From a virus, in IMG/VR virus record IMGVR_UViG_3300003886_000001, positions 32,001-96,000 of that record: a stretch of 64,000 nt of DNA; one strand, written 5' to 3'. The notes beneath the pieces are model-generated. The model was not told where the DNA came from and made no database searches. It saw nothing but the letters and a program-made list of their open reading frames with translations. Within the stretch, counting starts at the first letter, position 1; every line of letters starts with the position of its first letter. The translations under genes were made by a program, and so were the position numbers. Positions 1-64,000 of the stretch are shown one piece after another.

Positions 1-96
1 AAATACATCTATTAAGAACTTGTCTTGTCCTTCAGTTAAGGTCTCCATAAGGCTCCATTCTCATTCTTCTCATTCCAAAGTGTCTAGAATAGAAGT

Positions 97-330
97 ATGC
101 CTAAGTATATGCTACTTTTCGGCCTTCTGCAAGCCACCGGAGCTACTGGTATGCTATGGTTTCTTTCCTTGCCACACCTCACTATGATTTATAACATGGG
201 GCTGTTACTAGTTTTTATTCTATCAAGCCTCGCTTTTGGGGCGTGGGGGTATTTTGCGGGCTACGCAAGAGCACAAGAAGTGCGAGAGGACGGGTTTCTT
301 AAATATCTATCTAAGGAGAATAGGCCGTGA
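97..330 (+). CDS. small membrane protein
   Basis: Two hydrophobic segments; ATG 6 nt after a TAGAAT -10 box (leaderless). Confidence 0.6.
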   Translation: MPKYMLLFGLLQATGATGMLWFLSLPHLTMIYNMGLLLVFILSSLAFGAWGYFAGYARAQEVREDGFLKYLSKENRP

Positions 331-524
331 CTTGGTCTATCGTTGAATGGTTGTCTACCATACTAATAGGAGCAGTAGCTGTATTGATTGGAGGGATGGA
401 CTTCTTTTATATCTTTCATATGAGTTTTCTTGACAGCTGCCTAGTTTTTATAGCGCTTTTGTTAGCCATCACACTGCTATCTGTTGTTATTGAGCGGCTG
501 CTTGGAATTGCCGAGCTACCATGA
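327..524 (+). CDS. small membrane protein
   Basis: Two hydrophobic helices; start overlaps the upstream stop. Confidence 0.55.
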   Translation: MTWSIVEWLSTILIGAVAVLIGGMDFFYIFHMSFLDSCLVFIALLLAITLLSVVIERLLGIAELP

Positions 525-730
525 TAGACTTTATCTGTCTATGAAAAAACTCACTGTTGTTTGTGATAGATGTGATACACTAATTGATACGGGATATTAC
601 GACACAAGTGGAGGAGAGTGGTCGTGGTTTGCTGAACCCCATGAGAAGGTTATTTGTGACCATTGTATGCACAAAGATTCTAGATATAGGGAGTTGTATG
701 GTAATATTGCCTGGCAAGAGATTGATTGAA

Positions 731-1057
731 TTGACGGAAGGGTCTATACAAGCTAAGGAATATCCGGAATTGTTGTTGTTGTTAGTATATATGGAAGAGA
801 GGTATGGATTTAGAGTAAAAGAGTCTTTTGACACCATAGTACAGGAAGCTCAGGATATAACCGCAAACCCACTTAGGATAAACGATATGACCTCTACCAT
901 GTTCTTTTTTATGACCTATCTACAACATCCTTATGGGTTTACAGTCCTCTCTTTCGATAACCTATTATCAGAGTTAAATTCGTCAATAGTAGAGACTATA
1001 TCTAATTCAATTCTCATGCAGACAGAGTATAGTAGAAAAGAGGAAGTGGACAAATGA
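731..1057 (+). CDS. hypothetical protein (start uncertain; track ORF 584..1057)
   Basis: Coding-like 3' part, coupled to the next gene by ATGA. Confidence 0.45.
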   Translation: MTEGSIQAKEYPELLLLLVYMEERYGFRVKESFDTIVQEAQDITANPLRINDMTSTMFFFMTYLQHPYGFTVLSFDNLLSELNSSIVETISNSILMQTEYSRKEEVDK

Positions 1058-1263
1058 CTATTTGGGAATACTGGCATGCTCCATTGTTTATCAGGCACAG
1101 AGAGCGAATTTATATGGGATATCAGAAGGAAGTTACCCATCTAAAGCGCACTACTGTAGCGTCAGACTCTGATATACGACGACAGGCAATAGCTAATTTA
1201 ACCCATGATATGTATAAAATTATAGAAGATATTAAGGAAGTGTTGACAAAGAATGCCGACTAA
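1054..1263 (+). CDS. hypothetical protein
   Basis: Coupled ORF within the operon. Confidence 0.55.
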   Translation: MTIWEYWHAPLFIRHRERIYMGYQKEVTHLKRTTVASDSDIRRQAIANLTHDMYKIIEDIKEVLTKNAD

Positions 1264-1768
1264 AGTTGGGTCTAACCCTAATATAGGTTTTGTAACAGAC
1301 ACTCACGTCTACTTTCTCGATGGGATGTTCTCACAGTGGAAACCCGCTGTAATTAAAGACCTCGAAAGCGGTAACACGTTTGCTAATGCCGAACAATACA
1401 TGATGTATTATAAAGCCCTGACCATGAAGGACGGAATTTCTGCTAAACTGATTTTGGCAGAAACTCATCCTGCCCGAGTCAAGAAACTCGGGAGGGGGAT
1501 TATAGGTTTTGATGAAGATAAATGGGACGAGGTAAAGGAGAACATAGTGTATAAAGGAAATTACCTTAAATTCACACAAAATCCAGACTACTTATTAACC
1601 ATCAAGAAGCTTGTTGGCCGAACTTTTGTAGAGTGTTCATACTATGACCGGATATGGGGAATTGGCCTAGACATTTCAAACCTTGATATATTGGATGAAA
1701 GCAAGTGGTTGGGATTAAACCTACTAGGAAAGGCTATTAGCAAAGTAGCCGTTGATATAGATGTCTGA
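1253..1768 (+). CDS. NADAR/YbiA-family protein
   Basis: FSQW, AEQYMMYYKA, KFTQN, FVECSYYDRIWGIG and GLNLLGKA motifs typical of NADAR. Confidence 0.92.
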   Translation: MPTKVGSNPNIGFVTDTHVYFLDGMFSQWKPAVIKDLESGNTFANAEQYMMYYKALTMKDGISAKLILAETHPARVKKLGRGIIGFDEDKWDEVKENIVYKGNYLKFTQNPDYLLTIKKLVGRTFVECSYYDRIWGIGLDISNLDILDESKWLGLNLLGKAISKVAVDIDV

Positions 1769-2141
1769 GGAACTGTTCTATGACTTACATAACACGGTAG
1801 AAGCGTACTTTGAAGACTATAAAGAATACCTCTTGAAAAATGGGGTACTTTATAAACGCGCTATCTGGGATGTAACAGGATATTTTACTAATATTTTGAA
1901 GGATTGGTTGACCACACCGTCTTTAACAGTCTGGTGGTATGGTGCCATCTATTGCGGTGATTATGAAGAAATTATTACAACCGTAGATGTTGAAGAGTTT
2001 ATTGAGGGGGATTACAAGTCAACAATTTGGTACAGTACGGATACAATACCTCGTTATCGTGGGTTTAAGACAATAAAAGGAGAATTCGTTGAGAGGTATC
2101 CACAAGGACCACCTAGAGGGGAATTGCACAAGAAAGGATAA
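1761..2141 (+). CDS. hypothetical protein
   Basis: Coupled ORF. Confidence 0.6.
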   Translation: MSEELFYDLHNTVEAYFEDYKEYLLKNGVLYKRAIWDVTGYFTNILKDWLTTPSLTVWWYGAIYCGDYEEIITTVDVEEFIEGDYKSTIWYSTDTIPRYRGFKTIKGEFVERYPQGPPRGELHKKG

Positions 2142-2143
2142 CA

Positions 2144-2779
2144 ATGAGAGTTAGAGTTTATGGTGACTTACATGCTAATTTTAGACTTTTACATTTTATT
2201 ACAAACAAGTTACTTAAAGATATTGATGAGGTGTGGATTGCCGGAGATTTTGGATACGGATTTCCTTCAACCTTTAACACTATAGTAGTGCCAAGAATAC
2301 CTGTTAAGTTTATCCGTGGAAATCACGATAATCCAATAGTTAGGGAGGACTTTAATTGGAAGGGGTTTGAGTACATTAAAGACGGTACAATCAAAGACGG
2401 GGTGTTATTTATTGGTGGCGCTTGGTCAGTAGATAAGGAATACCGTATTCCAGGAGTTAGCTGGTGGGACCAAGAAGAACTAAATCAACCAGAAATGGAT
2501 GAGATTGAGCATAGTATTGAAGGTAAGATTGATACGGTTATAACCCATGAGGCCCCTTATGTTATGTATCCGTACCTTCACCCATCATTGTTGTTTCCTA
2601 ATAGAACCTCAGAATTTCTGGACCACCTGCGCCGAAAAGTTTTGGTAGGTGAGATGAAGCCCAACCTATGGATTTTTGGCCACCATCACAAACACTTAGA
2701 GAAGGTCATTGACGGTACTAGATTTGTAGGTTTGGACGTTGCTGAGACGTTAGACCATCTGGACCTAGATGTTCCATAA
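2144..2779 (+). CDS. calcineurin-like metallophosphoesterase
   Basis: GDLH, GDFG, RGNHD, THEAP and FGHHH motifs. Confidence 0.92.
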   Translation: MRVRVYGDLHANFRLLHFITNKLLKDIDEVWIAGDFGYGFPSTFNTIVVPRIPVKFIRGNHDNPIVREDFNWKGFEYIKDGTIKDGVLFIGGAWSVDKEYRIPGVSWWDQEELNQPEMDEIEHSIEGKIDTVITHEAPYVMYPYLHPSLLFPNRTSEFLDHLRRKVLVGEMKPNLWIFGHHHKHLEKVIDGTRFVGLDVAETLDHLDLDVP

Positions 2780-3416
2780 ATATCCGAGGATACCCCACGT
2801 TATAGGTAGTAAAGGGACGGGAGATGACCTTTTTGCAGAAACTCCGAGAGGAAGCTTTTCCGCCTACGAAAAATTAGACGGCTCCTGTGTAGGGATAACT
2901 ATGTCTTCAAACAATGTTTTACAATTTATGAATCGTGGAGGATTTATTGAAGAAAAACGACCACATGAACAATGGGGAGCCTTAAAACGTTGGGCGTATA
3001 AGAATTATAACAAGTTGTACTCTATATTTAAGAAAACTCCTGGTATTATTATCTTTGGAGAGTGGTTGTGGGCTAAACATACTATTTATTACAACCGTCT
3101 ACCAGATTATTTTATAGCATTTGACACCTGGGACCCTAAGAGTGGATTTTTACCTCTTCATCCCAATAATTATATAAAGACATTAGTGTCAGCCTCTCCA
3201 ATAGGTGGAACCGATAGCATAGCACGGTGGTTGAAAGACCAGGATTATCGACCTAGCTATGGTGACCAATTTGAAGGATTTATCTTTAGGAGTATTGATG
3301 ATTATAGCATTAGATATAAATATGTCGTATTTCAAGTAGGTAAAACTCATTGGTATGAGTTGCCGGTAACACAAAATAGGCTAAGTTCATCCTTCTCACG
3401 AAACGTCCTGCTATAG
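2769..3416 (+). CDS. ATP-dependent RNA ligase family protein
   Basis: KYPRIPH, EKLDGS (KxDG), FGEW, FIAFD and EGFI nucleotidyltransferase motifs. Confidence 0.85.
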   Translation: MFHKYPRIPHVIGSKGTGDDLFAETPRGSFSAYEKLDGSCVGITMSSNNVLQFMNRGGFIEEKRPHEQWGALKRWAYKNYNKLYSIFKKTPGIIIFGEWLWAKHTIYYNRLPDYFIAFDTWDPKSGFLPLHPNNYIKTLVSASPIGGTDSIARWLKDQDYRPSYGDQFEGFIFRSIDDYSIRYKYVVFQVGKTHWYELPVTQNRLSSSFSRNVLL

Positions 3417-3443
3417 TAATAACAGAAACGGGAGGAACACTAA

Positions 3444-4529
3444 ATGAAGACTTGGCCCAAACTCTACTATACCAATAACTCTGGTAAACTGTATGAATGG
3501 GGTATCTGGGTTGATGGCAGTGAAATTTATACTAAATACGGAGGGGTTGGGGACTCTAAGCAGGTCGCTATAAAGTGTGCTACACCGAAAAACGTAGGCA
3601 AGTCTAATGAGACTACTCCCCAAGAGCAGGCGGAATTAGAAGCAGAAGCTATGTGGGTATTCAAGAAAGAACGCCGATATAGCGAGAACGAGGAGGATTC
3701 TAGTATTGTTGAACGGCTTCGTCCGATGCTCGCAAAGAAATTAGGGGAATTACCGGATAAAGTATTTCCCGTAGCTGTTCAGCCTAAATTGGATGGTATT
3801 CGCTGTCTGATTAAAATTGATAACGGTAATATAGAGATGGTAAGTAGGTCGGGCAAGCCAATCGTTACCTGTGGGCATATTAGCCAACAGATTCAGGCAA
3901 TGAAGTTGCCGTCAATGGTAATTGATGGAGAGCTTTATAACCACGATATTACTTTCCAAGCCATTACTAAGTTGGTTAAAAAGTATTATCCCGGCAAAAG
4001 CGAGGACATCAACTTCGTGTATTATGACAGCTATACCGAAACTACCAAAGATTTACCGTGGGAAGAGCGACATACTTTTTCACAAACTTCAAGTAATGTA
4101 CATAAACTAGCACATATGAATGCTAGGGATGAGGAAGGAATTAAAGCCGCTCATCGGTGGAATATTAAGTCAGGCTATGAGGGCTCTATCATCCGTATTT
4201 CCCGGGGTATAAAGAAGTTGGATTACAGGACGGGAGCACGGTCCTCTGCACTGTTAAAGCTAAAGGATTTCCTTGATGATGAGTATCCAGTTGTTGGATA
4301 TACCGAGGGTATAGGAAAGTTTACTGGGTGTATCATCTACGAGTGTAAAACTCCTGAGGGAATATCATTCAATGTAGTTCCTAGGGGGACAATGGAAGAA
4401 CGTAAGTATTGGTTTAAGAACGCGCGTAGGTTCATAGGAAACCAGTTAACGGTAAGGTACTTTGCAACCACTGAGGATGGGGTTCCTAGGTTTCCAATTG
4501 GTATAGGAATTCGTTGGGATAAAGAATGA
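3444..4529 (+). CDS. ATP-dependent DNA ligase with N-terminal WGR-like domain
   Basis: PMLAK, QPKLDGIR, IDGELY, YEGSIIR, LLKLK and a C-terminal OB region ending GVPRFP. Confidence 0.92.
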   Translation: MKTWPKLYYTNNSGKLYEWGIWVDGSEIYTKYGGVGDSKQVAIKCATPKNVGKSNETTPQEQAELEAEAMWVFKKERRYSENEEDSSIVERLRPMLAKKLGELPDKVFPVAVQPKLDGIRCLIKIDNGNIEMVSRSGKPIVTCGHISQQIQAMKLPSMVIDGELYNHDITFQAITKLVKKYYPGKSEDINFVYYDSYTETTKDLPWEERHTFSQTSSNVHKLAHMNARDEEGIKAAHRWNIKSGYEGSIIRISRGIKKLDYRTGARSSALLKLKDFLDDEYPVVGYTEGIGKFTGCIIYECKTPEGISFNVVPRGTMEERKYWFKNARRFIGNQLTVRYFATTEDGVPRFPIGIGIRWDKE

Positions 4530-4978
4530 AATTATATATCACTGTTATTGACTCGGTAGAGGGAATTGAAGAAATATGTGGATACTTTACCGACAAAAAG
4601 TTTGCAGAGAGGCTGGCAACCACTATTGGAGGAACCGTACTGACGGGAACCGTAGACGAGTTTGACCATACAGAATGGTTAAAGTTCATTGAAACTAATA
4701 ACTTACACTACTTCCATACAGAGAGTGTAGTAGGTAAAGATACTATAGTCGGACAACAGGAAATGACATTAGGTGGCGTCATACGTAATTCAGTTTACCT
4801 TATGTTAGGAGGTACTGAGGATATTGTTGTGGGAAGTATCTGGACTACTAGCCAAAAAGAAGCCGCAGCTTATATAGAACATGTCGTGGAGGATATTTTT
4901 CCTAATATTCCAGTCGAGACTACACCTTCCGGCAATGAAAAATGGTATGAAGAGATATTATGGGAAAGGACGCCATGA
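4526..4978 (+). CDS. hypothetical protein (tandem paralog of 4975..5391)
   Basis: Shares N-terminal and W.TS/W.ST pattern with its neighbour. Confidence 0.65.
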   Translation: MKLYITVIDSVEGIEEICGYFTDKKFAERLATTIGGTVLTGTVDEFDHTEWLKFIETNNLHYFHTESVVGKDTIVGQQEMTLGGVIRNSVYLMLGGTEDIVVGSIWTTSQKEAAAYIEHVVEDIFPNIPVETTPSGNEKWYEEILWERTP

Positions 4979-5391
4979 AAATTTACCAGGTTTACATGGA
5001 AGATGAGCTAGACTTTATTGAGTACGGGCATTTCTTCAAAGAGGAAGACGCTGCTGCTCTAGCACAACATCTGGGGGCATATGTAAAGACTGTAGTTGTG
5101 GATGCGTCCATAGCCGTACTAGAATATATCAGAGAAAATGACCTCTACTACTGGAATGTCATTAATTCTGAGGGCGAGTTTAGCGGTGTAGTATTACCAC
5201 CTTCGGAGGAATGGGAATGGGATAATAAACAACTCAGAAATAGCATTAGTATAGACGGAGATGGTGAAATAAATGCTAGTGTCTGGGCCTCCACGGAAGA
5301 AAAGGCTATTGAATACGTTAAATGTAATGAGTCTATTAATACTCCTGACCAGCGTTATTACACAACCGTTGTTTTTACGGTCCCATCATGA
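4975..5391 (+). CDS. hypothetical protein (tandem paralog of 4526..4978)
   Basis: ATGA-coupled start; similar sequence pattern. Confidence 0.65.
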   Translation: MKIYQVYMEDELDFIEYGHFFKEEDAAALAQHLGAYVKTVVVDASIAVLEYIRENDLYYWNVINSEGEFSGVVLPPSEEWEWDNKQLRNSISIDGDGEINASVWASTEEKAIEYVKCNESINTPDQRYYTTVVFTVPS

Positions 5392-5458
5392 TTTTCTGTA
5401 AAAACACTTATACTACTCATACGTAACTATCCTAGACTAGGAACTAGGAGGAAGTAAA

Positions 5459-6733
5459 ATGGAACCTTTTAAAACTGGCCAGATATATAAGATGAACGAG
5501 GGGAAAGTTTGGGCGACCTTTCTTCTTTCTGATTCATTGATGTCCGGTGTTGATGAGAAAACGATGAACCAGATTCGTAATTCTATGCGATTGCCAGGAG
5601 TAAAGAGTGTTACTATTACCCCAGACGTTCACTTTGGGTATGGGGTGGCTATCGGTACTGTTGTTCATTCTGAAACTCACTTGTATCCAGACGTTGTAGG
5701 GGTTGACCCAGCTTGTAGTGTGTCATTGTCTCGTATCCATGGAGTTAATGGTCTCTCCAAGCTGAAAGAGAAAAAGGATGTCTTAAAAAGTATAAAGGAG
5801 CGGGTCAGTGTAGGTAGGGGGAGGGTAAACAAACAAGCTCCGCCTTTGACCATGAGGGGATTTAAACAGGTAATTGACGGATTCTTAACCCCAGCACTAA
5901 GCTGGTTGTCTTATAGAGAGGACAAGTTATGGAAGAGCGAAACTAGAGAATACCAACAAGTTGGGGATTTATTAGAGTTATTAATGACAGATACTATGCT
6001 AGGACAGGTAGGTAGTATCGGCTCAGGAAATCATTTTATAGAATTACAAGAAGATGAGGAAGGGTCGCTTTATGTAATGGCACACTTTGGTAGTAGGGGC
6101 ATAGGTGCTACCGGTGCTAAGTTATTAGAAGACATGGTAAGAGAGGAATTAAAGTCATGGGGAGTAACTACCGAGCTACTTTATATGCCTGCGGAAAGCA
6201 ACATTGGTAAACTATACAATGTTTTCCAACGGGCCATGCTAGAATGGTCAACCTATAACCATGAAATAGTACAGGAGGCGATTGAACAAGCTATCCGTGA
6301 GACATTCCCAGAGGCCCGTAGGGAGGCTATCGGGCATATACCGCATAACTTTATAGAAAGGAGGCTGGGATTATTTGTAGGCCGTAAAGGCGCCACTCCA
6401 GCATATGGTAAAGTTCCATTGTTAATCCCGGGGAGCATGGGTACAGCTAGTTATGTGCTTAGCCCGGGAGTAAAAGCCGCTAAATTGGGAGAGTCAGTTT
6501 CCCATGGTGCTGGACGGCTTTTTAGTCGTAGAGCCGCTAAAGCCACTCTAAACCAGAAAGAGGTTAACCAAGAGTTTAAAAATAATGGAATTATCGGAAA
6601 CTTTGAAGACGTTCCTTTGGACGAAGCTCCGGGGGCATATAAGGATATAGACGAAATAATTAAATCGTTGGTAAACTCAGAAGTTGCAGTTGTGGAAAAG
6701 AAATTAAAGCCAGTGATGGTAATAAAAGGGTAA
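5459..6733 (+). CDS. rtcB: RtcB-family 3'-phosphate RNA ligase
   Basis: PDVH, VDPAC, GSGNHFIE, HFGSRG, PHN, RKGATPA, PGSMG, SHGAGR and DEAPGAYK motifs. Confidence 0.95.
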   Translation: MEPFKTGQIYKMNEGKVWATFLLSDSLMSGVDEKTMNQIRNSMRLPGVKSVTITPDVHFGYGVAIGTVVHSETHLYPDVVGVDPACSVSLSRIHGVNGLSKLKEKKDVLKSIKERVSVGRGRVNKQAPPLTMRGFKQVIDGFLTPALSWLSYREDKLWKSETREYQQVGDLLELLMTDTMLGQVGSIGSGNHFIELQEDEEGSLYVMAHFGSRGIGATGAKLLEDMVREELKSWGVTTELLYMPAESNIGKLYNVFQRAMLEWSTYNHEIVQEAIEQAIRETFPEARREAIGHIPHNFIERRLGLFVGRKGATPAYGKVPLLIPGSMGTASYVLSPGVKAAKLGESVSHGAGRLFSRRAAKATLNQKEVNQEFKNNGIIGNFEDVPLDEAPGAYKDIDEIIKSLVNSEVAVVEKKLKPVMVIKG

Positions 6734-6781
6734 ATCTTATTTTGCCCACGAGGTTAGGAAACTAACAGAAATGAGATAAAA

Positions 6782-7210
6782 ATGAAAGGAATAGCAGCCC
6801 CAGAGCAGGAAAATCAAAAGATAGAAGGAATGTCTCCTGCTGAATTATCAGCATTTACAACGTTAATGAGTCTAGCTCCCGTTGATGAAGAGTCCAAATT
6901 ATCAATCCCCCCTTTGCTTGAGAATTATATCTCCAAAGGTATAGTTATTAGTCTTAAACCATATCCTTCACGTCACTACGCTAACTTATGGGAAGAGGTA
7001 CGCGCCGTTATTAATGAATGTCATCTAAGAGGAGGACATATTGATGGGCTTATTGAAAAGTTACCCCTCGCCTTTTATGATGGTGAGACATACTTAGGGT
7101 TTAAGAGGTATATGGAGGATATGAATAAGTGGAGCGATACTCTAGATAAAGAGATTTCTGTACAAATAAAGTGGGCACAGGAAGTGATGAATAAAATTAA
7201 GAGCTTATAA
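6782..7210 (+). CDS. hypothetical protein
   Basis: ORF within the operon. Confidence 0.6.
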   Translation: MKGIAAPEQENQKIEGMSPAELSAFTTLMSLAPVDEESKLSIPPLLENYISKGIVISLKPYPSRHYANLWEEVRAVINECHLRGGHIDGLIEKLPLAFYDGETYLGFKRYMEDMNKWSDTLDKEISVQIKWAQEVMNKIKSL

Positions 7211-7229
7211 CTGTGGTAGGAGTATAATT

Positions 7230-8006
7230 ATGAGTGTTATTGTTGCTATAAGTGGTGGAAAGGCTAGTGCCTGGTGTGCAAACTGGGCACTTAAGAAATA
7301 TGATAGGGAAAATGTAATTTTGTACTTTAATGACACAAAATGGGAACACCCAGACTTATATAGATTTTTAAAGGACGTGAGTAACTATCTTCATCATGAC
7401 ATCACGTTTGATTCTGATGGTAGAAGCCCAGCACAGTTATTTTTGGATTATAGGGCTTTAGCCAATAACAGGATGCCCTTTTGTTCACGTGTGTTAAAGG
7501 CAGAAAGACTGCAACGATTCTACAAGGATGGGGACATTTTAGTTTTTGGTATAGGACCAGATGAATTAAACCGAGCAAGAAGAATTGTTAGTGTATATCA
7601 AAAGGTTGCTACTAAAACTGGTAAGTCTTGTAATGTTGTACTTCCCCTTATCATAGAAGATGTGACAACTGCTAATATTGATGATTTTCTTTCTAAAGCT
7701 GGTATAGAGGAACCTTTATTATATAAATTAGGATTTTTGCATAACAATTGCTCAGGAGGATGTGTTCGTGCTGGTAAAAAGCATTGGAAACTTCTATATG
7801 AAAAACTCCCTGAGGTGTATGCTGAAAGGGAAAGAATTGAAGAAGGCGTTAGGACTTATTTAAAAAAGGATATACACTTTTTTAGGGACGAGACTTTAAG
7901 AGATTTTCGCGGCAGAATAGAAAGAAAGGAGTTATCTTCCTATTATGACATTGACGATAAAGAGGAAGGGGTAGAGTGTATTGGTATTTGTGGAACCCAG
8001 TCATAG
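7230..8006 (+). CDS. PAPS-reductase-like (PP-loop) protein
   Basis: ISGGKAS PP-loop, FNDTKWEHPD, CSRVLK, GFLHNNCSGGCVRAG. Confidence 0.85.
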   Translation: MSVIVAISGGKASAWCANWALKKYDRENVILYFNDTKWEHPDLYRFLKDVSNYLHHDITFDSDGRSPAQLFLDYRALANNRMPFCSRVLKAERLQRFYKDGDILVFGIGPDELNRARRIVSVYQKVATKTGKSCNVVLPLIIEDVTTANIDDFLSKAGIEEPLLYKLGFLHNNCSGGCVRAGKKHWKLLYEKLPEVYAERERIEEGVRTYLKKDIHFFRDETLRDFRGRIERKELSSYYDIDDKEEGVECIGICGTQS

Positions 8007-8060
8007 TCTCATCATTCTCATACACATCTTCTCTACTCTTAGTAGAGAAGAAAGGAATAT

Positions 8061-8528
8061 ATGTTAATTAGATTTCATAGTTTCACGGACTTAATTACAA
8101 ATTCAAGTTCTACAGTATACATTTATCTCACAGAGAAAACCGAGGAGGTTATTAAGGACTTGGTAAGGCTGCTGCTATCAAGGAATGGTAGCAATGAAAC
8201 CTTTGACTCACTTTTCTCTATTGAGCACCTAACGGGGGAAGGTACTCATGAATACGACTTCTATGAAAACATCTATGATATCGAAAGTATTGATGGAGAT
8301 TGGGAAGCATTAGAGAAGGCTAAAAACGAAGCCGAGGATAAACTCGCCTATCTTAAGAAGTATGCAGAAGAGCATGGACATTCGTCTTTTGAAGATGAAA
8401 ACTATCATGAATATGATTATGCTAGTACCTTAAAAATTACAGCTAAACATCCAAAAGACGCAGCTGCCGCCAAGATATTAAGTTCATTACGTAGTTTATT
8501 TGAATACGAAGCAGTGTTTGATGGTTAG
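8061..8528 (+). CDS. hypothetical protein (DLITNSSS motif), next to radical SAM gene
   Basis: N-terminal SFTDLITNSSS motif; overlaps the radical SAM gene. Confidence 0.65.
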   Translation: MLIRFHSFTDLITNSSSTVYIYLTEKTEEVIKDLVRLLLSRNGSNETFDSLFSIEHLTGEGTHEYDFYENIYDIESIDGDWEALEKAKNEAEDKLAYLKKYAEEHGHSSFEDENYHEYDYASTLKITAKHPKDAAAAKILSSLRSLFEYEAVFDG

Positions 8529-9429
8529 CCTAGAGGGGATGCGTATACGTAAGTCTATTGATGACAATTATAGTGCTTTTTTCACAGATGACGGTAAAAC
8601 ATATAGATTTAAATTAACTGATGCCCCCATGAAGGAATTAACATTTCCAGAGTTTTATGATGTAGCAATTAACACCTGGTGTGCTGGCGGATGTGGGTAT
8701 TGTTATGTAGGTGCCAAAGAGTCTGGTATGCATTTTCCCGGGGCTGTGGGGAACATAAAAAGAATCTTTGGGCATATGACTCTGAATGAACGGCCTTTTC
8801 AGGTGGCACTTGGCGGTGAGGGAGAACCTACCGCGCACCCAGACTTTCTAGAGGTCTTAGAAACCTTTAGAGGGCTAGGAATAGCGCCAAACTATACTAC
8901 TAATGGTATGCATTTAAGTACGGAGCTTATTGCTGCAACCAAAGAGTTTAATAGTGGGGTAGCTGTAAGCATGCATCCACAGTTAAGAACATATAGCGTT
9001 AATGCCATTAAAGAGTACTCCAAAGCAGGTATCAGATTAAACTTACACTTTGTGGTGTCTAATGCAAAAAGTATTGACCTATTATGGAAAGCGGTTGAAG
9101 AGTGGAATGATGTAGTTGAACACTTTGTAGTGCTTCCGTATATGAGTAATAGAGAGGCCCCATTCAAACGTGTTGACACAGACTATCTAGCGCGAACATT
9201 AGATTCTAGAGAGGATATCAGTAAAATAGCGTTCGGTTCTAATTTATATAAGTTTTTGAGTGTACGAGACTATCCGGTCAGCTTGTATGAGCCCGAAGCT
9301 ATGAGTAAATACTTGGTGTTAAGTGACCCAATTAAACTTTACTCCGATTCTCACAGTATGAAACCAGTGACCAAAGGGCCACTTTGGAGGTTGGTAAACA
9401 TTCTGTCTATGGAAGATAACGGTGTGTAA
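8500..9429 (+). CDS. radical SAM protein
   Basis: CxxxCxxC (CAGGCGYC), ALGGEGEP, NYTTNG. Confidence 0.92.
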   Translation: MNTKQCLMVSLEGMRIRKSIDDNYSAFFTDDGKTYRFKLTDAPMKELTFPEFYDVAINTWCAGGCGYCYVGAKESGMHFPGAVGNIKRIFGHMTLNERPFQVALGGEGEPTAHPDFLEVLETFRGLGIAPNYTTNGMHLSTELIAATKEFNSGVAVSMHPQLRTYSVNAIKEYSKAGIRLNLHFVVSNAKSIDLLWKAVEEWNDVVEHFVVLPYMSNREAPFKRVDTDYLARTLDSREDISKIAFGSNLYKFLSVRDYPVSLYEPEAMSKYLVLSDPIKLYSDSHSMKPVTKGPLWRLVNILSMEDNGV

Positions 9430-9850
9430 CCCGAGAGTTTCTTTACTAATAGCTAAAGAGGATGAAAACGGAAACCTACTGCTACTTCTTAGGAAAGAAG
9501 GTGATTCTTACCTTTTACCCAGCGTCTGCTCAGATTTAGGTGAATATACTGAGGCGGCCGCAAAGCGAATGTTATCAGAAATTACTAAAGACAATAACGA
9601 CGATTTATCTCTACTTGAGATAGTGGAGCATTTTGAAGATGATTGTTACATAGGGTTTTACTATTATGTTAGTGTAGCCGATAACGCAGTAGTACCACAA
9701 AACTATGTATGGAAAGAGGAACAGGAGGTTATTAGTCTTTTACAGGATGGAGTTTACCATACTGTAGAACTTGATTCAAGGCTTGACTCCAAGCAACGCC
9801 TATGCTATGATATAGAAAGGTATGGGGGTGACAAGGTTTCGACAGGGTAA
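9422..9850 (+). CDS. NUDIX-fold protein with degenerate Nudix box
   Basis: LLLLRK...LLPS...LGE...AAAKRMLSEIT resembles a Nudix box but lacks the canonical RE..EE. Confidence 0.55.
   Translation: MCNPRVSLLIAKEDENGNLLLLLRKEGDSYLLPSVCSDLGEYTEAAAKRMLSEITKDNNDDLSLLEIVEHFEDDCYIGFYYYVSVADNAVVPQNYVWKEEQEVISLLQDGVYHTVELDSRLDSKQRLCYDIERYGGDKVSTG
9783..9811 (+). promoter_or_regulatory. sigma70-type promoter for tmRNA
   Basis: TTGACT-17-TATGAT with TG extended -10, inside the NUDIX ORF. Confidence 0.8.
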
Positions 9851-10076
9851 AAAACAATTAACTAGCGTGCAGGGGTGGGCTGGCCCCTTAATCAAGCCCA
9901 AAATTAATAATTAACAACTATGCTATGCCACTCGCCGCTTAGAGCGAGAACCGCCCGCAGCTAGCGCACAATAGCTGTACGCTTTATAGATTTGAACAAA
10001 ACTTTTTGATACGCACGTACAGAAGGTTAGTTAGACGTTGCTCTGGACGCGGGTTCGACTCCCGCCGCCTCCACCA
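9824..10076 (+). ncRNA. ssrA: tmRNA (compact, 253 nt)
   Basis: 5' GGGGGTGACAAGGTTTCGAC; 3' GCGGGTTCGACTCCCGCCGCCTCCACCA; G3.U70 pair; internal frame ...INNYAMPLAA-stop (TAG at 9940-9942). Confidence 0.93.
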
Positions 10077-10170
10077 TCTGTTGTTGAAAAAAGATAAGGT
10101 ATTGTATTCTTGTGTGTCTAACACTTCTCATCAATGAGTACAGTACCATGAATCATAGATAGGAGTATAG

Positions 10171-12138
10171 GTGATTCCAACTCAGGAAAAGACTGTTACT
10201 AATGAGATTAAAGGTAGCTTGAGAAGCAAGCGTATGACCCTTGACCCTGATAGTATTACTCATATCATGGGTATTCTAACAGACTTATATAGCGACCCAG
10301 CTATGGCGGTTATCCGTGAATACACGTTAAACGCTATTGATTCTCATGCCGCTGCCGGAAAAGGAGATGTTCCTGTTACGATTGGGTTACCAACGGCGTT
10401 TAGTGATACCTTCGTTGTTAAAGACGAAGGTATTGGAATGGACGAGGAAGAGGTATTTAATACCTTTGGCAGCTACGGAGCTTCTACAAAACGAGAAAGT
10501 GATAACTATACGGGGCAGCTAGGGTTAGGGTGTAAGTCTGGCCTAACGTTGACGAACCAATTTTCGCTAGTAGCAATTAAAGATGGTATCAAATGTGCTT
10601 TTTCTGTCCATAAGGACGAATTTGGTGTACCTTGTATTACAAAGTTGTATCAGGGTTTAACAGACGCTCACAATGGCGTAGAGGTCTCAATAGCGATTAA
10701 AGACGTGGAGGAGTTTAAGAAAAGGGCGGCACGATTCTTCCCATTCGTTACCCCTATCCCTGTATTTCTAAACGAGTTTAGCGTACAAACAAAACCTATC
10801 TTGGAAATATCGCCATCTATCAAGATTGTTGATAGTACACAAGACTGTGTAGTAATGGGTAATGTACCTTACCCATTTGTACATGATAAGTTATTTAGGA
10901 CCCTGACGAGGCCCTCTATAGTTTTGTACGCAAAAATGGGAGAAGTAAACTTTACTCCAAGTAGGGAGAGTCTTCACTATACTGCGAAGACAAAGGATTT
11001 CTTGAATCGTAAATACGAAGAATTGGAAGATAAGTTAGCGTCTAAGATATCACAAGACTTAGACTTAGCCGACAACTATGCTGAGGCTTGCAAACTCTGT
11101 AGGGATAAGAAGTACTATGCATTATTGATAGACCTCTCCGCCATGAAAGTACCGATGTTTCATGGAGAGGAAGTCTCCTCTAGTTTGTATGCATTCTCAC
11201 CAATAAAGAGTTATTATTTGGATAACGGTAAGTTGAAATTTAAGCGTAAGGGTACTACATCCTTTTATACAGATAATTTAGGAATAACTGTCTTGATACA
11301 TGACAACCCTTATCTGACTTCAACTAACCGTAGAAAATTGAAGATATTTATGCTTGAGAAGGGGTTAAATGAAGTATATTATATTACCAATAGCCTAGAT
11401 AGCTATTTTAGTCCCATTGTTAGTACACAGATGAAGACTATCACCATAGAGGACTTAAAATATATAAAATTACCGTCACGAAGTGGTAAATGTGAGAGCA
11501 AATGGCCTCGACTTGAAGTGAAGCGTCATACCGCTTGGAGCCGTCAGGTCGAGTTTGTTATGGACACCGAGGCCGAAGTAAAGGCACGAAAAGGTGATAT
11601 TGTATTTCTATCAAGAGGTCCACTAAAAATAAATGCATATACTTTAACCTCTTTGTTCCCTGATACCTATTTTTATGCTGTACCGGCATCTCGCGCACCC
11701 TCATTTAGGCATCTCTCCCCCCGTGCCCGCTCTATTAACGAATTTTTGCTCAACCAGTTGATAAAAATTGAAAACTCTATGACAGATGCTCAGAAACTAC
11801 GTGTAGCCGGTATACCAAGCCAAGCCTTAATTAAGTTATCTCCAAATATCTTGTCTAGTGACCAAATACAAGATAAACAGTTGAGGGCGTTTGGGCAGAA
11901 GATAGTAGCAGTCGATGAGGCTGTCATAAAAATTCATAACGAGCCTTGGTCGACATTTAGAAGAATATGCACCACCTCTGGTCTTGCAGAACTGGTTATG
12001 GATATAGGTCAGGATATTAGAGAGTCTTTTATTAAGGAATCCGACGCTTTAGCTAAAAAGTATCCGCTACTGTTTGTTTCTCAAGACCGCACATTCACCC
12101 AATCCTATATAGACTATGTAAATGAAAGGAATTTATGA
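10171..12138 (+). CDS. rIIA: rIIA-like protein (GHKL ATPase N-terminus)
   Basis: LYSD..AVIREYTLNAIDSH, DEGIGM, STKRESD, GQLGLGCKS, FTPSRESLHY. Confidence 0.88.
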   Translation: MIPTQEKTVTNEIKGSLRSKRMTLDPDSITHIMGILTDLYSDPAMAVIREYTLNAIDSHAAAGKGDVPVTIGLPTAFSDTFVVKDEGIGMDEEEVFNTFGSYGASTKRESDNYTGQLGLGCKSGLTLTNQFSLVAIKDGIKCAFSVHKDEFGVPCITKLYQGLTDAHNGVEVSIAIKDVEEFKKRAARFFPFVTPIPVFLNEFSVQTKPILEISPSIKIVDSTQDCVVMGNVPYPFVHDKLFRTLTRPSIVLYAKMGEVNFTPSRESLHYTAKTKDFLNRKYEELEDKLASKISQDLDLADNYAEACKLCRDKKYYALLIDLSAMKVPMFHGEEVSSSLYAFSPIKSYYLDNGKLKFKRKGTTSFYTDNLGITVLIHDNPYLTSTNRRKLKIFMLEKGLNEVYYITNSLDSYFSPIVSTQMKTITIEDLKYIKLPSRSGKCESKWPRLEVKRHTAWSRQVEFVMDTEAEVKARKGDIVFLSRGPLKINAYTLTSLFPDTYFYAVPASRAPSFRHLSPRARSINEFLLNQLIKIENSMTDAQKLRVAGIPSQALIKLSPNILSSDQIQDKQLRAFGQKIVAVDEAVIKIHNEPWSTFRRICTTSGLAELVMDIGQDIRESFIKESDALAKKYPLLFVSQDRTFTQSYIDYVNERNL

Positions 12139-13217
12139 ATGTATCTTTTAATATTACTCATTCGGACACGGATGGTATACAAATAATAGTGTATATTGAT
12201 GGTACCGCGTACGTTGCCAGTGAGTCACATCTGTTGTTTAAGGATATTTTGAAAGCCTGTCGAGAGCTTGACTTTGAAAATCTGGCTCAGTTATTTGACG
12301 TAAAGGGGGTCCTTACCGAAACATTATCACAACTTAGCGAACGTGTAAGAATTAGTGAGACTACGCTATATTTTGATGGTGAGCCTATGTTTGGTAAATT
12401 AACTACTATTCTTGTGAATACGTATAGAGATGGAAGGGATTTTGTCCCGCTGCTTAACTTTTTAGAAAACCTTATGAATAATCCCAGTAGAGGCAGTAGA
12501 GAACAGCTGTATGGATTTCTAGAACACCACCATTTTTCAATTACATCTGATGGGCACTTTTTAGCCTATAAGGGAGTAAATAGCGATAGGCATTCTCTTC
12601 ATAACGGGTATGGTATCGTGGACGGAGTAATAACACATGGAACCTTACCAAATAAAGACGGTTCTATTATTGAAATGGGAAGGGACAGAGTCGTAGAAGA
12701 CCCTAACCAGGGATGTACAGTAGGACTCCATGTAGGCACCTATTTATATGCCAGTAGTTACGGATACGTGACCGTGCTGGTCAAGGTTAATCCACGAGAT
12801 GTAGTGTCAGTACCTATTGATTCAGACTATCAGAAGCTGAGAGTTACCAGATATAAAGTTTTACATGAGGTATCCGAAGAAGTACCTGATGATTATTATG
12901 AGGATACTATGCTAATTCCAGATGATGAGTATGATGATGCTGAGTTAATACCGGAGCTATCAGACGATAGAGTAGACGACTTATTAGTGGATATGGCTGT
13001 TTCAACGCTAGAAGAAGAAGCTTCAAACTATACTTATAAGGGACGTATGGCTGGTTCATACAAGCAGCTAGCGGAAAGATTAGGATTTAGTAGGGATGTA
13101 GCCGAGTATCTAGATAACTCTCATTCTGCTAATGCAGTTTACCGGTATCATGTAGATAGGTTAAGGGATGCCTATTTATCAGAAGGTGATGGTGATGAGG
13201 AAAATAACCCAACATGA
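12135..13217 (+). CDS. rIIB: rIIB-like protein
   Basis: FLENLMNNPS, FLAYKGV, CTVGLHVG, KVNPRDVVSVPIDSD.QKLRVTRY; directly follows rIIA. Confidence 0.88.
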   Translation: MNVSFNITHSDTDGIQIIVYIDGTAYVASESHLLFKDILKACRELDFENLAQLFDVKGVLTETLSQLSERVRISETTLYFDGEPMFGKLTTILVNTYRDGRDFVPLLNFLENLMNNPSRGSREQLYGFLEHHHFSITSDGHFLAYKGVNSDRHSLHNGYGIVDGVITHGTLPNKDGSIIEMGRDRVVEDPNQGCTVGLHVGTYLYASSYGYVTVLVKVNPRDVVSVPIDSDYQKLRVTRYKVLHEVSEEVPDDYYEDTMLIPDDEYDDAELIPELSDDRVDDLLVDMAVSTLEEEASNYTYKGRMAGSYKQLAERLGFSRDVAEYLDNSHSANAVYRYHVDRLRDAYLSEGDGDEENNPT

Positions 13218-13560
13218 ATTGCGGAGTGTTGAGTTAATTTTAGACAAGATTCGTACTGTCATTGATTTGGAGTATTTCTATGATGATGAGCAGAACATCT
13301 TAGCCATTGGGGATAACTACATTATGCGTGGTGGCACTATCACACAGTATAATGGGGCTGTAGAACAAGACATCTTCCGTCTAATATACGGAGAAGACCA
13401 TCCAGGAGACGACCATTTTGACTTTTCTCGTTGGGAGGAGGAGGACGTGGCGTCCGCAAACGCGGTAGAGCCGTTGTTACCGATATTTCTTGCCAATCTA
13501 TTCCAACGATGGGGAGAAGAGCTTATTTATTCAAAGTTCAAATTGGGGCTGAAAGGATAA
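13168..13560 (+). CDS. hypothetical protein
   Basis: ORF within the operon. Confidence 0.55.
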   Translation: MPIYQKVMVMRKITQHELRSVELILDKIRTVIDLEYFYDDEQNILAIGDNYIMRGGTITQYNGAVEQDIFRLIYGEDHPGDDHFDFSRWEEEDVASANAVEPLLPIFLANLFQRWGEELIYSKFKLGLKG

Positions 13561-13561
13561 A

Positions 13562-13774
13562 ATGGTTAAATTAGAGCACAGGCCTTATAATCCCCTGTTA
13601 AAGTTGAAATCAATAACAGCGGATGTGATTAATACCCTAGGTAGCGAAGAGGCAGTATCATATATTACCAAGTACCATCACGATGGGGAAACAGGAGAAG
13701 TTTATTATGATACTCCATCCGGGAAGGTAAAGGTATGCTGTGATGAGAAATATGTCTACTTATCTTGGGCGTAA
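13562..13774 (+). CDS. hypothetical protein
   Basis: ORF within the operon. Confidence 0.5.
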   Translation: MVKLEHRPYNPLLKLKSITADVINTLGSEEAVSYITKYHHDGETGEVYYDTPSGKVKVCCDEKYVYLSWA

Positions 13775-13962
13775 TTGACATGTCAAAAGATTATGATACG
13801 TGGTACAATGAGGTAGAGATTTCTGTATGGGGTCTGTTATTTACCAATATGGATGTTTATGAAGATGTTAACTTCGAAGCCATTTTTGCCAGCGGAATGG
13901 AACCATACAACGTTGCGGAATACTTGTACTTAAGGGAGTATACAGATGAGACTACCGGTTGA
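13765..13962 (+). CDS. small acidic protein (W..EV...G..P family)
   Basis: Pattern shared with 47685..47861 and 48638..48790. Confidence 0.55.
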   Translation: MGVIDMSKDYDTWYNEVEISVWGLLFTNMDVYEDVNFEAIFASGMEPYNVAEYLYLREYTDETTG

Positions 13963-14265
13963 ACTATTGATAGTTGATAAAAAAAACCATCGTAAACTAG
14001 TTAGTGTCCCTCTCTTGTTAGTATCCAAGCGCAGTGAGCTTATAGACAGCGCCAAGGCATATGTTAAACAAAGTTGGCGAGGATATACTTTAATTAGTGT
14101 GCATGAGGGACGACTATTCAACGATGGTTAAGATTACTTACGACATTGTTGAAAATGGGGTAACATATGGTAAAGGGATAGTGTACACAGAGGAAGACGA
14201 TGCCGACAAGTGGTTTTTCCATATCATTAGACATGATAAACATGTTATCAGTTATGAGGTAGAAC

Positions 14266-14550
14266 ATGTTAGATGAGGATGCTCTAGAAGAGGTAAAGGT
14301 AATTAGTCGTGTTATTTTTTCTAATGGAAAGGGGGAGACCATCGTATTAGAAACAGAACATGGGCTAGAAGAGATAAGACAGCAATTATACATTATTAGC
14401 GCTAAAAAGACCCTACATGCAAAGTTCAGGGGAGCAGACGCATTTAACAAACTACATTATGAGTTTACATGGAATGTCGAAGACCGAGACTTAGATGACA
14501 TGATTAAAGAGTTTTTAGGAGCCGGCTGGGTTATTAGAAATGAGGAATAA
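14266..14550 (+). CDS. hypothetical protein
   Basis: ORF with upstream GAGGT RBS. Confidence 0.5.
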   Translation: MLDEDALEEVKVISRVIFSNGKGETIVLETEHGLEEIRQQLYIISAKKTLHAKFRGADAFNKLHYEFTWNVEDRDLDDMIKEFLGAGWVIRNEE

Positions 14551-14706
14551 AGAATGGAATACATAATAATTATCCCGGTTTTACTTGCTATAAATTACCT
14601 GCTAGTAAAGAAACCAGCGAAAAACTTCTTGCGTATGGAAGTTGTAGGATACTTATTGGTAGGCGGTCTTGTTAGATTTGCCCACTTACTAAATATTTTG
14701 TAAGCC

Positions 14707-14736
14707 TTGACAATCAGTCTTCCAATCTGCTATAGT
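14707..14736 (+). promoter_or_regulatory. sigma70-type promoter (leaderless)
   Basis: TTGACA-18-TATAGT, ATG 7 nt downstream. Confidence 0.7.
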
Positions 14737-14743
14737 GATTTAA

Positions 14744-14974
14744 ATGACTAAATATACGATTTTTTATATGACAAACCAAAGAGAAGCAGCGGAGGGGGAT
14801 ATGGACGCCGATGCTGTTAAACAGGTCTTTGATGATAAGGAAGTTGAAGTAATTTTGAAACAAGATAATCTAACGTTTCTTGCCCTAAAAGACCAACTAA
14901 ACGGACATAGTAACCCCGCTCACCCGGCTGTAAAGGGGCCGTTAGTAATGATTGAAGATTCAGAATTATGGTAA
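14744..14974 (+). CDS. hypothetical protein
   Basis: Directly after the promoter. Confidence 0.6.
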   Translation: MTKYTIFYMTNQREAAEGDMDADAVKQVFDDKEVEVILKQDNLTFLALKDQLNGHSNPAHPAVKGPLVMIEDSELW

Positions 14975-15240
14975 CTGTAGATAAACTTAAATCGCTTTTA
15001 CAAATTATAGAAAAGGAGTATCCTGATGTTTATAATTGGGATACAATTGATGAGCTACAGCTATCACTAGACGAAGCAGAAGACAGGGAACAGCTTAAAC
15101 GCTCGGACTTTAAGATGGAAACTCCGGAGGGGAATAAGTCTGTTTTGAGTTTGGCTCTTGCCATCTTTGATTATGCCCAAGACACCGGACTGGTTTATTG
15201 GGAAGTAGATGAACTAATTGGAGAATTATTTAATGTCTAA
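14968..15240 (+). CDS. hypothetical protein
   Basis: Coupled ORF. Confidence 0.55.
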   Translation: MVTVDKLKSLLQIIEKEYPDVYNWDTIDELQLSLDEAEDREQLKRSDFKMETPEGNKSVLSLALAIFDYAQDTGLVYWEVDELIGELFNV

Positions 15241-15274
15241 TACTTCTCATGTAGCTGTAAAGTAAGATTAGGGC

Positions 15275-15505
15275 ATGAGTCAAACAGAAGACCTTCACGA
15301 GGTTGTAAACGCGCTCCGCGAGGAGATGATTAAGCTTAAGAAGGGCGCTTATGCGTTAAGCCTGTTAGCACTAACGTACGATTCTCTTAGACAACGTGAT
15401 AATGCTGCTAGCACTCGACATGCTCATCGGTTACTATCCTTAGCTAGTGAAGCACTTTTCGCCGCCCAAGAGCATTTTAACGACATATCTAGTAGAGAGG
15501 ATTAA
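15275..15505 (+). CDS. hypothetical protein (leaderless)
   Basis: ATG 6 nt after TAAGAT of a TTCTCAT-N12 promoter. Confidence 0.6.
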   Translation: MSQTEDLHEVVNALREEMIKLKKGAYALSLLALTYDSLRQRDNAASTRHAHRLLSLASEALFAAQEHFNDISSRED

Positions 15506-15694
15506 TATGGACATCTACCTTTTTTCTTATAGTGGCCTTGGTTCCACAGACCGAGAGTTAGTAGTGTCTCCTAGTGAGTCCAAAGCATGGGAATTAGTGC
15601 AGGAAAGATATCCGGAACGAGAACATGAGAACTGGCAACTACAAGGCACGATAGATACCTCTCAAGGAGTGGTTGCAGAGGAATTATTCAATAA

Positions 15695-16198
15695 TTGTGG
15701 AGAGTAAGGAAGTTAATCATGTCCTGGAAAAATCACAAGAAATACGCTTATAGGGACAGATATATTCGGAATACTTTGAATGCAAGAAAAATCTATCAAA
15801 GCTATCCGCCTCTTTTTGTTGCGGGGGAAAATCTCCAGCGGGGGACGCCACGTCTACAGGACAGGATGCAATACTGCTCGTTTGGGGTTAGGAAAGTAAC
15901 CCGTTTGGTTACCCCTGTCGAGGAACCTGATGATTATGTAACACGAATCTCTCAAGATGAATTCTGGGGCCTTGAAGAAAAGGAGTATGAGGATAAATAC
16001 ATTGCTGTACGTTATAACCTTGATAGGTCACTTCATGGAGATGGACCTTATTGGAAATGGTGGAAAAAACAAAGTAAACGAGTGACACGTCGTCAGAACC
16101 GCTCCTATTGTAAAAGTGTTATGGACGACGAAGAACGGGCAGAAAGAAAGCTGCCAGAACATAATTTTCGGGAGTATACGGACTGGTCTTGGTATTAA
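15695..16198 (+). CDS. hypothetical basic protein
   Basis: Long ORF; Trp/Arg-rich C-terminus. Confidence 0.6.
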   Translation: MWRVRKLIMSWKNHKKYAYRDRYIRNTLNARKIYQSYPPLFVAGENLQRGTPRLQDRMQYCSFGVRKVTRLVTPVEEPDDYVTRISQDEFWGLEEKEYEDKYIAVRYNLDRSLHGDGPYWKWWKKQSKRVTRRQNRSYCKSVMDDEERAERKLPEHNFREYTDWSWY

Positions 16199-16932
16199 TG
16201 AGAGCCCCACACAACAGAACGTTGACCTGTTCTGCATCTGAGCTAGAAGAGCTCTCAAAAGACCTTCTATACCTGCATTCCCGCCGCCGGCCCGCTGCTT
16301 TTGTTAACCGTGTAATTAACCAGGACTTGTGGGAGGCTGCCCAATTTTTACCAAAGAAGTTTGTGGACCTTCTCATCCTGGACAACTTAACCAAGAATTA
16401 TATAAACTACACGTCATGGTTTTCAGAAGTTTTGGACATGCTAGCTCCAACCCTAAAGCCTACAGCTTCCGTATACGTGTGCAGCGATTGGAGAACATCT
16501 ACCCTCATATTTCCCGTATTAGAACGGTACTTCCACGTACGCAATAGGATTACTTGGGAACCTGGAAGAGGAGCAAATACAAACTGGAAGAATAACACGG
16601 AGGATATCTGGTTTGCCACATGCACGGATGATTACCAGTTCAACCAATCAAATCTTTGGCCAAATGTTTCTATTCCGCCTTGGGAAGACACTGACCACCC
16701 AATCCAGAAACCCGAGAAACTTATTGCTAAACTTATACTTGCTAGTTCACGCGAAGACGGTATGGTATTTGCTCCTTTTCTGGGCAGTGGTACTACAGCC
16801 GTCGTTGCGAAAAAGTTGAACAGAAGGTTTTGTGGAATTGAACTAAATCGCGAATACTGCTGTTGGACGCTAAAACGCTTGCAGAAAGCAGAATCAGACA
16901 AACGCATCCAAGGGTATTATATAGCCTCTTGA
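16189..16932 (+). CDS. N4/N6 DNA methyltransferase-like protein, catalytic motif deleted
   Basis: Beta-class layout; LLILD-NLTKN where DPPY is expected; HPIQKPEKL; FAPFLGSGTT motif I. Confidence 0.8.
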   Translation: MVLMRAPHNRTLTCSASELEELSKDLLYLHSRRRPAAFVNRVINQDLWEAAQFLPKKFVDLLILDNLTKNYINYTSWFSEVLDMLAPTLKPTASVYVCSDWRTSTLIFPVLERYFHVRNRITWEPGRGANTNWKNNTEDIWFATCTDDYQFNQSNLWPNVSIPPWEDTDHPIQKPEKLIAKLILASSREDGMVFAPFLGSGTTAVVAKKLNRRFCGIELNREYCCWTLKRLQKAESDKRIQGYYIAS

Positions 16933-16957
16933 CACGACTTCTAAACTATGATATACT
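16929..16957 (+). promoter_or_regulatory. sigma70-type promoter of the tRNA array
   Basis: TTGACA-17-TATACT with TG extension. Confidence 0.85.
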
Positions 16958-17004
16958 ATGTTTGTTGGTAAGGAGGATTTAGGTCTCGATTACGAGAACG
17001 GAAT

Positions 17005-17093
17005 GGAGGATTGCCAGAGTCGGCCAATTGGGTCTCGCTGCTAACGAGAACGGTGTAATAGCCACAGAGGTTCGAATCCTCTATCCTCCTCCA
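17005..17093 (+). tRNA. tRNA-Ser(GCT)
   Basis: Cloverleaf, long variable arm, loop CTGCTAA, CCA; U73. Confidence 0.9.
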
Positions 17094-17096
17094 ATT

Positions 17097-17171
17097 GCGG
17101 TTATGGTGTTAATGGTAGCACAGGGGTCTTCCAAACCACAGGCCAGGGTTCGAATCCCTGTAACCGCTCCA
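17097..17171 (+). tRNA. tRNA-Gly(TCC)
   Basis: Cloverleaf, loop CTTCCAA, CCA. Confidence 0.9.
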
Positions 17172-17174
17172 AAA

Positions 17175-17249
17175 GTCGGCTTGGTGTAATGGGAACATGG
17201 CACTCTCCAAAAGTGTTAGATGCAGGTTCGACCCCTGTGGCCGGCGCCA
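17175..17249 (+). tRNA. tRNA-Trp(CCA)
   Basis: Cloverleaf, loop CTCCAAA, CCA. Confidence 0.88.
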
Positions 17250-17252
17250 AAT

Positions 17253-17327
17253 GGTTTGTTGATATAACGGAAATTATACTAACCTGTCACGTTAGAAATA
17301 GGGGTTCGACTCCCCTACAGACCGCCA
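17253..17327 (+). tRNA. tRNA-Asp(GTC)
   Basis: Cloverleaf, loop CTGTCAC, CCA. Confidence 0.88.
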
Positions 17328-17366
17328 ATTTTAATCTTCCTCATGATTGTACGAGCTACAATGTAT

Positions 17367-17441
17367 TCTAGGATGGTGAAAGGGTATCACGGCAGACTGT
17401 TAATCTGTCAGTTGTAGGTTCGAATCCTACTCCTAGAGCCA
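17367..17441 (+). tRNA. tRNA-Asn(GTT)
   Basis: Cloverleaf, loop CTGTTAA, CCA. Confidence 0.9.
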
Positions 17442-17442
17442 A

Positions 17443-17517
17443 GCTTCTGTAGGACAATGGTTAGTCTCCCCGGCTCTTACCCGGTATATTCCAGTTCGAA
17501 TCTGGACAGAAGCACCA
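17443..17517 (+). tRNA. tRNA-Lys(CTT)
   Basis: Cloverleaf, loop CTCTTAC, CCA. Confidence 0.88.
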
Positions 17518-17586
17518 CTTCTCACCAAACTCATCTTCAAGCTGCTAGACTAAGTAAGTAAGGAAAGGAAGGAAAGACAACAACTT

Positions 17587-17661
17587 GCTCCCGTGGCCGA
17601 ACGGTTAGGCATCCGACTTTTAATCGGTACAGCGTAGGTTCGACTCCTACCGGGGGCACCA
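17587..17661 (+). tRNA. tRNA-Lys(TTT)
   Basis: Cloverleaf, loop CTTTTAA, CCA. Confidence 0.92.
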
Positions 17662-17867
17662 GGAGTTCCGGCTCCTACAAACCGGTACAGAAAAGGCGAC
17701 GGTTTCTGTAGAGCACGGGGGTAGCTCACCCCCAAGTCGCAAAACAAAAGGGTGGTTTTCACGGTCTTTTCCCACCTTATATATAAAAAAAGACACTTCT
17801 CTACCCGGGGACACTAGAGGGTCTGGTGGTAAGGTGAGAAATTATAACACCTCACAGCCACCATTCT

Positions 17868-17958
17868 GGAAGATGCCGCTAAATGGCTGGCAACTGGTCT
17901 TGAAAACCAGGGGAGCACCTAAGAAGGGCTCGGGGTTCGATTCCTCCATCTTCCTCCA
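17868..17958 (+). tRNA. tRNA-Ser(TGA)
   Basis: Cloverleaf, long variable arm, loop CTTGAAA, CCA; U73. Confidence 0.9.
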
Positions 17959-17969
17959 AGAACAAGTAT

Positions 17970-18045
17970 GGGGACGCATGTGCCAAGGGGGCGAGGATGC
18001 CTTGCAAGCAACCTGTGGAGAGTTCGATTCCCTCCGTCTCCACCA
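17970..18045 (+). tRNA. tRNA-Ala(TGC)
   Basis: G3.U70, loop CTTGCAA, CCA. Confidence 0.88.
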
Positions 18046-18047
18046 TA

Positions 18048-18137
18048 GGCAAGTAGTTTACTTGAATAGAACAGCGCACCTAGATAGACGCGTATTTAAT
18101 AGGGTGTGAAAGCGCAGGTTCGACTCCTGTCTTGCCA
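18048..18137 (+). ncRNA. tRNA-like RNA with enlarged anticodon arm
   Basis: Acceptor GGCAAG/CTTGCC, D arm GTTT/GAAC, T arm GCAGG-TTCGACT-CCTGT; ~35-nt arm replaces the anticodon stem-loop; no CCA. Confidence 0.6.
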
Positions 18138-18231
18138 ACTCTCGCGTGAGCGAGTGATAGCGGAATAATGCGCGGGTTGCGGGGCACAATGGAATGAGTA
18201 TCGCCATGGACACGAAAAGGATACTCTTTAT

Positions 18232-18319
18232 GCTAGGACGGCAACGATGGTGAGTTGTGATGGACTGTAAATCCATTGCCCTTTGGGCTTAGTAGGTTCG
18301 AATCCTATTCCTAGCACCA
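18232..18319 (+). tRNA. tRNA-Tyr(GTA)
   Basis: Long variable arm, loop CTGTAAA, CCA. Confidence 0.9.
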
Positions 18320-18463
18320 ATGAAGTTAGTACCGGGTAAACCTATCTGTCTGTCGGCTGAGGATAGCCTAGAATTAAGTCGAAGCCTTCTAGAGCCATCC
18401 ACCCCTGTATTAGCTTTAGTAAAGGCGTACAAGCGCTCTCAGAGGCTTATACAAAAATAGGAT

Positions 18464-18541
18464 GGTCCTCGGGTGTGGCTGGTGCCAGCACACGTGTCTG
18501 AAAAACACGAGGTTGCAGTTCGATTCTGCGGGGGACCACCA
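18464..18541 (+). tRNA. tRNA-Phe(GAA)
   Basis: Loop CTGAAAA, CCA. Confidence 0.88.
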
Positions 18542-18544
18542 CAT

Positions 18545-18621
18545 GTTGGATGATGCCGAAATGGTTGAGGCACCAGACTGTGAATCTGGAGTAATGGGTT
18601 CAATTCCCATCATCCAACCCA
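18545..18621 (+). tRNA. tRNA-His(GTG)
   Basis: G-1:C73 pair, loop CTGTGAA, CCA. Confidence 0.9.
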
Positions 18622-18627
18622 TATAAT

Positions 18628-18704
18628 CGGGAATTAGCGCAGCCTGGTAGCGCACCTGTTTTGGGAACAGGGGGCCACAAGTTCGAATCTTGTATTCCCG
18701 ACCA
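18628..18704 (+). tRNA. tRNA-Pro(TGG)
   Basis: Loop TTTGGGA, CCA. Confidence 0.92.
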
Positions 18705-18706
18705 AT

Positions 18707-18781
18707 GCCTTCTAAGCATAAATGGTGATGCACTAGCCTTGTAAACTGGTGAAGTCGGTTCGATTCCGGCAGAGGGCTCCA
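18707..18781 (+). tRNA. tRNA-Thr(TGT)
   Basis: Loop CTTGTAA, CCA. Confidence 0.88.
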
Positions 18782-18785
18782 AAGT

Positions 18786-18874
18786 GTGATAGTGGCGGAA
18801 TTGGTATACGCGCTGGTCTCAAAAACCAGTTAGGTTAATCCCTTATGTGGGTTCGACTCCCACCTATCTCACCA
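18786..18874 (+). tRNA. tRNA-Leu(CAA)
   Basis: Long variable arm, loop CTCAAAA, CCA; one acceptor mismatch. Confidence 0.87.
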
Positions 18875-18877
18875 TAT

Positions 18878-18952
18878 TGCCTGCTAGTCTAAATGGTAAA
18901 ACGTCGGACTCTGAATCCGTACTTCCAGGTTCGAATCCTGGGCGGGCAGCCA
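18878..18952 (+). tRNA. tRNA-Gln(CTG)
   Basis: U1-A72, loop CTCTGAA, CCA. Confidence 0.9.
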
Positions 18953-18955
18953 CAT

Positions 18956-19035
18956 AGTGGTGTATACCCTCCGTCTGATACACGGTAGAAAGGTTACTTG
19001 GTTCCAAGTTGGTTCGATTCCAACCACCACTACCA
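18956..19035 (+). tRNA. atypical tRNA-Ile(GAT) lacking a canonical D arm
   Basis: Perfect acceptor AGTGGTG/CACCACT + A-CCA, perfect T arm, CCGT-CTGATAC-ACGG; 8-nt 5' linker and 22-nt variable region. Confidence 0.7.
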
Positions 19036-19070
19036 CATATTTCTCATAAAAGTTTGGTCTATGATAAGGT

Positions 19071-19310
19071 TTGAAGGGAAGGGACATGGATAACCTTATA
19101 TTTACTGTAGACGAATTGGTTACTCACCTCATGAGCCTTAAAGGTAGAGGTATAATAACTGGCAAAGAACCCGTGTTGGATACTGGTTATTTTGGAATTA
19201 CGCACGTGGTCCGTCATATAGATGGAGAGGTTCCGGTCGTTACTTTAGAAAGTGATGAATTAAACGTAGCAGCCATAAAATCCGCCCCACAAAAAATGAC
19301 TTCACTTTAA
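19071..19310 (+). CDS. hypothetical protein
   Basis: After a TTCTCAT-N12 promoter; likely start ATG at 19086. Confidence 0.55.
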   Translation: MKGRDMDNLIFTVDELVTHLMSLKGRGIITGKEPVLDTGYFGITHVVRHIDGEVPVVTLESDELNVAAIKSAPQKMTSL

Positions 19311-20248
19311 TGGTTTGGAAAGTGTTTAAATCACGAATCAAGCTTTTTCCTCATCCTAATGCTGAAAGACTAGTTATTGGGAAGGTGGGAAAGTACCAGG
19401 TAGTAACACTTAAGGGACTTTATGTAGATTGTGAGGATGTTGTTTTTGTCCCAGCTAAATCTGTTCTTCCGGACGAATTAGCTAATGACTATAGGGAATA
19501 CTTAGGTGGTCCTGAAAAAAACCGTGTACGTGAAGTCTCCCTTCGGGGAGAAGTTTCCATGGGGATGGTTTTCAAGGTTGATGAAGTAACTAAAAACCTT
19601 CCCTATAAGGAAGATATAAGCGAGTTACTTGGTATTTATAAATACGAGCCCTCTATTCCAGTTAGTTTGTCTGGGGACGTACTCAAAATACCGAAGGGTA
19701 CCTTCTCACAGCATGACGTAGAAAGGTATAATAACGATTTTCGGGGCGATGAGGAAGTTTCCGTTACAGAGAAAATCCATGGTAGTCAAGTAATTTTAGG
19801 AAGGTCCAAGGAAGGGGAAATATTTGTAACCTCAAAAGGGTTGATGTCCCGTGGGCTGTCCTTAGTCGAGTCTGATAGAAATACCTATTGGAGGGCTGCC
19901 AGGAAATGGCTAGACGCAATCTCATATTTCTCACCTAGACATGATGTACAGTTTATTGGAGAGGTTGTTCCCGTACAGAAAGGATTTTCATATGGGTTTG
20001 ATACACCTACTATACTATTCTTTGATGTACGGGTTGATGGAGAAGGTGCAGCTAGGCATACTGGACTTTTATGGGTTCCCAGCATCTATAATGGACCTTT
20101 TTCCGGGGCTCCGCTAAACCCAAGTGGAAATGAGCAGGTGAGTGGAAAAGAAGTACATATAAAGGAAGGAATCGTAATAAAAGGAGAGAACGCAATAGTA
20201 AAAATTCTTAACAAGAAGTATAAAGAAACCGGAGAAGAGATAAGTTGA
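19310..20248 (+). CDS. RNA ligase, DRB0094/Rnl2-like with N-terminal OB-fold
   Basis: HPNAERL..GKVG.YQVV, LRGEVSMG, KYEP, TEKIHGSQ, FIGEVV, FFDV, KEGIVIK. Confidence 0.88.
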   Translation: MVWKVFKSRIKLFPHPNAERLVIGKVGKYQVVTLKGLYVDCEDVVFVPAKSVLPDELANDYREYLGGPEKNRVREVSLRGEVSMGMVFKVDEVTKNLPYKEDISELLGIYKYEPSIPVSLSGDVLKIPKGTFSQHDVERYNNDFRGDEEVSVTEKIHGSQVILGRSKEGEIFVTSKGLMSRGLSLVESDRNTYWRAARKWLDAISYFSPRHDVQFIGEVVPVQKGFSYGFDTPTILFFDVRVDGEGAARHTGLLWVPSIYNGPFSGAPLNPSGNEQVSGKEVHIKEGIVIKGENAIVKILNKKYKETGEEIS

Positions 20249-20273
20249 CAAGTGACCTAGAATGTGCTATTCT
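20245..20273 (+). promoter_or_regulatory. sigma70-type promoter, second tRNA block
   Basis: TTGACA-17-TATTCT with TG extension. Confidence 0.8.
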
Positions 20274-20281
20274 TTAGGCAT

Positions 20282-20357
20282 GCGGGTATAGACCAACGGC
20301 AGAGTCAAACGACTTAAAATCGTTTCAGTGTGGGTTCGAATCCCACTACCCGCACCA
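20282..20357 (+). tRNA. tRNA-Leu(TAA), short variable arm
   Basis: Loop CTTAAAA, 5-nt variable loop, CCA. Confidence 0.85.
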
Positions 20358-20434
20358 ATAGAGAGGAAAAGGCTCCATCCAAAACCCTTACCCAGGGTAC
20401 AGTGGTTAAAACCTCTTAAAAACCTTACTTTCTT

Positions 20435-20509
20435 ACGTCTGTAGTTCAATGGTCAGAACCTCCGGCTTATATCCGGCTAATCTGGGTTCGAATCCCGGCA
20501 GACGTACCA
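20435..20509 (+). tRNA. tRNA-Ile(TAT)
   Basis: Loop CTTATAT, A73, CCA. Confidence 0.85.
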
Positions 20510-20512
20510 CAA

Positions 20513-20587
20513 GCCCGGTTAGCGCAACGGAAGCGCGGCTGCCCTACAAGCAGTAGGTTATAGGTTCGAATCCTATACTGGGCACCA
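20513..20587 (+). tRNA. tRNA-Val(TAC), C33
   Basis: Loop CCTACAA, CCA. Confidence 0.82.
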
Positions 20588-20626
20588 ATAGAGGAAAAGG
20601 CGAACCTCTTTAAACACCTTCTCCAT

Positions 20627-20698
20627 TGCGGCGCGCCTAGGAGGTAGCACGGGCTCATACTCCGTTGCTCAAGGGTTCGATTCCCTTCGCCGCCACCA
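20627..20698 (+). tRNA. tRNA-Met(CAT), initiator-like, reduced D arm
   Basis: 1:72 mismatch, ACGGG-CTCATAC-TCCGT, CCA. Confidence 0.7.
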
Positions 20699-20699
20699 T

Positions 20700-20779
20700 C
20701 GCAGAGAGGAGGCTATTGGTTCGCCTCACGTGTCTCATACGCACGTTTAGTGTAAGTTCGATTCTTGCCTCTGCAACCA
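20700..20779 (+). tRNA. tRNA with CAT anticodon (Met or Ile2 unresolved)
   Basis: C1.A72 mismatch, loop CTCATAC, CCA. Confidence 0.78.
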
Positions 20780-20780
20780 T

Positions 20781-20828
20781 GTAAGCGTTTGGTAGACATA
20801 AACGTGGGTTCGAGTCCCACTGCTTGCA
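20781..20828 (+). pseudogene. anticodon-less tRNA-like element
   Basis: Acceptor GTAAGCG/TGCTTGC and T arm GTGGG-TTCGAGT-CCCAC joined by only 16 nt. Confidence 0.65.
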
Positions 20829-20837
20829 CTTTTTTAA

Positions 20838-20914
20838 GGTGTGATAGTTTAGCGGGCTAAAACACAAGGCTTTCAACCTTGTAGACACCGGTTCAAATCC
20901 GGTTCACACCACCA
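20838..20914 (+). tRNA. tRNA-Glu(TTC)
   Basis: Loop CTTTCAA, CCA. Confidence 0.88.
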
Positions 20915-20985
20915 GGTCCTTCTGGCATAATTGGATAAGGCATAGCCCTGCGAAGGCTAAGATTACAGGTTCGAGTCCTGTGGAT
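20915..20985 (+). pseudogene. tRNA-Arg(GCG) with broken acceptor stem
   Basis: Intact D, anticodon (CTGCGAA) and T arms; 3' acceptor truncated and fused to tRNA-Gly. Confidence 0.7.
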
Positions 20986-21059
20986 GCGAGGTTAGTTTAA
21001 CGGTAGAACTTCTCGTTGCCAACGAGAGGATGTGGGTTCGACTCCCTCCCTTCGCTCCA
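20986..21059 (+). tRNA. tRNA-Gly(GCC)
   Basis: Loop TTGCCAA, U73, CCA. Confidence 0.83.
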
Positions 21060-21060
21060 T

Positions 21061-21135
21061 GCTGGAATAGCTTAATTGGTAAAGCCTCCGTTTCGTAAAC
21101 GGGGAAATGTTGGTTCGAAGCCGACTTCCAGCCCC
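21061..21135 (+). tRNA. tRNA-Thr(CGT)
   Basis: Loop TTCGTAA; ends CCC and abuts the next tRNA. Confidence 0.85.
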
Positions 21136-21211
21136 GCTCGGATAGTTTCAGTTGGTAGAACGCTTCCTTGGTAAGGAAGAGGTCAGCGGTTCGAGCCCGC
21201 TTCCGAGCCCC
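21136..21211 (+). tRNA. tRNA-Thr(GGT)
   Basis: Loop TTGGTAA; ends CCC and abuts the next tRNA. Confidence 0.87.
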
Positions 21212-21287
21212 GCCCCGTTCGTCTAGTGGATAAGACGCCAGTCTTCTAAACTGGTAATCGTGGGTTCGAATCCTACACGGGGCACCA
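21212..21287 (+). tRNA. tRNA-Arg(TCT)
   Basis: Loop CTTCTAA, CCA. Confidence 0.88.
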
Positions 21288-21290
21288 TAT

Positions 21291-21366
21291 GGCTCTATGG
21301 TCTAACGGATAAGACGCCAGTCTTCGAAACTGGTAGATGTGGGTTCGACTCCTACTAGGGCCACCA
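21291..21366 (+). tRNA. tRNA-Arg(TCG)
   Basis: Loop CTTCGAA, CCA. Confidence 0.88.
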
Positions 21367-21369
21367 CAT

Positions 21370-21444
21370 GTTCCCATAGTTTAATGGATAGAATAAGGGT
21401 TTCCTAAACCTTTGATGTCGGTTCGATTCCGGCTGGGAACACCA
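21370..21444 (+). tRNA. tRNA-Arg(CCT)
   Basis: Loop TTCCTAA, CCA. Confidence 0.88.
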
Positions 21445-21459
21445 TTATAAGGAGGACAC

Positions 21460-21846
21460 GTGAGGGCTAAGCTACATTTTGATGGTTCTTTGGAGAGTTA
21501 CGGTTACGTGATTGAATCCGCCATCGTTACAGGGGACACTAGACGTGTCCCTTCTGATTTGAAGCAAACTAATAATGTAGCTGAGTATTTGGGGCTAATC
21601 GCGGGCCTTGAAACAGCCATAAACCTAGGAATAAGTGACATTGAAATTATAGGGGATTCAAAATTAGTAATCTACCAGGTAGAAGGTAGATATAAATGCC
21701 GGGCTAAACACCTAAAGCCTCTATTACACAAAGCGAAAAGACTATTGTCCCTAATGCCCAGTTACAACCTCAGGTGGGTCCCCAGGGCTGAAAATAGAGC
21801 AGATAACTATAGCCGGGTATGTCTTCAGAATTTTATTACAAATTAA
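21460..21846 (+). CDS. ribonuclease HI-family protein
   Basis: LHFDGS, TNNVAEYLGL, GDSKLVI, WVPRAENRADN. Confidence 0.88.
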   Translation: MRAKLHFDGSLESYGYVIESAIVTGDTRRVPSDLKQTNNVAEYLGLIAGLETAINLGISDIEIIGDSKLVIYQVEGRYKCRAKHLKPLLHKAKRLLSLMPSYNLRWVPRAENRADNYSRVCLQNFITN

Positions 21847-21901
21847 ACGCGTTCGTATATATGTCGTCCAGGACAGGGTTTCTAGCAATAACAAGGATAT
21901 C

Positions 21902-22102
21902 ATGGAAATTGACAAGGAAAAATCGGCAATGGTGCTAATAAACGCGATGAGGAACGAATTAAGAGCGGTTTTAGATTTTCCGGCAACTAATAAAAGCGAT
22001 GATTGGAGAAGCGAAGTAGAGATGACGATTAAAACTGCGGAGTTGTATATTTACCGTGTAGGACGACAAAAACCCAATTATATGAACTATGAGAATGCCT
22101 AA
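21902..22102 (+). CDS. hypothetical protein
   Basis: ORF with AGGA RBS. Confidence 0.5.
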   Translation: MEIDKEKSAMVLINAMRNELRAVLDFPATNKSDDWRSEVEMTIKTAELYIYRVGRQKPNYMNYENA

Positions 22103-22261
22103 TGATATTTTTAGCAATAATAGATTTTATTTTAGCTGTAATTTTAATATGGATGTTTCTAAATACTAAATCAAGAAGTTTAAGGTTTTTATTGCTATTA
22201 GGAGCGTTGGTAGAAGTGCTATCAGGAACATTGGAGATGTTGCATATAGTAGGTGTAGGAC

Positions 22262-22591
22262 ATGGTTTTTAAGAAATTGAAGACAGTTAATTTACAATTA
22301 AGATTTGGTAGGATATTGGATGATGATGAAGTTAATGTTGGATATAATAGCGTTAAATATGCATTTCTAGAATCCCATGGTAGTAAATTAGGACCTATAA
22401 AAAGTGTTAGGAGAGTATATGGAAATACCGTGGTGGACGTTGATTGTGACATTTTGGCGGGCCTTGTAGAAAAGGCTGAAAAGTATGTTAGAGAAGGTAC
22501 GCCAGAAAGAAAAACGGATAAGGTAGGAGAAATAGGAAGTAGGGCCTATAAAGGCATAGATACAACATTAGTTATTGAGGTGGGAGTATAA
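22262..22591 (+). CDS. hypothetical protein
   Basis: FGRILDDD motif shared with 22591..22746. Confidence 0.6.
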   Translation: MVFKKLKTVNLQLRFGRILDDDEVNVGYNSVKYAFLESHGSKLGPIKSVRRVYGNTVVDVDCDILAGLVEKAEKYVREGTPERKTDKVGEIGSRAYKGIDTTLVIEVGV

Positions 22592-22746
22592 TGAAGCTAA
22601 CTATTGAATTTGGTAGTATCCTTGACGACGACAGGTTAAAGAGCGCTTTGCAGGCCGTAAAAAGGGGTATGAAGGATTATGGTACATTTGATTACCGTTA
22701 TCGTTATACTAAACGATATCAGGGTAAAACGATAGTTAGAGTATGA
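22591..22746 (+). CDS. 51-aa paralog of 22262..22591
   Basis: MKLTIEFGSILDDDRL...; translated by hand, below the track cutoff. Confidence 0.55.
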   Translation: MKLTIEFGSILDDDRLKSALQAVKRGMKDYGTFDYRYRYTKRYQGKTIVRV

Positions 22747-23030
22747 TTATTAATAGAATAGAACCAATTATAAAAGAGAATTGGAAGTATTTACACCTTA
22801 ATCATGAAACAGGATATCTTTTACTTACAGGGGATGATTATTACGTCCCTGAGCCAATTAAACGATGGAGAGTCTATTTAGAAACCTTTGCTGATGCTAA
22901 CGCTCTTTTAGATGAAGTTACTCCGTTTGCACAACAAATGCTTGATAATTTAGCATATTTTGAAGCAAAAAACCAGATTAGTAAACTCTGTAGAAAAACT
23001 TTCGTAGACGCAGGTAAACCCTACTACTAA
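22743..23030 (+). CDS. LDxxTG..W..PFAQ paralog family member
   Basis: YLHLNHETGYL, RWRV, LLDEVTPFAQQMLD. Confidence 0.7.
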   Translation: MIINRIEPIIKENWKYLHLNHETGYLLLTGDDYYVPEPIKRWRVYLETFADANALLDEVTPFAQQMLDNLAYFEAKNQISKLCRKTFVDAGKPYY

Positions 23031-23264
23031 ACATACGAATCTATTAGATAGCCATTTCCTAAAACTAACTAAAGGTCCCCTTAGCACTCCTAAGAGTGCA
23101 AACTAATTTAACCTAATTTATGTAGCTATTATTTAGCGCCCTGGGAAGGTGCGTTATTTATTTACGGCGAATCCTAGTGGGTAACGCCACGCCCTGTCAG
23201 TCCTCTACATGTGCTTAGTAATAACTATCTACTAGTTTAGCCTATCTATATGAACAACGCAAAC

Positions 23265-23293
23265 TTGACATATAGGTATGAGGGTGCTATACT
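23265..23293 (+). promoter_or_regulatory. sigma70-type promoter, third tRNA block
   Basis: TTGACA-17-TATACT with TG extension. Confidence 0.85.
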
Positions 23294-23301
23294 ACCTACA
23301 T

Positions 23302-23388
23302 GCGGAAGTGGTGTAATGGTAGCCACGCAGGTCTTAGGAACCTGTGCCCGTAATGGGCGTGAGGGTTCAAGTCCCTCCTTCCGCACCA
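23302..23388 (+). tRNA. tRNA-Leu(TAG)
   Basis: Long variable arm, loop CTTAGGA, CCA. Confidence 0.92.
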
Positions 23389-23391
23389 TAT

Positions 23392-23465
23392 GAGTAGTTG
23401 GCCGAAAGGATAGGCAGGTGTCTGCAAAACACCCTACGTTGGTTCGATTCCAGCACTGCTCTCCA
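23392..23465 (+). tRNA. tRNA-Cys(GCA)
   Basis: Loop CTGCAAA, U73, CCA. Confidence 0.88.
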
Positions 23466-23469
23466 TTAT

Positions 23470-23543
23470 TGCTCGGTGGTGAAAGGGTATCACAACTGAC
23501 TTTGAATCAGTTATTGCGGGTTCGAATCCTGCCCGGGCATCCA
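23470..23543 (+). tRNA. tRNA-Gln(TTG)
   Basis: U1-A72, loop CTTTGAA, CCA. Confidence 0.88.
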
Positions 23544-23705
23544 AAAAGAACAAAGCAAATCTGGTAAATAGAAAACCTAAAGGGTAAGATGCCTCGATAA
23601 CCGAGGTATTAAATAAGAACCTGTCGTAGACATGAACTCTACCGATATTTAGGCAAGCCTAAAAAATAAGGAACGTCTCTACGACCCTCTCAGAGTTTGG
23701 TACAT

Positions 23706-23736
23706 AAAAGAAGCACCTTTTTAGGTGCTTTTCTTT
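23706..23736. terminator. bidirectional intrinsic terminator
   Basis: AAGCACCT-TTTT-AGGTGCTT flanked by A and T runs, between convergent units. Confidence 0.8.
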
Positions 23737-23888
23737 ACTATAATTAAGCCGATAATTGCTAATGTTACGATTATTAACAGGGCCGGAAAATGGCCGGCCG
23801 TCCAAAGAGTAATGAGGACAAATCCTCCTAGAAATGTAAGTAATATCACTATTACAACCAGTGTGGCAACCCATCCAAAGACATACAT
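23721..23888 (-). CDS. small membrane protein (55 aa)
   Basis: MYVFGWVATLVVIVILL...; translated by hand. Confidence 0.6.
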   Translation of the reverse strand: MYVFGWVATLVVIVILLTFLGGFVLITLWTAGHFPALLIIVTLAIIGLIIVKKST

Positions 23889-24107
23889 TTATTCCTCCAA
23901 AACTATGAAAATTAGAAGAATGAAGAAGGAACCAAAGGCTACCACAAAGTCAATAATCATTTCCACCTCTCTTCAACCATGACACCTATGATGATAAGTC
24001 CGAGCCCTACCACAAGCCCTCCAAGCATGGCTAACACGGAGCCTGTCAGGGCGGTAGCTATACCTATGAACACCACCACAGATACATATAGGACCGACAC
24101 TATTAGT

Positions 24108-24374
24108 TTAACCACTATGAGAGTCCAACACTTCTTGGATTGCTACCACTGCTGGGGGAACAAAGATTGCCAGAGAGATTCCTCCGAGGAAGAACAGGAC
24201 CCAGAAGTATGAAACCCCGAAAAACAGCGGTAGGTTACCAAACCCAATGATAATTCCGGCTATAATAAGCCCTACAAACGCTATGGCTGATAGCTGTATG
24301 ACATATACAGCCACTACCATTAGTTTATTTAATACGAGCTTGTTTAAGATTTCGGTCACCATTTTTTCCATCAT
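24108..24374 (-). CDS. small membrane protein
   Basis: Hydrophobic helices; GGAG RBS. Confidence 0.6.
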   Translation of the reverse strand: MMEKMVTEILNKLVLNKLMVVAVYVIQLSAIAFVGLIIAGIIIGFGNLPLFFGVSYFWVLFFLGGISLAIFVPPAVVAIQEVLDSHSG

Positions 24375-24392
24375 TTACTTCTCCTTATCTAA

Positions 24393-25154
24393 TCAGTGAG
24401 TAAACACTACTTTGGCGTCTGGTCCACGATGCAACCGCCAAGTTGAGCCATCAAATGAAGGTAAGTACCCTGCAAGCCACAAGGTGCGTAGACTAGCCCA
24501 TGGATTGGGTCGGCTAATCCCTTTCCAAGATGCTATACTTGGGAAGAGACTGCCTATGTAACCTGTTGCGCCTATGGAATCATCTCTTATTGAATCCCCG
24601 ACCGAATTCCGTACCGCACCCACCACTGAGTCACCAATTGGATACCACACCGAGTTCCATACCGAACCCCATACCGAACTCCACATTGAGTTTCGTATTG
24701 TATGTAGCACCGATTCCCACACTGGGACCTCTGATAAATCCCACACGGTTGCCACCCAGTCTGCGAGTAGGGTGTGCAACCTGTCCTTTGGCAACTCTGG
24801 TCCATTTACAAACAGGGGATTGATAGGATGGTTAGCTTCATACAGCCAAAACTTAGCCAACCTGTTCTGCTCCTCAGCGCTGATAATGCTAACCGGTAGA
24901 CACTCACTAACACGTGTTGATGTTTCATCCGCAGTAATGATGTGTTGTGGTTGTACCTCAACTTGTAGGTACTCACTTGAGCTACCCTGATACCGAACAG
25001 CATTCCAGAAGGTATGAGCTACATGTAAACCTGTTCCGCAAGTGCCTTTTTCGGGTGGGTCGGGATTAGCGACATGTAGTGGTTTACCTATCTCCCACTG
25101 TGTTTTCTTATCGTAGTAGCTAGTCATATCAAGTGTCACAGCTTTGTAATACAC
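24393..25154 (-). CDS. hypothetical protein with 4-residue SVW-type repeats
   Basis: CGTGLH N-terminal motif; SVWGSVWNSVW low-complexity tract. Confidence 0.75.
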   Translation of the reverse strand: MYYKAVTLDMTSYYDKKTQWEIGKPLHVANPDPPEKGTCGTGLHVAHTFWNAVRYQGSSSEYLQVEVQPQHIITADETSTRVSECLPVSIISAEEQNRLAKFWLYEANHPINPLFVNGPELPKDRLHTLLADWVATVWDLSEVPVWESVLHTIRNSMWSSVWGSVWNSVWYPIGDSVVGAVRNSVGDSIRDDSIGATGYIGSLFPSIASWKGISRPNPWASLRTLWLAGYLPSFDGSTWRLHRGPDAKVVFTH

Positions 25155-25480
25155 GATTTACTTCTCCTTTGTATTTCATTTTTCCATGAAAGGGCGTGAA
25201 CTTCGCCGACTCCCCAAAGAACTACTACGGTATGGTTTTCAATACCATCGGTATACTCCTTCTCTATAATCCTGTCCTCAGTAATACAGGTGGTCTCAGT
25301 TTCACCGTTTCCCCACCAGATATTGATGGGGCCTTTCCCGTATAGGTACAAACTAATACCTGTTAGTTCATTAGCGAATACCGACCATAATGAGTCCTTG
25401 TTATAGTTCTTTTCAAGCCACAATACCAACCCCTCATCCCCAGCTACTTCAAGGTCTTCCAGAGCGTCTTTAATGGTCAT
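25136..25480 (-). CDS. hypothetical protein
   Basis: ORF within the minus-strand operon. Confidence 0.55.
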   Translation of the reverse strand: MTIKDALEDLEVAGDEGLVLWLEKNYNKDSLWSVFANELTGISLYLYGKGPINIWWGNGETETTCITEDRIIEKEYTDGIENHTVVVLWGVGEVHALSWKNEIQRRSKSCITKL

Positions 25481-25503
25481 GACCTATAGTAACAAAGTCA
25501 TAT

Positions 25504-25683
25504 CTAAGAAGTATGATAGAAGAGGACAATTCCCGCTATGGCTATAAGGATGGTAAGGATAGCTGCCTCCCCCAGGATTAAGAAGGAGGAATTAATCGCC
25601 GACAAAACGAGCAACACCACAATAGCGATAAATAAAACAGCTGAAATACCAAGGGCTAGTAGCTTAATTAGGTCGACTAACAT
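25504..25683 (-). CDS. small membrane protein (59 aa)
   Basis: MLVDLIKLLALGISAVLF...; GGAGG RBS; downstream of TTCTCAT-N12-TATAAT. Confidence 0.6.
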   Translation of the reverse strand: MLVDLIKLLALGISAVLFIAIVVLLVLSAINSSFLILGEAAILTILIAIAGIVLFYHTS

Positions 25684-25896
25684 ACTGTTCCTCCACTTTC
25701 TATTATATTACCATCATACATGAGAAACATGAGTTCTCATACTTCTCATTAAAGTATGGGGTATCCTTGTTTTGTAAGTAGGGAGGTTAATGTAACGCTT
25801 CCCGGAGGTATGGGAGGCACCCCGTTAGAAGCCTCCTCCCCTGAGGTGTCTCCCTAGGATAGGGCACCTCGGGGATTCCTTTAGGAGGAGAGATTT

Positions 25897-26196
25897 ATGC
25901 CTTGGATAATAAAAGTACCGTTTCTTGTCCCTACGTGGGCTGCTGCCCAGACTTGGGGACCAATTATTTTGGTAAATAATAGGTATGCACTTACCACTAA
26001 AACCTTAGCACATGAATTGAGACACTATGTCCAGAGCATGTGGTTTGGTTTTATCCTGTGGCCCGCAGCTTACCTAGTTGCCTGGGCTATCGGGGGGTTT
26101 TCTTATCGCAATAATTGGTTCGAGAAGGATGCTAGAAACCATTCTGTTGACCCCCGTTATGTTAAGTGGGCTCAAAACACCAAATATCCTGTATGA
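25897..26196 (+). CDS. putative zinc metallopeptidase (HExxH; DUF4157-like)
   Basis: AQTWGP.I, LAHELRHYVQ, distal FEKDA. Confidence 0.7.
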   Translation: MPWIIKVPFLVPTWAAAQTWGPIILVNNRYALTTKTLAHELRHYVQSMWFGFILWPAAYLVAWAIGGFSYRNNWFEKDARNHSVDPRYVKWAQNTKYPV

Positions 26197-26618
26197 ACAC
26201 CAAACTTAAATGCCTTTGTAGTGCCTTTGAGTAGGATGTCCACTGCCTTTGTGTAGCGTGGGTTCATGGTGTCCCATACAATACCCTTCATCAGGAGCTT
26301 GCCGTTGTTATCATATACGGCAACTTTTATTCCGCATAGTTTCTTCCCGTTTCTAAAGAACAAGTCCTGGCTTAATGCTACTTGATGGGGAAGATTCGGC
26401 CCGCAACTAGCGATACTGGGGCTGGAGTCAGTCTGGTTTTCCACGGGATTATATGCCGTGATACGCCTAAGCCTGATAATAGGGGGTAATTGTGCGGTAG
26501 GGTGGACGATGAGGCTTTTGGCTAAGGTAACATCAACTCCCATGGGGGGTATTTGTCTAGACCATAGCAGAGTAGTAAGGCCTAGCATGATTACCAGTAG
26601 TGCAGCCATTCTAAGCAT
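26172..26618 (-). CDS. 3D-domain cell-wall protein with N-terminal signal/TM segment
   Basis: ITAYN..QTD, VALSQDL, WDTMN, VDIL. Confidence 0.8.
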   Translation of the reverse strand: MLRMAALLVIMLGLTTLLWSRQIPPMGVDVTLAKSLIVHPTAQLPPIIRLRRITAYNPVENQTDSSPSIASCGPNLPHQVALSQDLFFRNGKKLCGIKVAVYDNNGKLLMKGIVWDTMNPRYTKAVDILLKGTTKAFKFGVHTGYLVF

Positions 26619-26877
26619 GCCTAATCATCTCCGGAGAGTAACTGAGCCCGGCTAATTTGACTCCCTCTTGCTCAATCTCTTTTGTGGGGCCATGATGTTC
26701 CTGTAGGAATCCCATAACATTGTTAGGACGACACGCGGCTAGTGCCTCTTCAACCGTTTCGAAGTCCCCTAAGAATGTAGCATGAGTACCAGCTATTACC
26801 CTAACCTTGATGCTGGTACCCATGACTTCTCCTTCAAGACTCAGTTCCTGCAAGAGGAAGGGGGAAACCTCAACCAC
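26611..26877 (-). CDS. hypothetical protein (start probably internal)
   Basis: ORF within the operon. Confidence 0.45.
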   Translation of the reverse strand: MVEVSPFLLQELSLEGEVMGTSIKVRVIAGTHATFLGDFETVEEALAACRPNNVMGFLQEHHGPTKEIEQEGVKLAGLSYSPEMIRHA

Positions 26878-27232
26878 TCCACCCTACCTTTACGAGGTTA
26901 GCTACGGGCTGCGGAAGAATTTCTCCGAAGTAGTTCACGTGAGCCTTTTCTCCTTCAACGTCGACCACCTGTACGGGAGTAGCGTACTGGATGGCATGTG
27001 CCCGGTTCTTGTAGACGTCAAGCGGGCGAACTACCGTGTCACCGGCGACAATAGGGCCATCAACTGCGACCAGCACCTTTTCCTTTTCCTTCCGGGGACG
27101 ACCTACCGGACGCTTGGGGGCGTTTCGGCAAGTTGGGCACTTCAGCGGAGGCCGGCCACGACCAAGCTGTACATGCTCAAATTCGGAACCACATTCGGTA
27201 CAAACCTTGGTAACTGCCTTAGTGTTTTCCAT
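26870..27232 (-). CDS. zinc-ribbon protein with GRP (AT-hook-like) motifs
   Basis: CTECG...GRGRPPLKCPTC...PVGRPRK. Confidence 0.65.
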   Translation of the reverse strand: MENTKAVTKVCTECGSEFEHVQLGRGRPPLKCPTCRNAPKRPVGRPRKEKEKVLVAVDGPIVAGDTVVRPLDVYKNRAHAIQYATPVQVVDVEGEKAHVNYFGEILPQPVANLVKVGWSG

Positions 27233-27444
27233 GTCTTTATATTACCTCGTCTCTTTATGAGAAGGATGACCAAATATGGTCAAAACCTTGTCAAACTGGC
27301 AATGCTCCTCCATTTCCTTTACCTCTAGTCTAGTAGGGCTTTCATAGATGGCTAATTGCTTGCCCGGCCGGGAAGGGACCAGGTAAATCACAAAGTCCCA
27401 TTCTGGGTCAGATACTTTAGTAACAAGTTGTGGTTGTCCGTATG

Positions 27445-29352
27445 TCATTCTTCCAACTGCCTTCGGTATTTGTGGACAAGGTGCTGTCCTATGATTGCCT
27501 GCTTAGAAGTCAAAAACGGGGCTTCGGCCAAAGAATGTCCAATGTTAGAGTCTACCATACTAAATCCCATCCCATTCCTTTCGGTAGCCCTGTCAGAATC
27601 TAACAGCGCTAGCTGCTGTAGCTTAGCGTGAATGATGCTAATTTCGTCCTCCTCCATGTACTCTGCGGTTTCTTCTATCTCTCGATAGGTGGGGTAATCG
27701 TCGTCATTAAGCTGATATTCGGCATCAAGCGCCTTATCAATAACCCTTTGTTTCCCGATAACGGTCTGGGCCATAAGGGCATCGAGACTGCCTTCCAATA
27801 CCAAGTGCTGTACCAAGACGGCATCATCTTGTCCAATACGGTGGCACCTGTCTTCTGCCTGGCTAATGTTTCCAGGCACCCAGTCTAACTCTGCAAACAC
27901 TACGTGGGAGGCTGCCGTTAGCGTAATTCCTACCCCGGCCGCCTGTATGTTCCCGAGGAAGTATTGCACGCTAGGGTCATTCTGGAACCTGCTTACGGCA
28001 ATTTCCCGGTCTTCCATCTTAGTGTCTCCGGTCAAGACAACGGCTGCCTCTCCCAGGTCTTCTTTAAGGGCGTAGATGACATCTTTATGGTGGGCGAACA
28101 CAACCACCTTATGGTCGATATTGTGGAGATGTTCCAACACGTACGGTATTTTAGCTACCGCCGTATCATGACGAAGCGCGGATAACTCACTAAAGTATAC
28201 CGCAAAGTCGTGCCGGAGTTCAGAAACCGCATGGGCATATTCCTCAGGACTGCCCGCTTTAGCCAACTCCACGTTAGCCTTCAAGGTCTCTTGCTTTTCC
28301 CACGCCTCTGCTTCTGCCTTTACCAGATAGCGTGCATCACCTTCGGGTGGAATTTCAATAATCTGTCGCCGCTTTGCTGGCAATTCTGTTAGTACGTCTT
28401 CCTTTAAACGCCTAATCATTAAACTACTCCGCAGCCGGTCCTGCAATTCTTCAAGGTTGCTTGACCCATTAAAGTCCCAACCGTAACCATTATTTGTAGC
28501 GCCGCAGTAGCGCTGGGCGTAGGTCCAGTAGGAAGGCCATTCCTTGGAGTCCAGGGAATGGAGTACCGGATATAGTTCAATAGGGCGATTAGTAATTGGC
28601 GTCCCTGTCAGGTAAATGCGTTTGTTGGCTTGAATGCCATTAATGGCAGCTTTACCTGTCTTTGTTTTTTTGGCCCCAAAGATGTACTTTGTCCGTTGGG
28701 CAGTCTGGTGCTTGAGGTAATGCACCTCATCAATAATGAGGATATCCCACACCTGACTAGTTAGGACCTCGTGGTGTTTTCTAACCACGTCGTAGTTAAT
28801 AATGACTATGTCCACATTCTCGGGATACTTACTGCGGTTGACAACACCGATTGTGTAAGGGAGAACGAGCCACTTTTCTAGTTCTTTACGCCAATTGAGA
28901 CGCAAAGAGGCTGGACAGATAATCAGAACTTTCTGCTTTTCAGAGGAATTAATAACCCCTATAGTTTCAATGGTTTTGCCCAGCCCCATTTCATCGCCCA
29001 ACAAGGTACCGGTCTTATTTAATGCAAATGCAATCCCGGCCTTTTGGTAAGGTAGGTATTCCAGGCCTTTCGGAGAGTCTACCGAAAGGTTAGCATCAGT
29101 AGCGCGAGAAAGCTCTCGATTAGCCTCTCGTTGCTCTAAAACTTCCGTCGGAACCTTCCCCCAGTGGCAGATGGTCCATTCCCCGTCATTCTCGCGAACA
29201 ACAGAATAGCCATCCTTTTTCAGATTAGCCTTGTCTTTCTTCCACAAGGCCCAGAACTCTTGCGTTGTATGGGCTTTGCGAAGAATACGTTCCCCATATT
29301 TAGTGCGGACAGTTCTGGGCTCGGTCCAGTTAAGTTGGTCTAGAACTTCCAT
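27445..29352 (-). CDS. SNF2/SWI2-family helicase
   Basis: GDEMGLGKT, DEVH, LTGTP, GVGITL, QAEDRCHRIGQ. Confidence 0.93.
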   Translation of the reverse strand: MEVLDQLNWTEPRTVRTKYGERILRKAHTTQEFWALWKKDKANLKKDGYSVVRENDGEWTICHWGKVPTEVLEQREANRELSRATDANLSVDSPKGLEYLPYQKAGIAFALNKTGTLLGDEMGLGKTIETIGVINSSEKQKVLIICPASLRLNWRKELEKWLVLPYTIGVVNRSKYPENVDIVIINYDVVRKHHEVLTSQVWDILIIDEVHYLKHQTAQRTKYIFGAKKTKTGKAAINGIQANKRIYLTGTPITNRPIELYPVLHSLDSKEWPSYWTYAQRYCGATNNGYGWDFNGSSNLEELQDRLRSSLMIRRLKEDVLTELPAKRRQIIEIPPEGDARYLVKAEAEAWEKQETLKANVELAKAGSPEEYAHAVSELRHDFAVYFSELSALRHDTAVAKIPYVLEHLHNIDHKVVVFAHHKDVIYALKEDLGEAAVVLTGDTKMEDREIAVSRFQNDPSVQYFLGNIQAAGVGITLTAASHVVFAELDWVPGNISQAEDRCHRIGQDDAVLVQHLVLEGSLDALMAQTVIGKQRVIDKALDAEYQLNDDDYPTYREIEETAEYMEEDEISIIHAKLQQLALLDSDRATERNGMGFSMVDSNIGHSLAEAPFLTSKQAIIGQHLVHKYRRQLEE

Positions 29353-29392
29353 ATCTAAATCCTAGCATAACTACATGAGAGCCTCCTGAGGA

Positions 29393-29662
29393 TTAATCTT
29401 TAACCTTCTCTAGGGTAACCATATTAAAACTTACTGCAAATCTTTCTAGGTATACCTCGGTCCTCAGAGGGTACACTTCTACCCTTCGTACCAGGTACCG
29501 TTTCTCCTTAACCAGTAACGTCCTTACCTGGTTGCGGTCAGAATCCGAGCCAGCTTCAAAAAATGGAATAACAATGTCCCCAGGTTGTAAAGGATAGGTA
29601 GGGTCATCAAAGACGACCTTACCATTTGGTAAAACATCAGGCTTAGTAAAGTTTTGTGTCAT
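29393..29662 (-). CDS. hypothetical protein
   Basis: Coupled ORF. Confidence 0.55.
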   Translation of the reverse strand: MTQNFTKPDVLPNGKVVFDDPTYPLQPGDIVIPFFEAGSDSDRNQVRTLLVKEKRYLVRRVEVYPLRTEVYLERFAVSFNMVTLEKVKD

Positions 29663-30132
29663 CTTTCCCCCCGTATATAGCGGACTTCAAAGGGATATTC
29701 CAGATAGTTAGCCAAAGACATTTCATGCTCGGGCTGAGAGTCCTCAAGATGTAGTTGTACAACTTCCTCCATTTCCGTATATAGCTCCTCTAAGGTTGCA
29801 GCGGTGACAGCTGCCTGCCAACGCAACGCTCCTGCCGACCAATTATGCTCTAGTTGTACTGTTGCAAAAGGATAGTAACCTAGGCACAGGTCGTGGATAT
29901 TATTGTATGCTAGTGCCGCGCCTGTATCTTCGACGTCGTCGTGATGGAAGTGGTTAATAAGTATTTGAGCTGGGCGTTGTATCTCGTTGAGGATTGTCTC
30001 CATAGACACGCCCTCTGCAATATCCCACCACAAAACAAGTCTAGCATGGGGAGAGTCTTCGTCTCCGCTAACTAGATAACTATCTTTTACGTGGAGGCCG
30101 ATTCTCTTAGGACCGCCCATTATCAATTCCAT
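29659..30132 (-). CDS. hypothetical protein, possible C-terminal HicB-like segment
   Basis: TAATLEELYTEMEEVVQLHLE. Confidence 0.55.
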   Translation of the reverse strand: MELIMGGPKRIGLHVKDSYLVSGDEDSPHARLVLWWDIAEGVSMETILNEIQRPAQILINHFHHDDVEDTGAALAYNNIHDLCLGYYPFATVQLEHNWSAGALRWQAAVTAATLEELYTEMEEVVQLHLEDSQPEHEMSLANYLEYPFEVRYIRGER

Positions 30133-30134
30133 TT

Positions 30135-30467
30135 TTAAGTCCTTTCTACATAATTTGAGATACGCTTTTCAGCGCCGGCGGCATTACCAACTAATGCTCT
30201 AATAAACCCCCATCTACTTCCACGTGGATAAGGTGGTGCCATAATGTACTCATTAAGAATTATTTGAGCATCCACTACCAGCTTTGGGAGTAGTGACTCA
30301 GCGTATTCCGGGGTACGTGAGGGAATAAACCACCACCTAAACACAGCACCATAAAATACTTCTACATCAGATACTTTAGAGTTAATAGCTAATACTCCAG
30401 TATCAAGATGCAAGGCAATATAGGATGCCTTAAGTATAGGGTGATATTCTACTTTAACAGTCTTCAT
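30135..30467 (-). CDS. LDxxTG..W..PFAQ paralog family member
   Basis: IALHLDTGVL, RWWF, LLPKLVVDAQIILN. Confidence 0.65.
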   Translation of the reverse strand: MKTVKVEYHPILKASYIALHLDTGVLAINSKVSDVEVFYGAVFRWWFIPSRTPEYAESLLPKLVVDAQIILNEYIMAPPYPRGSRWGFIRALVGNAAGAEKRISNYVERT

Positions 30468-31023
30468 GGTCTGGTTTTTCTCGGGCTAGATTCCGGCAAT
30501 CAAATAAATATTCCTTTAGGTCTAAAAGGACCGTTATTAAATCATCCTCTTCATAGGATGCATTCAATATAGGAGCCCTAGGGTTATCCTCTAAATAATG
30601 ACTCATGTCTTCCAATTGTCCGTCTGTTGTATAACTATACACAGAGTCAATAATTCTCCCATCATCCCAATCGGCGGCCTCTACATAACGTACTGGTTTA
30701 TGTTCCTCTGTACGCGTCTTGCAGGCTGTAGCTATTCTTGCGTGGGCTTCTAATGCAGAACCACCCGAATCCAAGGCAATCTGAGCATCTCCCGCAATAT
30801 TTCCCAGCAAACTATCAGCGGCAATCGGGGTTAATACCCCTATAGGCCAGACTAGTGACTTCGTTCGTAGTCCCTCCGACCTCTGTATTGATAAGCTACC
30901 GGCACCCCAATCTAACACTACCTCGCAAGGATGGGGCTTATTAGTAGGAAAGTCATACCATAATGAGTTCTTGAGTCGTGCGGAATCAAGAGCAGTGGGG
31001 ATGATGTTAATAATTCTCCTCAT
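30454..31023 (-). CDS. paralog family member with C-terminal extension
   Basis: VVLDWGAGSL, VWPIGVLTPIAADSLL, AQIALD. Confidence 0.65.
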   Translation of the reverse strand: MRRIINIIPTALDSARLKNSLWYDFPTNKPHPCEVVLDWGAGSLSIQRSEGLRTKSLVWPIGVLTPIAADSLLGNIAGDAQIALDSGGSALEAHARIATACKTRTEEHKPVRYVEAADWDDGRIIDSVYSYTTDGQLEDMSHYLEDNPRAPILNASYEEDDLITVLLDLKEYLFDCRNLAREKPDHEDC

Positions 31024-31412
31024 GCTCGTACAGCCCCGCATGCTTCCGCAATACGATTATAGGATGTTCTAGCGGATTCTGATACAACACTTCCCGCTAA
31101 GTCGTCCCAGATACTATCGGTTGGCGTTGCCGTTACCTCGCTGCCGTCAAGGACCCGTTGAGCAAACGGTTTAACGGTGTTCATAAGTGCATCCGCCGCA
31201 GGTCCTGATAGCGGGGCGATAGGCCATTCCAACGTAATTCCTACTAACACCCCTTCCGGGATTCTTCCGACGTCCCGGGTAAGGACATATAGACGCCCCG
31301 TTTCAAGGTCAAGACGCAAGAAACACGCCTCGGCCTCGCTATTCTGTTGAAGGGCTAAGTCTAGTTGCAGGATAGTATTAACCCTAACGTCCTTGACGGT
31401 TACAAGACGCAC
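31020..31412 (-). CDS. LDxxTG..W..PFAQ paralog family member
   Basis: LRLDLETGRL, EWPIAPLSGPAADALM, VKPFAQRVLDG. Confidence 0.7.
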   Translation of the reverse strand: MRLVTVKDVRVNTILQLDLALQQNSEAEACFLRLDLETGRLYVLTRDVGRIPEGVLVGITLEWPIAPLSGPAADALMNTVKPFAQRVLDGSEVTATPTDSIWDDLAGSVVSESARTSYNRIAEACGAVRA

Positions 31413-31413
31413 C

Positions 31414-31611
31414 TCAGTCTCCCCACCCCTCTGCTCGGTCCGCGCATTCATCACACTGGTAGTGGGCGCGGACATCGAGTTGTGTCAGCCGATTAGGTTC
31501 CCCGCAGGTGGGGCAAGGGAGGTTACGTGGGTTACGCCGAGTAGAGCGACGCAAGGCGCTACCACTATTCTCGAATCCAACACCATCAATCGGTTCATCG
31601 TAGTAATCCAT
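31414..31611 (-). CDS. small zinc-finger protein
   Basis: CPTC...CDECAD. Confidence 0.65.
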   Translation of the reverse strand: MDYYDEPIDGVGFENSGSALRRSTRRNPRNLPCPTCGEPNRLTQLDVRAHYQCDECADRAEGWGD

Positions 31612-31634
31612 GTCTTACTATAGCACCTGGTCAT

Positions 31635-31967
31635 CTAGGTGTCAACAGTTTGTTGACACAGTTTTGTGATTTGACGCTTCGCAGTGATAAACGGAGGGCC
31701 AAAACGCAGCACGTCTCCCGAGGCTGTATCAACAAACTGGCAGTTGTCAATCATTTGTTGAGCAAACGGGGTAATACTCTCTAGCAGGTCGTTGACATCT
31801 TCTGGTGCAACAATAACACGCCAATGTCTGACGGGGTTAGTGCGTGCGGCAGAATCTGTTTTTGGGGCGTCGTACCCCACTAGTGTAAGCTCTTCGCTAG
31901 CAATGTTGAAACGTACGTAAACAAACTTCCTGTCAGTAGCATTAACAATCTTTAAAGTTGTGGACAT
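31635..31967 (-). CDS. LDxxTG..W..PFAQ paralog family member
   Basis: HWRV, LLESITPFAQQMID, AKRQITKLC. Confidence 0.7.
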   Translation of the reverse strand: MSTTLKIVNATDRKFVYVRFNIASEELTLVGYDAPKTDSAARTNPVRHWRVIVAPEDVNDLLESITPFAQQMIDNCQFVDTASGDVLRFGPPFITAKRQITKLCQQTVDT

Positions 31968-32346
31968 TTATCTCCCCTTCTGCTAAGACTCCGATTATAT
32001 CCCATACCTCATCTTCTTTGATAAGGTTTGACATCCGGTTAGAATCGCCGGGGTCAAAAACCCTTCTACCATCCCATACCATAGCATGCCACTCTGTGAA
32101 TATGATGTGAACAGGAGCAAACGACTTAGGAGGCCAGGGTTTTCTTTCCACACCCAGAATGTGACCCTTTGGCCATGTCATGCGGTGAAGGTGTTTGATA
32201 CCATAGCCCGCTTCGAGCAGTAGATGCTTTACACCTGTCACGGTAGTTGCCGACCAACAGGTAGGAATGGTGTTAAGAGGCAGTCCTGTCACCATCGCGA
32301 TGCTCGCGGCGACGCATTGATTAGGCTGTTGTGAGACGTATTGGAT
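31942..32346 (-). CDS. C39-like cysteine peptidase, non-canonical start
   Basis: In-frame extension QYVSQQPNQCVAASIAMVTG; WHAMVWDG..VFDP. Confidence 0.6.
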   Translation of the reverse strand: MQYVSQQPNQCVAASIAMVTGLPLNTIPTCWSATTVTGVKHLLLEAGYGIKHLHRMTWPKGHILGVERKPWPPKSFAPVHIIFTEWHAMVWDGRRVFDPGDSNRMSNLIKEDEVWDIIGVLAEGEINVHNFKDC

Positions 32347-32416
32347 TAGTTTTTACTCCGCTCGCGTATGAGACAAACTGTCACCACTTGTTGATAAGTG
32401 GTGACGTTTTGTCTGA

Positions 32417-32716
32417 CTAGATTTGCTCATTTATTGAGATGGACGGTAAAGCCTGCTCTTCTAGCTCACCCATGTCTTGATAATTCAGGACCTCCAAGTT
32501 GTACAAAATGTTAACATTAAAACCTGCAACATCTTGTACTACCCATTCGGGGAATGCCGCGCTTCTTCCATCCTTAAGGTTGATTATCAATCCCCGAGGC
32601 ACCTTAAAGGCTCGGACAGGGGGCGCCCCTTTATGTACTAAAACATGAATAGTGGCTGGCGAGGAGATTCTTGAGTATACTTCCTTAAGTTCGCTTTTTA
32701 ATTCAGGCAGCGTCAT
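32417..32716 (-). CDS. hypothetical protein
   Basis: Coupled ORF. Confidence 0.5.
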   Translation of the reverse strand: MTLPELKSELKEVYSRISSPATIHVLVHKGAPPVRAFKVPRGLIINLKDGRSAAFPEWVVQDVAGFNVNILYNLEVLNYQDMGELEEQALPSISINEQI

Positions 32717-33114
32717 GGGCGCAACACCTTCTCTTCGCCTGCCGTGACCGTAGCCTTCCGGCTACCATTAAGAAACTCTACTTTATCAACTGCAACTGTG
32801 ACCGTAGGGCGGCGGTTGTCCTTATGGGACTTCACCGTATAAGCATACTCTCCGGTCATACTGGTAGACTTTACGACCCCGACGCTAAGAAAGTCCAGCG
32901 GACGACTAGGGTCCTGGGCATATTCCCCGGCCAGGTATACAACGAACTTGGCGGCAAGGTAAGGGGCATCATGGAATCGCGTATCTTTGGTTTCTGCCTC
33001 CACTTTGTCAAAGAAACCCTTGAATACATGAACCATTTCTTCGGGGTAGCCGTCCCAGTGCTTGTAGATAGTACCACCATTAGGTGCGAATGTTACTCGA
33101 CAAGGGGTAGACAT
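32713..33114 (-). CDS. hypothetical phage protein (IYxHWDGYP motif)
   Basis: TIYKHWDGYPE; EYAYTV. Confidence 0.7.
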   Translation of the reverse strand: MSTPCRVTFAPNGGTIYKHWDGYPEEMVHVFKGFFDKVEAETKDTRFHDAPYLAAKFVVYLAGEYAQDPSRPLDFLSVGVVKSTSMTGEYAYTVKSHKDNRRPTVTVAVDKVEFLNGSRKATVTAGEEKVLRP

Positions 33115-33138
33115 TTTAAGTTTCCTTTCCAAAGAAAG

Positions 33139-33327
33139 TCACTTGGCTTCAATTGTTACGCTGTAGTCTCCACTTTCGATGATGTTGTCTAAAAGGTCGT
33201 CCATGTTTGACGTATCTATTGCAATCATCTCATCTAGTACCCCTTGAGTCACTTTTTCCGGGGCTTTTGTAAAGTAGCCAGAGGGGTTGGCCTCGTATTC
33301 GTGAGTAAGGGTAAGCTTAAACACCAT
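33139..33327 (-). CDS. hypothetical protein
   Basis: ORF. Confidence 0.5.
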   Translation of the reverse strand: MVFKLTLTHEYEANPSGYFTKAPEKVTQGVLDEMIAIDTSNMDDLLDNIIESGDYSVTIEAK

Positions 33328-33472
33328 CTTTATCTATCAACCTCTCTAGTCTCAAGCCTTCTTTAAGCACCTGTCGAGCCTTTCCTCGGACCTCTTGCAA
33401 AAGGGCCATGACCCGCTTTTTTCCGTAGTCTTGTCCAAACTTCCTTTTATGTGTCTTTCCCATGTCCTTATC

Positions 33473-34147
33473 CTACTTGTCCTGACGATGAGAAAGATGT
33501 GAAGTTACACGTAGTCTCCCGCGACCGTGGGCCTTGAACCCAACCGTTAGGGAACGATTTGGCTTGAAGCAGAGGCGGCATTTATCGCAGGTCATGCCAA
33601 CGGTCTGGTTCGGACATACTACCACGTCACCGAAACGCTTCCCTTTAATATCATATGGCAACACTATGACGGTATCCCAACCTGCTGCACGAGCTTCCTT
33701 TACCTCTTCCGGTTGCTCGCAGGAAGCGCTTAATGTCAAGTTTTCGGGGAACACAAACCGCTTACGGTCAATGACCCGCCATGCATGAGTGTACCCATAC
33801 ATCTTTACGTCGGGGCGCTCTTTGGCCCCGAGGATGATAGCGTCAAGGTAGTCTACGTCTAGGTCGCCATCCGCCATAACATCGCCGGATACATGTAGCC
33901 GAAGGGCGGCCCCGTGGGGAATCCTCTTCAATTCCCGGAGAAAGACTTTACCGTCTTCCGTAGAGTAAGTGCCTATACTCTGTAGTCTTACATTGCCAAA
34001 TTGCGCATAGCAGCCATTGTTCAACAGGCTACAATTAGTGGGGCAAGACGTACCAACTTCACGATAGGTAGCGTAGAATGGGAGATGCTTGTTGTTGCCT
34101 ACAAGTTTTCTGTTAGCTGTAGGCTTGAGTGTTACTCGGAGTGCCAT
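33473..34147 (-). CDS. Gp88-like Cys-rich protein
   Basis: SCPTNC...CYA, LRLHVSGD, YGYTH, CPNQ..TCDKCRLC. Confidence 0.75.
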   Translation of the reverse strand: MALRVTLKPTANRKLVGNNKHLPFYATYREVGTSCPTNCSLLNNGCYAQFGNVRLQSIGTYSTEDGKVFLRELKRIPHGAALRLHVSGDVMADGDLDVDYLDAIILGAKERPDVKMYGYTHAWRVIDRKRFVFPENLTLSASCEQPEEVKEARAAGWDTVIVLPYDIKGKRFGDVVVCPNQTVGMTCDKCRLCFKPNRSLTVGFKAHGRGRLRVTSHLSHRQDK

Positions 34148-34223
34148 GGATAAATAATAGCGTTAAATAGTCTGAGAAGCATGAGACTAATCTTTCTCAT
34201 TAACTATCAGACTAAAATAGAGC

Positions 34224-34715
34224 ATGGAGCAGAAAAAGGCCGTCACCCTTGCCCGGAAGTTAATGAACCAACATGGTCTAGATACATTAACGCTCAAGAT
34301 AAGTAGTAGTAAACGAACCTTGGGAACCTATCAGTACAGAACAAGCGCACGTGGCGTTCACGAACCCGTGCAGATTAAGCTGTCAAAATATTGGTTAAAA
34401 ATATTGGATGAGGACCAAGTACGGGACACAGTGTTGCATGAGATTGCCCATGCGCTGACCCCTGACCATGGCCATGACCATGTCTGGCAACAGATGGCCC
34501 GGAAACTAGGAGTTTCTCCATCTCGTACGGCCCACGATGTTCCGGTAGAAGTACAGAAACGCCTTCGCCAGAGCGTGGCAAAATACGTCGCCATCTGTGA
34601 GACCGACCCATCCCATCGGTATTATTTTAATCGTATGGGGAAATTATGGTCCGCCGGAGCATACCGCTGTCACTGCGGAGGCCGTTATCATGTTTCTCAT
34701 AATTCTTCGGGATAA
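34224..34715 (+). CDS. SprT-like zinc metalloprotease
   Basis: VLHEIAHAL, HGHDHVWQ, C-terminal Cys cluster. Confidence 0.85.
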   Translation: MEQKKAVTLARKLMNQHGLDTLTLKISSSKRTLGTYQYRTSARGVHEPVQIKLSKYWLKILDEDQVRDTVLHEIAHALTPDHGHDHVWQQMARKLGVSPSRTAHDVPVEVQKRLRQSVAKYVAICETDPSHRYYFNRMGKLWSAGAYRCHCGGRYHVSHNSSG

Positions 34716-34840
34716 GATAAAGACATGGAACAGACACTCAAGCGCTTGGCTCGTGACTATTATAGGCACAATTGCCCCCTCCCTGATTACCTACTGGCTG
34801 TAATCACCCGTTCTCCTCTTCCTTACGGTTTTTCCTCCCC

Positions 34841-35212
34841 ATGACTTCTATAACGTTTCTTGGAGAGGTACCTAAACCTGCTCGTCAAATTGGATTAGAT
34901 GTGTTATCCGGAGAGTTATGGGTAACCTGGAACCAGAGGAAGACATCGACTCAAAAGGAATGCTTACGTAAGGCCGGGATAGAGCCGCATAAGTTTGACT
35001 GGGCAATCCTGTGGTGGGGAATTGAAGAAGTATTACCCCCAAAGGAATTGAAGACTTTACTCCGGTCGATTAAGCCACACATACAGATTCTGTTGGATAA
35101 TTATAAGCTTGTAAAAGATGCGGCTGGAAACAATAAAGTTGACCTTCCAGACGGCCCCGCGAGCGCCGCTTACTACGCCATCTGTGACCTATGCGATAGC
35201 ACCTACTTATAA
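34841..35212 (+). CDS. LDxxTG..W..PFAQ paralog family member
   Basis: IGLDVLSGEL, WWGI, LLRSIKPHIQILLD. Confidence 0.7.
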   Translation: MTSITFLGEVPKPARQIGLDVLSGELWVTWNQRKTSTQKECLRKAGIEPHKFDWAILWWGIEEVLPPKELKTLLRSIKPHIQILLDNYKLVKDAAGNNKVDLPDGPASAAYYAICDLCDSTYL

Positions 35213-35257
35213 TTCTCATCTTTAACGGTGCTATTGTATGGGTAGGAGGAAAATACC

Positions 35258-35566
35258 ATGAAGTCGGTGAATGTGATTGCGCCTTCTGAGCTGGAAGACC
35301 ATTATGTTATACTGGACTACGAGACTGGAAACTTGTCTGTAGGGTCTGGTAAAAATACCGGTATTGCTACGATTTGGAAGATTCATAAGGACTTGTCAAC
35401 GCCTGCTTTGAAGATGCTTTTGCAGGATATTAAACCCTATGCACAGCAGGTGCTTGATGGTTCACACCCGGAGCCCGTCCTGGTTGTAATGACCAAAGAA
35501 GCGGTTCGGGCAGAAGCTGATATCTCCATCCTATGCGCGGAAGTGAGCGGCTATGAGGATTGTTAA
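35258..35566 (+). CDS. LDxxTG..W..PFAQ paralog family member
   Basis: ILDYETGNL, IWKI, LLQDIKPYAQQVLDG. Confidence 0.7.
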   Translation: MKSVNVIAPSELEDHYVILDYETGNLSVGSGKNTGIATIWKIHKDLSTPALKMLLQDIKPYAQQVLDGSHPEPVLVVMTKEAVRAEADISILCAEVSGYEDC

Positions 35567-35735
35567 ACATGGTAGAGAGTAAACCCGTGACAGGACCATA
35601 CTTGCCTAGCGGTCCTGTTGCCGCCGCTTTGGAGATTTGTATTCCCTTGATGAAGAAAATGACCAAAGAAGCGGTTCGAGCAGAAGCTGATATCTCCATC
35701 CTATGCGCGGAAGTGAGCGGCTATGAGGATTGTTA
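35488..35735 (+). repeat. 78-bp direct repeat (35488-35565 and 35658-35735)
   Basis: One mismatch; 170-bp period. Confidence 0.92.
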
Positions 35736-35736
35736 G
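35569..35736 (+). CDS. 55-aa ORF sharing its C-terminus with 35258..35566
   Basis: MVESKPVTG...MTKEAVRAEADISILCAEVSGYEDC. Confidence 0.45.
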   Translation: MVESKPVTGPYLPSGPVAAALEICIPLMKKMTKEAVRAEADISILCAEVSGYEDC

Positions 35737-36307
35737 ACGTACAGCCCCAATAGAAGGTAAACCCTTTATAGGGTTATATTTGCCTGGTAGCATTCTTTCG
35801 TGTTATAGCCTTTGTTCTGACCCAGCTAGTTTGTCCTACGACTTATTTGCTGATTCAGCTATATGGGACCGTTTTCAGCTGAATTGGGAAGTCGGGCCTC
35901 TAACCCTAAGTGGTATTAACCAGTTAATGGAGGATATTTCCGACCTGGCACAGATAATTGTGGATGGCTCCGTGTTGGACTTTGACAACGAGACGGTTAT
36001 AAGTACGGCGCCGGCTACCACTGCCATAAAAGAGATTAAAAAGGTTTGTAGGGATACTTTTCCTTCCCCTTATCCCTTGATAAAAAAAATGACGACAAAG
36101 TCATGGATAACCAGTATCCTACCTTGTCTTGATGATATTAAGGCATACACAGTTGTAGAGAAGTTGAAAGAGTGTAATAGAGACTATCACTTCCTCTTGG
36201 AATTGGAGACTGATATTGAGTCGCTATTAGGGGAGGGTATAGTGTTACTGGACCTTCCTGACTACCTACAAGGAATGCACGATAGGATGGTGTGTAATGC
36301 AATATAG
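35723..36307 (+). CDS. paralog family member with C-terminal extension
   Basis: NWEVGPLTLSGINQLM, AQIIVDGS, LLDLPDYL. Confidence 0.7.
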   Translation: MRIVRRTAPIEGKPFIGLYLPGSILSCYSLCSDPASLSYDLFADSAIWDRFQLNWEVGPLTLSGINQLMEDISDLAQIIVDGSVLDFDNETVISTAPATTAIKEIKKVCRDTFPSPYPLIKKMTTKSWITSILPCLDDIKAYTVVEKLKECNRDYHFLLELETDIESLLGEGIVLLDLPDYLQGMHDRMVCNAI

Positions 36308-36458
36308 TATTATCCCTCAAGACCATGGGTTTATCGCGGTTTGCGAGGAATACCCTTCTCTATCGGCATTTGGAGCTACGGAAGCGGAGGCCCTTACCGA
36401 GCTTGAAGGGCTAGTAGAAACCGCTATTGAAATTTATGAGGAAGAAGGCTGGGAGTAA
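36297..36458 (+). CDS. orphan HicB-like antitoxin domain (53 aa)
   Basis: MQYSIIPQDHGFIAVCEEYPSLSAFGATEAEALTELEGLVETAIEIYEEEGWE; overlaps both neighbours. Confidence 0.75.
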   Translation: MQYSIIPQDHGFIAVCEEYPSLSAFGATEAEALTELEGLVETAIEIYEEEGWE

Positions 36459-37051
36459 TGGTTACTGCTATACCAAAGAAAAGGTCACTATTGAGCTTTG
36501 ACGGTAATATCCCACGAAAATGTCATGTACTCCTCGATACCCTCGCGCAGGAATTGTGGGCTACTGACGCAGTTGTTAGTGACCTTTTACTTCCTAATCT
36601 TAAATGGGAAATTGCTCCATTAACTGCGGATGGAACAAACGCACTGTTGAGGGATATTACCGAGGCGGCCCAGGAAATAGTAGACGGGGCTACCATAGAT
36701 AAAAATGAATTACATCTTACAACCTCCGCTCTTATGGCGCAAGGAGATATCCTTAATCTCTGTATTCGCACATTTGACTCCCCCTATGAAAGGGCAAAAT
36801 GGGTAACCGCCGAAAAATGGATGGCTACGACGCTAGTGGGAATGTCCAAGTATGACCGTAACGCTCTTTTACTAATTGAGGACCTTCATAACCTAAAGGG
36901 CCATACCTACAACTACCTGGTAAGCCTAGAGGAAGCTGTCTACGAGCTTGTAGCGGAGGATACCACGTTGGTAGGACTAGAAGACTATCTACAGGCACAG
37001 TATCGCAAAGCGTTGTTTTCGGACGTAGAGAGATGTCTACATGAAGCTTGA
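36458..37051 (+). CDS. paralog family member with C-terminal extension
   Basis: KWEIAPLTADGTNALL, AQEIVDG, LVGLEDYL. Confidence 0.7.
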   Translation: MVTAIPKKRSLLSFDGNIPRKCHVLLDTLAQELWATDAVVSDLLLPNLKWEIAPLTADGTNALLRDITEAAQEIVDGATIDKNELHLTTSALMAQGDILNLCIRTFDSPYERAKWVTAEKWMATTLVGMSKYDRNALLLIEDLHNLKGHTYNYLVSLEEAVYELVAEDTTLVGLEDYLQAQYRKALFSDVERCLHEA

Positions 37052-37697
37052 ATTGCTACCTGAGACATATCATTTACCGAAGAGCTATGATGACCCAGCA
37101 CAACCATATGTTCAACTGGACCTAAATTTGGGAAGATTAACAATTGTACTAAAGGACCGGCCGGATGAAAAAAGAGTGCTTCTCGGGAGTAACGCAACGG
37201 TACGTGAATGGCAAATTGCAGTGTTTTCGGTTGCGGCCGCTAATGCATTATTGAGGAAGATACAGCCATTTGCACAAGAGCTATTAAATAACATTGAGCC
37301 CAGCTACACGTTTAACGGGGCTGGGGAAAGGGCCTGGAAGAATATTGACCACCATTGCAAACTCACCTTTACGACGATGGAGGGATATGGTGTTCACCTC
37401 AACTTTCGAGTGGAAGAAGTCGGGGACTATTATCGCTACGTTATCTTGAAGAACACTGGGATTTTTACCGCTTTGGCAATTCTTGATGATGAGACTAAAA
37501 CTGACATAGTAGAGCATCATACTTTAATGTGGACGACAAGGGGGTTAAACACGGCAGAAACTAATGACCTGCTCAAGGAGTTATCAGTCTTTGCTATGAA
37601 GCTATTGACAATCGGACTTGTAGATGATACATTTGCAGAGTGGAGTTCCGAATACGCCGAGGTTATCGAAGCTGTATGTTCCGCCGCTGGACTTTAA
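37041..37697 (+). CDS. paralog family member, apparently two domain copies
   Basis: QLDLNLGRL, EWQI, LLRKIQPFAQELLN; second MWTT...LLKELSVFAMKLL. Confidence 0.7.
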   Translation: MKLELLPETYHLPKSYDDPAQPYVQLDLNLGRLTIVLKDRPDEKRVLLGSNATVREWQIAVFSVAAANALLRKIQPFAQELLNNIEPSYTFNGAGERAWKNIDHHCKLTFTTMEGYGVHLNFRVEEVGDYYRYVILKNTGIFTALAILDDETKTDIVEHHTLMWTTRGLNTAETNDLLKELSVFAMKLLTIGLVDDTFAEWSSEYAEVIEAVCSAAGL

Positions 37698-37741
37698 CAT
37701 CCCCTATGTTATAGTCCACCCATCATGTTAAAGGAGGAGAT

Positions 37742-38014
37742 ATGAAGGTTAAGGTGTTGCACGAAAGTGGCCGCGTTCTTCAACTTGACATGAGCACTGC
37801 GGAGCTTTCCATTCAAACGGGTTCCACCTTTGAGAAAAACTATACGCTCCTAGCCCGTTTGCGTTGGCCCATCACTACTACTAAGCATAGCGAATCTCTT
37901 CTCATGGAGGCTGCTGGTTTCGCACAAGTGCTCATTGATTGTCACGAGGCTGGGGATATCACACGCCAAGTGGCCTCTGACGCACGAAAAGCAATTCATG
38001 GACTTTGTAAATAA
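37742..38014 (+). CDS. LDxxTG..W..PFAQ paralog family member
   Basis: LQLDMSTAEL, RWPI, GFAQVLID. Confidence 0.7.
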   Translation: MKVKVLHESGRVLQLDMSTAELSIQTGSTFEKNYTLLARLRWPITTTKHSESLLMEAAGFAQVLIDCHEAGDITRQVASDARKAIHGLCK

Positions 38015-38042
38015 GCATATCAAGAGATTTAAAGGAGGAAAG

Positions 38043-38118
38043 ATGAAGGTTAAAGAAGAAGAGATGAAGGTTAAAGAAGAAGAGATGAAGGTTAAAGAAG
38101 AAGAGATGAAGGTTAAAG
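38043..38118 (+). repeat. 21-bp tandem repeat ATGAAGGTTAAAGAAGAAGAG x3.6
   Basis: Exact units at 38043, 38064 and 38085; partial unit at 38106. Confidence 0.95.
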
Positions 38119-38366
38119 TGGAACATGTCACATATATTTCCCTCTCACACGAAACCGGTATCCTTTGTGGGACGGATGGGTACCAGGCAACGATGTGGGG
38201 ATGGGCTACGAATACAAAGAACAGCGAGGCCTTACTTAATGCTATCTCAGGGTTTGCCCAGATTCTCTTAGATACATACAAATACGAGACGAACCCAATA
38301 ATGTTACGAGCCTATAATTTGGCGGATTCGGCGATAGAGGCACTATGTCTGGAAAAAAACACATGA
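38043..38366 (+). CDS. LDxxTG..W..PFAQ paralog family member
   Basis: ISLSHETGIL, LLNAISGFAQILLD, AIEALC. Confidence 0.7.
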   Translation: MKVKEEEMKVKEEEMKVKEEEMKVKVEHVTYISLSHETGILCGTDGYQATMWGWATNTKNSEALLNAISGFAQILLDTYKYETNPIMLRAYNLADSAIEALCLEKNT

Positions 38367-38632
38367 AGGTCAAAGTAGAAAATGAGGTTAACTTTATCTC
38401 CCTTTCGTCGGAGGATGGTCTTCTCCGTGGCGGGATGGAGTCACAGGCAAATCACTTTACGTGGGAGTGGCCTACAACTACAAAGGACGCCTACACCCTG
38501 TTTACTGTTATTAAGGGGTTTGCACAGAGTCTCTTGGACCTGGACGAGCTTGAAGATAGTGCCCTTGCAACGCTGGCTCTTGACCTGGCAGACCAGGCGA
38601 TAGAAAGACTATGTCTGGAACACAATGATTAA
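38363..38632 (+). CDS. LDxxTG..W..PFAQ paralog family member
   Basis: WEWPTT, IKGFAQSLLD, AIERLC. Confidence 0.7.
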   Translation: MKVKVENEVNFISLSSEDGLLRGGMESQANHFTWEWPTTTKDAYTLFTVIKGFAQSLLDLDELEDSALATLALDLADQAIERLCLEHND

Positions 38633-39134
38633 CGACACTTCAGCCTTCAGCGCGGCATCCTATCTAGCCTACAAAGGAGCGTACCCGCTCCTTATTGAAC
38701 CCACTGGGCGCGTGACAGCAACGGATGGCTATATGTTCTTTACCCACGAGGGGTGCCTAAGTGACTGGGATACCACGCTCCTACTAGCACCTATCAAGAG
38801 ACCCAAGATTCTCCGCTCGCAACGTGGCGTTAACCTGGAATTCCTGACGAACGGGTTTGGGTGGTCATTGACACAAAGTGGGACGATATTAAACAGTTTT
38901 AAGGTCAAGGAAAGACTACAGTTTCCAGATTATCACGTTCCCGAGCTTGATGCTACCTCTCCATTGAAGGGGGACTTCGTCCCTCTTAACGCCCGGCTAG
39001 TTGCTCCGGTACTTAACATCCTCATGTCGCCAAATGATAAAAGAGCGTTCGGGTGGTATAATGTAGACGAACTAGTGTTAAAGTGGGGTCACCCAAACTA
39101 TGACTTGTACGTAAGAAAGCTTGTCTCCGCATAA
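38625..39134 (+). CDS. hypothetical protein with beta-clamp-like ATDGY motif
   Basis: VTATDGY...FPDY; weak resemblance only. Confidence 0.5.
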   Translation: MINDTSAFSAASYLAYKGAYPLLIEPTGRVTATDGYMFFTHEGCLSDWDTTLLLAPIKRPKILRSQRGVNLEFLTNGFGWSLTQSGTILNSFKVKERLQFPDYHVPELDATSPLKGDFVPLNARLVAPVLNILMSPNDKRAFGWYNVDELVLKWGHPNYDLYVRKLVSA

Positions 39135-39487
39135 TGAATCTAGAGGACATAGACACTTTGTATATGCTGTCCGGACTCAGCGGGGGTAACAATATTTCAT
39201 ATCGAGGACGGTCAAGGGTTACGCCTACAAGAGCACCTGTGGTCTGTATTAGGCGTTGTCCGCTTTATTGATAGGGGAACCGGTCGAGAGAATGCGACGG
39301 CCTTACAGCGGCATCTGGGGGCTCTCTGGGGCCGTCGATACGAACAAGTAAAGTCAGTTTTGGGTGAAGGTGATATCCGATTACACCTGAGACCATAAAA
39401 AGGGGCTTTCTTCCGTTTCCGCGTCCCGTCACCGCGTACTCTGGTTTACTCGCCCGGTTAAACTAAGCCTAGTATAGACCATTTCCT

Positions 39488-39793
39488 CTATTTTGTCAAG
39501 TTTGGACTCCAAAGCTTCTGAGGGCCATCATAGACCTTTGCGTCACTGTCCTTCCGTGCTTCCTCTAGCCAGAGAGACGCCTTTATCTCGTCGGCAAACG
39601 GGATGATATAATTCTCCCCACGTACAAACTTCCCGTTTACTAACTTGGCGTATTTACTGTCGGGTCCACCAACGGCATCCAAAAATGCCTCATTCTCTAC
39701 CTGGTCAAAGTACAGCACCTCGATAGAGTAGGCGTCACTATCAGTCGACCTATACACCTCCGCTACAATGTTTTCTTCTTTAATCCCCCTCAT
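39488..39793 (-). CDS. hypothetical protein
   Basis: Coupled ORF. Confidence 0.55.
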   Translation of the reverse strand: MRGIKEENIVAEVYRSTDSDAYSIEVLYFDQVENEAFLDAVGGPDSKYAKLVNGKFVRGENYIIPFADEIKASLWLEEARKDSDAKVYDGPQKLWSPNLTK

Positions 39794-40077
39794 CTCTTAT
39801 GCCCTCTTTCTACGCTAGCTAGCAGCGCGTCCATGGACTGTCCGGTCTTTCCCAGGCAGTCTTTTACTACCCGGCCGTTAGCAGGGTAGACCGCAAACTC
39901 ATCGTAGGCGTGGATGATGTCCTTGGCGTATACGTCGCCCATCTCATGTTCCCACCCGAAAACATCTACGAGGACCAACTCGTCCTTGGCGCTCTTCATG
40001 GCCTTTCGTACCACGCCGGGCCAGCCGGTTATCAGGATAACAACATCGCCCTTCTGGAGCTTCTCTTTGGTATCCAT
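39790..40077 (-). CDS. hypothetical protein (leaderless)
   Basis: ATG 5 nt after TAAAAT of a TTCTCAT-N12 promoter. Confidence 0.6.
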   Translation of the reverse strand: MDTKEKLQKGDVVILITGWPGVVRKAMKSAKDELVLVDVFGWEHEMGDVYAKDIIHAYDEFAVYPANGRVVKDCLGKTGQSMDALLASVERGHKR

Positions 40078-40242
40078 ACGTTATTTTACGTCCCTTCTGT
40101 ATGAGAAGTATTATCCTTTTCAAGGCATAAGTAAATCTGTAGATGCCATGTACCAAGGATGATGCGTCTATCATGCGGGCTGGCACATAGCAGTGCTTTT
40201 CCCAGTGCTACCAGGAAGGCATCCTCAGACTTCATCATAGCC

Positions 40243-40713
40243 TCAGCTTCTGTCATTCTCCGTTACCTCAAAATCGCCCCCACAGACACTACAGCGATAG
40301 TAATTAGGGTTAGCCCAGTGTTTTCCCATCCGGTTGAAGTAAGTCCTATGCTCGGGGTTCTTTTGGCATACGGCTACGTACTTTGCCACCTTCTGCACTA
40401 CGTCCCGTGTAATCTCCTCGGGAATACAGGAAGCGGTCCTCGTCGATGCAATACCAAGTTTTCTTGCTACCTGTTGCCATTCTTTCCCATGCTCTGCATC
40501 AGTGCTGCTTAACGCATGAGCTATCTCATGGAGTATGATGTACTTTACGTGCTCTGTGGGCAAATTGGTTACCCACGGCTCCGACAAGCTGATTGTTCCC
40601 AAAAGGTAGTACCCCAGACAATGTTTCCCTTTGTTCCACGTTAAGGCTACGTCCTCTAGCCCGTTTTCGTCCATTAGCTTCCGGGCTAGTTTGGCGGCAT
40701 GGCTCTTAAGCAT
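40243..40713 (-). CDS. SprT-like zinc metalloprotease (paralog of 34224..34715)
   Basis: ILHEIAHAL, HGKEWQ, VAKYVAVC..YFNRMGK. Confidence 0.85.
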   Translation of the reverse strand: MLKSHAAKLARKLMDENGLEDVALTWNKGKHCLGYYLLGTISLSEPWVTNLPTEHVKYIILHEIAHALSSTDAEHGKEWQQVARKLGIASTRTASCIPEEITRDVVQKVAKYVAVCQKNPEHRTYFNRMGKHWANPNYYRCSVCGGDFEVTENDRS

Positions 40714-40921
40714 GGTTTAACTCTGGGAGGTTCTTGCCATGAAGGGACCACCAGTCTTGGACACAAGCGTTAACGCGGTCTTCCCATATCCGAAACACGT
40801 TAAGGATGTCCCGGTCATTATCTACCGACGCCAAAGCGTGTCCCAAGTCCCTCATGAATGTATCCTTAGAGTCGGTCATGGCAAGTAATACGTAGTAGAT
40901 GGCTACGTCCTTGGATTCCAT
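40706..40921 (-). CDS. hypothetical protein
   Basis: ORF. Confidence 0.5.
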   Translation of the reverse strand: MESKDVAIYYVLLAMTDSKDTFMRDLGHALASVDNDRDILNVFRIWEDRVNACVQDWWSLHGKNLPELNHA

Positions 40922-40938
40922 GCCATATAATACCCTGT

Positions 40939-41223
40939 TTATAAATGAGAAGGATGAGCTGATAGGTTAAAGTCCCGTAGCACACCGTCAAACTCAAACA
41001 GGTTGAAGTAGTCATCTTCCATTCTCAGAGCCGTCTTAGAGTCCACAACAGCCATCGCCTCTTTGAGGGTGGTTACCCCTGTCAGGTCCTTATCTTCCAA
41101 GCCTCTAGCCGCCCCTTTGTACACAAAGAATTCAGTATCGGAGTGATACTCTAGACGGGAGGACACGCCGGGCTCCGGATAAGCTACTTCAACTTGCATG
41201 ATTAAATCCATACTACTCTTCAC
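40939..41223 (-). CDS. hypothetical protein
   Basis: ORF. Confidence 0.5.
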   Translation of the reverse strand: MKSSMDLIMQVEVAYPEPGVSSRLEYHSDTEFFVYKGAARGLEDKDLTGVTTLKEAMAVVDSKTALRMEDDYFNLFEFDGVLRDFNLSAHPSHL

Positions 41224-41465
41224 CTTTGTAAGAACGCTCGTTCTCCACGATTAAGGCTCCCATCCTACGCAGAACTTCTTGGGGCGTGATATAAGGCTCG
41301 GGTGCCCAGTCCAGCGTGTTCTCTTCTGTGAATTCTGGGGCGTAGACCTTTGCGTATGCTTCCAGGAGACTGTCCATGTTTACCTCCGTGTCCATCCGCT
41401 GTCCTATTGTATGTGCCCTTTCAGCTCTAGACCAACACTAAGTGAGAAATATAAGAGGCAAGTGG

Positions 41466-41641
41466 CCCCCGGTGAAGCTGTAATGGGGGCCGCTGCGGAG
41501 TAGTGCCCCGGGTACCTCGGGTTGTGCCTTCCGCGTATACCTTAGGCACGTATGTAGTATAGGCTGATACTAAGTGAAGAGTATGAGGGCAGCGACCCCC
41601 CGGTGAAGCTATAATGGGTGGGGGCCGCTGCGGAGTAGTGC
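41466..41641 (-). repeat. two copies of a 41-45 bp GC-rich element (41466-41506, 41597-41641)
   Basis: CCCCCGGTGAAGCTRTAATGGG(TGG)GGGCCGCTGCGGAGTAGTGC on the + strand. Confidence 0.85.
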
Positions 41642-41722
41642 AAATACCCGGATATATCAATATGGTGGGTATTGCAGCATATCGTGTTGCCCAGGCTCTG
41701 CCTAGGTAGCTATACTATAGGC

Positions 41723-42007
41723 CTAGACAGAATGAGAAGTATTAAAGTCACAGAGGTTGCTAATAGCTTGGCTAGCTTCTTCCCTCATCTGGTATTCCAC
41801 AGTGCCCTTTGGGTGGTAGTAGTAGTCCAGGAGAATTTGGGCAAATGGAAGAATAGCCCCCAGTATGGCCAGGTCGTCCGTATCGCGCATAATTGCCCAT
41901 CCTACGGTGTTGCCTGCTGGTATCGTGCGATTGATACACAAGTCGCCCGTTTCCAAATTAAGGCATATACTCCGAGACTCCATGGACGGGGTTATTTTAA
42001 CTTCCAT
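41723..42007 (-). CDS. LDxxTG..W..PFAQ paralog family member
   Basis: ICLNLETGDL, GWAI, ILPFAQILLD, AISNLC. Confidence 0.75.
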   Translation of the reverse strand: MEVKITPSMESRSICLNLETGDLCINRTIPAGNTVGWAIMRDTDDLAILGAILPFAQILLDYYYHPKGTVEYQMREEASQAISNLCDFNTSHSV

Positions 42008-42133
42008 AGTCTTCCTTTCTCAAAATGAGACACAGCACCCACGTTAGGCGCTGTGCTCTACGGCATCCCCCCGTCGTGCTCTTATCCTATAGTGGGACCC
42101 GCACTGTCTAGGCGTACGTCCTAGGTAGCTATA

Positions 42134-42421
42134 CTATAGGCCGAGTGCGCATGAGAATGATGAGTCGCAGAGGTGGATAATTGCCCGGCTAGCGCCCATG
42201 TATGCCTGATACGCCAAGCCGTCTCTTGGAACCTCAAGGCAGTCCAGGACAATCTTGGCAAACGGGGCAACGAGGCGGAGTAGCTCGTCGGTGTCCGTAG
42301 TTGCACTGATTGACCACCCGGTGACGTGCTTGCCCCGCACCGTGTAGTCCACGTACAAGTCTCCTGTCTTATGGTCCAGGCACAGCTTGTCGCCCTTTGA
42401 CGAGATTACTTTAACGTCCAC
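42134..42421 (-). CDS. LDxxTG..W..PFAQ paralog family member
   Basis: LCLDHKTGDL, GWSI, VAPFAKIVLD, AIIHLC. Confidence 0.75.
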   Translation of the reverse strand: MDVKVISSKGDKLCLDHKTGDLYVDYTVRGKHVTGWSISATTDTDELLRLVAPFAKIVLDCLEVPRDGLAYQAYMGASRAIIHLCDSSFSCALGL

Positions 42422-42424
42422 GCG

Positions 42425-42721
42425 TCACTCCCTTTCCGTGCAAAGATTACTAATTGCCTCAACCGCTACCTCGTAGACATTTAACTTCACGTTGTCTGGT
42501 AAGGGGTTATGGAGGTTATCGTCGTAGTCTAGTATAATTTGGGCGAAGGGCTCGGCGGCCTTCATAGTCTCGTGAGCATCACGGTTTAACGGAAGATACC
42601 ACATAATAACGTCGGCCGACTCCGGCACTTCCGGCGCTACCGGGGCCGCTTGTAGAGTGCCCGTTATGAGGTCCAGCCAGAGAACGTGCGGCTTAGCGGG
42701 TGGCACTACTTTGAGTTTCAT
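42425..42721 (-). CDS. LDxxTG..W..PFAQ paralog family member
   Basis: LWLDLITGTL, MWYL, AEPFAQIILD, AISNLC. Confidence 0.75.
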   Translation of the reverse strand: MKLKVVPPAKPHVLWLDLITGTLQAAPVAPEVPESADVIMWYLPLNRDAHETMKAAEPFAQIILDYDDNLHNPLPDNVKLNVYEVAVEAISNLCTERE

Positions 42722-42874
42722 AGCTAGAGTATAGGATAAGGACCTGTGAGAAACATTAGGACCAAAGACGCCCCCTCTGCTTAGAAGGGGCGCTTATGAA
42801 TGAGCGTCCAGCTTGTGTGTTTATTCGGAAGCTCCCCTTATACTACATCTTCCCCAGGTTAGAAAGATGAACAC

Positions 42875-42904
42875 TTGACAGGCCGCCACTTAGTGGACTA
42901 TACT
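42875..42904 (+). promoter_or_regulatory. sigma70-type promoter (leaderless)
   Basis: TTGACA-18-TATACT, ATG at 42910. Confidence 0.7.
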
Positions 42905-43148
42905 TGAGCATGCTTATGGTCATAGTAACCCTGATAGCCGGCGTGGCATTCATCATCGTATCATACTTTCTAGGGAGCCAGGATGGCGAAAACGCCGAAG
43001 ATAATTAGGCGAGAATCCTACCCGTACGGTTACCTGGACCTGTGCGAGGACAGAATACTTGTCCATCCCGCTAGCTACGCTACGATAGCCCAGAGGGACA
43101 GCCTCATGCAAGACGCTCTACTGTACGCGGCTAACGCTAGCAAGCCCG

Positions 43149-43337
43149 TTAAGGTGCTTCCAGGCTAACGCTAGCAAAGGCTTCCTGGGGACTCATACCT
43201 TTCAGGAAGCAGTCCTTCACTTCCTGTTCGTGCTGCTTGTACCAACTACTCCATACGGTGCGTGTAACGGTCCCTACGCGGTCTTGCAGCGTATGGACGA
43301 CTGTCACAAAGCCTCTGAATTCTCGTGTAGTAAACAT
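43149..43337 (-). CDS. hypothetical protein
   Basis: AGGAG RBS. Confidence 0.5.
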   Translation of the reverse strand: MFTTREFRGFVTVVHTLQDRVGTVTRTVWSSWYKQHEQEVKDCFLKGMSPQEAFASVSLEAP

Positions 43338-43501
43338 GCTCCTACCTCATCTCCTGTAGCTTTGTCGACAGGAGATGGATTCTCTCCCGTCGCGCTTGGA
43401 TGCTTTTCTTCAACTGAGGCGACCTTACCCTTCTCTGCTTGCCTTGCCAGTACAGGTCAGCGTCAAGCAGGAAAATTCTCAGGCTATCCGCAGTCTCTTT
43501 A

Positions 43502-43759
43502 TCAATCATAAACAACAGGACCCTTTCCTTCTTCTTTCCGCAGCGTGTTGTACTCCGTTATAGTGATGAACACGTCTGGGAGATAAATTGTGGTACCAAG
43601 TCGGGGGTCCTCAGGAAGTGCATCCCAACCTCGATACCCTTCATCGTAGTAGGAGACTTCGGCACTAGTAGTACCGAGGACTACCACTTGATAGACTGTC
43701 CGAGGGTTGCCTTGGGCGTTATGTGTTGCGCAGAACCTCTGGACTGTTCTGGTAGGCAT
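43502..43759 (-). CDS. hypothetical protein
   Basis: AAGGAG RBS, after a TTCTCAT-N12 promoter. Confidence 0.6.
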   Translation of the reverse strand: MPTRTVQRFCATHNAQGNPRTVYQVVVLGTTSAEVSYYDEGYRGWDALPEDPRLGTTIYLPDVFITITEYNTLRKEEGKGPVVYD

Positions 43760-43787
43760 TGTGAGTATCTCCTTTTCTTATACTAGG

Positions 43788-44129
43788 CTAGTTTTCCATG
43801 AGAATTATGGAAAACGGCACTCGAAACACTATGATGCCATTATCCTTGAGAAGAGTTACTAGGTTAGCAGCGCCGACGGGATTCATAGAATGCACAATGA
43901 AGACTGTATCCTGTAACAGAGAAAAGTCTACTCCTCTCAGGCTGCTATAGACGTCCTCACTTCCCAGGTCATGGTCAAGGAACACGACGTCAGCCTCACC
44001 TAGCAGTCCCGTATCAAAGACGGTAGAATGCACAACGTCGCCTCTGATACCGTGACGGCGCGCCCAAGCACGAATAGTGCCTACCCGGCAAGTATCATCG
44101 TCAATAATCAAAGCCTTTGACATACTCAT
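43788..44129 (-). CDS. stand-alone receiver-fold protein (cyclic-phosphate-processing REC-like)
   Basis: LIIDDD, FLDHDLG, VHSMNPVGAANL. Confidence 0.75.
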   Translation of the reverse strand: MSMSKALIIDDDTCRVGTIRAWARRHGIRGDVVHSTVFDTGLLGEADVVFLDHDLGSEDVYSSLRGVDFSLLQDTVFIVHSMNPVGAANLVTLLKDNGIIVFRVPFSIILMEN

Positions 44130-44553
44130 AGAAGCTTGGCGTCCCTTCGGTCACAGTCTCGTTGTGGTAGTCAAGCCGAGCCTCACACTGGAAGCCGTAC
44201 AAGTCGGCGTCCCGCTCTGTTGGCAACTTACGGTAGACGGCGGCATCGTGTACAGTCTTTGCAGCGTCAAACGAGTCTCTTGCCGTTGGCATATTGAAGT
44301 GTTGCCATACGTGCCGGGCCTCGTGCGCAATGATGACAACTACGTCCCGGACGTCAGAGCATTGCAACAGGTTAAGAAACAGGTCGGCGTGTAACGTCTC
44401 GGGGGAAGGGTATGAGACTACTACCGAGGACGACACTATGGCGCCGGTTACGGACGGGTCATGGTAAGCATGGAGCGTAAACTCTACGTCCTCAAGGTGT
44501 AAGTCCGAGATGACGTCCTGGAAAATGCTGGTAGCAACTACCTTCAATTCCAT
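44101..44553 (-). CDS. putative HExxH metallopeptidase
   Basis: IIAHEARHVWQ, YRKLPTERDA. Confidence 0.7.
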   Translation of the reverse strand: MELKVVATSIFQDVISDLHLEDVEFTLHAYHDPSVTGAIVSSSVVVSYPSPETLHADLFLNLLQCSDVRDVVVIIAHEARHVWQHFNMPTARDSFDAAKTVHDAAVYRKLPTERDADLYGFQCEARLDYHNETVTEGTPSFYEYVKGFDY

Positions 44554-44591
44554 GCTTCATGGTATGCCACCTTAGCATGAGAAAGATTAGA

Positions 44592-44617
44592 ATAACCCCG
44601 CCAATTGACGGGGTTAT
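44592..44617. terminator. intrinsic terminator-like hairpin
   Basis: ATAACCCCG/CGGGGTTAT stem. Confidence 0.6.
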
Positions 44618-44623
44618 CTGGAC

Positions 44624-44806
44624 TTACCGGGTTTCCCATGACATGGCGGAGTGTAGCATATACTCCCGTTCCGTCACTTCCAGCGGGTAGAGTGTTACTG
44701 CCTGCCGGGGAAGGTTAGGGAGGTTCCGATACACGCGGCGTTCTCCATCCTCTGTTACCACGTAGAGCGTCTTTCTTGGGGTATAAACAGCCTGGACAAT
44801 TGTCAT
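44624..44806 (-). CDS. small paralog family 2 member
   Basis: IVQ..LYVV..LP..L.PL.V.E.EY. Confidence 0.6.
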   Translation of the reverse strand: MTIVQAVYTPRKTLYVVTEDGERRVYRNLPNLPRQAVTLYPLEVTEREYMLHSAMSWETR

Positions 44807-44807
44807 G

Positions 44808-45068
44808 TTACTTCCACCTCAGTATTGGGTGTTCTCCACGGTCTTGAGCCTTCTCCAAGCGTTCCTGGAAGTCATATTCTTCTTCCGTTATGGACAGCGG
44901 GGCTAGCAAGATGATTCTTCCGCCCCTTAATGGGATATCTTCCAACCTAGTATAAACTCGGTGGTCCATGAACACACACTCCGTCCTTAGGAGTCTCCTG
45001 CGCTTCACAGTGCGGACCAGATACAGTATCCCTCTATTCTCATTGTGGACGTGCTGTACTATTACCAT
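44808..45068 (-). CDS. small paralog family 2 member
   Basis: IVQ..LYLVRT..DIP..LAPLSITEEEY. Confidence 0.6.
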   Translation of the reverse strand: MVIVQHVHNENRGILYLVRTVKRRRLLRTECVFMDHRVYTRLEDIPLRGGRIILLAPLSITEEEYDFQERLEKAQDRGEHPILRWK

Positions 45069-45334
45069 TTTTCCATCTTGGACAATAGACTCTTGAGGAC
45101 GGGGTTGCGGTTGGACTCCAATTCGTTTTCCAAGTCGGAGTATTCATTCCACGTTACACGGTAGCTTGGAAGCTCGATGAAGTCTGTTTGGGGGAACCGA
45201 TAAAACACCTCCTCAAGGGTCCGGCACAAGTAACGCTTTGCTGCCGGGATATTCTCCACAGTGTCTGCTTCTAGGACCAGGTAGAGCCGTTGGGTCTGCT
45301 CACCTTCATAGAAAAGACATTGTATCAGTCTCAT
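45062..45334 (-). CDS. small paralog family 2 member
   Basis: LIQ..LYLVL..IELPSYRVTWNEY. Confidence 0.6.
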   Translation of the reverse strand: MRLIQCLFYEGEQTQRLYLVLEADTVENIPAAKRYLCRTLEEVFYRFPQTDFIELPSYRVTWNEYSDLENELESNRNPVLKSLLSKMEKW

Positions 45335-45566
45335 ACCGTATCCCCCTTCCATGTTGGGCGATTATCCGTAGGAACCGGCCCGAAGCTACCGTTAGTGGCG
45401 GCAGGGTTATTTTTTCGGCGGTCGGGTAGGCTCTTTCAACATCTTCCAGCATCTTGAACAGTCTAACCCTCGCCTTGTCCACCCCGATAATGCCAACGCC
45501 GGGTACTGTGACATACACGGTCCGGTCGCCTCTGATTGTGTCCAGCCTCTGTACGAGACAGTACAT
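45306..45566 (-). CDS. small paralog family 2 member
   Basis: LVQ..VYVTV..ITLPPLTV. Confidence 0.55.
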   Translation of the reverse strand: MYCLVQRLDTIRGDRTVYVTVPGVGIIGVDKARVRLFKMLEDVERAYPTAEKITLPPLTVASGRFLRIIAQHGRGIRYETDTMSFL

Positions 45567-46058
45567 TATGACCCGAGGAAGCCGTGCCGCATGGCGATGC
45601 GCTTCTCTATCATGCGCAGTTTCGCTTGGCGGTGCGGGTCATGCTTGGGCACTCGCGCCCGCAATTGCCACAATTCGGTTTCCGTCAAGATGGCTACCAG
45701 TTTACTCCACCGGTCAAATTCGGATTCTTTACGCATGGCGCAGGTCCTCGTAGTCCGCGTCCGTAAGGAAGACGTCCGCCGTAAGGTCATAGTAGCAGTG
45801 TTCGCCGGTTGACGGTGTCCAGCCGTACAGTACGCGGTGTCCATTGACGGTCATAATCGGTTCTCCTTGTGAGGGGCGCCAGTCTGTTTCCATACTTCAA
45901 AATATCACATAAAGGGCCGGCTGTCAAGAGCCGGCCACTAATCGGTGTACTATCACCTATGTGCCCCCTGCTAGTGTATGCACGTCGTCCGCTACGCATA
46001 GCCTGTGATATGTCCAGCCGGTTGTGTCTCGGTGGTCAAATTCTCAGGCCAGAGAACG

Positions 46059-46307
46059 TCATTCGTACGCTAAGGCCAATTCTGGCCTAGGCGTTGTCCA
46101 GGGCCGTACCACGTCGCGTCTAGTCTCCGCGTGACAGCACTTGCACTCCCGCCAATGTACCAATTCATAGTCAATTACCCCATCGAAGTCTGGCCATTTT
46201 TCGACCTGGTTAATCGCATTTTCCGTTGTGTCTGCAATAATGGGCACGTTGGTATACCCTTCTCCGCTCATCCACAGATTCCCGATAATCGTTGCACGGT
46301 ACATCAT
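46059..46307 (-). CDS. hypothetical protein
   Basis: ORF. Confidence 0.5.
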   Translation of the reverse strand: MMYRATIIGNLWMSGEGYTNVPIIADTTENAINQVEKWPDFDGVIDYELVHWRECKCCHAETRRDVVRPWTTPRPELALAYE

Positions 46308-46457
46308 CCACGCCCTTTCTTAGTCACACAACGCTTCATAGTCTGCCCAGTCTTCACACTCTGCTTCCGAGTCGTAGGTGTCCGGGATAAACTCGTCACT
46401 TTGGCGTTCCGTAAGAAAGTCATCCATAAAGTAGTCTACCCCTTCCCGTCCACGCTG

Positions 46458-46688
46458 TCAACTATCGTCCCATGCATGGGATAGCTGAATCAGATATTCT
46501 GGCTCTACTACATGCAACGGCTGCAATTCTACGATATCGTATCCGCCGGCTTTGGTCGGCAAGTCCGCCACGTTGTATTGTACGGTGCCCTTATCCTTCC
46601 GCAAGTCCTCGAACGAGTCTCCGGTCCTCACTAGATACAAGAATTCGGAGTCTGTCGTCCAGATAGTCTGTACAAGCGCTAGCTTCAT
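46458..46688 (-). CDS. small paralog family 2 member
   Basis: LVQ..LYLVRT..DLP..VELQPLHVVEPEY. Confidence 0.6.
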   Translation of the reverse strand: MKLALVQTIWTTDSEFLYLVRTGDSFEDLRKDKGTVQYNVADLPTKAGGYDIVELQPLHVVEPEYLIQLSHAWDDS

Positions 46689-46690
46689 TT

Positions 46691-47032
46691 TTACTCCTCC
46701 GCGTACTTGCTACGGTCAAGCGTACGGTGGGCGTCACCGTGCCGGTTAATCCATACCGTGCGGACCAGCCTATCCTCGGGGTTAATGACAAGTACCAAGT
46801 CCTGCTTGCCCTGGTATGGCTGCCGGTAGACCGCTTTGACTACTTTCTGCCCTTCTACTTCCGCTTCGACCAGGACAGCCTTCCGGCTGTCAAACACTGC
46901 CGGCAGGTCAATATGGCCGTACTGGTCGGTAGTTGCAGCCTGTCGCGCATGGGCGCTGTAGCGCAACAGTGCCGAAAATTGCAGGTTACGGGCCGGGGCC
47001 GGGAAGAAAACGTCTTTGTGATAAAGGGCCAT
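46691..47032 (-). CDS. conserved-looking phage protein, possible RelE/BECR-fold RNase
   Basis: LRYSAHA N-terminal and VRTVW C-terminal pattern; leaderless after TTGACA-16-TATAAT. Confidence 0.6.
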   Translation of the reverse strand: MALYHKDVFFPAPARNLQFSALLRYSAHARQAATTDQYGHIDLPAVFDSRKAVLVEAEVEGQKVVKAVYRQPYQGKQDLVLVINPEDRLVRTVWINRHGDAHRTLDRSKYAEE

Positions 47033-47037
47033 AACTG

Positions 47038-47065
47038 ATTATAGCACTCTGACAGCCAGTGTCAA
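47038..47065 (-). promoter_or_regulatory. sigma70-type promoter (leaderless)
   Basis: TTGACA-16-TATAAT, ATG 5 nt downstream. Confidence 0.75.
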
Positions 47066-47373
47066 GTCCGCATAATCGTGACCGGCATACCCTCCCGGTA
47101 TCGCCGGCTCATTCTGTACAAGTAAGATGGAGTCCCGGAGTACGACTAAGCGTGTCTTGCCATACCGCCCCATGATGCTCTTTGCTAGGGATTCATGGAG
47201 TATCACGTCATACTCGATGCACGCTTACCACTACGTAGCCCAGGCCCTTTGCTAGTGCCGCGATGGACTCTACATTCCATTCTTTACCGCGACACATAAG
47301 CATGGCGTACTTTCCATTCTTCTCCACCTTGACAGCGTATGCCATGCCCCTCCCGACCGGAATTGTGAAAACT

Positions 47374-47691
47374 TTATCGAGCGTATCCCCACAGGGTAAG
47401 ATGTTCTTTCAGCACAGGCCCTACTCTGGACGACAGGGTAGAGTCGTCGGGCAAGGTAGAAAACTCCCAGTCTGTGCCACCTACAGCTTCTAAGGCTTTG
47501 GCCAAGGCTCGCGCCTTCTTTTCACTTGGGATGTTGTCTATGATGCGGCGACCGGACGCGCAGTGACTAATTTCCCATCCACGAATACCGCTTAAATTGT
47601 GATGGACTGCTAGGTGTTCGGTCAACACGGCTTCTATTTCTTCCGGTTTCCTCTTGCCACCGTACATCGGCCGGAAAGTCCCGGTTACCAT
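47374..47691 (-). CDS. hypothetical protein
   Basis: ORF. Confidence 0.55.
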   Translation of the reverse strand: MVTGTFRPMYGGKRKPEEIEAVLTEHLAVHHNLSGIRGWEISHCASGRRIIDNIPSEKKARALAKALEAVGGTDWEFSTLPDDSTLSSRVGPVLKEHLTLWGYAR

Positions 47692-47861
47692 CCCGCGTCC
47701 TTGAGCGCACGCTTGGCGGCTGTCACAGGGCGAGTGTGCGACGCGTAGTCGTCCGCGTACAGGTAGTCCGGCAGGTCCTCGGCTGCGAGGCCGGCAATGC
47801 TTTCCATCGCGTCATTCACTTGTTTCATCCATTGTTTATAGGTCATTTTCTTGGAATCCAT
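47685..47861 (-). CDS. 58-aa protein (W..V..D.PD..Y family)
   Basis: MDSKKMTYKQWMKQVNDAMESIAGLAAEDLPDYLY...; leaderless. Confidence 0.65.
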   Translation of the reverse strand: MDSKKMTYKQWMKQVNDAMESIAGLAAEDLPDYLYADDYASHTRPVTAAKRALKDAGW

Positions 47862-47940
47862 ACCAGACTATACCTGGCCCTTCTATGAGAATCATTAGAA
47901 AAGACGCCCCTTGTGTAAGGGGCGCCTGTCTTGTGTGCGG

Positions 47941-48303
47941 TTACTTGACGGTTATCCGAACGGTGGCGTCGGCCGTGAACGGAAGCGTGGCCTGTACGTC
48001 CGCCGGCAGTTTCTTGATACCGGCAGCCTTGACGGTGAAGATGTCGGACGGATTCAACTTGAGCGCCCGCTGGACGCCCAACACTTCGCGCACGCGGTAC
48101 AGGCGACGTTCAACTTCGGTGAGGGTCACGGTGTGACCGTTTGCGGTGTACTTGCCGCCCACGTCCCACCGCGCCTTCGCTTCGACCTTGAGAACGTTTG
48201 CGGCAGTCTTGGCGGCCGCTTCGGCGGCGACAGACTCGGCAAGGGCGTCGATAAGCTGCTCATCCGTGAGGTTCTTGAGTGCTTCCATATCTGAAAATAT
48301 CAT
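47941..48303 (-). CDS. hypothetical protein (likely start ATG 48288)
   Basis: High-GC coding pattern; own promoter and terminator. Confidence 0.65.
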   Translation of the reverse strand: MIFSDMEALKNLTDEQLIDALAESVAAEAAAKTAANVLKVEAKARWDVGGKYTANGHTVTLTEVERRLYRVREVLGVQRALKLNPSDIFTVKAAGIKKLPADVQATLPFTADATVRITVK

Positions 48304-48378
48304 AAATCGGGCCGTGATGCAAGGGGGTAGGGCCTTAATCTGTTTCTCATGTTATTCTCATGCTAGATAGTTTTCACG

Positions 48379-48409
48379 AAAGAAAAAGACGGGCCATAAC
48401 GGCCCGTCT
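48379..48409 (-). terminator. intrinsic terminator
   Basis: AGACGGGCC/GGCCCGTCT stem with a T-run on the - strand. Confidence 0.75.
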
Positions 48410-48637
48410 GCTTAGGCTTAGGCTTAGACTCGCCCTGCCGGGTACGCCGCCATGTACTCCACGTCTACCGCTGAGCAGAGAATCGGGCTAGTGCCACGGC
48501 GAATAGTGGCCTTGAGAAGCCGGGCCAGCCGACAGGCGACGGGCCACGCCGCGCCGGAAGCGGGGCCGTAGAAGCACACACGCGGACGAGAACCGCGCGT
48601 TATGATAGTTTCGTACCCGAGGATATAGACTCTGTAG

Positions 48638-48790
48638 TCACGCATTCTCTGTCCTCCGCGCTGCTTCTATGGGCGTCATGCCCGCCTGGTATTCTTGCCA
48701 GTAGGGGAACGCCCCGAAGGCTTGGACCGTGAATCCCGTATGTTCGACCAGCGCTTCATTCACTTTCTGAATCCACCGTTCGAATCCCAT
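48638..48790 (-). CDS. 50-aa protein (W..V..G..P.EAA family)
   Basis: MGFERWIQKVNEALVEHTG...GMTPIEAARR; leaderless after TTGCTA-17-TACCGT. Confidence 0.6.
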   Translation of the reverse strand: MGFERWIQKVNEALVEHTGFTVQAFGAFPYWQEYQAGMTPIEAARRTENA

Positions 48791-48887
48791 ATCTGACGGT
48801 ATCATAAATCCGGCCGGTTAGCAAGTCCCTAACCTTAATCATATTCTCATCATAGAAAAGGGCGGGTAATTAGCCCGCCCCTTAGTC

Positions 48888-49385
48888 TCAGAATCGCTTC
48901 GCGCATACAGGGCCGATACCTGCTTCAATCGAAACCGGGTCGGTGAGCGTGCGGCCACAGATACCGCATACTCCTAATTCGTGGCCGTAGCGCGCGGCTG
49001 CTACCTTAGGGTCGGCCAGAACGCTTTTCAGCACGTCGCAGTAGGCGCCGGCGTAGAATCGCTTCGGAGTCTGTGCCCCAAGTTTGCGGTAGTCGTCGGA
49101 AGTCTGTGCTTTGACGAATATCCACCCGGCCCACCGTCCGCGGTCGACCTTGTCCACCTTGAGGAACCGCATGATGCCCTGAGAATCCGGCGCGGCATAA
49201 TGCCCGCTTGGAATACCTGACAGGTCAATGGTAGGGGCGGTTACCCGCAGCGTGAACAGGCGCTTAATCTCACGGGAAGCATCCGAGACACTAGGACTGT
49301 TCCCGAGGAAGGCGCGGGCGGAGCCTTGACAAGAACGCTCGCCGGCCAGCTTCATAATGAACGATACCTGCTTAGTCGTTGCCAT
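48888..49385 (-). CDS. DUF6011-like zinc-binding protein
   Basis: CGICGRTLTDPVSIEAGIGPVCAKRF. Confidence 0.8.
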   Translation of the reverse strand: MATTKQVSFIMKLAGERSCQGSARAFLGNSPSVSDASREIKRLFTLRVTAPTIDLSGIPSGHYAAPDSQGIMRFLKVDKVDRGRWAGWIFVKAQTSDDYRKLGAQTPKRFYAGAYCDVLKSVLADPKVAAARYGHELGVCGICGRTLTDPVSIEAGIGPVCAKRF

Positions 49386-49391
49386 ACAGGT

Positions 49392-49420
49392 AACGTATCA
49401 CGTGGGACGCCGTCCGTCAA
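49392..49420 (-). promoter_or_regulatory. sigma70-type promoter (leaderless)
   Basis: TTGACG-17-TACGTT, ATG 6 nt downstream. Confidence 0.7.
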
Positions 49421-49441
49421 GAGCCTGCACCTTAATCATTC

Positions 49442-49940
49442 TCTCATGTTCTACTCACTAATCTTTCTCTCATACTAAGGCCATACATCCACATATACAT
49501 AGCTTAATCCTCTCATAAAGACAGGTTATTCCACATCTACCTCTCATGTACACAGTATTTTCTCATGATTCTTTCATGATTCTTTCATAATGTACTCATA
49601 CTCGATGATTAACATGAGAAGATGAGAGCTTTTTCACATTTAGAGCTTATTTTTCTCTCATATTCTCATCTGCGGCCCGTCTTTTTCTCATGATAATTTG
49701 GTGATAATGCATATTACCTTCATGTTTCACATACTTCTGGCCCATATTATCATCAGAATCTCATGAGACTCTCATATATCCCTAGTTTCTCTAATTCTTC
49801 TCTCATACTTTCCTCATCTTAGACTCACGTACTTAGTATACTCTCATGTAAATGGTTATATTCTCATGTTTCACATGAAATTATCATCGTTTTCTCATAA
49901 CCCCTGGGGTTTGAAAGCAAATCGGAGTCCCTGTTCTCAT
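49442..49940. repeat. dense TCTCAT hexamer array
   Basis: About 15 forward and 3 reverse copies counted by eye in ~500 bp of non-coding DNA. Confidence 0.9.
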
Positions 49941-50004
49941 AATCGGCCGCCCTCCCCCTTTATCACCCCTAGGGGTATTTTTCAAACAAAACGGACTAAG
50001 CCCT

Positions 50005-50250
50005 CTATAAAAACCCCAAATTTAAAAATAAATAAACTTTTAGAAAAAAGGGAGTTAATAACCAACTATAAAAACCCCAAATTTAAAAATAAATAAAATC
50101 TGGGGAAGACACCTAAAAACTCAAGTTTAAAAATCTGGGAAGGAAACCCCCAAATCTAGGAAGATTCTGGAAAGAAAAAATAAAATCTAGGGAGGAAAAT
50201 TGTCTGGGGATAGAAATTCTGTAGAGATAATCTGGGAAGGAAACCTAATA
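50005..50250 (+). repeat. AT-rich repeats: 32-bp direct repeat x2 plus AWTCTRG(G)-type motifs
   Basis: CTATAAAAACCCCAAATTTAAAAATAAATAAA at 50005 and 50066; repeated ATCTGGGAAG-like units. Confidence 0.85.
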
Positions 50251-50308
50251 ATGAAAAACATGGTGAGTAAAAAATCATAAAATGAAAATCCCCCTTTCGG
50301 GGGAATTG

Positions 50309-50560
50309 TTAGAACTTGTTTTCCTCATCATCGTGGCAGCGATGCCAACGAGGTAATCTAAACCCATGATAGGTCTTCGGATGGAGAGCATCATAATACT
50401 CATTGGCTAGTTGTCTAATATCTGTAGCATAATTTTGCAGTAGAATTAGGTCATAGGCAGTCATATCCTCCATGTCGAACTTCGTATTTCTCAATTTAAA
50501 TTCAGTTAATGTACCCCGTATACTAGATAATGCAGTTGCTAGTTCTTCAGCTTTTATCAT
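50309..50560 (-). CDS. helical protein (paralog of 50573..50800)
   Basis: EYYDALHPKTYHGFRLP. Confidence 0.65.
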   Translation of the reverse strand: MIKAEELATALSSIRGTLTEFKLRNTKFDMEDMTAYDLILLQNYATDIRQLANEYYDALHPKTYHGFRLPRWHRCHDDEENKF

Positions 50561-50572
50561 TGACTTTCCTTT

Positions 50573-50800
50573 CTAATCATGAAAACTAGGTAGTCTAAAA
50601 TGGTGATAATTGTCCGGATGTAGTCCATCATAATATTCGTGTATCAATCCCTTAGTCTCTGTTGAAATATTTTGTAGTACAATTAAACCTTCAGCACCAA
50701 TATCCTCTAAATCAAAATGGGTATTACCTCTATTCTTTAGGTCTTGAAGTTGTGTTTTTATGTTTAGTAGAACGGTAAATATTTCTTCATATTTTATCAT
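50573..50800 (-). CDS. helical protein (paralog of 50309..50560)
   Basis: EYYDGLHPDNYHHFRLP. Confidence 0.65.
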   Translation of the reverse strand: MIKYEEIFTVLLNIKTQLQDLKNRGNTHFDLEDIGAEGLIVLQNISTETKGLIHEYYDGLHPDNYHHFRLPSFHD

Positions 50801-50933
50801 TGATTATCCTTTCTAACTTGTTGGATGAGGGCTTCAAAAAATGAAACTAAAAAGTCTACGTCGTCTTCATCCACATCTTTGAGTTTGATGTTTATGTCCT
50901 TTAGGGCGGCCAATAAATCCTCCTTTATCATGT

Positions 50934-51155
50934 CTAAACAGCCGTTTGTTCTTCATCCACGGGGGAGAAGTTATCGGGCTGTAATAGCTCTGATTGTATT
51001 TCTTCAAGGGATGAGATTATGTAACTTACCTCTTCGCGGAGACTAGAAAATTCTTTTATAGTCATTGCTACTTCTAGGTATTCTACTATGGATATATCAG
51101 CTATAAGCTCTGTTATAGCGTCCAATTTTGCTTCTAGAGTTTTGAAGTTATACAT
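50934..51155 (-). CDS. helical hypothetical protein
   Basis: Coupled ORF. Confidence 0.5.
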   Translation of the reverse strand: MYNFKTLEAKLDAITELIADISIVEYLEVAMTIKEFSSLREEVSYIISSLEEIQSELLQPDNFSPVDEEQTAV

Positions 51156-51469
51156 TTTTTAGTCAACACCTCATGCATTTCTTGTACCTTGTCTGCTAAC
51201 CTTGGGTACTGAGCCGGGGATAAATGCTTCATGGCCTTTAGTGTACTGTCCAGTTGCTGGTTTACGGATTCTAGGTATAAAAGTTTATCTATATTACCTA
51301 GGATGTCTTTTACATAGTAGTGAACATCGTACGCCTCTGTTTGTAAAGTCACGAGGTCTGCCTCTGGCAAGTCTGGTATGACAATCTCCTGTAACACTTT
51401 TGTTGCCGACTCTAGTTTTTTCTGTATTTCAGTTTTATCGGACATGTAAGCGGACATTGTGTCAGACAT
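51134..51469 (-). CDS. helical hypothetical protein
   Basis: Coupled ORF. Confidence 0.55.
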   Translation of the reverse strand: MSDTMSAYMSDKTEIQKKLESATKVLQEIVIPDLPEADLVTLQTEAYDVHYYVKDILGNIDKLLYLESVNQQLDSTLKAMKHLSPAQYPRLADKVQEMHEVLTKKCITSKL

Positions 51470-51630
51470 TTTCTTTAAGTCCTAAATAAAAGTTGTCTAT
51501 AATTTCTTTAAGTTTTTCTACTCTTGCTAAAAGGCCCGGATTACTTTGTACCTGAGCGTTACCTAAATCCTTTAGAGCAGTTTCGGCGAATGTTAATTTT
51601 GCGCTTATCGTTGCATAATCGTAATGCATT

Positions 51631-51918
51631 TTAGTCCTTTCTAACTCTGTCGAGAAATGCAGAATAAGCTACTTCTAAGGCTTTTCCGAGGCTAGGGGTA
51701 AGCGTAGCACTATATTCAAGTATTTCATCTAAATCCCCAATGTCTACACAATCCCTTTGAAACTCTTCCGGGCTAATAAGGATGTTGTCTTGGATTACCC
51801 ACATGGGTCCTTCAACGTAGCTGCCATCCGGATTATTAGCCTTATCAATTATGCGGCGGTCACCTTCGGATAGATATTCTCCATGTAGGTAACTACTACC
51901 ACATCTAATTAATCTCAT
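51631..51918 (-). CDS. hypothetical protein
   Basis: ORF. Confidence 0.55.
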   Translation of the reverse strand: MRLIRCGSSYLHGEYLSEGDRRIIDKANNPDGSYVEGPMWVIQDNILISPEEFQRDCVDIGDLDEILEYSATLTPSLGKALEVAYSAFLDRVRKD

Positions 51919-52057
51919 ATTTTCCCTTCAGTTAATGCTTTGGTGGTGAACACTCTTATTTTACCGGTTTTTTCTCTCATTCTTACAATATCGTCAAAGT
52001 CACCCTCTAACTCCCAATCCAATATGTCTAAGAATAGCGTCTAGGGTGTTTTCTAGT

Positions 52058-52381
52058 TTAGTAGTGAAGTCGGACATATCTACCCGTAAAATAATTAACG
52101 GCCTCAAAGCTACAATAGACGGTCAGGCTGGTAAACGAGTCTCCGTTGAGCATATAAAGAAATACATTCTTAGGGTCACGGGTTAGGTAGACTGTACCCT
52201 CTAGGTATAGATTGTTAGTGCAGGTAGCGTCTATTGTCACACGTTGCGGAATATTTACACTAACTCCATAAAGTTCAATTGCACTACTTCCTATGACATC
52301 ATAAGAATTGGCAACCGGTTGAACGATAACGGTGCATCCTCCCAAAATGAAGATGCCTAATATAAAGACCAGCTTCCACAT
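52058..52381 (-). CDS. putative lipoprotein
   Basis: MWK + hydrophobic stretch + LGGC lipobox. Confidence 0.65.
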   Translation of the reverse strand: MWKLVFILGIFILGGCTVIVQPVANSYDVIGSSAIELYGVSVNIPQRVTIDATCTNNLYLEGTVYLTRDPKNVFLYMLNGDSFTSLTVYCSFEAVNYFTGRYVRLHY

Positions 52382-52589
52382 ATCCCCTCCTTTCAGGTAG
52401 TATATGATATGTGGAGATTAGAATGATGAGAATTAGTCAGACTCTTTAGCGTATAATAGCTCTACAAGCCTGTGCTCCACTATCTTTTCGAACTCTATCG
52501 CTTCTTCGTCTTCCTCAGGAATTGTATCTATTTCTTCTGACATAGTTTTCGCTCCTACTTAGTATAGCACACTTAAAGAGAGACATAAA

Positions 52590-55500
52590 ATGAGAGGATA
52601 CCCCCAGAAAAATTTGGAAGCTCTTTATCTGATGGAGATAGAACGTCAGAATCTTATTCCTTATAGTGAGTCTCCAATTTCGGTGGGAAGCGGTAATGGA
52701 AGTACTGCGACCGTTGTATACCAATCCAATGAAGTAGATTGGAACGGTAAGAAACGAGTATGGAAATTAACTGCCATCTCTAATTATGCAGCCCGCTCAT
52801 GGGGTTACACCGACTATAACTTAAGTGGAAATTTTACCTACAGGATAAGACTAAAAAATGTAGATTCGCCACAAACAAAGCTTCTAGTATATAATTATTT
52901 CGGGGGGACGACAGGCACCTATACTGTAGTTATAACGTGGTCCGGAGCAATACCAACTATCACATCAGGTACCGGAACAATAACTAACCTGGGAAACGAT
53001 TGGTATGAATTTGTATTTACAGTGTCTGGAATTAATGCAGGAAATACCGGTCTTAGGTTAGACCTAGAAGTTGACCTAGTCACCGGAACTAAATCTATCT
53101 TTTTTGCAGATATACAAATGGTAGCCGGTACCACCCTACCACCATATGTCCCTACCACCCATAAACAACTTCTATATGATTACACCGGACAGGGTAATGA
53201 TGGTGTTCTGGGTACTGCTGATAAATCCGCTATTAACCCAGTAGGGGAGTATTTATGGCTATCGGGCACTACAAATAATTACATCTCTACCCCAAATAAT
53301 ACTGGTGGCACTGTTTATTGGGATATTACACATCTTGATGGTACGGTAACAACTGGTTCTACTATTAATAAAACTATCTCTGTTGGAGTCGGACTACGAG
53401 CTTCAATCGTAGATATAAAGGTATATAGTGATGCCGAAAAAACAATTTTAATAGCTAATTTAAATATACCCAGAGATGCTCCTGGTGATGTCACACAACT
53501 ATATAGTAAAGCTACTGGAGAATTATGGACTATTTCCACCACAACTAGTGGGGTTTCTTCGGCCCCAGTTTTTACCTCAGGGGGATTACTTCTCAATGGT
53601 GTAGGGCAGTTTGCTACAGCTACAATACCTGGATTAGATATTTCAGGGGTAACGGTCTCTGCACATGCTAAGTTTGATTCAACTGCTACTGCCAATGGAT
53701 ACGCTGTTGGACTTGGCGGTGCCGGAGGAGACCACTCGTTACTCTCAGCTCGGGTTAACACCAACGGATGGATGGACTTGTTTGTAAGAGACACAGCGGA
53801 CACATTGTCGTCAACTAATGTGTTGAGTGCGTATACACAGGATGTAGACTCTTATATAACTCTTAGAACAAACACTACGTCAACCACCCTAGACTTAAAT
53901 GGTGCGGAAATATCTACACTCACGCCACCGACGGCTCCTTTCTTGTACCAAAGAATCGTCTTGGGTGGCGCGTCCGATTCTCCGGCTTCACAGTCATTTA
54001 AAGGGACACTGGGAGTTGCTGCTGTGTATTCCAGAGAACTCTCTGCTACAGAGTCGTATCAAACGTATTCCGCTGCTAAAGATTTGTTAAATAAACGAGG
54101 CATAACTTTAGCTAATACTCCTCCAGTGAATAATATTAAAGCTGCTGCCACAGACTTAGGAGTTACGCTAGCCAGCGGTTTTGAAGCGTGGGCCTCCAGT
54201 GTTTGGACGGCCGGAATGAGCTGGACCGTGTTAAGCCAGCCCACCACAGGCATCGAGCTGGACTTGCGAGGTAACGGCGCTTGCGCGGCGTGGTGGGGGG
54301 ACGGCAATACCGACGCTTACGTCCTGCTGAACACCAGCGCTGATACGGTGTTGGCTCACACGTACGCTTCGGCCGTCACTAGACCGGTAGTGGTGCTAGG
54401 GGACGTCACTAGGTGGAGCGGTCCGGCTTCGGTGCTCACGAGTTACGGAACCAAAACGCAGTACCTCCCAGCTTCCCTCGCACTCCTAAACGTACAGGGT
54501 AGCAATACTTTGTCTGGGGACGTGCAGTACCTCCCGGCGAACCTCACGTATCTATACGTAACGGGTAGCAATACCTTAAGCGGAGATGTAGTCGGGTTGC
54601 CTAGGGGTATGACTAGTTTTAATCTAGGTGGTAATAACACCATTACTGGCGATGTAGTTGGGTTGCCAACAACTCTTACTGTTCTCAATCTTGGGAATAA
54701 TAACTTGACCGGGAGTATTATAAATCTTCCTAGGGCGTTGATAACTATAACTGTGGGTGGTAATATTGCCTTAAGTGGAGATGTTAAGAATCTACCCACG
54801 GGTGTTCAAATAGTGGTACTTAACGGTCCTGTTGCTATAATCAGTACCACTACAATACTGCCAACGCCCCTATCGGACATCAAAATCTCCAACATGACTA
54901 CTGCCAGCGTCGATGATGTCCTGGAAGCCATGGCCGCGAATGTGCTGGACACGAAACCCCTCTCTAATCGCATCATTACCCTCAATGGTGGTACTGCTCA
55001 ACCGCGCAGCACCGCTTCCGACGCCGCCGTGACCACCCTCACGACCGCAACGCCGCCGTACACGGTAACTACCATTCCCCCAACCAACCTAATTACCGGA
55101 AGTGACCTCATTTCTGACCCTGTTGGTACCGTTGGTTCTTCCACGGTTTCTCATGCAACTGAAACTGTAACTGGATTGGGCTCAATAAATGTGGTAACAT
55201 GGGTACAGGCGACTACGGCGGATATCATTTCTGTCACCAGCAACAGAACGTTTAATGTTACCCCCGGTGAAGCTTTAAATATTAGCATGTATATAAACAG
55301 TACATTGGCGTCCTCAGCCCGGCTTCAGGCAATTGTTACCGTTGATACTGTGGACTATTATTTGCAGGCAGACGGAGTAACTTGGAGCACTACGGCGTGG
55401 GAGTGGGAACCAGATGTTGGCACATTAAATACCTGGAATCGCTCTGTTACTGTAACTAATACCATTCCAGCAGGCACGTCAGCTAGTTTGCACTTCTTAT

Positions 55501-55595
55501 CCATGTATCGTAATACCGGTAGCTTTACCTTTAAGTTAGCAGCCTGGCAGGTAACTGAAGGCACAACCCTTTACCCCTACACTACTACACCATAA
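52590..55595 (+). CDS. large putative virion/tail protein with LamG-like, LRR-like and carbohydrate-binding-like modules
   Basis: 1001 aa, Thr/Gly/Ser rich; LYDYTGQGNDGVL; ~22-aa LPxxLxxLxvxGxNxLsGD repeats. Confidence 0.75.
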   Translation: MRGYPQKNLEALYLMEIERQNLIPYSESPISVGSGNGSTATVVYQSNEVDWNGKKRVWKLTAISNYAARSWGYTDYNLSGNFTYRIRLKNVDSPQTKLLVYNYFGGTTGTYTVVITWSGAIPTITSGTGTITNLGNDWYEFVFTVSGINAGNTGLRLDLEVDLVTGTKSIFFADIQMVAGTTLPPYVPTTHKQLLYDYTGQGNDGVLGTADKSAINPVGEYLWLSGTTNNYISTPNNTGGTVYWDITHLDGTVTTGSTINKTISVGVGLRASIVDIKVYSDAEKTILIANLNIPRDAPGDVTQLYSKATGELWTISTTTSGVSSAPVFTSGGLLLNGVGQFATATIPGLDISGVTVSAHAKFDSTATANGYAVGLGGAGGDHSLLSARVNTNGWMDLFVRDTADTLSSTNVLSAYTQDVDSYITLRTNTTSTTLDLNGAEISTLTPPTAPFLYQRIVLGGASDSPASQSFKGTLGVAAVYSRELSATESYQTYSAAKDLLNKRGITLANTPPVNNIKAAATDLGVTLASGFEAWASSVWTAGMSWTVLSQPTTGIELDLRGNGACAAWWGDGNTDAYVLLNTSADTVLAHTYASAVTRPVVVLGDVTRWSGPASVLTSYGTKTQYLPASLALLNVQGSNTLSGDVQYLPANLTYLYVTGSNTLSGDVVGLPRGMTSFNLGGNNTITGDVVGLPTTLTVLNLGNNNLTGSIINLPRALITITVGGNIALSGDVKNLPTGVQIVVLNGPVAIISTTTILPTPLSDIKISNMTTASVDDVLEAMAANVLDTKPLSNRIITLNGGTAQPRSTASDAAVTTLTTATPPYTVTTIPPTNLITGSDLISDPVGTVGSSTVSHATETVTGLGSINVVTWVQATTADIISVTSNRTFNVTPGEALNISMYINSTLASSARLQAIVTVDTVDYYLQADGVTWSTTAWEWEPDVGTLNTWNRSVTVTNTIPAGTSASLHFLSMYRNTGSFTFKLAAWQVTEGTTLYPYTTTP

Positions 55596-55772
55596 TGGTT
55601 CAACAAAAAGTATTACACTTTAACTCAATGATAACCTATGATGCTTGGTTGTCTCTCCACAAAGAAAGGGTAGTAATTACATCAATTTCTGCCCCAGAAG
55701 AAACCTTTGCCTACATTTTGGCTTATCAGTTACCGTTGCCGGTAATGACGGTTAACTATCTGGAGTTCCCTA

Positions 55773-56558
55773 ATGACTAAGATATATGCGTGGATTGCAG
55801 GAGTTACAAGTCAAGAAATTCCTAAATTATTAAGTATTTTTGGAGGGAAGGTAGGTGGTGTCTTATACTCTTATAATTATGATTTGCTTTTAACCCCGGG
55901 AAATTGGATTGCATTTGTAGGTAATTTAAATGATGCAAAAAAACTAGTGAAGACCGGTGGGAGGGTCGTTACTGCTCTAATTGAAGATGAGGTAAATATA
56001 ACCGGGCTGTCCGGCCCCGCTAGAACACCAGAAAGCTATGCTACTGGGTATAATCTAATTTATGACCTATTACACCAGAATGGGATAGCAGTTAGCACAG
56101 GAGGTTTGGCTGGGCAGCCCGGCTGGGCCTCATACATGACGTTTAATACTAAGTTTGATGCAAAATACTTTTCAAAGATGATGCCTCTACTACATGGGGC
56201 TGACTATAACGCGTTTAATCCGGGCCAAAACAGACTACAAGAAATAGAGAGAATCTTAGGAACCTATACCGATAGAAAATGGCTATTTAGCCCGCACCCT
56301 CTAAATCCTCAGTGGTGGCCATTAAAATGGAACAATATACCTGCATACATTTTAGAAAATTACATCTATCATGAAAACATGGACTTCTGGATAAAGAAGA
56401 GCAAAGACCCCAGATTATTAGGAATAGCAATCTGGAGCCTTAGATACAATTGGATGAATATTGATGGTAAACGAGTTTTACAGCGTTACTGTAATCTTTT
56501 AACTGAAAAAAATGAATTAACAGTTGTTGGACGACAACTACAGCGAGGTCTAAAATGA
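55773..56558 (+). CDS. hypothetical protein
   Basis: Long ORF in the structural block. Confidence 0.7.
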   Translation: MTKIYAWIAGVTSQEIPKLLSIFGGKVGGVLYSYNYDLLLTPGNWIAFVGNLNDAKKLVKTGGRVVTALIEDEVNITGLSGPARTPESYATGYNLIYDLLHQNGIAVSTGGLAGQPGWASYMTFNTKFDAKYFSKMMPLLHGADYNAFNPGQNRLQEIERILGTYTDRKWLFSPHPLNPQWWPLKWNNIPAYILENYIYHENMDFWIKKSKDPRLLGIAIWSLRYNWMNIDGKRVLQRYCNLLTEKNELTVVGRQLQRGLK

Positions 56559-57382
56559 TTGTTCCCGATTTTATTTATAAAAAGGCCGAATGGGAGGATT
56601 TACCAACCCAAGCCAACTCCAATTACCCTAAGATTGTCATCGAAGACACCGGGGCAAGAGTAGTAAATTCGGGGTCAGTCACATTAACTACTGGGGACAA
56701 GTTCTTTTTGCAGCCACCAGACAGTAATTTTGGAACTGTATACAACTATTTGACCTATTCTAATAAGGATGGTGCATATGTGATTCGATATGTAAATAGT
56801 GGAGAGCCATGGTCATCTCCAACTAGCTCAAATGGCCAACAACTATCGTTTACCTACGGTACATCAATGCCTTTTACCGGGGTTACTCAACTCGATTACT
56901 TGGCAAACGTTGTAAGTGATTTCTGGTTTAGTGCAGGTAGTACGGTAGTAACTACGGACGGAACTCATATCTTTATCTTTTCCAATCTCAACAATTCCTC
57001 TCCAGTATATGCTCTAAATTTAGATGGTACTATTGCTTGGAAAAGAACATTACCTACCTCAGTTATCTCTGTCTTTTCTATTAAGGACGGGGTCTTTTAT
57101 ATTGATACCTCAGTCACCAATACCCCTAATTCTGGGGACATGGCTATGAATCTAGTTAAACTAAATACCACGGATGGTACTGACCATTATACTATGAATG
57201 TAACTACCCTACCCTCTGGAACTACAATAGACGAGAATACAAGGTCGATGTTTTACTATTTTGCAGATGGAACTATTATTTTGTACGCAAATACTATCGG
57301 CCACTTTGCCGTCGATGTAGTAAACAAACTAGTAACTAATTTAACCTCATCATCTACTTCGGATTTACTTGCTATAGTATAG
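56555..57382 (+). CDS. beta-rich putative virion protein (propeller-like)
   Basis: YALNLDGTIAWK and similar repeats. Confidence 0.6.
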   Translation: MIVPDFIYKKAEWEDLPTQANSNYPKIVIEDTGARVVNSGSVTLTTGDKFFLQPPDSNFGTVYNYLTYSNKDGAYVIRYVNSGEPWSSPTSSNGQQLSFTYGTSMPFTGVTQLDYLANVVSDFWFSAGSTVVTTDGTHIFIFSNLNNSSPVYALNLDGTIAWKRTLPTSVISVFSIKDGVFYIDTSVTNTPNSGDMAMNLVKLNTTDGTDHYTMNVTTLPSGTTIDENTRSMFYYFADGTIILYANTIGHFAVDVVNKLVTNLTSSSTSDLLAIV

Positions 57383-57392
57383 GAGTAAAGAT

Positions 57393-58145
57393 ATGGCACA
57401 AACATTTGGGATACAAATACTAACTCTTGCACCAAATTTAGTTAATATACAACATAATAAGACTACTACCTATCTCTTAGGAGCTTGCGGAGCTGCTTCC
57501 TCAAGCTCTGGCGTAGCTCAGGGGGACCCCATGATAGAGTCTATTTCAACTAATGCCCCGTATACCCGTAATTGGTTTAAGTCGATGCTGTCGTACAACT
57601 TTTACACACTACACAATGCTGCATATGATGGTACAAATCTATATTATGTCTATACTAACTCATCAACCTATGCAACCATGTTCCACGCAATTGACGGGGC
57701 TACAGGTAATGATGTTTACGCCCCAGTACAGCTGTCTACTGGGGATGTAATGGGGGCGTTCTCTACAAAGAGTGGTGTTTTTATTGTATACGATGATAGT
57801 GCGTCTACTCCCTCATTTAAATCTATTTCATTACTTACTGGGGCTATAACTACAGGTCTTTCTATCCCTTCAGCTAATTCTAACGCTTGGTGGTGGTATG
57901 GAAATCCTATATTTACTGGAAATGATACTTTTGTACAATTATACTATGACACTACGAGTATTAGGTGCGCGATTTTAGATAAAACAGCGTCTGGAGTTAC
58001 TATTCCAATTAAAGTAAATGGGACGCTCGTCCCTCCTCCTACACAACACCCTACTTTTGGGTATGCGGTATCTCCGGTAGGGACAAAATCTTTGTATGCT
58101 GTTAATACAGAGGCTTCTGAAGTAGCTAAGTTTACTATTCCGTAA
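57393..58145 (+). CDS. beta-rich putative virion protein (propeller-like)
   Basis: HAIDGATGNDVY; Ser/Thr rich. Confidence 0.6.
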   Translation: MAQTFGIQILTLAPNLVNIQHNKTTTYLLGACGAASSSSGVAQGDPMIESISTNAPYTRNWFKSMLSYNFYTLHNAAYDGTNLYYVYTNSSTYATMFHAIDGATGNDVYAPVQLSTGDVMGAFSTKSGVFIVYDDSASTPSFKSISLLTGAITTGLSIPSANSNAWWWYGNPIFTGNDTFVQLYYDTTSIRCAILDKTASGVTIPIKVNGTLVPPPTQHPTFGYAVSPVGTKSLYAVNTEASEVAKFTIP

Positions 58146-58443
58146 GTTCTGATTCCTTTTCCCATCCTGCTAGGATGTCCTCTAAAACCCATACCTCATA
58201 ACCTCCATTAATAGTTACGAGATATTCATGGTCTATGACATCCCATTTAGTACCTTGTATAGGTAGTTGTCTAGTCTCTTTTACCCCATTAATACGGCAG
58301 CGATGAAAGCTGTACGCGCATACAGGAACAAGCCAACGAGTATTTCGAAATACTGCATACCCAGTATTCTGAACACCTGTATTAACGTCTACCTCATGTA
58401 CACCTATTTTAACGTTTACCATTTCTCCAAGTTTATATCTCAT
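58135..58443 (-). CDS. hypothetical protein (leaderless)
   Basis: ATG 5 nt after TACGTT of a CTCTCAT-N12 promoter. Confidence 0.6.
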   Translation of the reverse strand: MRYKLGEMVNVKIGVHEVDVNTGVQNTGYAVFRNTRWLVPVCAYSFHRCRINGVKETRQLPIQGTKWDVIDHEYLVTINGGYEVWVLEDILAGWEKESELTE

Positions 58444-58473
58444 AAGCTAACGTACACCCAGAGAGAATGAGAG

Positions 58474-58854
58474 TTATGAGACAAACGTTTTTAGGGTGTT
58501 TATTACATTTTGCAATTCCTCGTTATTATCGAGGTCTATCTTAAATACAGACGAAGTGCTCTCGGTTAAGTACCCAGCCCATATCTTACCTTCATTTTCC
58601 ATCTCAAAAAGAGCGGGTTCCTCTTTGTCATTATAATACATAAATCCTACGCCACCACCCAGACCGCCGGCTGGGAAGATTCTTTGCGGGGGAAAGTCAT
58701 TCTCGTATAAAATCCCTAAAAGTTTAATTGCATTATCAATGGCTGTATCATTAGGCAAGGTTGATAGATTCCTAATCATATACCTCAACTGTAGCTGAGA
58801 GGCGGGGACTGCCTTTCGTAAAGATTGTATAAACCTAATATCTGAATCAATCAT
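58474..58854 (-). CDS. hypothetical protein
   Basis: ORF. Confidence 0.55.
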   Translation of the reverse strand: MIDSDIRFIQSLRKAVPASQLQLRYMIRNLSTLPNDTAIDNAIKLLGILYENDFPPQRIFPAGGLGGGVGFMYYNDKEEPALFEMENEGKIWAGYLTESTSSVFKIDLDNNEELQNVINTLKTFVS

Positions 58855-59191
58855 GGCTCTCCTCTTCTAATTTTAGGATTTGTTCATGAAGAGATACATT
58901 TTTCAGTTGTTCCCCATTAAGCTCTTCTTGGAGGCTATTATTTTCATGTTTCAAGTTCTCAATTTTGAGCATCAATTCATATTTTAAATCTCGTAGGTCT
59001 ATATTTTGTTGGCGCATTTCGCTCAAAGCCCTATCCCTAGCTCCTAATTGTCGTTCAAGGGTATCTTGGTCTTGCATATCTAGCTTAGCTAATCGGTCTT
59101 TTCGGGCCACAACAAGTGCTATTATCGCACCTATGACTGCACTAAGAACTGCTCCAATAGCATAATACATAGGATTAACAAACTCGTGCAT
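58847..59191 (-). CDS. single-TM coiled-coil protein (possible holin-type)
   Basis: N-terminal TM helix followed by heptad repeats. Confidence 0.55.
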   Translation of the reverse strand: MHEFVNPMYYAIGAVLSAVIGAIIALVVARKDRLAKLDMQDQDTLERQLGARDRALSEMRQQNIDLRDLKYELMLKIENLKHENNSLQEELNGEQLKNVSLHEQILKLEEESHD

Positions 59192-59371
59192 GTCTTTTAT
59201 ACCCTTTGGAATGTATAGAATTCTTTAGTGTTGGCTGTCATCTCCCAGCCGTGCAACTTAAAGTCCTCGATTACATTGGCTATGGAGTTGTAGACATGGT
59301 TATAATCAAATTGAACCCTAGGTAGGATAGGCTCTACTAAGACTCCAAACCTACTATAATAGATTCGTAGG

Positions 59372-59617
59372 TTAATATCCAAGGTATTCTTCCTTAAATA
59401 GAATTGTCATAGTTCCCCCGGCAGCATCACTCAGGTAAATTTCTGGGTAGGTGCCGCCCGTTCGCTTTAATTTGAAGTGTGAGCATACATCCTCTATAAT
59501 CCTGTCTGTATTAAAATCATATAGTCCATAAGACGCTTGTATAGAAAGAAACTCTTGAACTTGGGAGGCTATAAGAGGCTCAACCTTGTCCGTTTCGGTG
59601 ACAATAAGTTTTTTCAT
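59372..59617 (-). CDS. hypothetical protein
   Basis: Coupled ORF. Confidence 0.5.
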   Translation of the reverse strand: MKKLIVTETDKVEPLIASQVQEFLSIQASYGLYDFNTDRIIEDVCSHFKLKRTGGTYPEIYLSDAAGGTMTILFKEEYLGY

Positions 59618-59847
59618 TAATCCGTAACCTTTCGTGTGGATAAATCCGAAGAAAACGGTGCTAAGTATTTTATCATGGTAATTTCATCAAGTCCTAGGTT
59701 CCAATCAAACCCAACATATCTATCTCCTGTGTCGTTAACGTATATATGACACGCCTCGGAGATGCAATTTTCAGGACTCATCGCTCCCTCAGTAAAGGGG
59801 TTTTCATCCCATTCATCTTTAGTGGTGGGAAAACCATAAATAAACAT
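59617..59847 (-). CDS. hypothetical protein
   Basis: Coupled ORF. Confidence 0.5.
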   Translation of the reverse strand: MFIYGFPTTKDEWDENPFTEGAMSPENCISEACHIYVNDTGDRYVGFDWNLGLDEITMIKYLAPFSSDLSTRKVTD

Positions 59848-59936
59848 TAGCTCAACCTTTCATTACTTAGTCTACTACATCTAGGTTACAAGTGCAAGTC
59901 TTGACAGCAGGGTACCAATGGGTATAGACTACAGTA

Positions 59937-60386
59937 ATGAACTTACTAGCGCTTGGTACTAATAAGCTGGACCATTCAGAGGACGTTTTACGGACTAAGA
60001 TTCGTCAATCGTTGCAGTTTTTGGGGCCGCATCAAGTGATTAGTGATTATTCCTATGGATGGAATTTATTAGTAGCCGAGGTTGCCCAAGAGTTCGGTAT
60101 ATCAGTAATAGGGGCTATTCCTTATGCTGAAGTTCCGGCAATTCTACCTCCAATCTATATACAACGTAGGCAGATGGCGGAGAGAAAGGCACGAGCAAAC
60201 ACTATCTTTAATCAGACTGCCAGTAAATTTGTCATGAATGTACAAACTTATGTTGATTGGATAACAGAGTTTAGCAACGAGGTAATAGCTTATTTTCCAC
60301 CCGAAGCCTCATCCTTCTCATACTCACTTATGGTAATCTTAGAAAAGAAGGATAAGCACACATTCAACTTATATGGAGGACTATGA
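59937..60386 (+). CDS. divergent SLOG/YspA-like protein
   Basis: VISDYSYGWNLLVAEVAQEFGISVIGAIPY resembles ISGMA.G.D...A...GIP.IA.IPF. Confidence 0.55.
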   Translation: MNLLALGTNKLDHSEDVLRTKIRQSLQFLGPHQVISDYSYGWNLLVAEVAQEFGISVIGAIPYAEVPAILPPIYIQRRQMAERKARANTIFNQTASKFVMNVQTYVDWITEFSNEVIAYFPPEASSFSYSLMVILEKKDKHTFNLYGGL

Positions 60387-60724
60387 ACGAAGAAGGCTAT
60401 CAAATTGAGGACCTTATTAAAGCACTACGAGAACTTACCCCTGACGCGTACCCAGAAGAGGAAATGATGAACATTCAATTTGGGTCATGGTCTATTGTAT
60501 TTGTAGGGAAAGAAAATAGGAAGGTGCTACCTCAGCTATTTCATCATCGTATGGACTTATTTGCTGCGGTATTAACGGCTGGGAGTTGGGCAGAAATGTT
60601 TCGTCGTATGGGTAGTCTACAAGAGTGGCTAAACCTCAGAGGTTACAGTGTGGTTATCTCCGGTGAAACCTTTTTGTCTAGACTAGTTGTTAAAAGTATG
60701 TCATTAGTTGGGATGTTACCGTGA
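60383..60724 (+). CDS. hypothetical protein
   Basis: Coupled ORF. Confidence 0.55.
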   Translation: MNEEGYQIEDLIKALRELTPDAYPEEEMMNIQFGSWSIVFVGKENRKVLPQLFHHRMDLFAAVLTAGSWAEMFRRMGSLQEWLNLRGYSVVISGETFLSRLVVKSMSLVGMLP

Positions 60725-62829
60725 TTGAGGATGAAAAATTAGTGGCATTAGATATTGAAACGTCTGACGGACATGGCATGGGTACTCTTGAACCACGTAA
60801 TCCTGACTCGGTCATTGCTCTTGTACAGTTAGCATATGAAGACGGGACGATAGAAGTACGTGACTGGAATAAAGAAACACATGATGTTATACAAACCCTA
60901 ATTGATGAAGATTACCGATTTCTAATTCATCAAGCCGCATTTGAACTTGATTGGTTTAGAGTAAAAACAGACCTGCGGTTCAAAAAGGTCTGGTGTACCA
61001 TGATAGCATCACAAGTTTTGAACGCTGGAAAACGGATGCCTGATGAGGCTACACGGGAATCGGGCAAAATAGTAGCCAAGAGCGAGCTATGGAAACCGCT
61101 ACTAGAGGGTAAAACTGAAAATATAACATTGCAGCCCACTAAGAGCAGGCGTTTTAGTCATGCACTGCAACCTACAGTACACAGATATGCTAATGGCGCT
61201 ATCATAAAAAAAGACCAAGCTGTGTCCGATTGGCTGCACCGGCCGCTATCTGATGAGCAACTAAGATACGCCGAAGATGACGTACGTTATATGATAGAGG
61301 TAGCTAGAAATCAATGGAAATATATACAAAAGTTTAACCTTGAAGATGTTATTGACTTAGAGATGAAGGTTGTTTTTGCTGTTGTAGATATAAAACATAG
61401 GGGGGTACAGTTAGATAAGAGAGAATGGAGTAAACTATCCAAAGAATACGGAATTAAATCAAAGCAATTAGAGAAAGAATTAAACAAAAGATTTGGAGAT
61501 GAATTAGCAGAAAGAGAAGGTATAAAATCCCTATTCGGGACATACATTACCAAATCATTTAAGGTTAGTTCCCCAAAACAACTAGCGGATTTCTTTGGTG
61601 TTGAGAAAGCAACGGAACAGGTTTTGCGGGCTATTAACCACCCGTTAATTAAGAAACTATTAAGTTACAAAGAGGCGTCTAAACTTTCCTCAACCTATGG
61701 TAAAGGATATATTGATTTAATATGGCCTGATGGGAGAATTCATTCATTACTAATTCAGGCTGAAACTACGACAGGAAGATTTAGCTCGCGCAAACCTAAT
61801 CTTCAAAATATCCCGCCATGGATGCTAAAGAGCCTGTTAACTACTGATACGAATAAACTTATGATTTTGGCTGACTACTCTTCAGTAGAATCACGTATTT
61901 TAGCATATGCCTCCAAAGATACAAACTTTATTGATTCAGTTAATTCTCAAGATGTTCACTGGGAAAACGCTAAGAAAGTGTTTAATTTACCAGATAATGC
62001 TAAAAAGACTGGGGTGTTCAGTGCCCTCGGAAAACTACTAGATGGTTTAGAATTGAGGAGAATAGCAAAAGGTGTATCATTTGGGATACCTTATGGAATT
62101 TCTGCGATAGGTCTTGTCAGTAGAGGGTTCGCAGAGGACGCAGACCAAGGACAAGACTTAATTAACAGCTTTTTAGCACAATATCCTAGAGTTAATACTT
62201 TTCTAAAGCAAGCTGTTTTTGAGGCCTTCACCAGAGGATATACACAGGATATCTTTGGTCGTATTCGTTGGTATGAACTCCCGTCTAAACTTAATGAGGC
62301 GGAGTATCGTCGTATAAGGTCTGGTATTGCTAGGCAAGCTCAAAACCATAAGATTCAATCCATGTCTGCCAATATTACAAAGCAGGCCCTGGTGGACCTC
62401 TTAAGTTATTTTAACTCTACTGATTACGGTTATATAGTCCTGACGGTACACGACTCCATTATTTGTGAAGTATATAAAGAGTATGCTAATGAAGCTATTC
62501 CTAAGATAAAGGAAATTATGGAGTTGGCCGCTAAAAAGGTTTTCCCTGAAATAACAGCCCCTGTAGACCTTGATGTGGGGCAGAAAGAAAAGAGAGTATG
62601 TAGAGTAACTGGATTACCCTTTACCACCTACAGTCATAAATATGACTTTAAATCAATGAAACTGAAAGAGAATAACAGGATATTGGAACCACGGGTTGAA
62701 GCAATTCTACTCAAGAATAACATAGATACCACAGATTTTACCAGGTGCTCCTTGTTCTTAAAAAGCTATGTTAGTGACCAATCCGAGGATTGGAGGAAAG
62801 AACATCACGATATCGTAGAAGCAGTGTAA
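60721..62829 (+). CDS. family-A DNA polymerase with 3'-5' exonuclease
   Basis: Exo motifs DIET and YAEDD; TGRFSS..PNLQNIP; motif A DYSSVESR; motif B RRIAKGVSFGIPYG; motif C VHDS. Confidence 0.95.
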   Translation: MIEDEKLVALDIETSDGHGMGTLEPRNPDSVIALVQLAYEDGTIEVRDWNKETHDVIQTLIDEDYRFLIHQAAFELDWFRVKTDLRFKKVWCTMIASQVLNAGKRMPDEATRESGKIVAKSELWKPLLEGKTENITLQPTKSRRFSHALQPTVHRYANGAIIKKDQAVSDWLHRPLSDEQLRYAEDDVRYMIEVARNQWKYIQKFNLEDVIDLEMKVVFAVVDIKHRGVQLDKREWSKLSKEYGIKSKQLEKELNKRFGDELAEREGIKSLFGTYITKSFKVSSPKQLADFFGVEKATEQVLRAINHPLIKKLLSYKEASKLSSTYGKGYIDLIWPDGRIHSLLIQAETTTGRFSSRKPNLQNIPPWMLKSLLTTDTNKLMILADYSSVESRILAYASKDTNFIDSVNSQDVHWENAKKVFNLPDNAKKTGVFSALGKLLDGLELRRIAKGVSFGIPYGISAIGLVSRGFAEDADQGQDLINSFLAQYPRVNTFLKQAVFEAFTRGYTQDIFGRIRWYELPSKLNEAEYRRIRSGIARQAQNHKIQSMSANITKQALVDLLSYFNSTDYGYIVLTVHDSIICEVYKEYANEAIPKIKEIMELAAKKVFPEITAPVDLDVGQKEKRVCRVTGLPFTTYSHKYDFKSMKLKENNRILEPRVEAILLKNNIDTTDFTRCSLFLKSYVSDQSEDWRKEHHDIVEAV

Positions 62830-62857
62830 CCAACCTTTGATATGAATAATAGCTTTT

Positions 62858-62880
62858 ACGCCCTTATTGGGCGTTTTTTT
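62858..62880 (+). terminator. intrinsic terminator
   Basis: ACGCCC-TTATT-GGGCGT followed by a T-run. Confidence 0.85.
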
Positions 62881-62888
62881 ATTATTAC

Positions 62889-62917
62889 TTGTTCTATGCA
62901 CGCTGCTATGTTATACT
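62889..62917 (+). promoter_or_regulatory. sigma70-like promoter of the portal gene
   Basis: TTGTTC-17-TATACT; GAAGGAG RBS. Confidence 0.55.
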
Positions 62918-62934
62918 ATTTGAAGGAGATATAC

Positions 62935-64000
62935 ATGGCCGAATTAGAGATTAACGGTAAAAAGATATCAATTAAGACTGCCCTAGCTAAACGTGCTCAA
63001 ACAGCCGGCCGCATTATGGTAGCCGGGGTTGGTCAAAAGGGCAGTAACACCGCTGGTAATGAGGGTGTCTATATCTCTACCGAATATTATAGGAATGATA
63101 TTAGTGGTAAGCCGTATCCTGGCCGGATTAACTTTAATACACAACGGGTGTTAGCATATAACAGCACAGTTGTTCGTGCCATTCTTACGCTTAGGGCACA
63201 CCAGGTAGCTAAGTTGCCTTTTAGTTTGGTGCCTAGCGATAAAAAAGAGCCGCCACGACAGATTAGTGTGTTAGAGTATAGTGTATATGGTCTAGACGAC
63301 CATCCAGCGTTTGACGAAGCAGAAAAAGTATTTCTTCGTAAAATATATGAGAAACTAGACCCGGAATACTACATCTCTGATAAAAAAGGTTTATTTGAAG
63401 AAAAGAAGGACGAATTTACTCCAGCTGAAATATCTACCGTTGAACATCTGCAAAATAAGCACGATGCTTTTTATAGGAAGCGTTCAAAAGATATTAAAAA
63501 TATTAAACGTCTGTTAGACGACCCGGACCCGTGGTTTACCGATACTAGGTCGTGGGGACAATTATTAAAAAGTATACTCATGGACCTCTTGATATTAGAC
63601 CGTGGCATCTTTGTTATTGTCCGTGACGAAGACGACAAGATACGTGGTCTTATGCCTATTGATGGGTCAACTGTACGTCCCCTAATTAACGAATACGGAA
63701 CTTATGACAATGACAAAGCCTATGTACAGGTAGTTCATGGTTCTCCTCAGGTATACTTTAAAAAGAGGGATGTCGTAGTAATGAAGATGAACCCAATGAC
63801 GGATATGAAGTATTTCGGGTACGGACTATCAAATATGGAAACCCTATACACTGATTCATTGGCAGACATCTTTATTGATAAGGGGCAGCTTGACTTTTAC
63901 CGCAAGGGAGGGTCAATTCCAGAAGGATTTATCGCTATTGAGCCTATGAGTGGAGCTGGGGCTGGTAATGAAACAGCACAAGCACAGTTTAATCAAGAAT
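62935..64000 (+). CDS. phage portal protein (runs off the window end; absent from the ORF track)
   Basis: Translated by hand: ...DLLILDRG...LMPIDGSTVR...YVQVVHG...NPMTD...GYGLSNME...GGSIPEGF. Confidence 0.85.
   Translation, partial: MAELEINGKKISIKTALAKRAQTAGRIMVAGVGQKGSNTAGNEGVYISTEYYRNDISGKPYPGRINFNTQRVLAYNSTVVRAILTLRAHQVAKLPFSLVPSDKKEPPRQISVLEYSVYGLDDHPAFDEAEKVFLRKIYEKLDPEYYISDKKGLFEEKKDEFTPAEISTVEHLQNKHDAFYRKRSKDIKNIKRLLDDPDPWFTDTRSWGQLLKSILMDLLILDRGIFVIVRDEDDKIRGLMPIDGSTVRPLINEYGTYDNDKAYVQVVHGSPQVYFKKRDVVVMKMNPMTDMKYFGYGLSNMETLYTDSLADIFIDKGQLDFYRKGGSIPEGFIAIEPMSGAGAGNETAQAQFNQE

Follow-up and report, generated by a model that had tools for sequence, protein, structure and literature searches.

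The middle promoters of phage T4 carry a sigma70-type −10 element and no −35 hexamer, and a box of 7–9 bp lies about 12 bp upstream with its centre near −30. This is the MotA box TGCTTtA, or (a/t)(a/t)(a/t)TGCTT(t/c)A in its longer form, and the system also involves appropriation of sigma by AsiA. The promoters drive early and middle functions, including rII-type genes, and coexist with canonical early promoters. In the Pho box, the −35 element gives way to direct heptamer repeats (CTGTCAT in E. coli) some 10 bp upstream of the −10, with the activator in contact with region 4 of sigma. Sites for host response regulators precede a few phage genes, and cyanophage genes are driven by host PhoB. 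At the lambda CII promoters pRE, pI and paQ, direct repeats straddle a poor −35 from about −38 to −25, with CII on the face opposite the polymerase. To our knowledge, regulated promoter classes are understood for only a handful of model phages, almost none of them outside Proteobacteria and Bacillota. For the Thermus phage phiYS40, Sevostyanova and co-workers are said to have described in 2007 a middle/late class with an extended −10 and no upstream box. This phage relies on the host polymerase throughout and makes mostly leaderless transcripts, and a transcription factor of its own has not been found (PMC4124052; bioRxiv 10.64898/2026.04.20.719267). The −10-only leaderless promoters of Deinococcus-Thermus consist of TANNNT 5–7 nt before the start codon and are read by RpoD (PMC12340547).

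We analysed a 64,000-nucleotide stretch (the window; positions 32,001 to 96,000 of IMG/VR record IMGVR_UViG_3300003886_000001) in which two putative promoter classes occur: canonical TTGACA-N17-TAnnnT, here P1, and TTCTCAT-N12-TAnnnT, here P2. The downstream half of P2 has the same form as the −10-only promoters of Deinococcus-Thermus, to which P2 adds a strictly positioned upstream element that is absent from ordinary host promoters. A likeness to the geometry of the MotA box, with an unrelated sequence, had been pointed out in a preliminary description of the window, and both points hold: the spacing peak lies at exactly 12 bp, and the consensus, CTMAT-N2-TTCTCAT, is not that of the MotA box. 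Unlike T4 middle promoters, P2 has a second direct half-site 9 bp upstream, about half of its predicted mRNAs are leaderless, the probable host belongs to another phylum and possesses a version of the element, and neither a MotA C-terminal domain nor AsiA was found in the phages. PhoB/OmpR-type sites share with P2 the tandem direct repeats in place of −35; the E. coli Pho heptamer matches TTCTCAT at 5 of 7 positions, and the host element fronts an OmpR-family operon. While the period of these sites is 11 bp (usually 10–11, which keeps the repeats on one face of the helix), it is 9 bp in P2 promoters, with several 11-bp steps in the arrays. Phages driven by host PhoB have one or two such promoters, whereas P2 occurs tens of times per phage, and no Trans_reg_C regulator was found in these phages. 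The CII system differs in its repeats, TTGC-N6-TTGC with a 10-bp period, is confined to three promoters and serves the lysogeny decision.

The TTCTCAT-N12-TAnnnT element and its sites

The preliminary description had proposed a class of about 21 promoters with the heptamer, or a variant of it, exactly 12 bp upstream of a −10-like hexamer. This enrichment was borne out. The window contains 19 exact TTCTCAT-N12-TANNNT sites, where 100 dinucleotide-preserving shuffles gave 0.16 on average and 1 at most; in the whole record (119,665 bp) there are 21, against 1 for the reversed pattern. A scan of heptamer-to-−10 spacers from 4 to 25 bp gave a single peak at 12 bp (21 sites; 0–6 at any other spacing). 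When all hexamers at all distances upstream of TANNNT were counted without bias, TTCTCA at 13 bp ranked first in the source genome and in two relatives, above TTGACA at 17 bp.

Alignment of the sites extends the element to CTMAT-N2-TTCTCAT-N12-TAnnnT, that is, two direct half-sites with a 9-bp period, the upstream one, CT(C/A)AT, lying 9 bp before the heptamer. At 17 bp there is no TTGACA-like hexamer, the columns reading A-T-M-n-T-T. The −10 hexamers are weak and varied, and an A/T three bases 3' of the heptamer is conserved in the phage sites; the flanks are otherwise unrelated and conservation is confined to the motif columns. With 15 specified positions and at most two mismatches, 33 sites were found in the record against 1 in reversed controls, and 30 of the 33 fall inside the window. 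The P2 sites along the window, with near-misses, weak matches and an array of half-sites, are as follows (SD, Shine-Dalgarno; G1 and G2, related phages).

58..90, +, near-miss P2, TTCTCAT-tc-TTCTCAT with 11-bp spacer and TAGAAT; ATG of 97-330 lies 6 nt downstream
3386..3417, +, P2, TTCTCAC variant; before DNA ligase 3444-4529 with SD leader; P2 site kept at the G2 orthologue
5407..5438, +, P2, TACTCAT variant; before RtcB 5459-6733 with SD leader
8008..8039, +, P2, exact; before 8061-8528 and radical-SAM gene 8500-9429
10118..10149, +, P2; before rIIA-like GHKL ATPase 10171-12138 and rIIB-like 12135-13217
13120..13151, +, P2, TGCTAAT variant; before 13168-13560; perfect copy at the G2 orthologue
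15237..15268, +, P2, exact; leaderless ATG 15275
17331..17362, +, doubtful P2-like, TCCTCAT; directly before tRNA-Asn 17367
19034..19065, +, P2; before 19071-19310 and RNA ligase 19310-20248
25702..25733, −, P2 with perfect TATAAT; half of a back-to-back pair; SD leader to 25504-25683
25736..25767, +, P2; divergent partner of 25702..25733; 129-nt leader to 25897-26196
27239..27270, −, P2; leaderless ATG of 26870-27232
29359..29390, −, near-miss P2, CTCTCAT with 10-bp spacer and TAGGAT; leaderless ATG 29352 of SNF2 helicase
33470..33501, −, P2; leaderless ATG of 33317-33463
34154..34185, −, P2, TTCTCAG variant; leaderless ATG of 33473-34147 (DUF7227); half of a back-to-back pair
34187..34218, +, P2; divergent partner of 34154..34185; leaderless ATG 34224
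34687..34718, +, P2; leaderless ATG 34725
35206..35237, +, P2; before 35258-35566 with SD leader
40083..40114, −, P2; leaderless ATG of 39790-40077
40927..40958, −, P2; leaderless ATG of 40706-40921; perfect copy at the G2 orthologue
41556..41587, −, weak P2-like, TCTTCAC, three mismatches; before a short non-coding unit
41714..41745, −, P2; before a non-coding unit of ~100 nt ending in a GC hairpin
42133..42164, −, P2; 125-nt leader to 41723-42007
42728..42759, −, P2, TTCTCAC variant; leaderless ATG of 42425-42721
43780..43811, −, P2; before 43502-43759 with SD leader
44559..44590, −, P2; leaderless ATG of 44101-44553; kept in G1 and G2
47867..47898, −, P2; leaderless ATG of 47685-47861
49431..49940, +, non-coding TCTCAT array; 15 half-sites forward and 3 reverse, nearly all lacking a −10 partner
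52399..52430, −, P2, TTCTAAT variant; before 52058-52381 with SD leader
58449..58480, −, P2, CTCTCAT variant; leaderless ATG of 58135-58443
60308..60339, +, P2; within the last part of 59937-60386, ahead of 60383-60724 and DNA polymerase A 60721-62829; G2 retains it

Every coordinate given earlier was recovered as described. This includes the variants TACTCAT (5414), TTCTCAG (34172), TCTTCAC (41574), TTCTCAC (42746), TTCTAAT (52417) and CTCTCAT (58467), as well as both near-misses, with an 11-bp spacer at 67 and a 10-bp spacer at 29375. That list was nevertheless incomplete: the exact sites at 27257-27263(−), 33488-33494(−), 40945-40951(−) and 60315(+) had been overlooked, as had the variants at 3393 and 13127 and the second upstream half-site CT(C/A)AT.

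A co-oriented ORF starts 3–130 nt downstream of 27 of the 30 window sites, in two tight geometries. At least 13 sites, about half, have an ATG 5–6 nt after the −10, in agreement with the leaderless mRNAs proposed before; some 11 others have a 16–26-nt leader with a GGAGG-type Shine-Dalgarno. The TANNNT 5–7 nt upstream of the start codon that marks leaderless genes in Deinococcus-Thermus is thus also found in P2, and the relatives give the same histogram. The genes behind P2 include rIIA/rIIB-like genes, DNA and RNA ligases, RtcB, an SNF2 helicase and a polymerase operon. The sequence evidence makes it very likely that P2 is a real promoter class, and it supports the earlier view that this second class combines a −10 of sigma70 type with a box where the −35 would lie. 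About 30 transcription units of the window would then start from a promoter type not previously described, whose upstream boxes are probably an activator-type element.

Related phages and the host element

P2 is common to three related IMG/VR phages of 190–202 kb (G1, G2 and G3), with the same heptamer, spacing and 9-bp tandem. Pairs of CTMAT with a 9-bp period number 20, 15, 34 and 13 in the four phages (controls: 3, 5, 1 and 2), 11 bp being the second peak. A P2 site is kept at 13 of 17 G2 orthologues with unrelated spacers, and over the more than 100 sites of the four diverged phages the distance to the −10 does not vary by a single base pair, whereas the spacer is unconstrained in sequence. 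The ~500-bp TCTCAT array has a syntenic counterpart with 23 copies in G2. The nearest cultured relative is phiYS40 (PolA 36% identity); no TTCTCAT-N12-TANNNT site was found in it or in three phiYS40-like contigs. As PolA is closest to the Thermus phages phiYS40 and TMA and RtcB to Trueperaceae and Deinococcales, the P2 phages appear to be a clade of ~200-kb phiYS40-related phages whose host is probably a member of the Deinococcota (Deinococcus-Thermus).

P2 had been labelled phage-specific, and this label is not supported in that form. The same heptamer, 12-bp distance, TAnnnT and leaderless start are conserved in Deinococcota, where 141 of 151 genomes contain the N12 pattern (243 matches against about 60 for the reversed control, roughly 4-fold); a Bacillota control gave no enrichment (299 against about 246). 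The recurrent host site, TTCTCATGAGAA-N7-TAnnnT-N6-ATG, is leaderless and precedes an operon of a 225-aa OmpR-family regulator and a HAMP-HisKA kinase. Deinococcus, Deinococcales MAGs and Thermus-sized genomes retain this site, and the operon is 85–88% identical across the phylum; in one Trueperaceae genome there was no box before the regulator gene. The heptamer at N12 also fronts a few other host genes. Sites at N13 precede unrelated housekeeping genes, so the host 'regulon' is not coherent. Host sites have one heptamer, often within the palindrome TTCTCATGAGAA, whereas phage sites are direct repeats, and the binding mode or the reader may therefore differ. Host genomes show hardly any excess of the tandem form (22 against about 10); only this two-box form and the high density of sites are phage-specific.

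Possible readers of the TCTCAT boxes

The earlier remark that no activator or sigma factor was recognised extends to the whole record and three near-complete relatives. Sigma70_r2, r4, r4_2, Trans_reg_C, GerE, MotCF and AsiA domains were not found in the four phage genomes; MotCF and AsiA (PF09158 and PF09010) had no match at E<=1 in the four phages and two phiYS40-like records. Some 70 phage proteins passed through Pfam or PHROGs yielded no transcription factor. Neither OmpR-type nor LuxR-type domains turned up in the four phages, and the family searches and these scans gave no winged-helix domain. Just one early-region protein is common to all four phages, and its DUF4258/RelE-like fold is not a DNA-binding one.

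Our best explanation, in which we place roughly even confidence, is that P2 promoters are activator-dependent sigmaA promoters, with a host factor favoured. Host RNA polymerase with its primary sigma (sigmaA) would read the TAnnnT −10, since P1 of the same phage shares the −10-to-ATG geometry, which is also established for Deinococcus-Thermus (PMC12340547; bioRxiv 10.64898/2026.04.20.719267). Transcription is predicted to start 6–7 nt downstream of the −10, often on the A of the start codon, giving a leaderless mRNA. Two direct TCT(C/A)AT half-sites, at about −38 to −34 and −31 to −25, would replace the −35 hexamer and bind a sequence-specific activator that docks on polymerase in fixed register, like MotA, lambda CII or PhoB. 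As the host regulator promoter has the same box at the same distance, the phage may borrow a host factor, and host promoters with this element make a host-encoded reader at least as likely as a phage one. We lean, tentatively, towards a co-opted host factor over a phage factor, itself a plausible though less favoured choice. The best candidate is the phylum-wide OmpR-family response regulator, an identification that is possible but less likely than not. The 9-bp period is short for tandem OmpR-family sites (usually 10–11 bp). The 500-bp array may concentrate or titrate this regulator. What we infer are the transcription starts, activation rather than repression, and which factor acts and where it comes from.

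The boxes could instead be read by a novel-fold phage protein made early from TTGACA promoters. It might be an activator of the MotA type, alone or together with a sigma remodeller resembling AsiA, or else an initiator-like protein with the array among its targets. In that case P2 would be a middle class of the classical kind, and the host sites would be unrelated or the model mimicked by the phage protein. The 9-bp tandem, the density and the array are all phage-specific, the P2 genes have typical early and middle functions, P1-rich small-gene regions adjoin P2-rich ones, and the many conserved unannotated ORFs could hide a novel activator. This is a possible reading but less likely than not. 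The searches returned no sigma, MotA, AsiA, winged-helix or LuxR-type domain, the protein shared by all four early regions does not have a DNA-binding fold, and the heptamer, spacing and −10 of conserved host promoters would have to match by coincidence. Another view turns the element into an off switch. A TANNNT −10 alone suffices for transcription in D. radiodurans (PMC12340547), so the boxes could be operators for a host or phage repressor on −10-only promoters; they span −38 to −25, where a bound protein would block polymerase, and in the host the regulator operon is preceded by a palindromic site of the kind usual in operators. We consider this improbable, because a spacing exact to the base pair in more than 100 sites of four phages is needed for face-specific contact with polymerase and not for steric repression, and weak, varied −10s are what activator-dependent promoters are expected to have.

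That the phylum's primary sigma itself recognises TTCTCA as an alternative element at 13 bp, with no extra factor, is very improbable. TTCTCA does match TTGACA at 4 of 6 positions, the element stands before unrelated host genes at N12–13, and no factor was found, but a 13-bp spacer is well below the 16–18 bp that regions 4 and 2 can span, and in D. radiodurans the benefit of a −35 box was seen at 17 bp but not at 22 bp (PMC12340547). A separate DNA-binding protein is suggested by the second half-site and by the array, which lacks −10 partners. The view that the sites are no promoters at all, but copies of a dispersed repeat or a side effect of bias in coding or composition, could draw on TTCTCAT as the reverse complement of ATGAGAA, which is slightly over-represented in coding DNA (299 against 246 in Bacillota). 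It is close to refuted by the excess over shuffles and the single spacing peak, by intergenic sites co-oriented with the downstream gene at a fixed distance from the start codon, and by unrelated flanks around conserved motif columns.

Returning to the activator-dependent reading with a host factor, it is possible, though less likely than not, that this phage clade wired most early and middle transcription (30–60 promoters per genome) to a host two-component response regulator, near-invariant across Deinococcota, whose autoregulatory box was copied as a tandem high-affinity form and which a 17–23-copy array recruits or sequesters. Phage expression would then read the host signalling state directly, without a phage-encoded transcription factor. 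If the reader is the host response regulator, the boxes would define where the regulator of an uncharacterised two-component system, present across the phylum, binds and how it controls itself, and the phages would be making unusually extensive use of a host signalling protein as their main activator. The cis-element itself is sharply defined (15 informative positions and exact spacing) in four uncultured phages of ~200 kb and is matched by a host element. In its compact form it may serve as a regulated leaderless promoter part in Deinococcus or Thermus engineering.

Canonical promoters and genome layout

Exact TTGACA-N16-18-TANNNT sites number 15 against 2 in the control. In line with the preliminary description, these P1 promoters stand before the three tRNA blocks and several genes at 45–49 kb. 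The two temporal classes suggested there are hypothetical, and P1 promoters also precede some structural genes. More than half of the phage ORFs carry no annotation. In each of the relatives too, P1-rich small-gene regions adjoin P2-rich regions, and hardly any promoter of either class lies in the structural modules.

Anatomy and conservation of the P2 element

The P2 promoter class joins the heptamer TTCTCAT, here called the box, to a -10-like hexamer. Within the window TTCTCAT-N12-TANNNT has 19 matches, where shuffled sequence would yield 0.16, and the whole record (G000) has 21. When the spacer was scanned from 4 to 25 bp, 21 matches fell at 12 bp and 0–6 at any other length. The enrichment of the 12-bp spacing over shuffled DNA is thus borne out, and the sites listed in the preliminary description were all confirmed as described, with several additional ones found. 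An unbiased count of hexamers by distance upstream of all TANNNT ranked TTCTCA at 13 bp first in G000 and in the related IMG/VR phages G001 and G002, where TTGACA at 17 bp came second; the order is swapped in a third relative, G003.

Alignment of the 21 exact sites revealed a second block, CT(C/A)AT, at -7 to -3 relative to the heptamer, which is a direct repeat of the box core with a 9-bp period. The other conserved columns are an A/T three bases past the heptamer, a G/C right before the -10 and purines after it. Taking the hexamer as the -10, the two boxes lie at about -38 to -34 and -31 to -25, and the columns at the position of a -35 hexamer bear no likeness to TTGACA. The full element CTMAT-N2-TTCTCAT-N12-TANNNT, scored over 15 specified positions, has 11, 13 and 9 sites in the record with 0, 1 and 2 mismatches, compared with 0, 0 and 1 in reversed controls. 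CTMAT repeated at a 9-bp period was counted 20, 15, 34 and 13 times in the four phages versus 3, 5, 1 and 2 times in controls.

The class is shared by the relatives. G001, G002 and G003 carry 19, 30 and 8 exact P2 sites (controls 0–4), and with up to two mismatches G001 has 40 and G002 has 62 (controls 1 and 5), again with a lone peak at 12 bp. No TTCTCAT-N12-TANNNT site was found in the Thermus phage phiYS40 or in three phiYS40-like records, and a pattern scan across IMG/VR contigs gave single chance matches only, among the matches listed. For 17 sites of G000 the downstream gene has an orthologue in G002, and 13 of these orthologues have a P2-type site (up to three mismatches) in the same place, such as the DNA ligase, the 13168 gene, the 40706 gene and the gene preceding the polymerase. 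As these sites are kept although their spacer sequences are unrelated, this is the pattern expected if P2 is a selected cis-element and not a dispersed repeat.

Genes behind the promoters and the likely host

Among the 30 window sites with up to two mismatches, 27 are followed within 130 nt by the start of a co-oriented ORF. An ATG lies 5–6 nt past the -10 hexamer at at least 13 sites, while at about 11 an ATG or GTG lies 16–26 nt past it, behind a GGAGG-type ribosome-binding site. Two back-to-back pairs of sites serve divergent genes (25.70–25.77 kb and 34.15–34.22 kb), and a few P2 sites precede non-coding units or long leaders (41.4–42.2 kb and 25.74 kb). The canonical TTGACA-N16-18-TANNNT promoters of this phage (P1) show the same 5–6-nt geometry to the start codon. 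Experiments have established this geometry as the start mode of RpoD-dependent leaderless genes, both in D. radiodurans and T. thermophilus themselves (PMC12340547) and in Thermus phages (bioRxiv 10.64898/2026.04.20.719267). Since P1 shares it and it matches the published Deinococcus and Thermus RpoD geometry, the downstream half of P2 is, in our reading, an ordinary primary-sigma -10. At the level of sequence, the interpretation of the P2 sites as promoters is well supported, and we rate P2 as a regulated phage promoter class with a putative activator site in place of the -35.

P1 has 15 exact sites versus 2 in controls. It lies in front of the three tRNA blocks and the tmRNA, and also of leaderless small genes in a GC-rich module at 45–49 kb and some structural-region genes. 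The complete relatives have small-gene regions rich in P1 beside P2-rich regions with genes of nucleic-acid metabolism, and hardly any P1 or P2 site occurs in their long structural modules, an arrangement that fits a predicted early, middle and late scheme. A 113-aa protein, alone among those of the early region, is conserved in all four phages; its gene (46691–47032, minus strand) lies behind a perfect TTGACA-N16-TATAAT leaderless promoter. The protein was rejected as an activator, having instead a DUF4258/RelE-ParE-like fold (Atlas), which suggests a putative RNase-type host shut-off function.

The following features were noted beside these promoters:
9783, plus strand: P1-type promoter of the tmRNA, TTGACT-N17-TATGAT
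9824–10076, plus strand: tmRNA of just 253 nt (Rfam RF00023, 124.6 bits), overlooked by ARAGORN
10171–13217, plus strand: GHKL-ATPase protein and a match to PHROG "RIIB lysis inhibitor", an rIIA/rIIB-like pair behind a P2 promoter
18047–18138 and 18956–19032, plus strand: two further weak tRNA-like Rfam matches (32.9 and 29.3 bits), not called by ARAGORN
40000–48000, minus strand: module of small genes with a GC content of 50–53% (about 40% in the remaining record) and differing codon usage, in which a simple codon-based gene caller overlooks most genes
41400–41750, minus strand: two to three tandem non-coding units of about 100 nt, each with a P2-type promoter (TATAGT/TATACT)

The T4 rIIB gene has a MotA-dependent promoter. 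The units at 41400–41750 have similar 5' sequences and a gcggccccc...gggggtcgc hairpin at the end, and are possibly small RNAs.

The record is linear (119,665 bp), with an estimated completeness of 72% (CheckV), and the window covers its positions 32001–96000. The window holds 32 tRNA genes and a tmRNA, and encodes DNA polymerase A, an SNF2 helicase, RtcB, DNA and RNA ligases, a radical-SAM protein, the rIIA/rIIB-like pair and a portal gene. Among cultured phages, the closest polymerases A are those of the Thermus phages phiYS40 and TMA (36% identity). Three uncultured relatives in IMG/VR are nearer, G001 (194 kb), G002 (202 kb) and G003 (190 kb), with polymerases 56–70% identical to that of G000; the gene order of G002 is largely syntenic with G000, but reversed. 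A megablast of one window gene against the phage collection returned no matches. Among cellular proteins, those most similar to the phage RtcB come from Trueperaceae and Deinococcales genomes (41–45%), which, together with the leaderless gene starts, points to a probable Deinococcota host.

The TCTCAT array

A non-coding cluster at 49431–49940 contains 15 forward and 3 reverse copies of TCTCAT in about 500 bp, where 0.5 per 500 bp are expected, and no credible ORF was found in it. The syntenic array in G002 comprises 23 copies. Steps of 9 bp and 11 bp recur inside the arrays, and in both phages a short conserved block follows the array, beyond which lies an A-rich region containing direct repeats of its own. 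Judging by the array, the half-site would be bound independently of a -10. The array may recruit, store or titrate the factor, or may be part of an origin; against the origin, DnaA boxes are not clustered there. The A-rich non-coding stretch directly to the right of the array (49960–50300) holds a 32-nt unit twice and aatctgggaagg three times, in the same layout in G002.

Candidate readers of the boxes

TTCTCAT-N12-TANNNT is present in 141 of 151 Deinococcota genomes, with 243 matches versus about 60, by our count, for the reversed pattern. In 41 Bacillota genomes, taken as a control, the figures are 299 and about 246, and no site is recurrent. The excess in Deinococcota consists largely of orthologous, conserved sites. 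The commonest of them, TTCTCATGAGAA followed by 7 variable bases, TAnnnT, 6 nt and ATG, precedes a 225-aa OmpR-family response regulator and then a HAMP-HisKA-HATPase kinase. TTCTCATGAGAA is a perfectly conserved palindrome 7 bp upstream of the -10 of this leaderless operon (L129:2001-2031 and its Deinococcota orthologues) and likely an undescribed autoregulatory site of a phylum-wide two-component system, whose operon would probably be autoregulated. The regulator, present in 7 of 7 genomes probed, is 85–88% identical across Deinococcus-type, Trueperaceae/Deinococcales and Thermus-sized genomes. Thermus-sized genomes and two Deinococcales MAGs keep the box 12 bp from the -10 of this gene; in one Trueperaceae genome the regulator promoter lacks it. 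Conserved N12 sites were also seen before genes for a DUF5698/DUF2179 membrane protein, an LptF/G-like permease and small exported proteins. The N13 spacing, planned as a negative control in hosts, is not clean, as it contains conserved sites too, before a transaldolase-like protein, a cyclophilin, an acyl-CoA dehydrogenase, GroES and a predicted membrane protein that we take to be diadenylate-cyclase-like. The tandem two-box form was counted 22 times versus about 10 in the 151 genomes, with at most 2 in any genome.

The preliminary description had noticed no obvious activator or sigma factor in the window. In agreement with this, Sigma70 regions 2, 4 and 4_2, Trans_reg_C, GerE, MotA C-terminal and AsiA domains were not detected when all six frames of the four phages, of which three are 97–100% complete, were searched. 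About 70 proteins chosen for conservation or position behind P1 gave no transcription factor in Pfam or PHROGs. No phage transcription factor was found for phiYS40 in published work either (PMC4124052).

The base-exact spacing with a free spacer, the weak and varied -10s and the arrays without -10 partners argue for a separate DNA-binding protein, an activator like MotA, CII or PhoB, whose contact with the polymerase would have a fixed register. Direct recognition of the boxes by sigma, or repression acting on -10-only promoters, would be minor possibilities. As the same box stands in the same register before the conserved host two-component operon and the phages encode nothing recognisable, a co-opted host factor would be the more economical reader, to which we give slightly less than an even chance. 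Against it, host sites are single or palindromic whereas the phage boxes repeat directly at a 9-bp period, host sites lack the A/T that follows the heptamer, and the host genes behind the box are a heterogeneous set. The host regulator itself is the obvious candidate, given that members of the OmpR/PhoB family bind repeated heptamers in place of the -35, although we regard this identification as less likely than not. A phage protein that escaped recognition is a doubtful but real prospect, as the phages carry many ORFs without assigned function.

P2 resembles T4 middle promoters in geometry but differs in its box, and with no MotA C-terminal domain or AsiA in the phages it falls outside that class; in repeat structure it is closest to Pho-box and CII-type promoters. 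The phiYS40 promoter class, as Sevostyanova et al. reportedly described it in 2007, is an extended -10, from which P2 differs. In the literature searchable here we found no description of the P2 motif, full-text matches to TTCTCAT being primers, and nothing relevant to TTCTCATGAGAA or TCTCATGAGA. Its possible link to a host two-component system is unusual. The host regulator could not be equated with DrRRA (DR_2418): published putative DrRRA sites have no likeness to the box (PMC10778927), and DrRRA is reported missing from one Deinococcus species (PMC6300522), whereas the regulator was present in each of the seven genomes probed. The genes of Thermus DhqSR are not adjacent, and it is a different system.

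As for phage candidates, no family match was obtained for the gene that opens the polymerase operon (149 aa) or for the three small conserved genes at 59197–59847, and no DNA-binding domain was found in the early proteins at 44.8–49.4 kb. Weak Sigma70_r4_2 and GerE matches in the relatives were traced not to sigma factors but to an HNH homing endonuclease and to HTH proteins, the latter adjoining an intein-containing ORF that is presumably the large terminase. The G002 orthologue (L020:3941-7060, minus strand) of the 639-aa terminase candidate has 1039 aa with intein and LAGLIDADG domains. The polymerase A and RtcB genes of G002 are in two pieces each, so the relatives appear rich in inteins or homing elements.

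Follow-up and report, generated by a model that had tools for sequence, protein, structure and literature searches.

A 22-gene expansion of the DUF8280 family in a large uncultivated phage

A large uncultivated phage carries 22 genes, with about 27 domain copies, of a single divergent protein family that corresponds to the Pfam family DUF8280 (PF26929). DUF8280 was already a named family, here expanded to 22 copies in one phage; to our knowledge expansions this large are uncommon in phages except in virion protein families. The phage encodes a family A DNA polymerase, RtcB, RNA ligases, an SNF2 helicase and 32 tRNAs, and among cultured phages it is closest to Thermus phages, at about 36-40% protein identity. 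The window (the whole stretch of 64,000 nucleotides that was analysed) contains 17 of the genes, which occur on both strands, and the other five make up a tandem array at 12.1-16.2 kb of the genome, 16-20 kb upstream of the window. The 6.7 kb of family DNA inside the window and the 4.1 kb of the upstream cluster take up about 9% of the 119.7 kb virus record. These counts come from an iterative search of the genome that converged. The earlier note had described about 16 homologous ORFs; all 16 are found where it placed them, align on the motifs it gave and pass a leave-one-out profile test, but the count was too low, as it overlooked a seventeenth gene of the window (29659..30132, minus strand) and the five upstream genes.

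In the leave-one-out test, every core domain was matched by the profile of the others with E-values from 3e-6 to 4e-17 (Z = 1115 ORFs of the genome), and the family shares the motifs L-D-x-x-T-G-x-L, an invariant Trp, (P/G)FAQxxLD and I-x-x-L-C. A search with the window-family profile among 1.84 billion representatives retrieved 431 outside relatives at E <= 1e-3. Profile homology with the annotated DUF8280 members is reciprocal: the window-family profile matched them with E-values between 9e-14 and 1e-3, and a profile made from 76 outside members only ranked all 22 family genes above the remaining ORFs of the genome (E from 1.7e-20 to 0.07). No named domain had been recognised from the sequence alone, but a precomputed PF26929 match exists for the 143-aa form (P0002) of the window frame 37935-38366 and for each outside relative whose annotation was shown. 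No paper on DUF8280 was found, nor any named counterpart in PHROGs, NCBIfam or PADLOC.

The outside relatives are typically 190-220 aa long, with the core at the N-terminus. Like the window family, they have the core motifs W, P-x-AQ-x-x-LDG and I-x-x-x-C and, like its full-length genes, an extension with W-x-A-x-DW ... Y-L. Ancestrally, the unit is a two-part acidic protein, about 200 aa long, in which a helical C-terminal extension follows a core of about 95 aa. The phage multiplied this unit, mostly by tandem duplication; it was often trimmed to the core and, in five genes, fused into two-core proteins. The complete two-part architecture is retained in three window and four upstream genes. 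The three window members, correctly described before as sharing an extension ending L.DL.(D/E)YL, are 30454..31041 (minus strand, 195 aa, ending LLDLKEYL), 35723..36307 (plus, 194 aa, LLDLPDYL) and 36458..37051 (plus, 197 aa, LVGLEDYL), and they align with positions 22-200, 54-194 and 25-189 of the outside-only profile, respectively. The same extension also occurs in the outside consensus, in the four upstream proteins (each about 300 aa) and, more weakly, in 29659; in one upstream protein the first 200 residues align with positions 60-198 of the outside profile. Five of the 22 genes have two cores, including 37041..37697 (plus, 218 aa), whose suspected two domain copies were recovered in tandem by the profile searches. 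A single gene, 29659..30132 (157 aa, leave-one-out E 1.4e-9), follows the core with a short extension only. Twelve genes (11 in the window, one upstream) consist of the core alone and are therefore truncated DUF8280 members.

Core-only genes of the window include a singleton between tRNA blocks (22743..23030, plus, 95 aa, leave-one-out E 6e-14) and the most divergent copy, which is basic (pI 9.3) and lacks the Cys (30135..30467, minus, 110 aa, leave-one-out E 3e-6). Others are 31635..31967 (minus, 110 aa) and, recovered by the same leave-one-out profiles, 37742..38014 (plus, 90 aa) and 42425..42721 (minus, 98 aa). The protein of 31020..31475 (minus, 151 aa) has an N-terminal leader and is the best window match to the outside DUF8280 profile (E 1.7e-20). 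In 34841..35212 (plus, 123 aa), which also passes the leave-one-out test, strands 2 and 3 are separated by a long insert.

Some members bear traces of recombination, and both duplication scars pointed out in the earlier note are real. The final 81 nt of the core-only gene 35258..35566 (plus, 102 aa, recovered by leave-one-out) are repeated downstream, so that two direct copies, 98% identical, lie at 35488-35568 and 35658-35738. Between both copies, a chimeric remnant of 58 codons (35560..35736, plus) can be read from the sequence: it opens with an N-terminal piece similar to the start of gene 35723 and closes with a C-terminal piece that matches the end of gene 35258 exactly. This remnant is a scar of unequal recombination. 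The second scar is a 21-nt tandem repeat (38029..38118, plus, 4.3 copies, 95% matches) derived from the translation-start region of 38043..38366 (plus, 107 aa when read from its ATG at 38043, in a frame open from 37935), where the ribosome-binding site and the start codon are repeated and read as MKVKEEE repeats. The repeat search also found, at the 3' end of the core-only gene 41723..42007 (minus, 94 aa), a 38-nt repeat that includes the TCTCAT motif, and the second copy of this repeat (42120-42157) at the core-only gene 42134..42421 (minus, 95 aa); both genes pass the leave-one-out test. The motif TCTCAT-N11-13-TAnnnT occurs 29 times, against 2.45 expected. It stands upstream of 34841 (34695-34718), 35258 (35214-35237) and 41723-42007, and the 31475 block has a sigma70-like site ahead of it, so that the suggestion that several members have their own promoters is confirmed in part.

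Pairwise identity between paralogs has a median of 21%, and the closest pair in the tree, 38043 and the core-only gene 38363..38632 (plus, 89 aa), reaches 48%. Neighbouring family genes group together in the tree and, given also the recombination scars, the sequences support an expansion that proceeded mainly by tandem duplication and was followed by strong divergence. The tree is poorly resolved, with some copies on very long branches, and is compatible with a single origin of all copies. The description of a true, expanded family of divergent paralogs thus agrees with tree, scars and profiles. Its supposed ongoing expansion is an overstatement: the remnant and the start-region repeat attest to recent unequal recombination rather than to new full copies, as the low identities of even the closest pair indicate. 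The tandem gain of copies, their divergence and the unequal recombination between them are reminiscent of poxvirus gene accordions, in which a host-antagonist gene such as K3L gains tandem copies as transient, near-identical arrays. Unlike these, the phage copies are anciently diverged and their domain content has been remodelled.

The two closest phages, both 97% complete, have collinear backbones, with median protein identities of 61% and 46%, and a search with all speed filters off found no family copy in either of them. In our phage the copies occupy four stretches without counterpart in these two relatives, and the clusters are flanked by genes whose orthologs are adjacent or near each other in the relative phage. 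The median identity of 21% among paralogs contrasts with the 61% of the backbone to the nearest relative; the array may already have been diverged when it was acquired. With 22 diverged but intact copies here and none in the nearest relatives, the evolutionary case for an adaptive, fast-evolving family is unusually strong.

The core is predicted to adopt a small alpha/beta fold of about 95 aa with three strands, a long helix, a hairpin and a second helix; the AlphaFold model of the 31635 protein is confident (pLDDT 83.7, pTM 0.75). Across the 22 cores both helices are constant in length, whereas the two connecting segments, with lengths of 13-33 and 3-24 residues, show the highest entropy. Searches of the PDB with this model and with that of 35723 (folded with 80 relatives, pLDDT 74.2) gave no significant match to any solved structure, whether a known inhibitor, a DNA mimic or another protein, nor did the family match any known structural protein; the top scores, Z 4.7 and Z 5.5, are inside the noise range that the tool itself states. 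The higher one corresponds to PsiB (PDB 3nct), a RecA-binding plasmid SOS inhibitor and, like the outside relatives, a plasmid-borne accessory protein, which was the top structural match of the 194-aa model (rmsd 3.6 over 89 residues). PsiB was rejected as an identification: its score is under the tool's meaningful level, it is not in the best 50 for the more confident short model, and when the 81-sequence family alignment was compared with F-plasmid PsiB (PF06290) by hhalign, the probability was 0.4%. An ArdB/KlcA-type antirestriction protein was rejected likewise, as hhalign against the F-plasmid gene annotated "antirestriction protein" gave 0.2%.

At the loci examined, the outside relatives are found on phages, phage-plasmids, Streptomyces plasmids and integrated elements. 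Most of these loci have one copy and one locus has two, against 22 in this phage; in a sample of Actinomycetota, 3 of 301 genomes had a match, one apiece. In two phage-type elements the DUF8280 gene is the first or second of a block heading away from the terminase genes. One relative adjoins an integrase, another sits among Dam, Mom-like and Thy1 genes, and a third, in a Nocardia island, is found with a DNA methylase and an AbiEi/AbiEii pair alongside. In Streptomyces plasmids the gene lies beside a weak-HTH protein and helicases, and in two of them the next gene encodes a conserved protein of 176-178 aa whose HTH matches are all sub-threshold. In an acr-aca type anti-defence operon, small cargo genes precede the gene of a conserved HTH regulator, under a promoter with operators; no HTH gene was recognised among the scanned neighbours of the window genes. 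The outside relatives are strongly acidic, with a pI below 7 in 125 of the 128 examined (median pI 4.3, median net charge -26). In this, Ocr of T7 and ArdA resemble them, as they do in small size, in being products of mobile elements and in their early or leading positions. Nevertheless, the family has no Pfam match to Ocr or ArdA (PF07275), and neither is among the fold-search matches listed. The short phage copies have also lost most of this charge: window copies range from +3 to -18, with three neutral or basic, and simple DNA mimicry therefore cannot fit all copies.

The confinement of the family to mobile elements, its early or accessory sites, its acidity, its fast divergence and its lack in the closest phages led us to infer, on circumstantial grounds, a diversified family of host-interaction or anti-defence binders, the role already proposed in the earlier note, for which the chances seem about even. 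Many diverged copies that are absent in relatives are also what is expected for host antagonists or anti-defence proteins. The family proteins would be non-enzymatic binders produced early in infection, and the conserved scaffold would display the two variable segments, that is, the stretch linking strands 2 and 3 and the hairpin that separates the helices. Separate copies could then bind separate host or defence proteins, acting by direct inhibition or mimicry; if different copies engage different targets, duplication and divergence would allow the phage to cope with a wider set of host defences or strains. In a more specific and more tentative version, the repertoire would comprise about 27 variants of a single, previously uncharacterised small fold, each neutralising a different host defence or strain factor through its two variable segments, in an array continually reshaped by unequal recombination. 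Such a repertoire would be a phage-side counterpart to a diversified immune-receptor family and a ready panel for learning the function of DUF8280, a widespread family confined to mobile elements for which neither a solved structure nor literature was found. The natural series of full-length, core-only and double-core forms points to the minimal functional unit and to the segments that vary freely, and can guide structural work and screens of defence systems.

The family genes lie outside the virion module, among replication and repair genes (SNF2 helicase, SprT-like, DUF7227/GP88). This placement raises the rather unlikely alternative that the proteins serve the phage's own programme as adaptors or regulators. 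They would then bind the machinery of replication, repair or transcription, of either phage or host, such as helicases or RNA polymerase, instead of defences. Indeed, the clusters flank the SNF2 helicase and two SprT-like genes, outside relatives adjoin DnaB, with DEAD/HA-domain helicase genes one gene further downstream, a DNA-binding antitoxin domain forms part of one relative through fusion, and the abundant promoter-like motif of the phage's own implies phage-specific transcription factors. Yet a housekeeping role predicts the presence of the family in the two closest phages, which have the helicase, polymerase and SprT genes in common with this one and no copy, and 22 fast-diverging copies fit poorly with the binding of one conserved machine.

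A narrower form of the anti-defence reading, which we consider improbable, would make the proteins antitoxin- or immunity-like neutralisers of toxins, either of host abortive-infection systems or of the phage itself. They are small, acidic and single-domain, the Nocardia relative lies beside the AbiEi/AbiEii pair, and one outside relative is fused to the N-terminal domain of the Phd/YefM antitoxin, which places DUF8280 at the usual position of a partner-binding domain. Nevertheless, this is one fusion among the 91 relatives scanned, and no toxin gene was recognised either adjacent to the fused relative or beside the family members in the window.

Large phages also have paralogous head-protein families, some of whose members are injected (PMC12676376). 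In phiKZ the head and inner-body family (gp92-97, 153, 162, 163; PF12699) is likewise a diverged multi-copy family in one large phage, several of whose paralogs can individually be dispensed with and some of which are delivered to the host cell (PMC12676376). By analogy, the DUF8280 proteins could be packaged in the capsid and injected, and on a phage-like contig one outside relative makes up the C-terminal domain of a 1206-aa protein, which stands in a row of very large proteins. However, the phiKZ proteins are virion proteins kept across the whole phage family, whereas the present genes are missing from the nearest relatives and lie on both strands among DNA-metabolism genes, outside the structural module. 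Relatives also occur on plasmids and integrated islands, which make no capsid, and no capsid-targeting or protease-processing signal was seen, so that injection is quite improbable. Finally, that the copies are neutral duplication debris is hardly credible: the recombination scars, the chimeric remnant and the long branches of some copies would suit it, but all 22 reading frames are intact despite the divergence, the buried-type residues (L, W, FAQ, I..C) are preserved throughout the family, and about 9% of the record is devoted to it although genome size in phages is strongly constrained.

The family described in the earlier note corresponds to DUF8280 (Pfam PF26929). All 16 of the reading frames between 22743 and 42721 that had been assigned to it are present, and the profile and database searches that had been proposed found them to be homologous and to have relatives outside this phage. 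The members align over ~95 residues (the core), in which a Leu, a Trp and an Ile are invariant and an A-Q and a Cys nearly so; each core matches the profile of the remaining cores with E-values of 3e-6 to 4e-17 in a leave-one-out search over the 1115 open frames of the genome. The membership stands, but the count was too low: 22 genes were found, including a 17th in the window (29659-30132, minus strand) and a head-to-tail array of five (129, 307, 317, 300 and 309 aa) upstream of it, at 12.1-16.2 kb of the genome, and the iterative profile search converged at this number with nothing further. As had been suspected, gene 37041-37697 contains two cores. The four upstream proteins of ~300 aa are made up, from N- to C-terminus, of a strongly diverged core (hhalign 84%, E = 7.6e-6), a helical extension and a clear core. 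In total there are ~27 domain copies, which occupy ~10.8 kb or ~9% of the record. Within the minus-strand family cluster also lies a gene for a 65-aa zinc-ribbon protein (31414-31611, minus strand; two C-x-x-C pairs, weak Zn_ribbon matches), with a near-consensus sigma70-like site (31645-31617) a short distance upstream of it.

The earlier statement that no named domain can be recognized does not hold, as PF26929 is precomputed on every outside relative for which an annotation was shown, and also on a 143-aa reading of the window gene 37935-38366. DUF8280 is already catalogued but uncharacterized, and its expansion in this phage is a new, extreme variant. A literature search for DUF8280 and for the accession numbers tried retrieved no paper, and scans of the window members and 81 relatives against Pfam (a set without PF26929), PHROGs, NCBIfam and PADLOC gave no meaningful family. 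The profile search of 1.84 billion representative proteins returned 431 matches at E ≤ 1e-3, 36 of them at E ≤ 1e-10; a word-indexed protein search recovered almost exclusively proteins of this same genome, and tblastn of one relative against cultured-phage records found no match. The non-self matches are mostly 190-220 aa long; their core covers residues ~22-122 and precedes a helical tail. The outside relatives are highly acidic, with a median net charge of -26 and a median pI of 4.3 (pI < 7 in 125 of 128). With a profile built exclusively from 76 outside relatives, no other frame of the genome scores as high as any of the 22 phage genes; in 30454, 35723, 36458 and a single upstream protein, its alignment runs through core and extension alike. 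Since the profile aligns across both parts, the ancestral unit is a two-part protein of ~200 aa. In this phage, twelve genes are truncated to the core and five have two cores. When a profile was made from the outside C-terminal tails only, its E-values against the window extensions (0.03-0.3) fell short of significance.

The outside relatives are mobile-element cargo. In a Chromobacterium phragmitis phage-plasmid, DUF8280 is the first gene of a block that diverges from the terminase genes, and in a metagenomic phage contig it is the second gene of such a block; at another locus it directly follows an integrase, and in a 76-kb phage-like contig it lies amid Dam, Mom-like and Thy1 genes. It is also found beside ParA on a Leptospira plasmid, in a Nocardia island that also encodes AbiEi/AbiEii, a DNA methylase and a DEAD/HA helicase, and on 14 Streptomyces plasmids, with Streptomyces albidoflavus among the carriers. 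At the two Streptomyces plasmid loci inspected, the DUF8280 gene is immediately followed by one for a conserved 176-178-aa protein (7681-8211 in L006, 8705-9241 in L010) with sub-threshold HTH matches; the next gene in L010 encodes a helicase that has helicase-associated domains, and in L006 a DnaB gene precedes DUF8280. The conserved protein may be a regulator or part of a conserved three-gene module. The window gene 38625-39134, downstream of member 38363, was considered as kin of these follower genes and is not related to them. One relative is the C-terminal part of a phage protein of 1206 aa. Each fetched outside locus carries one copy, except for a single case with two, and of the 301 Actinomycetota genomes sampled only 3 match, again with one copy each.

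Structure prediction and Foldseek, also proposed in the earlier note, gave no convincing match to a solved structure. The AlphaFold model of a 110-aa member, based on the 22-domain alignment (pLDDT 83.7, pTM 0.75), is predicted to consist of three strands followed by two helices (20 and 18 residues) with a hairpin between them; that of a 194-aa member, with 80 relatives (pLDDT 74.2), adds a helical bundle. Neither model has a Foldseek hit in the PDB at E ≤ 0.001, the best E-value of a PDB sequence-profile search was 0.12, and the best Z-scores of VIA-align against 48,161 chains (4.7 and 5.5) are inside the stated noise range of the tool. PsiB, which ranks first for the longer model with Z 5.5, is unsupported by profile comparison (0.4%). 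ESM Atlas look-ups of two relatives yielded no usable match, and BFVD contains one real relative, the uncharacterized A0A6J5T181 from an uncultured phage (E = 1.8e-5, TM 0.76). Among the 22 cores, the length of the first helix is identical and that of the second differs by at most 2 residues; the link between strands 2 and 3 ranges over 13-33 residues and the inter-helix hairpin over 3-24, and both are highest in entropy.

The window, bases 32001-96000 of a 119,665-bp IMG/VR virus record with an estimated completeness of 72%, carries 32 tRNA genes for nearly all amino acids in three blocks (17005-23543); the singleton family member 22743 is located between the second and third. Among its other gene products are RtcB, a family A DNA polymerase, RNA and DNA ligases, two SprT-like proteins, a SNF2 helicase, a portal-like protein and a DUF7227/GP88 protein. 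Given this gene content and the ~36-40% protein identity to the closest cultured phages, which infect Thermus, the record stems from a large uncultivated phage whose lineage is unsampled. The two phages nearest to it (202 and 194 kb, 97% complete), whose DNA polymerases are 70% and 59% identical to its own, have collinear genomes, with 67 and 45 matching proteins of at least 100 aa (median identity 61% and 46%). Searching both in full with three profiles and all filters off revealed no credible family member; a weak match at 18710-19213 of the relative G002 (E = 0.014, two fragments) is not credible. The genes that flank the upstream array have directly adjacent orthologs in the closer relative, and the segments 29659-32295, 34841-40077 and 40939-42721, as well as 22743, have no counterpart in the relatives although their flanks are conserved. 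The simplest history is a gain and expansion on the branch of this phage.

The paralogs are at most 48% identical (median 21%), far below the backbone orthologs, synonymous sites are saturated at this level, and in the joint tree their branches are ~3 times as long as those of the outside relatives. The tree is poorly resolved; a single origin would be compatible with it. It groups 38043 and 38363 with 37742, the trio of 41723-42721, 35723 with 36458, and the five genes of the upstream array; since these are physical neighbors, the topology points to an expansion mainly by tandem duplication. Two SprT-like paralogs, at 34224-34715 (plus strand) and 40243-40713 (minus strand), are 50% and 40% identical to the only SprT-like gene that the closest relative has. 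Since each adjoins a family cluster, a larger segment may have been duplicated and inverted. The earlier note had further proposed that expansion is ongoing. The scars indeed show recent unequal recombination, but not that whole copies have arisen recently. Near 35488, an 81-nt segment occurs twice, 170 nt apart and with 98% identity, and takes in the final 25 codons of gene 35258 as well as the codon at which gene 35723 starts. Between the two copies, a diverged form of the 35723 N-terminus is encoded; the 58-codon frame at 35560-35736 is therefore a chimeric remnant of two paralogs. The repeat at 38043 (38029-38118, unit of 21 nt) is a multiplied ribosome-binding site and start codon, now translated as MKVKEEE repeats. 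A 38-nt repeat with the promoter-like motif of this phage (TCTCAT-N11-13-TAnnnT) follows both 41723 and 42134.

The analysis demonstrates a DUF8280 expansion that is lineage-specific, mainly tandem and fast-diverging, has all its frames intact and is situated outside the virion module. The earlier reading of a host-interaction or anti-defence family is partly supported by such an expanded, diverged family, the anti-defence role itself being conjectural. We infer that these proteins are non-enzymatic binders of host factors, most plausibly of defence systems, whose specificity would be set by the strand 2-3 link and the inter-helix hairpin. The restriction to mobile elements, the early or accessory positions, the ancestral acidity, the absence from the sister phages, the pace of divergence and the fusion to an antitoxin domain argue for it; the missing fold link to known inhibitors and the weak charge of the short copies speak against it. 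It is conceivable, if rather unlikely, that the proteins instead regulate the phage's own machinery. The fusion, P0048 (5001-5561 of L012, a metagenomic actinophage-like contig), joins a Phd/YefM antitoxin N-terminal domain to a DUF8280 core, and its neighbors include no recognizable toxin gene; antitoxin-like neutralizers seem a less probable alternative. Slightly less probable still is that the proteins are injected head proteins. Neutral debris is very improbable.

Several other features were observed in this genome. The motif TCTCAT-N11-13-TAnnnT, a candidate for a phage-specific promoter class, occurs 29 times in the window, compared to 2.45 expected from shuffles, for example at 34195-34218, 34695-34718, 35214-35237, 41714-41737 and 42133-42156, and several sites are bunched at 49442-49864. 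In a 253-aa protein (24393-25154, minus strand), the N-terminus matches DUF7666 (E = 2e-5) and a Trp-rich repeat (S-V-W-x-S-V-W) is present; its gene contains a 12-nt tandem repeat at 24657-24683. The adjoining small genes 22262-22591, which has a homolog in G002, and 22591-22746 share an N-terminal F-G-(R/S)-I-L-D-D-D motif and may be another paralog pair. Finally, three tandem genes (93, 131 and 141 aa) directly after the upstream array (6849-7953 of the upstream region L001, genome 16.8-17.9 kb) form a second small paralog family with the motifs Y-G-x-I, W-x-Y-P and E-A-x-W-W-L-x-Y-Y which, unlike the DUF8280 family, has homologs in both relative phages.
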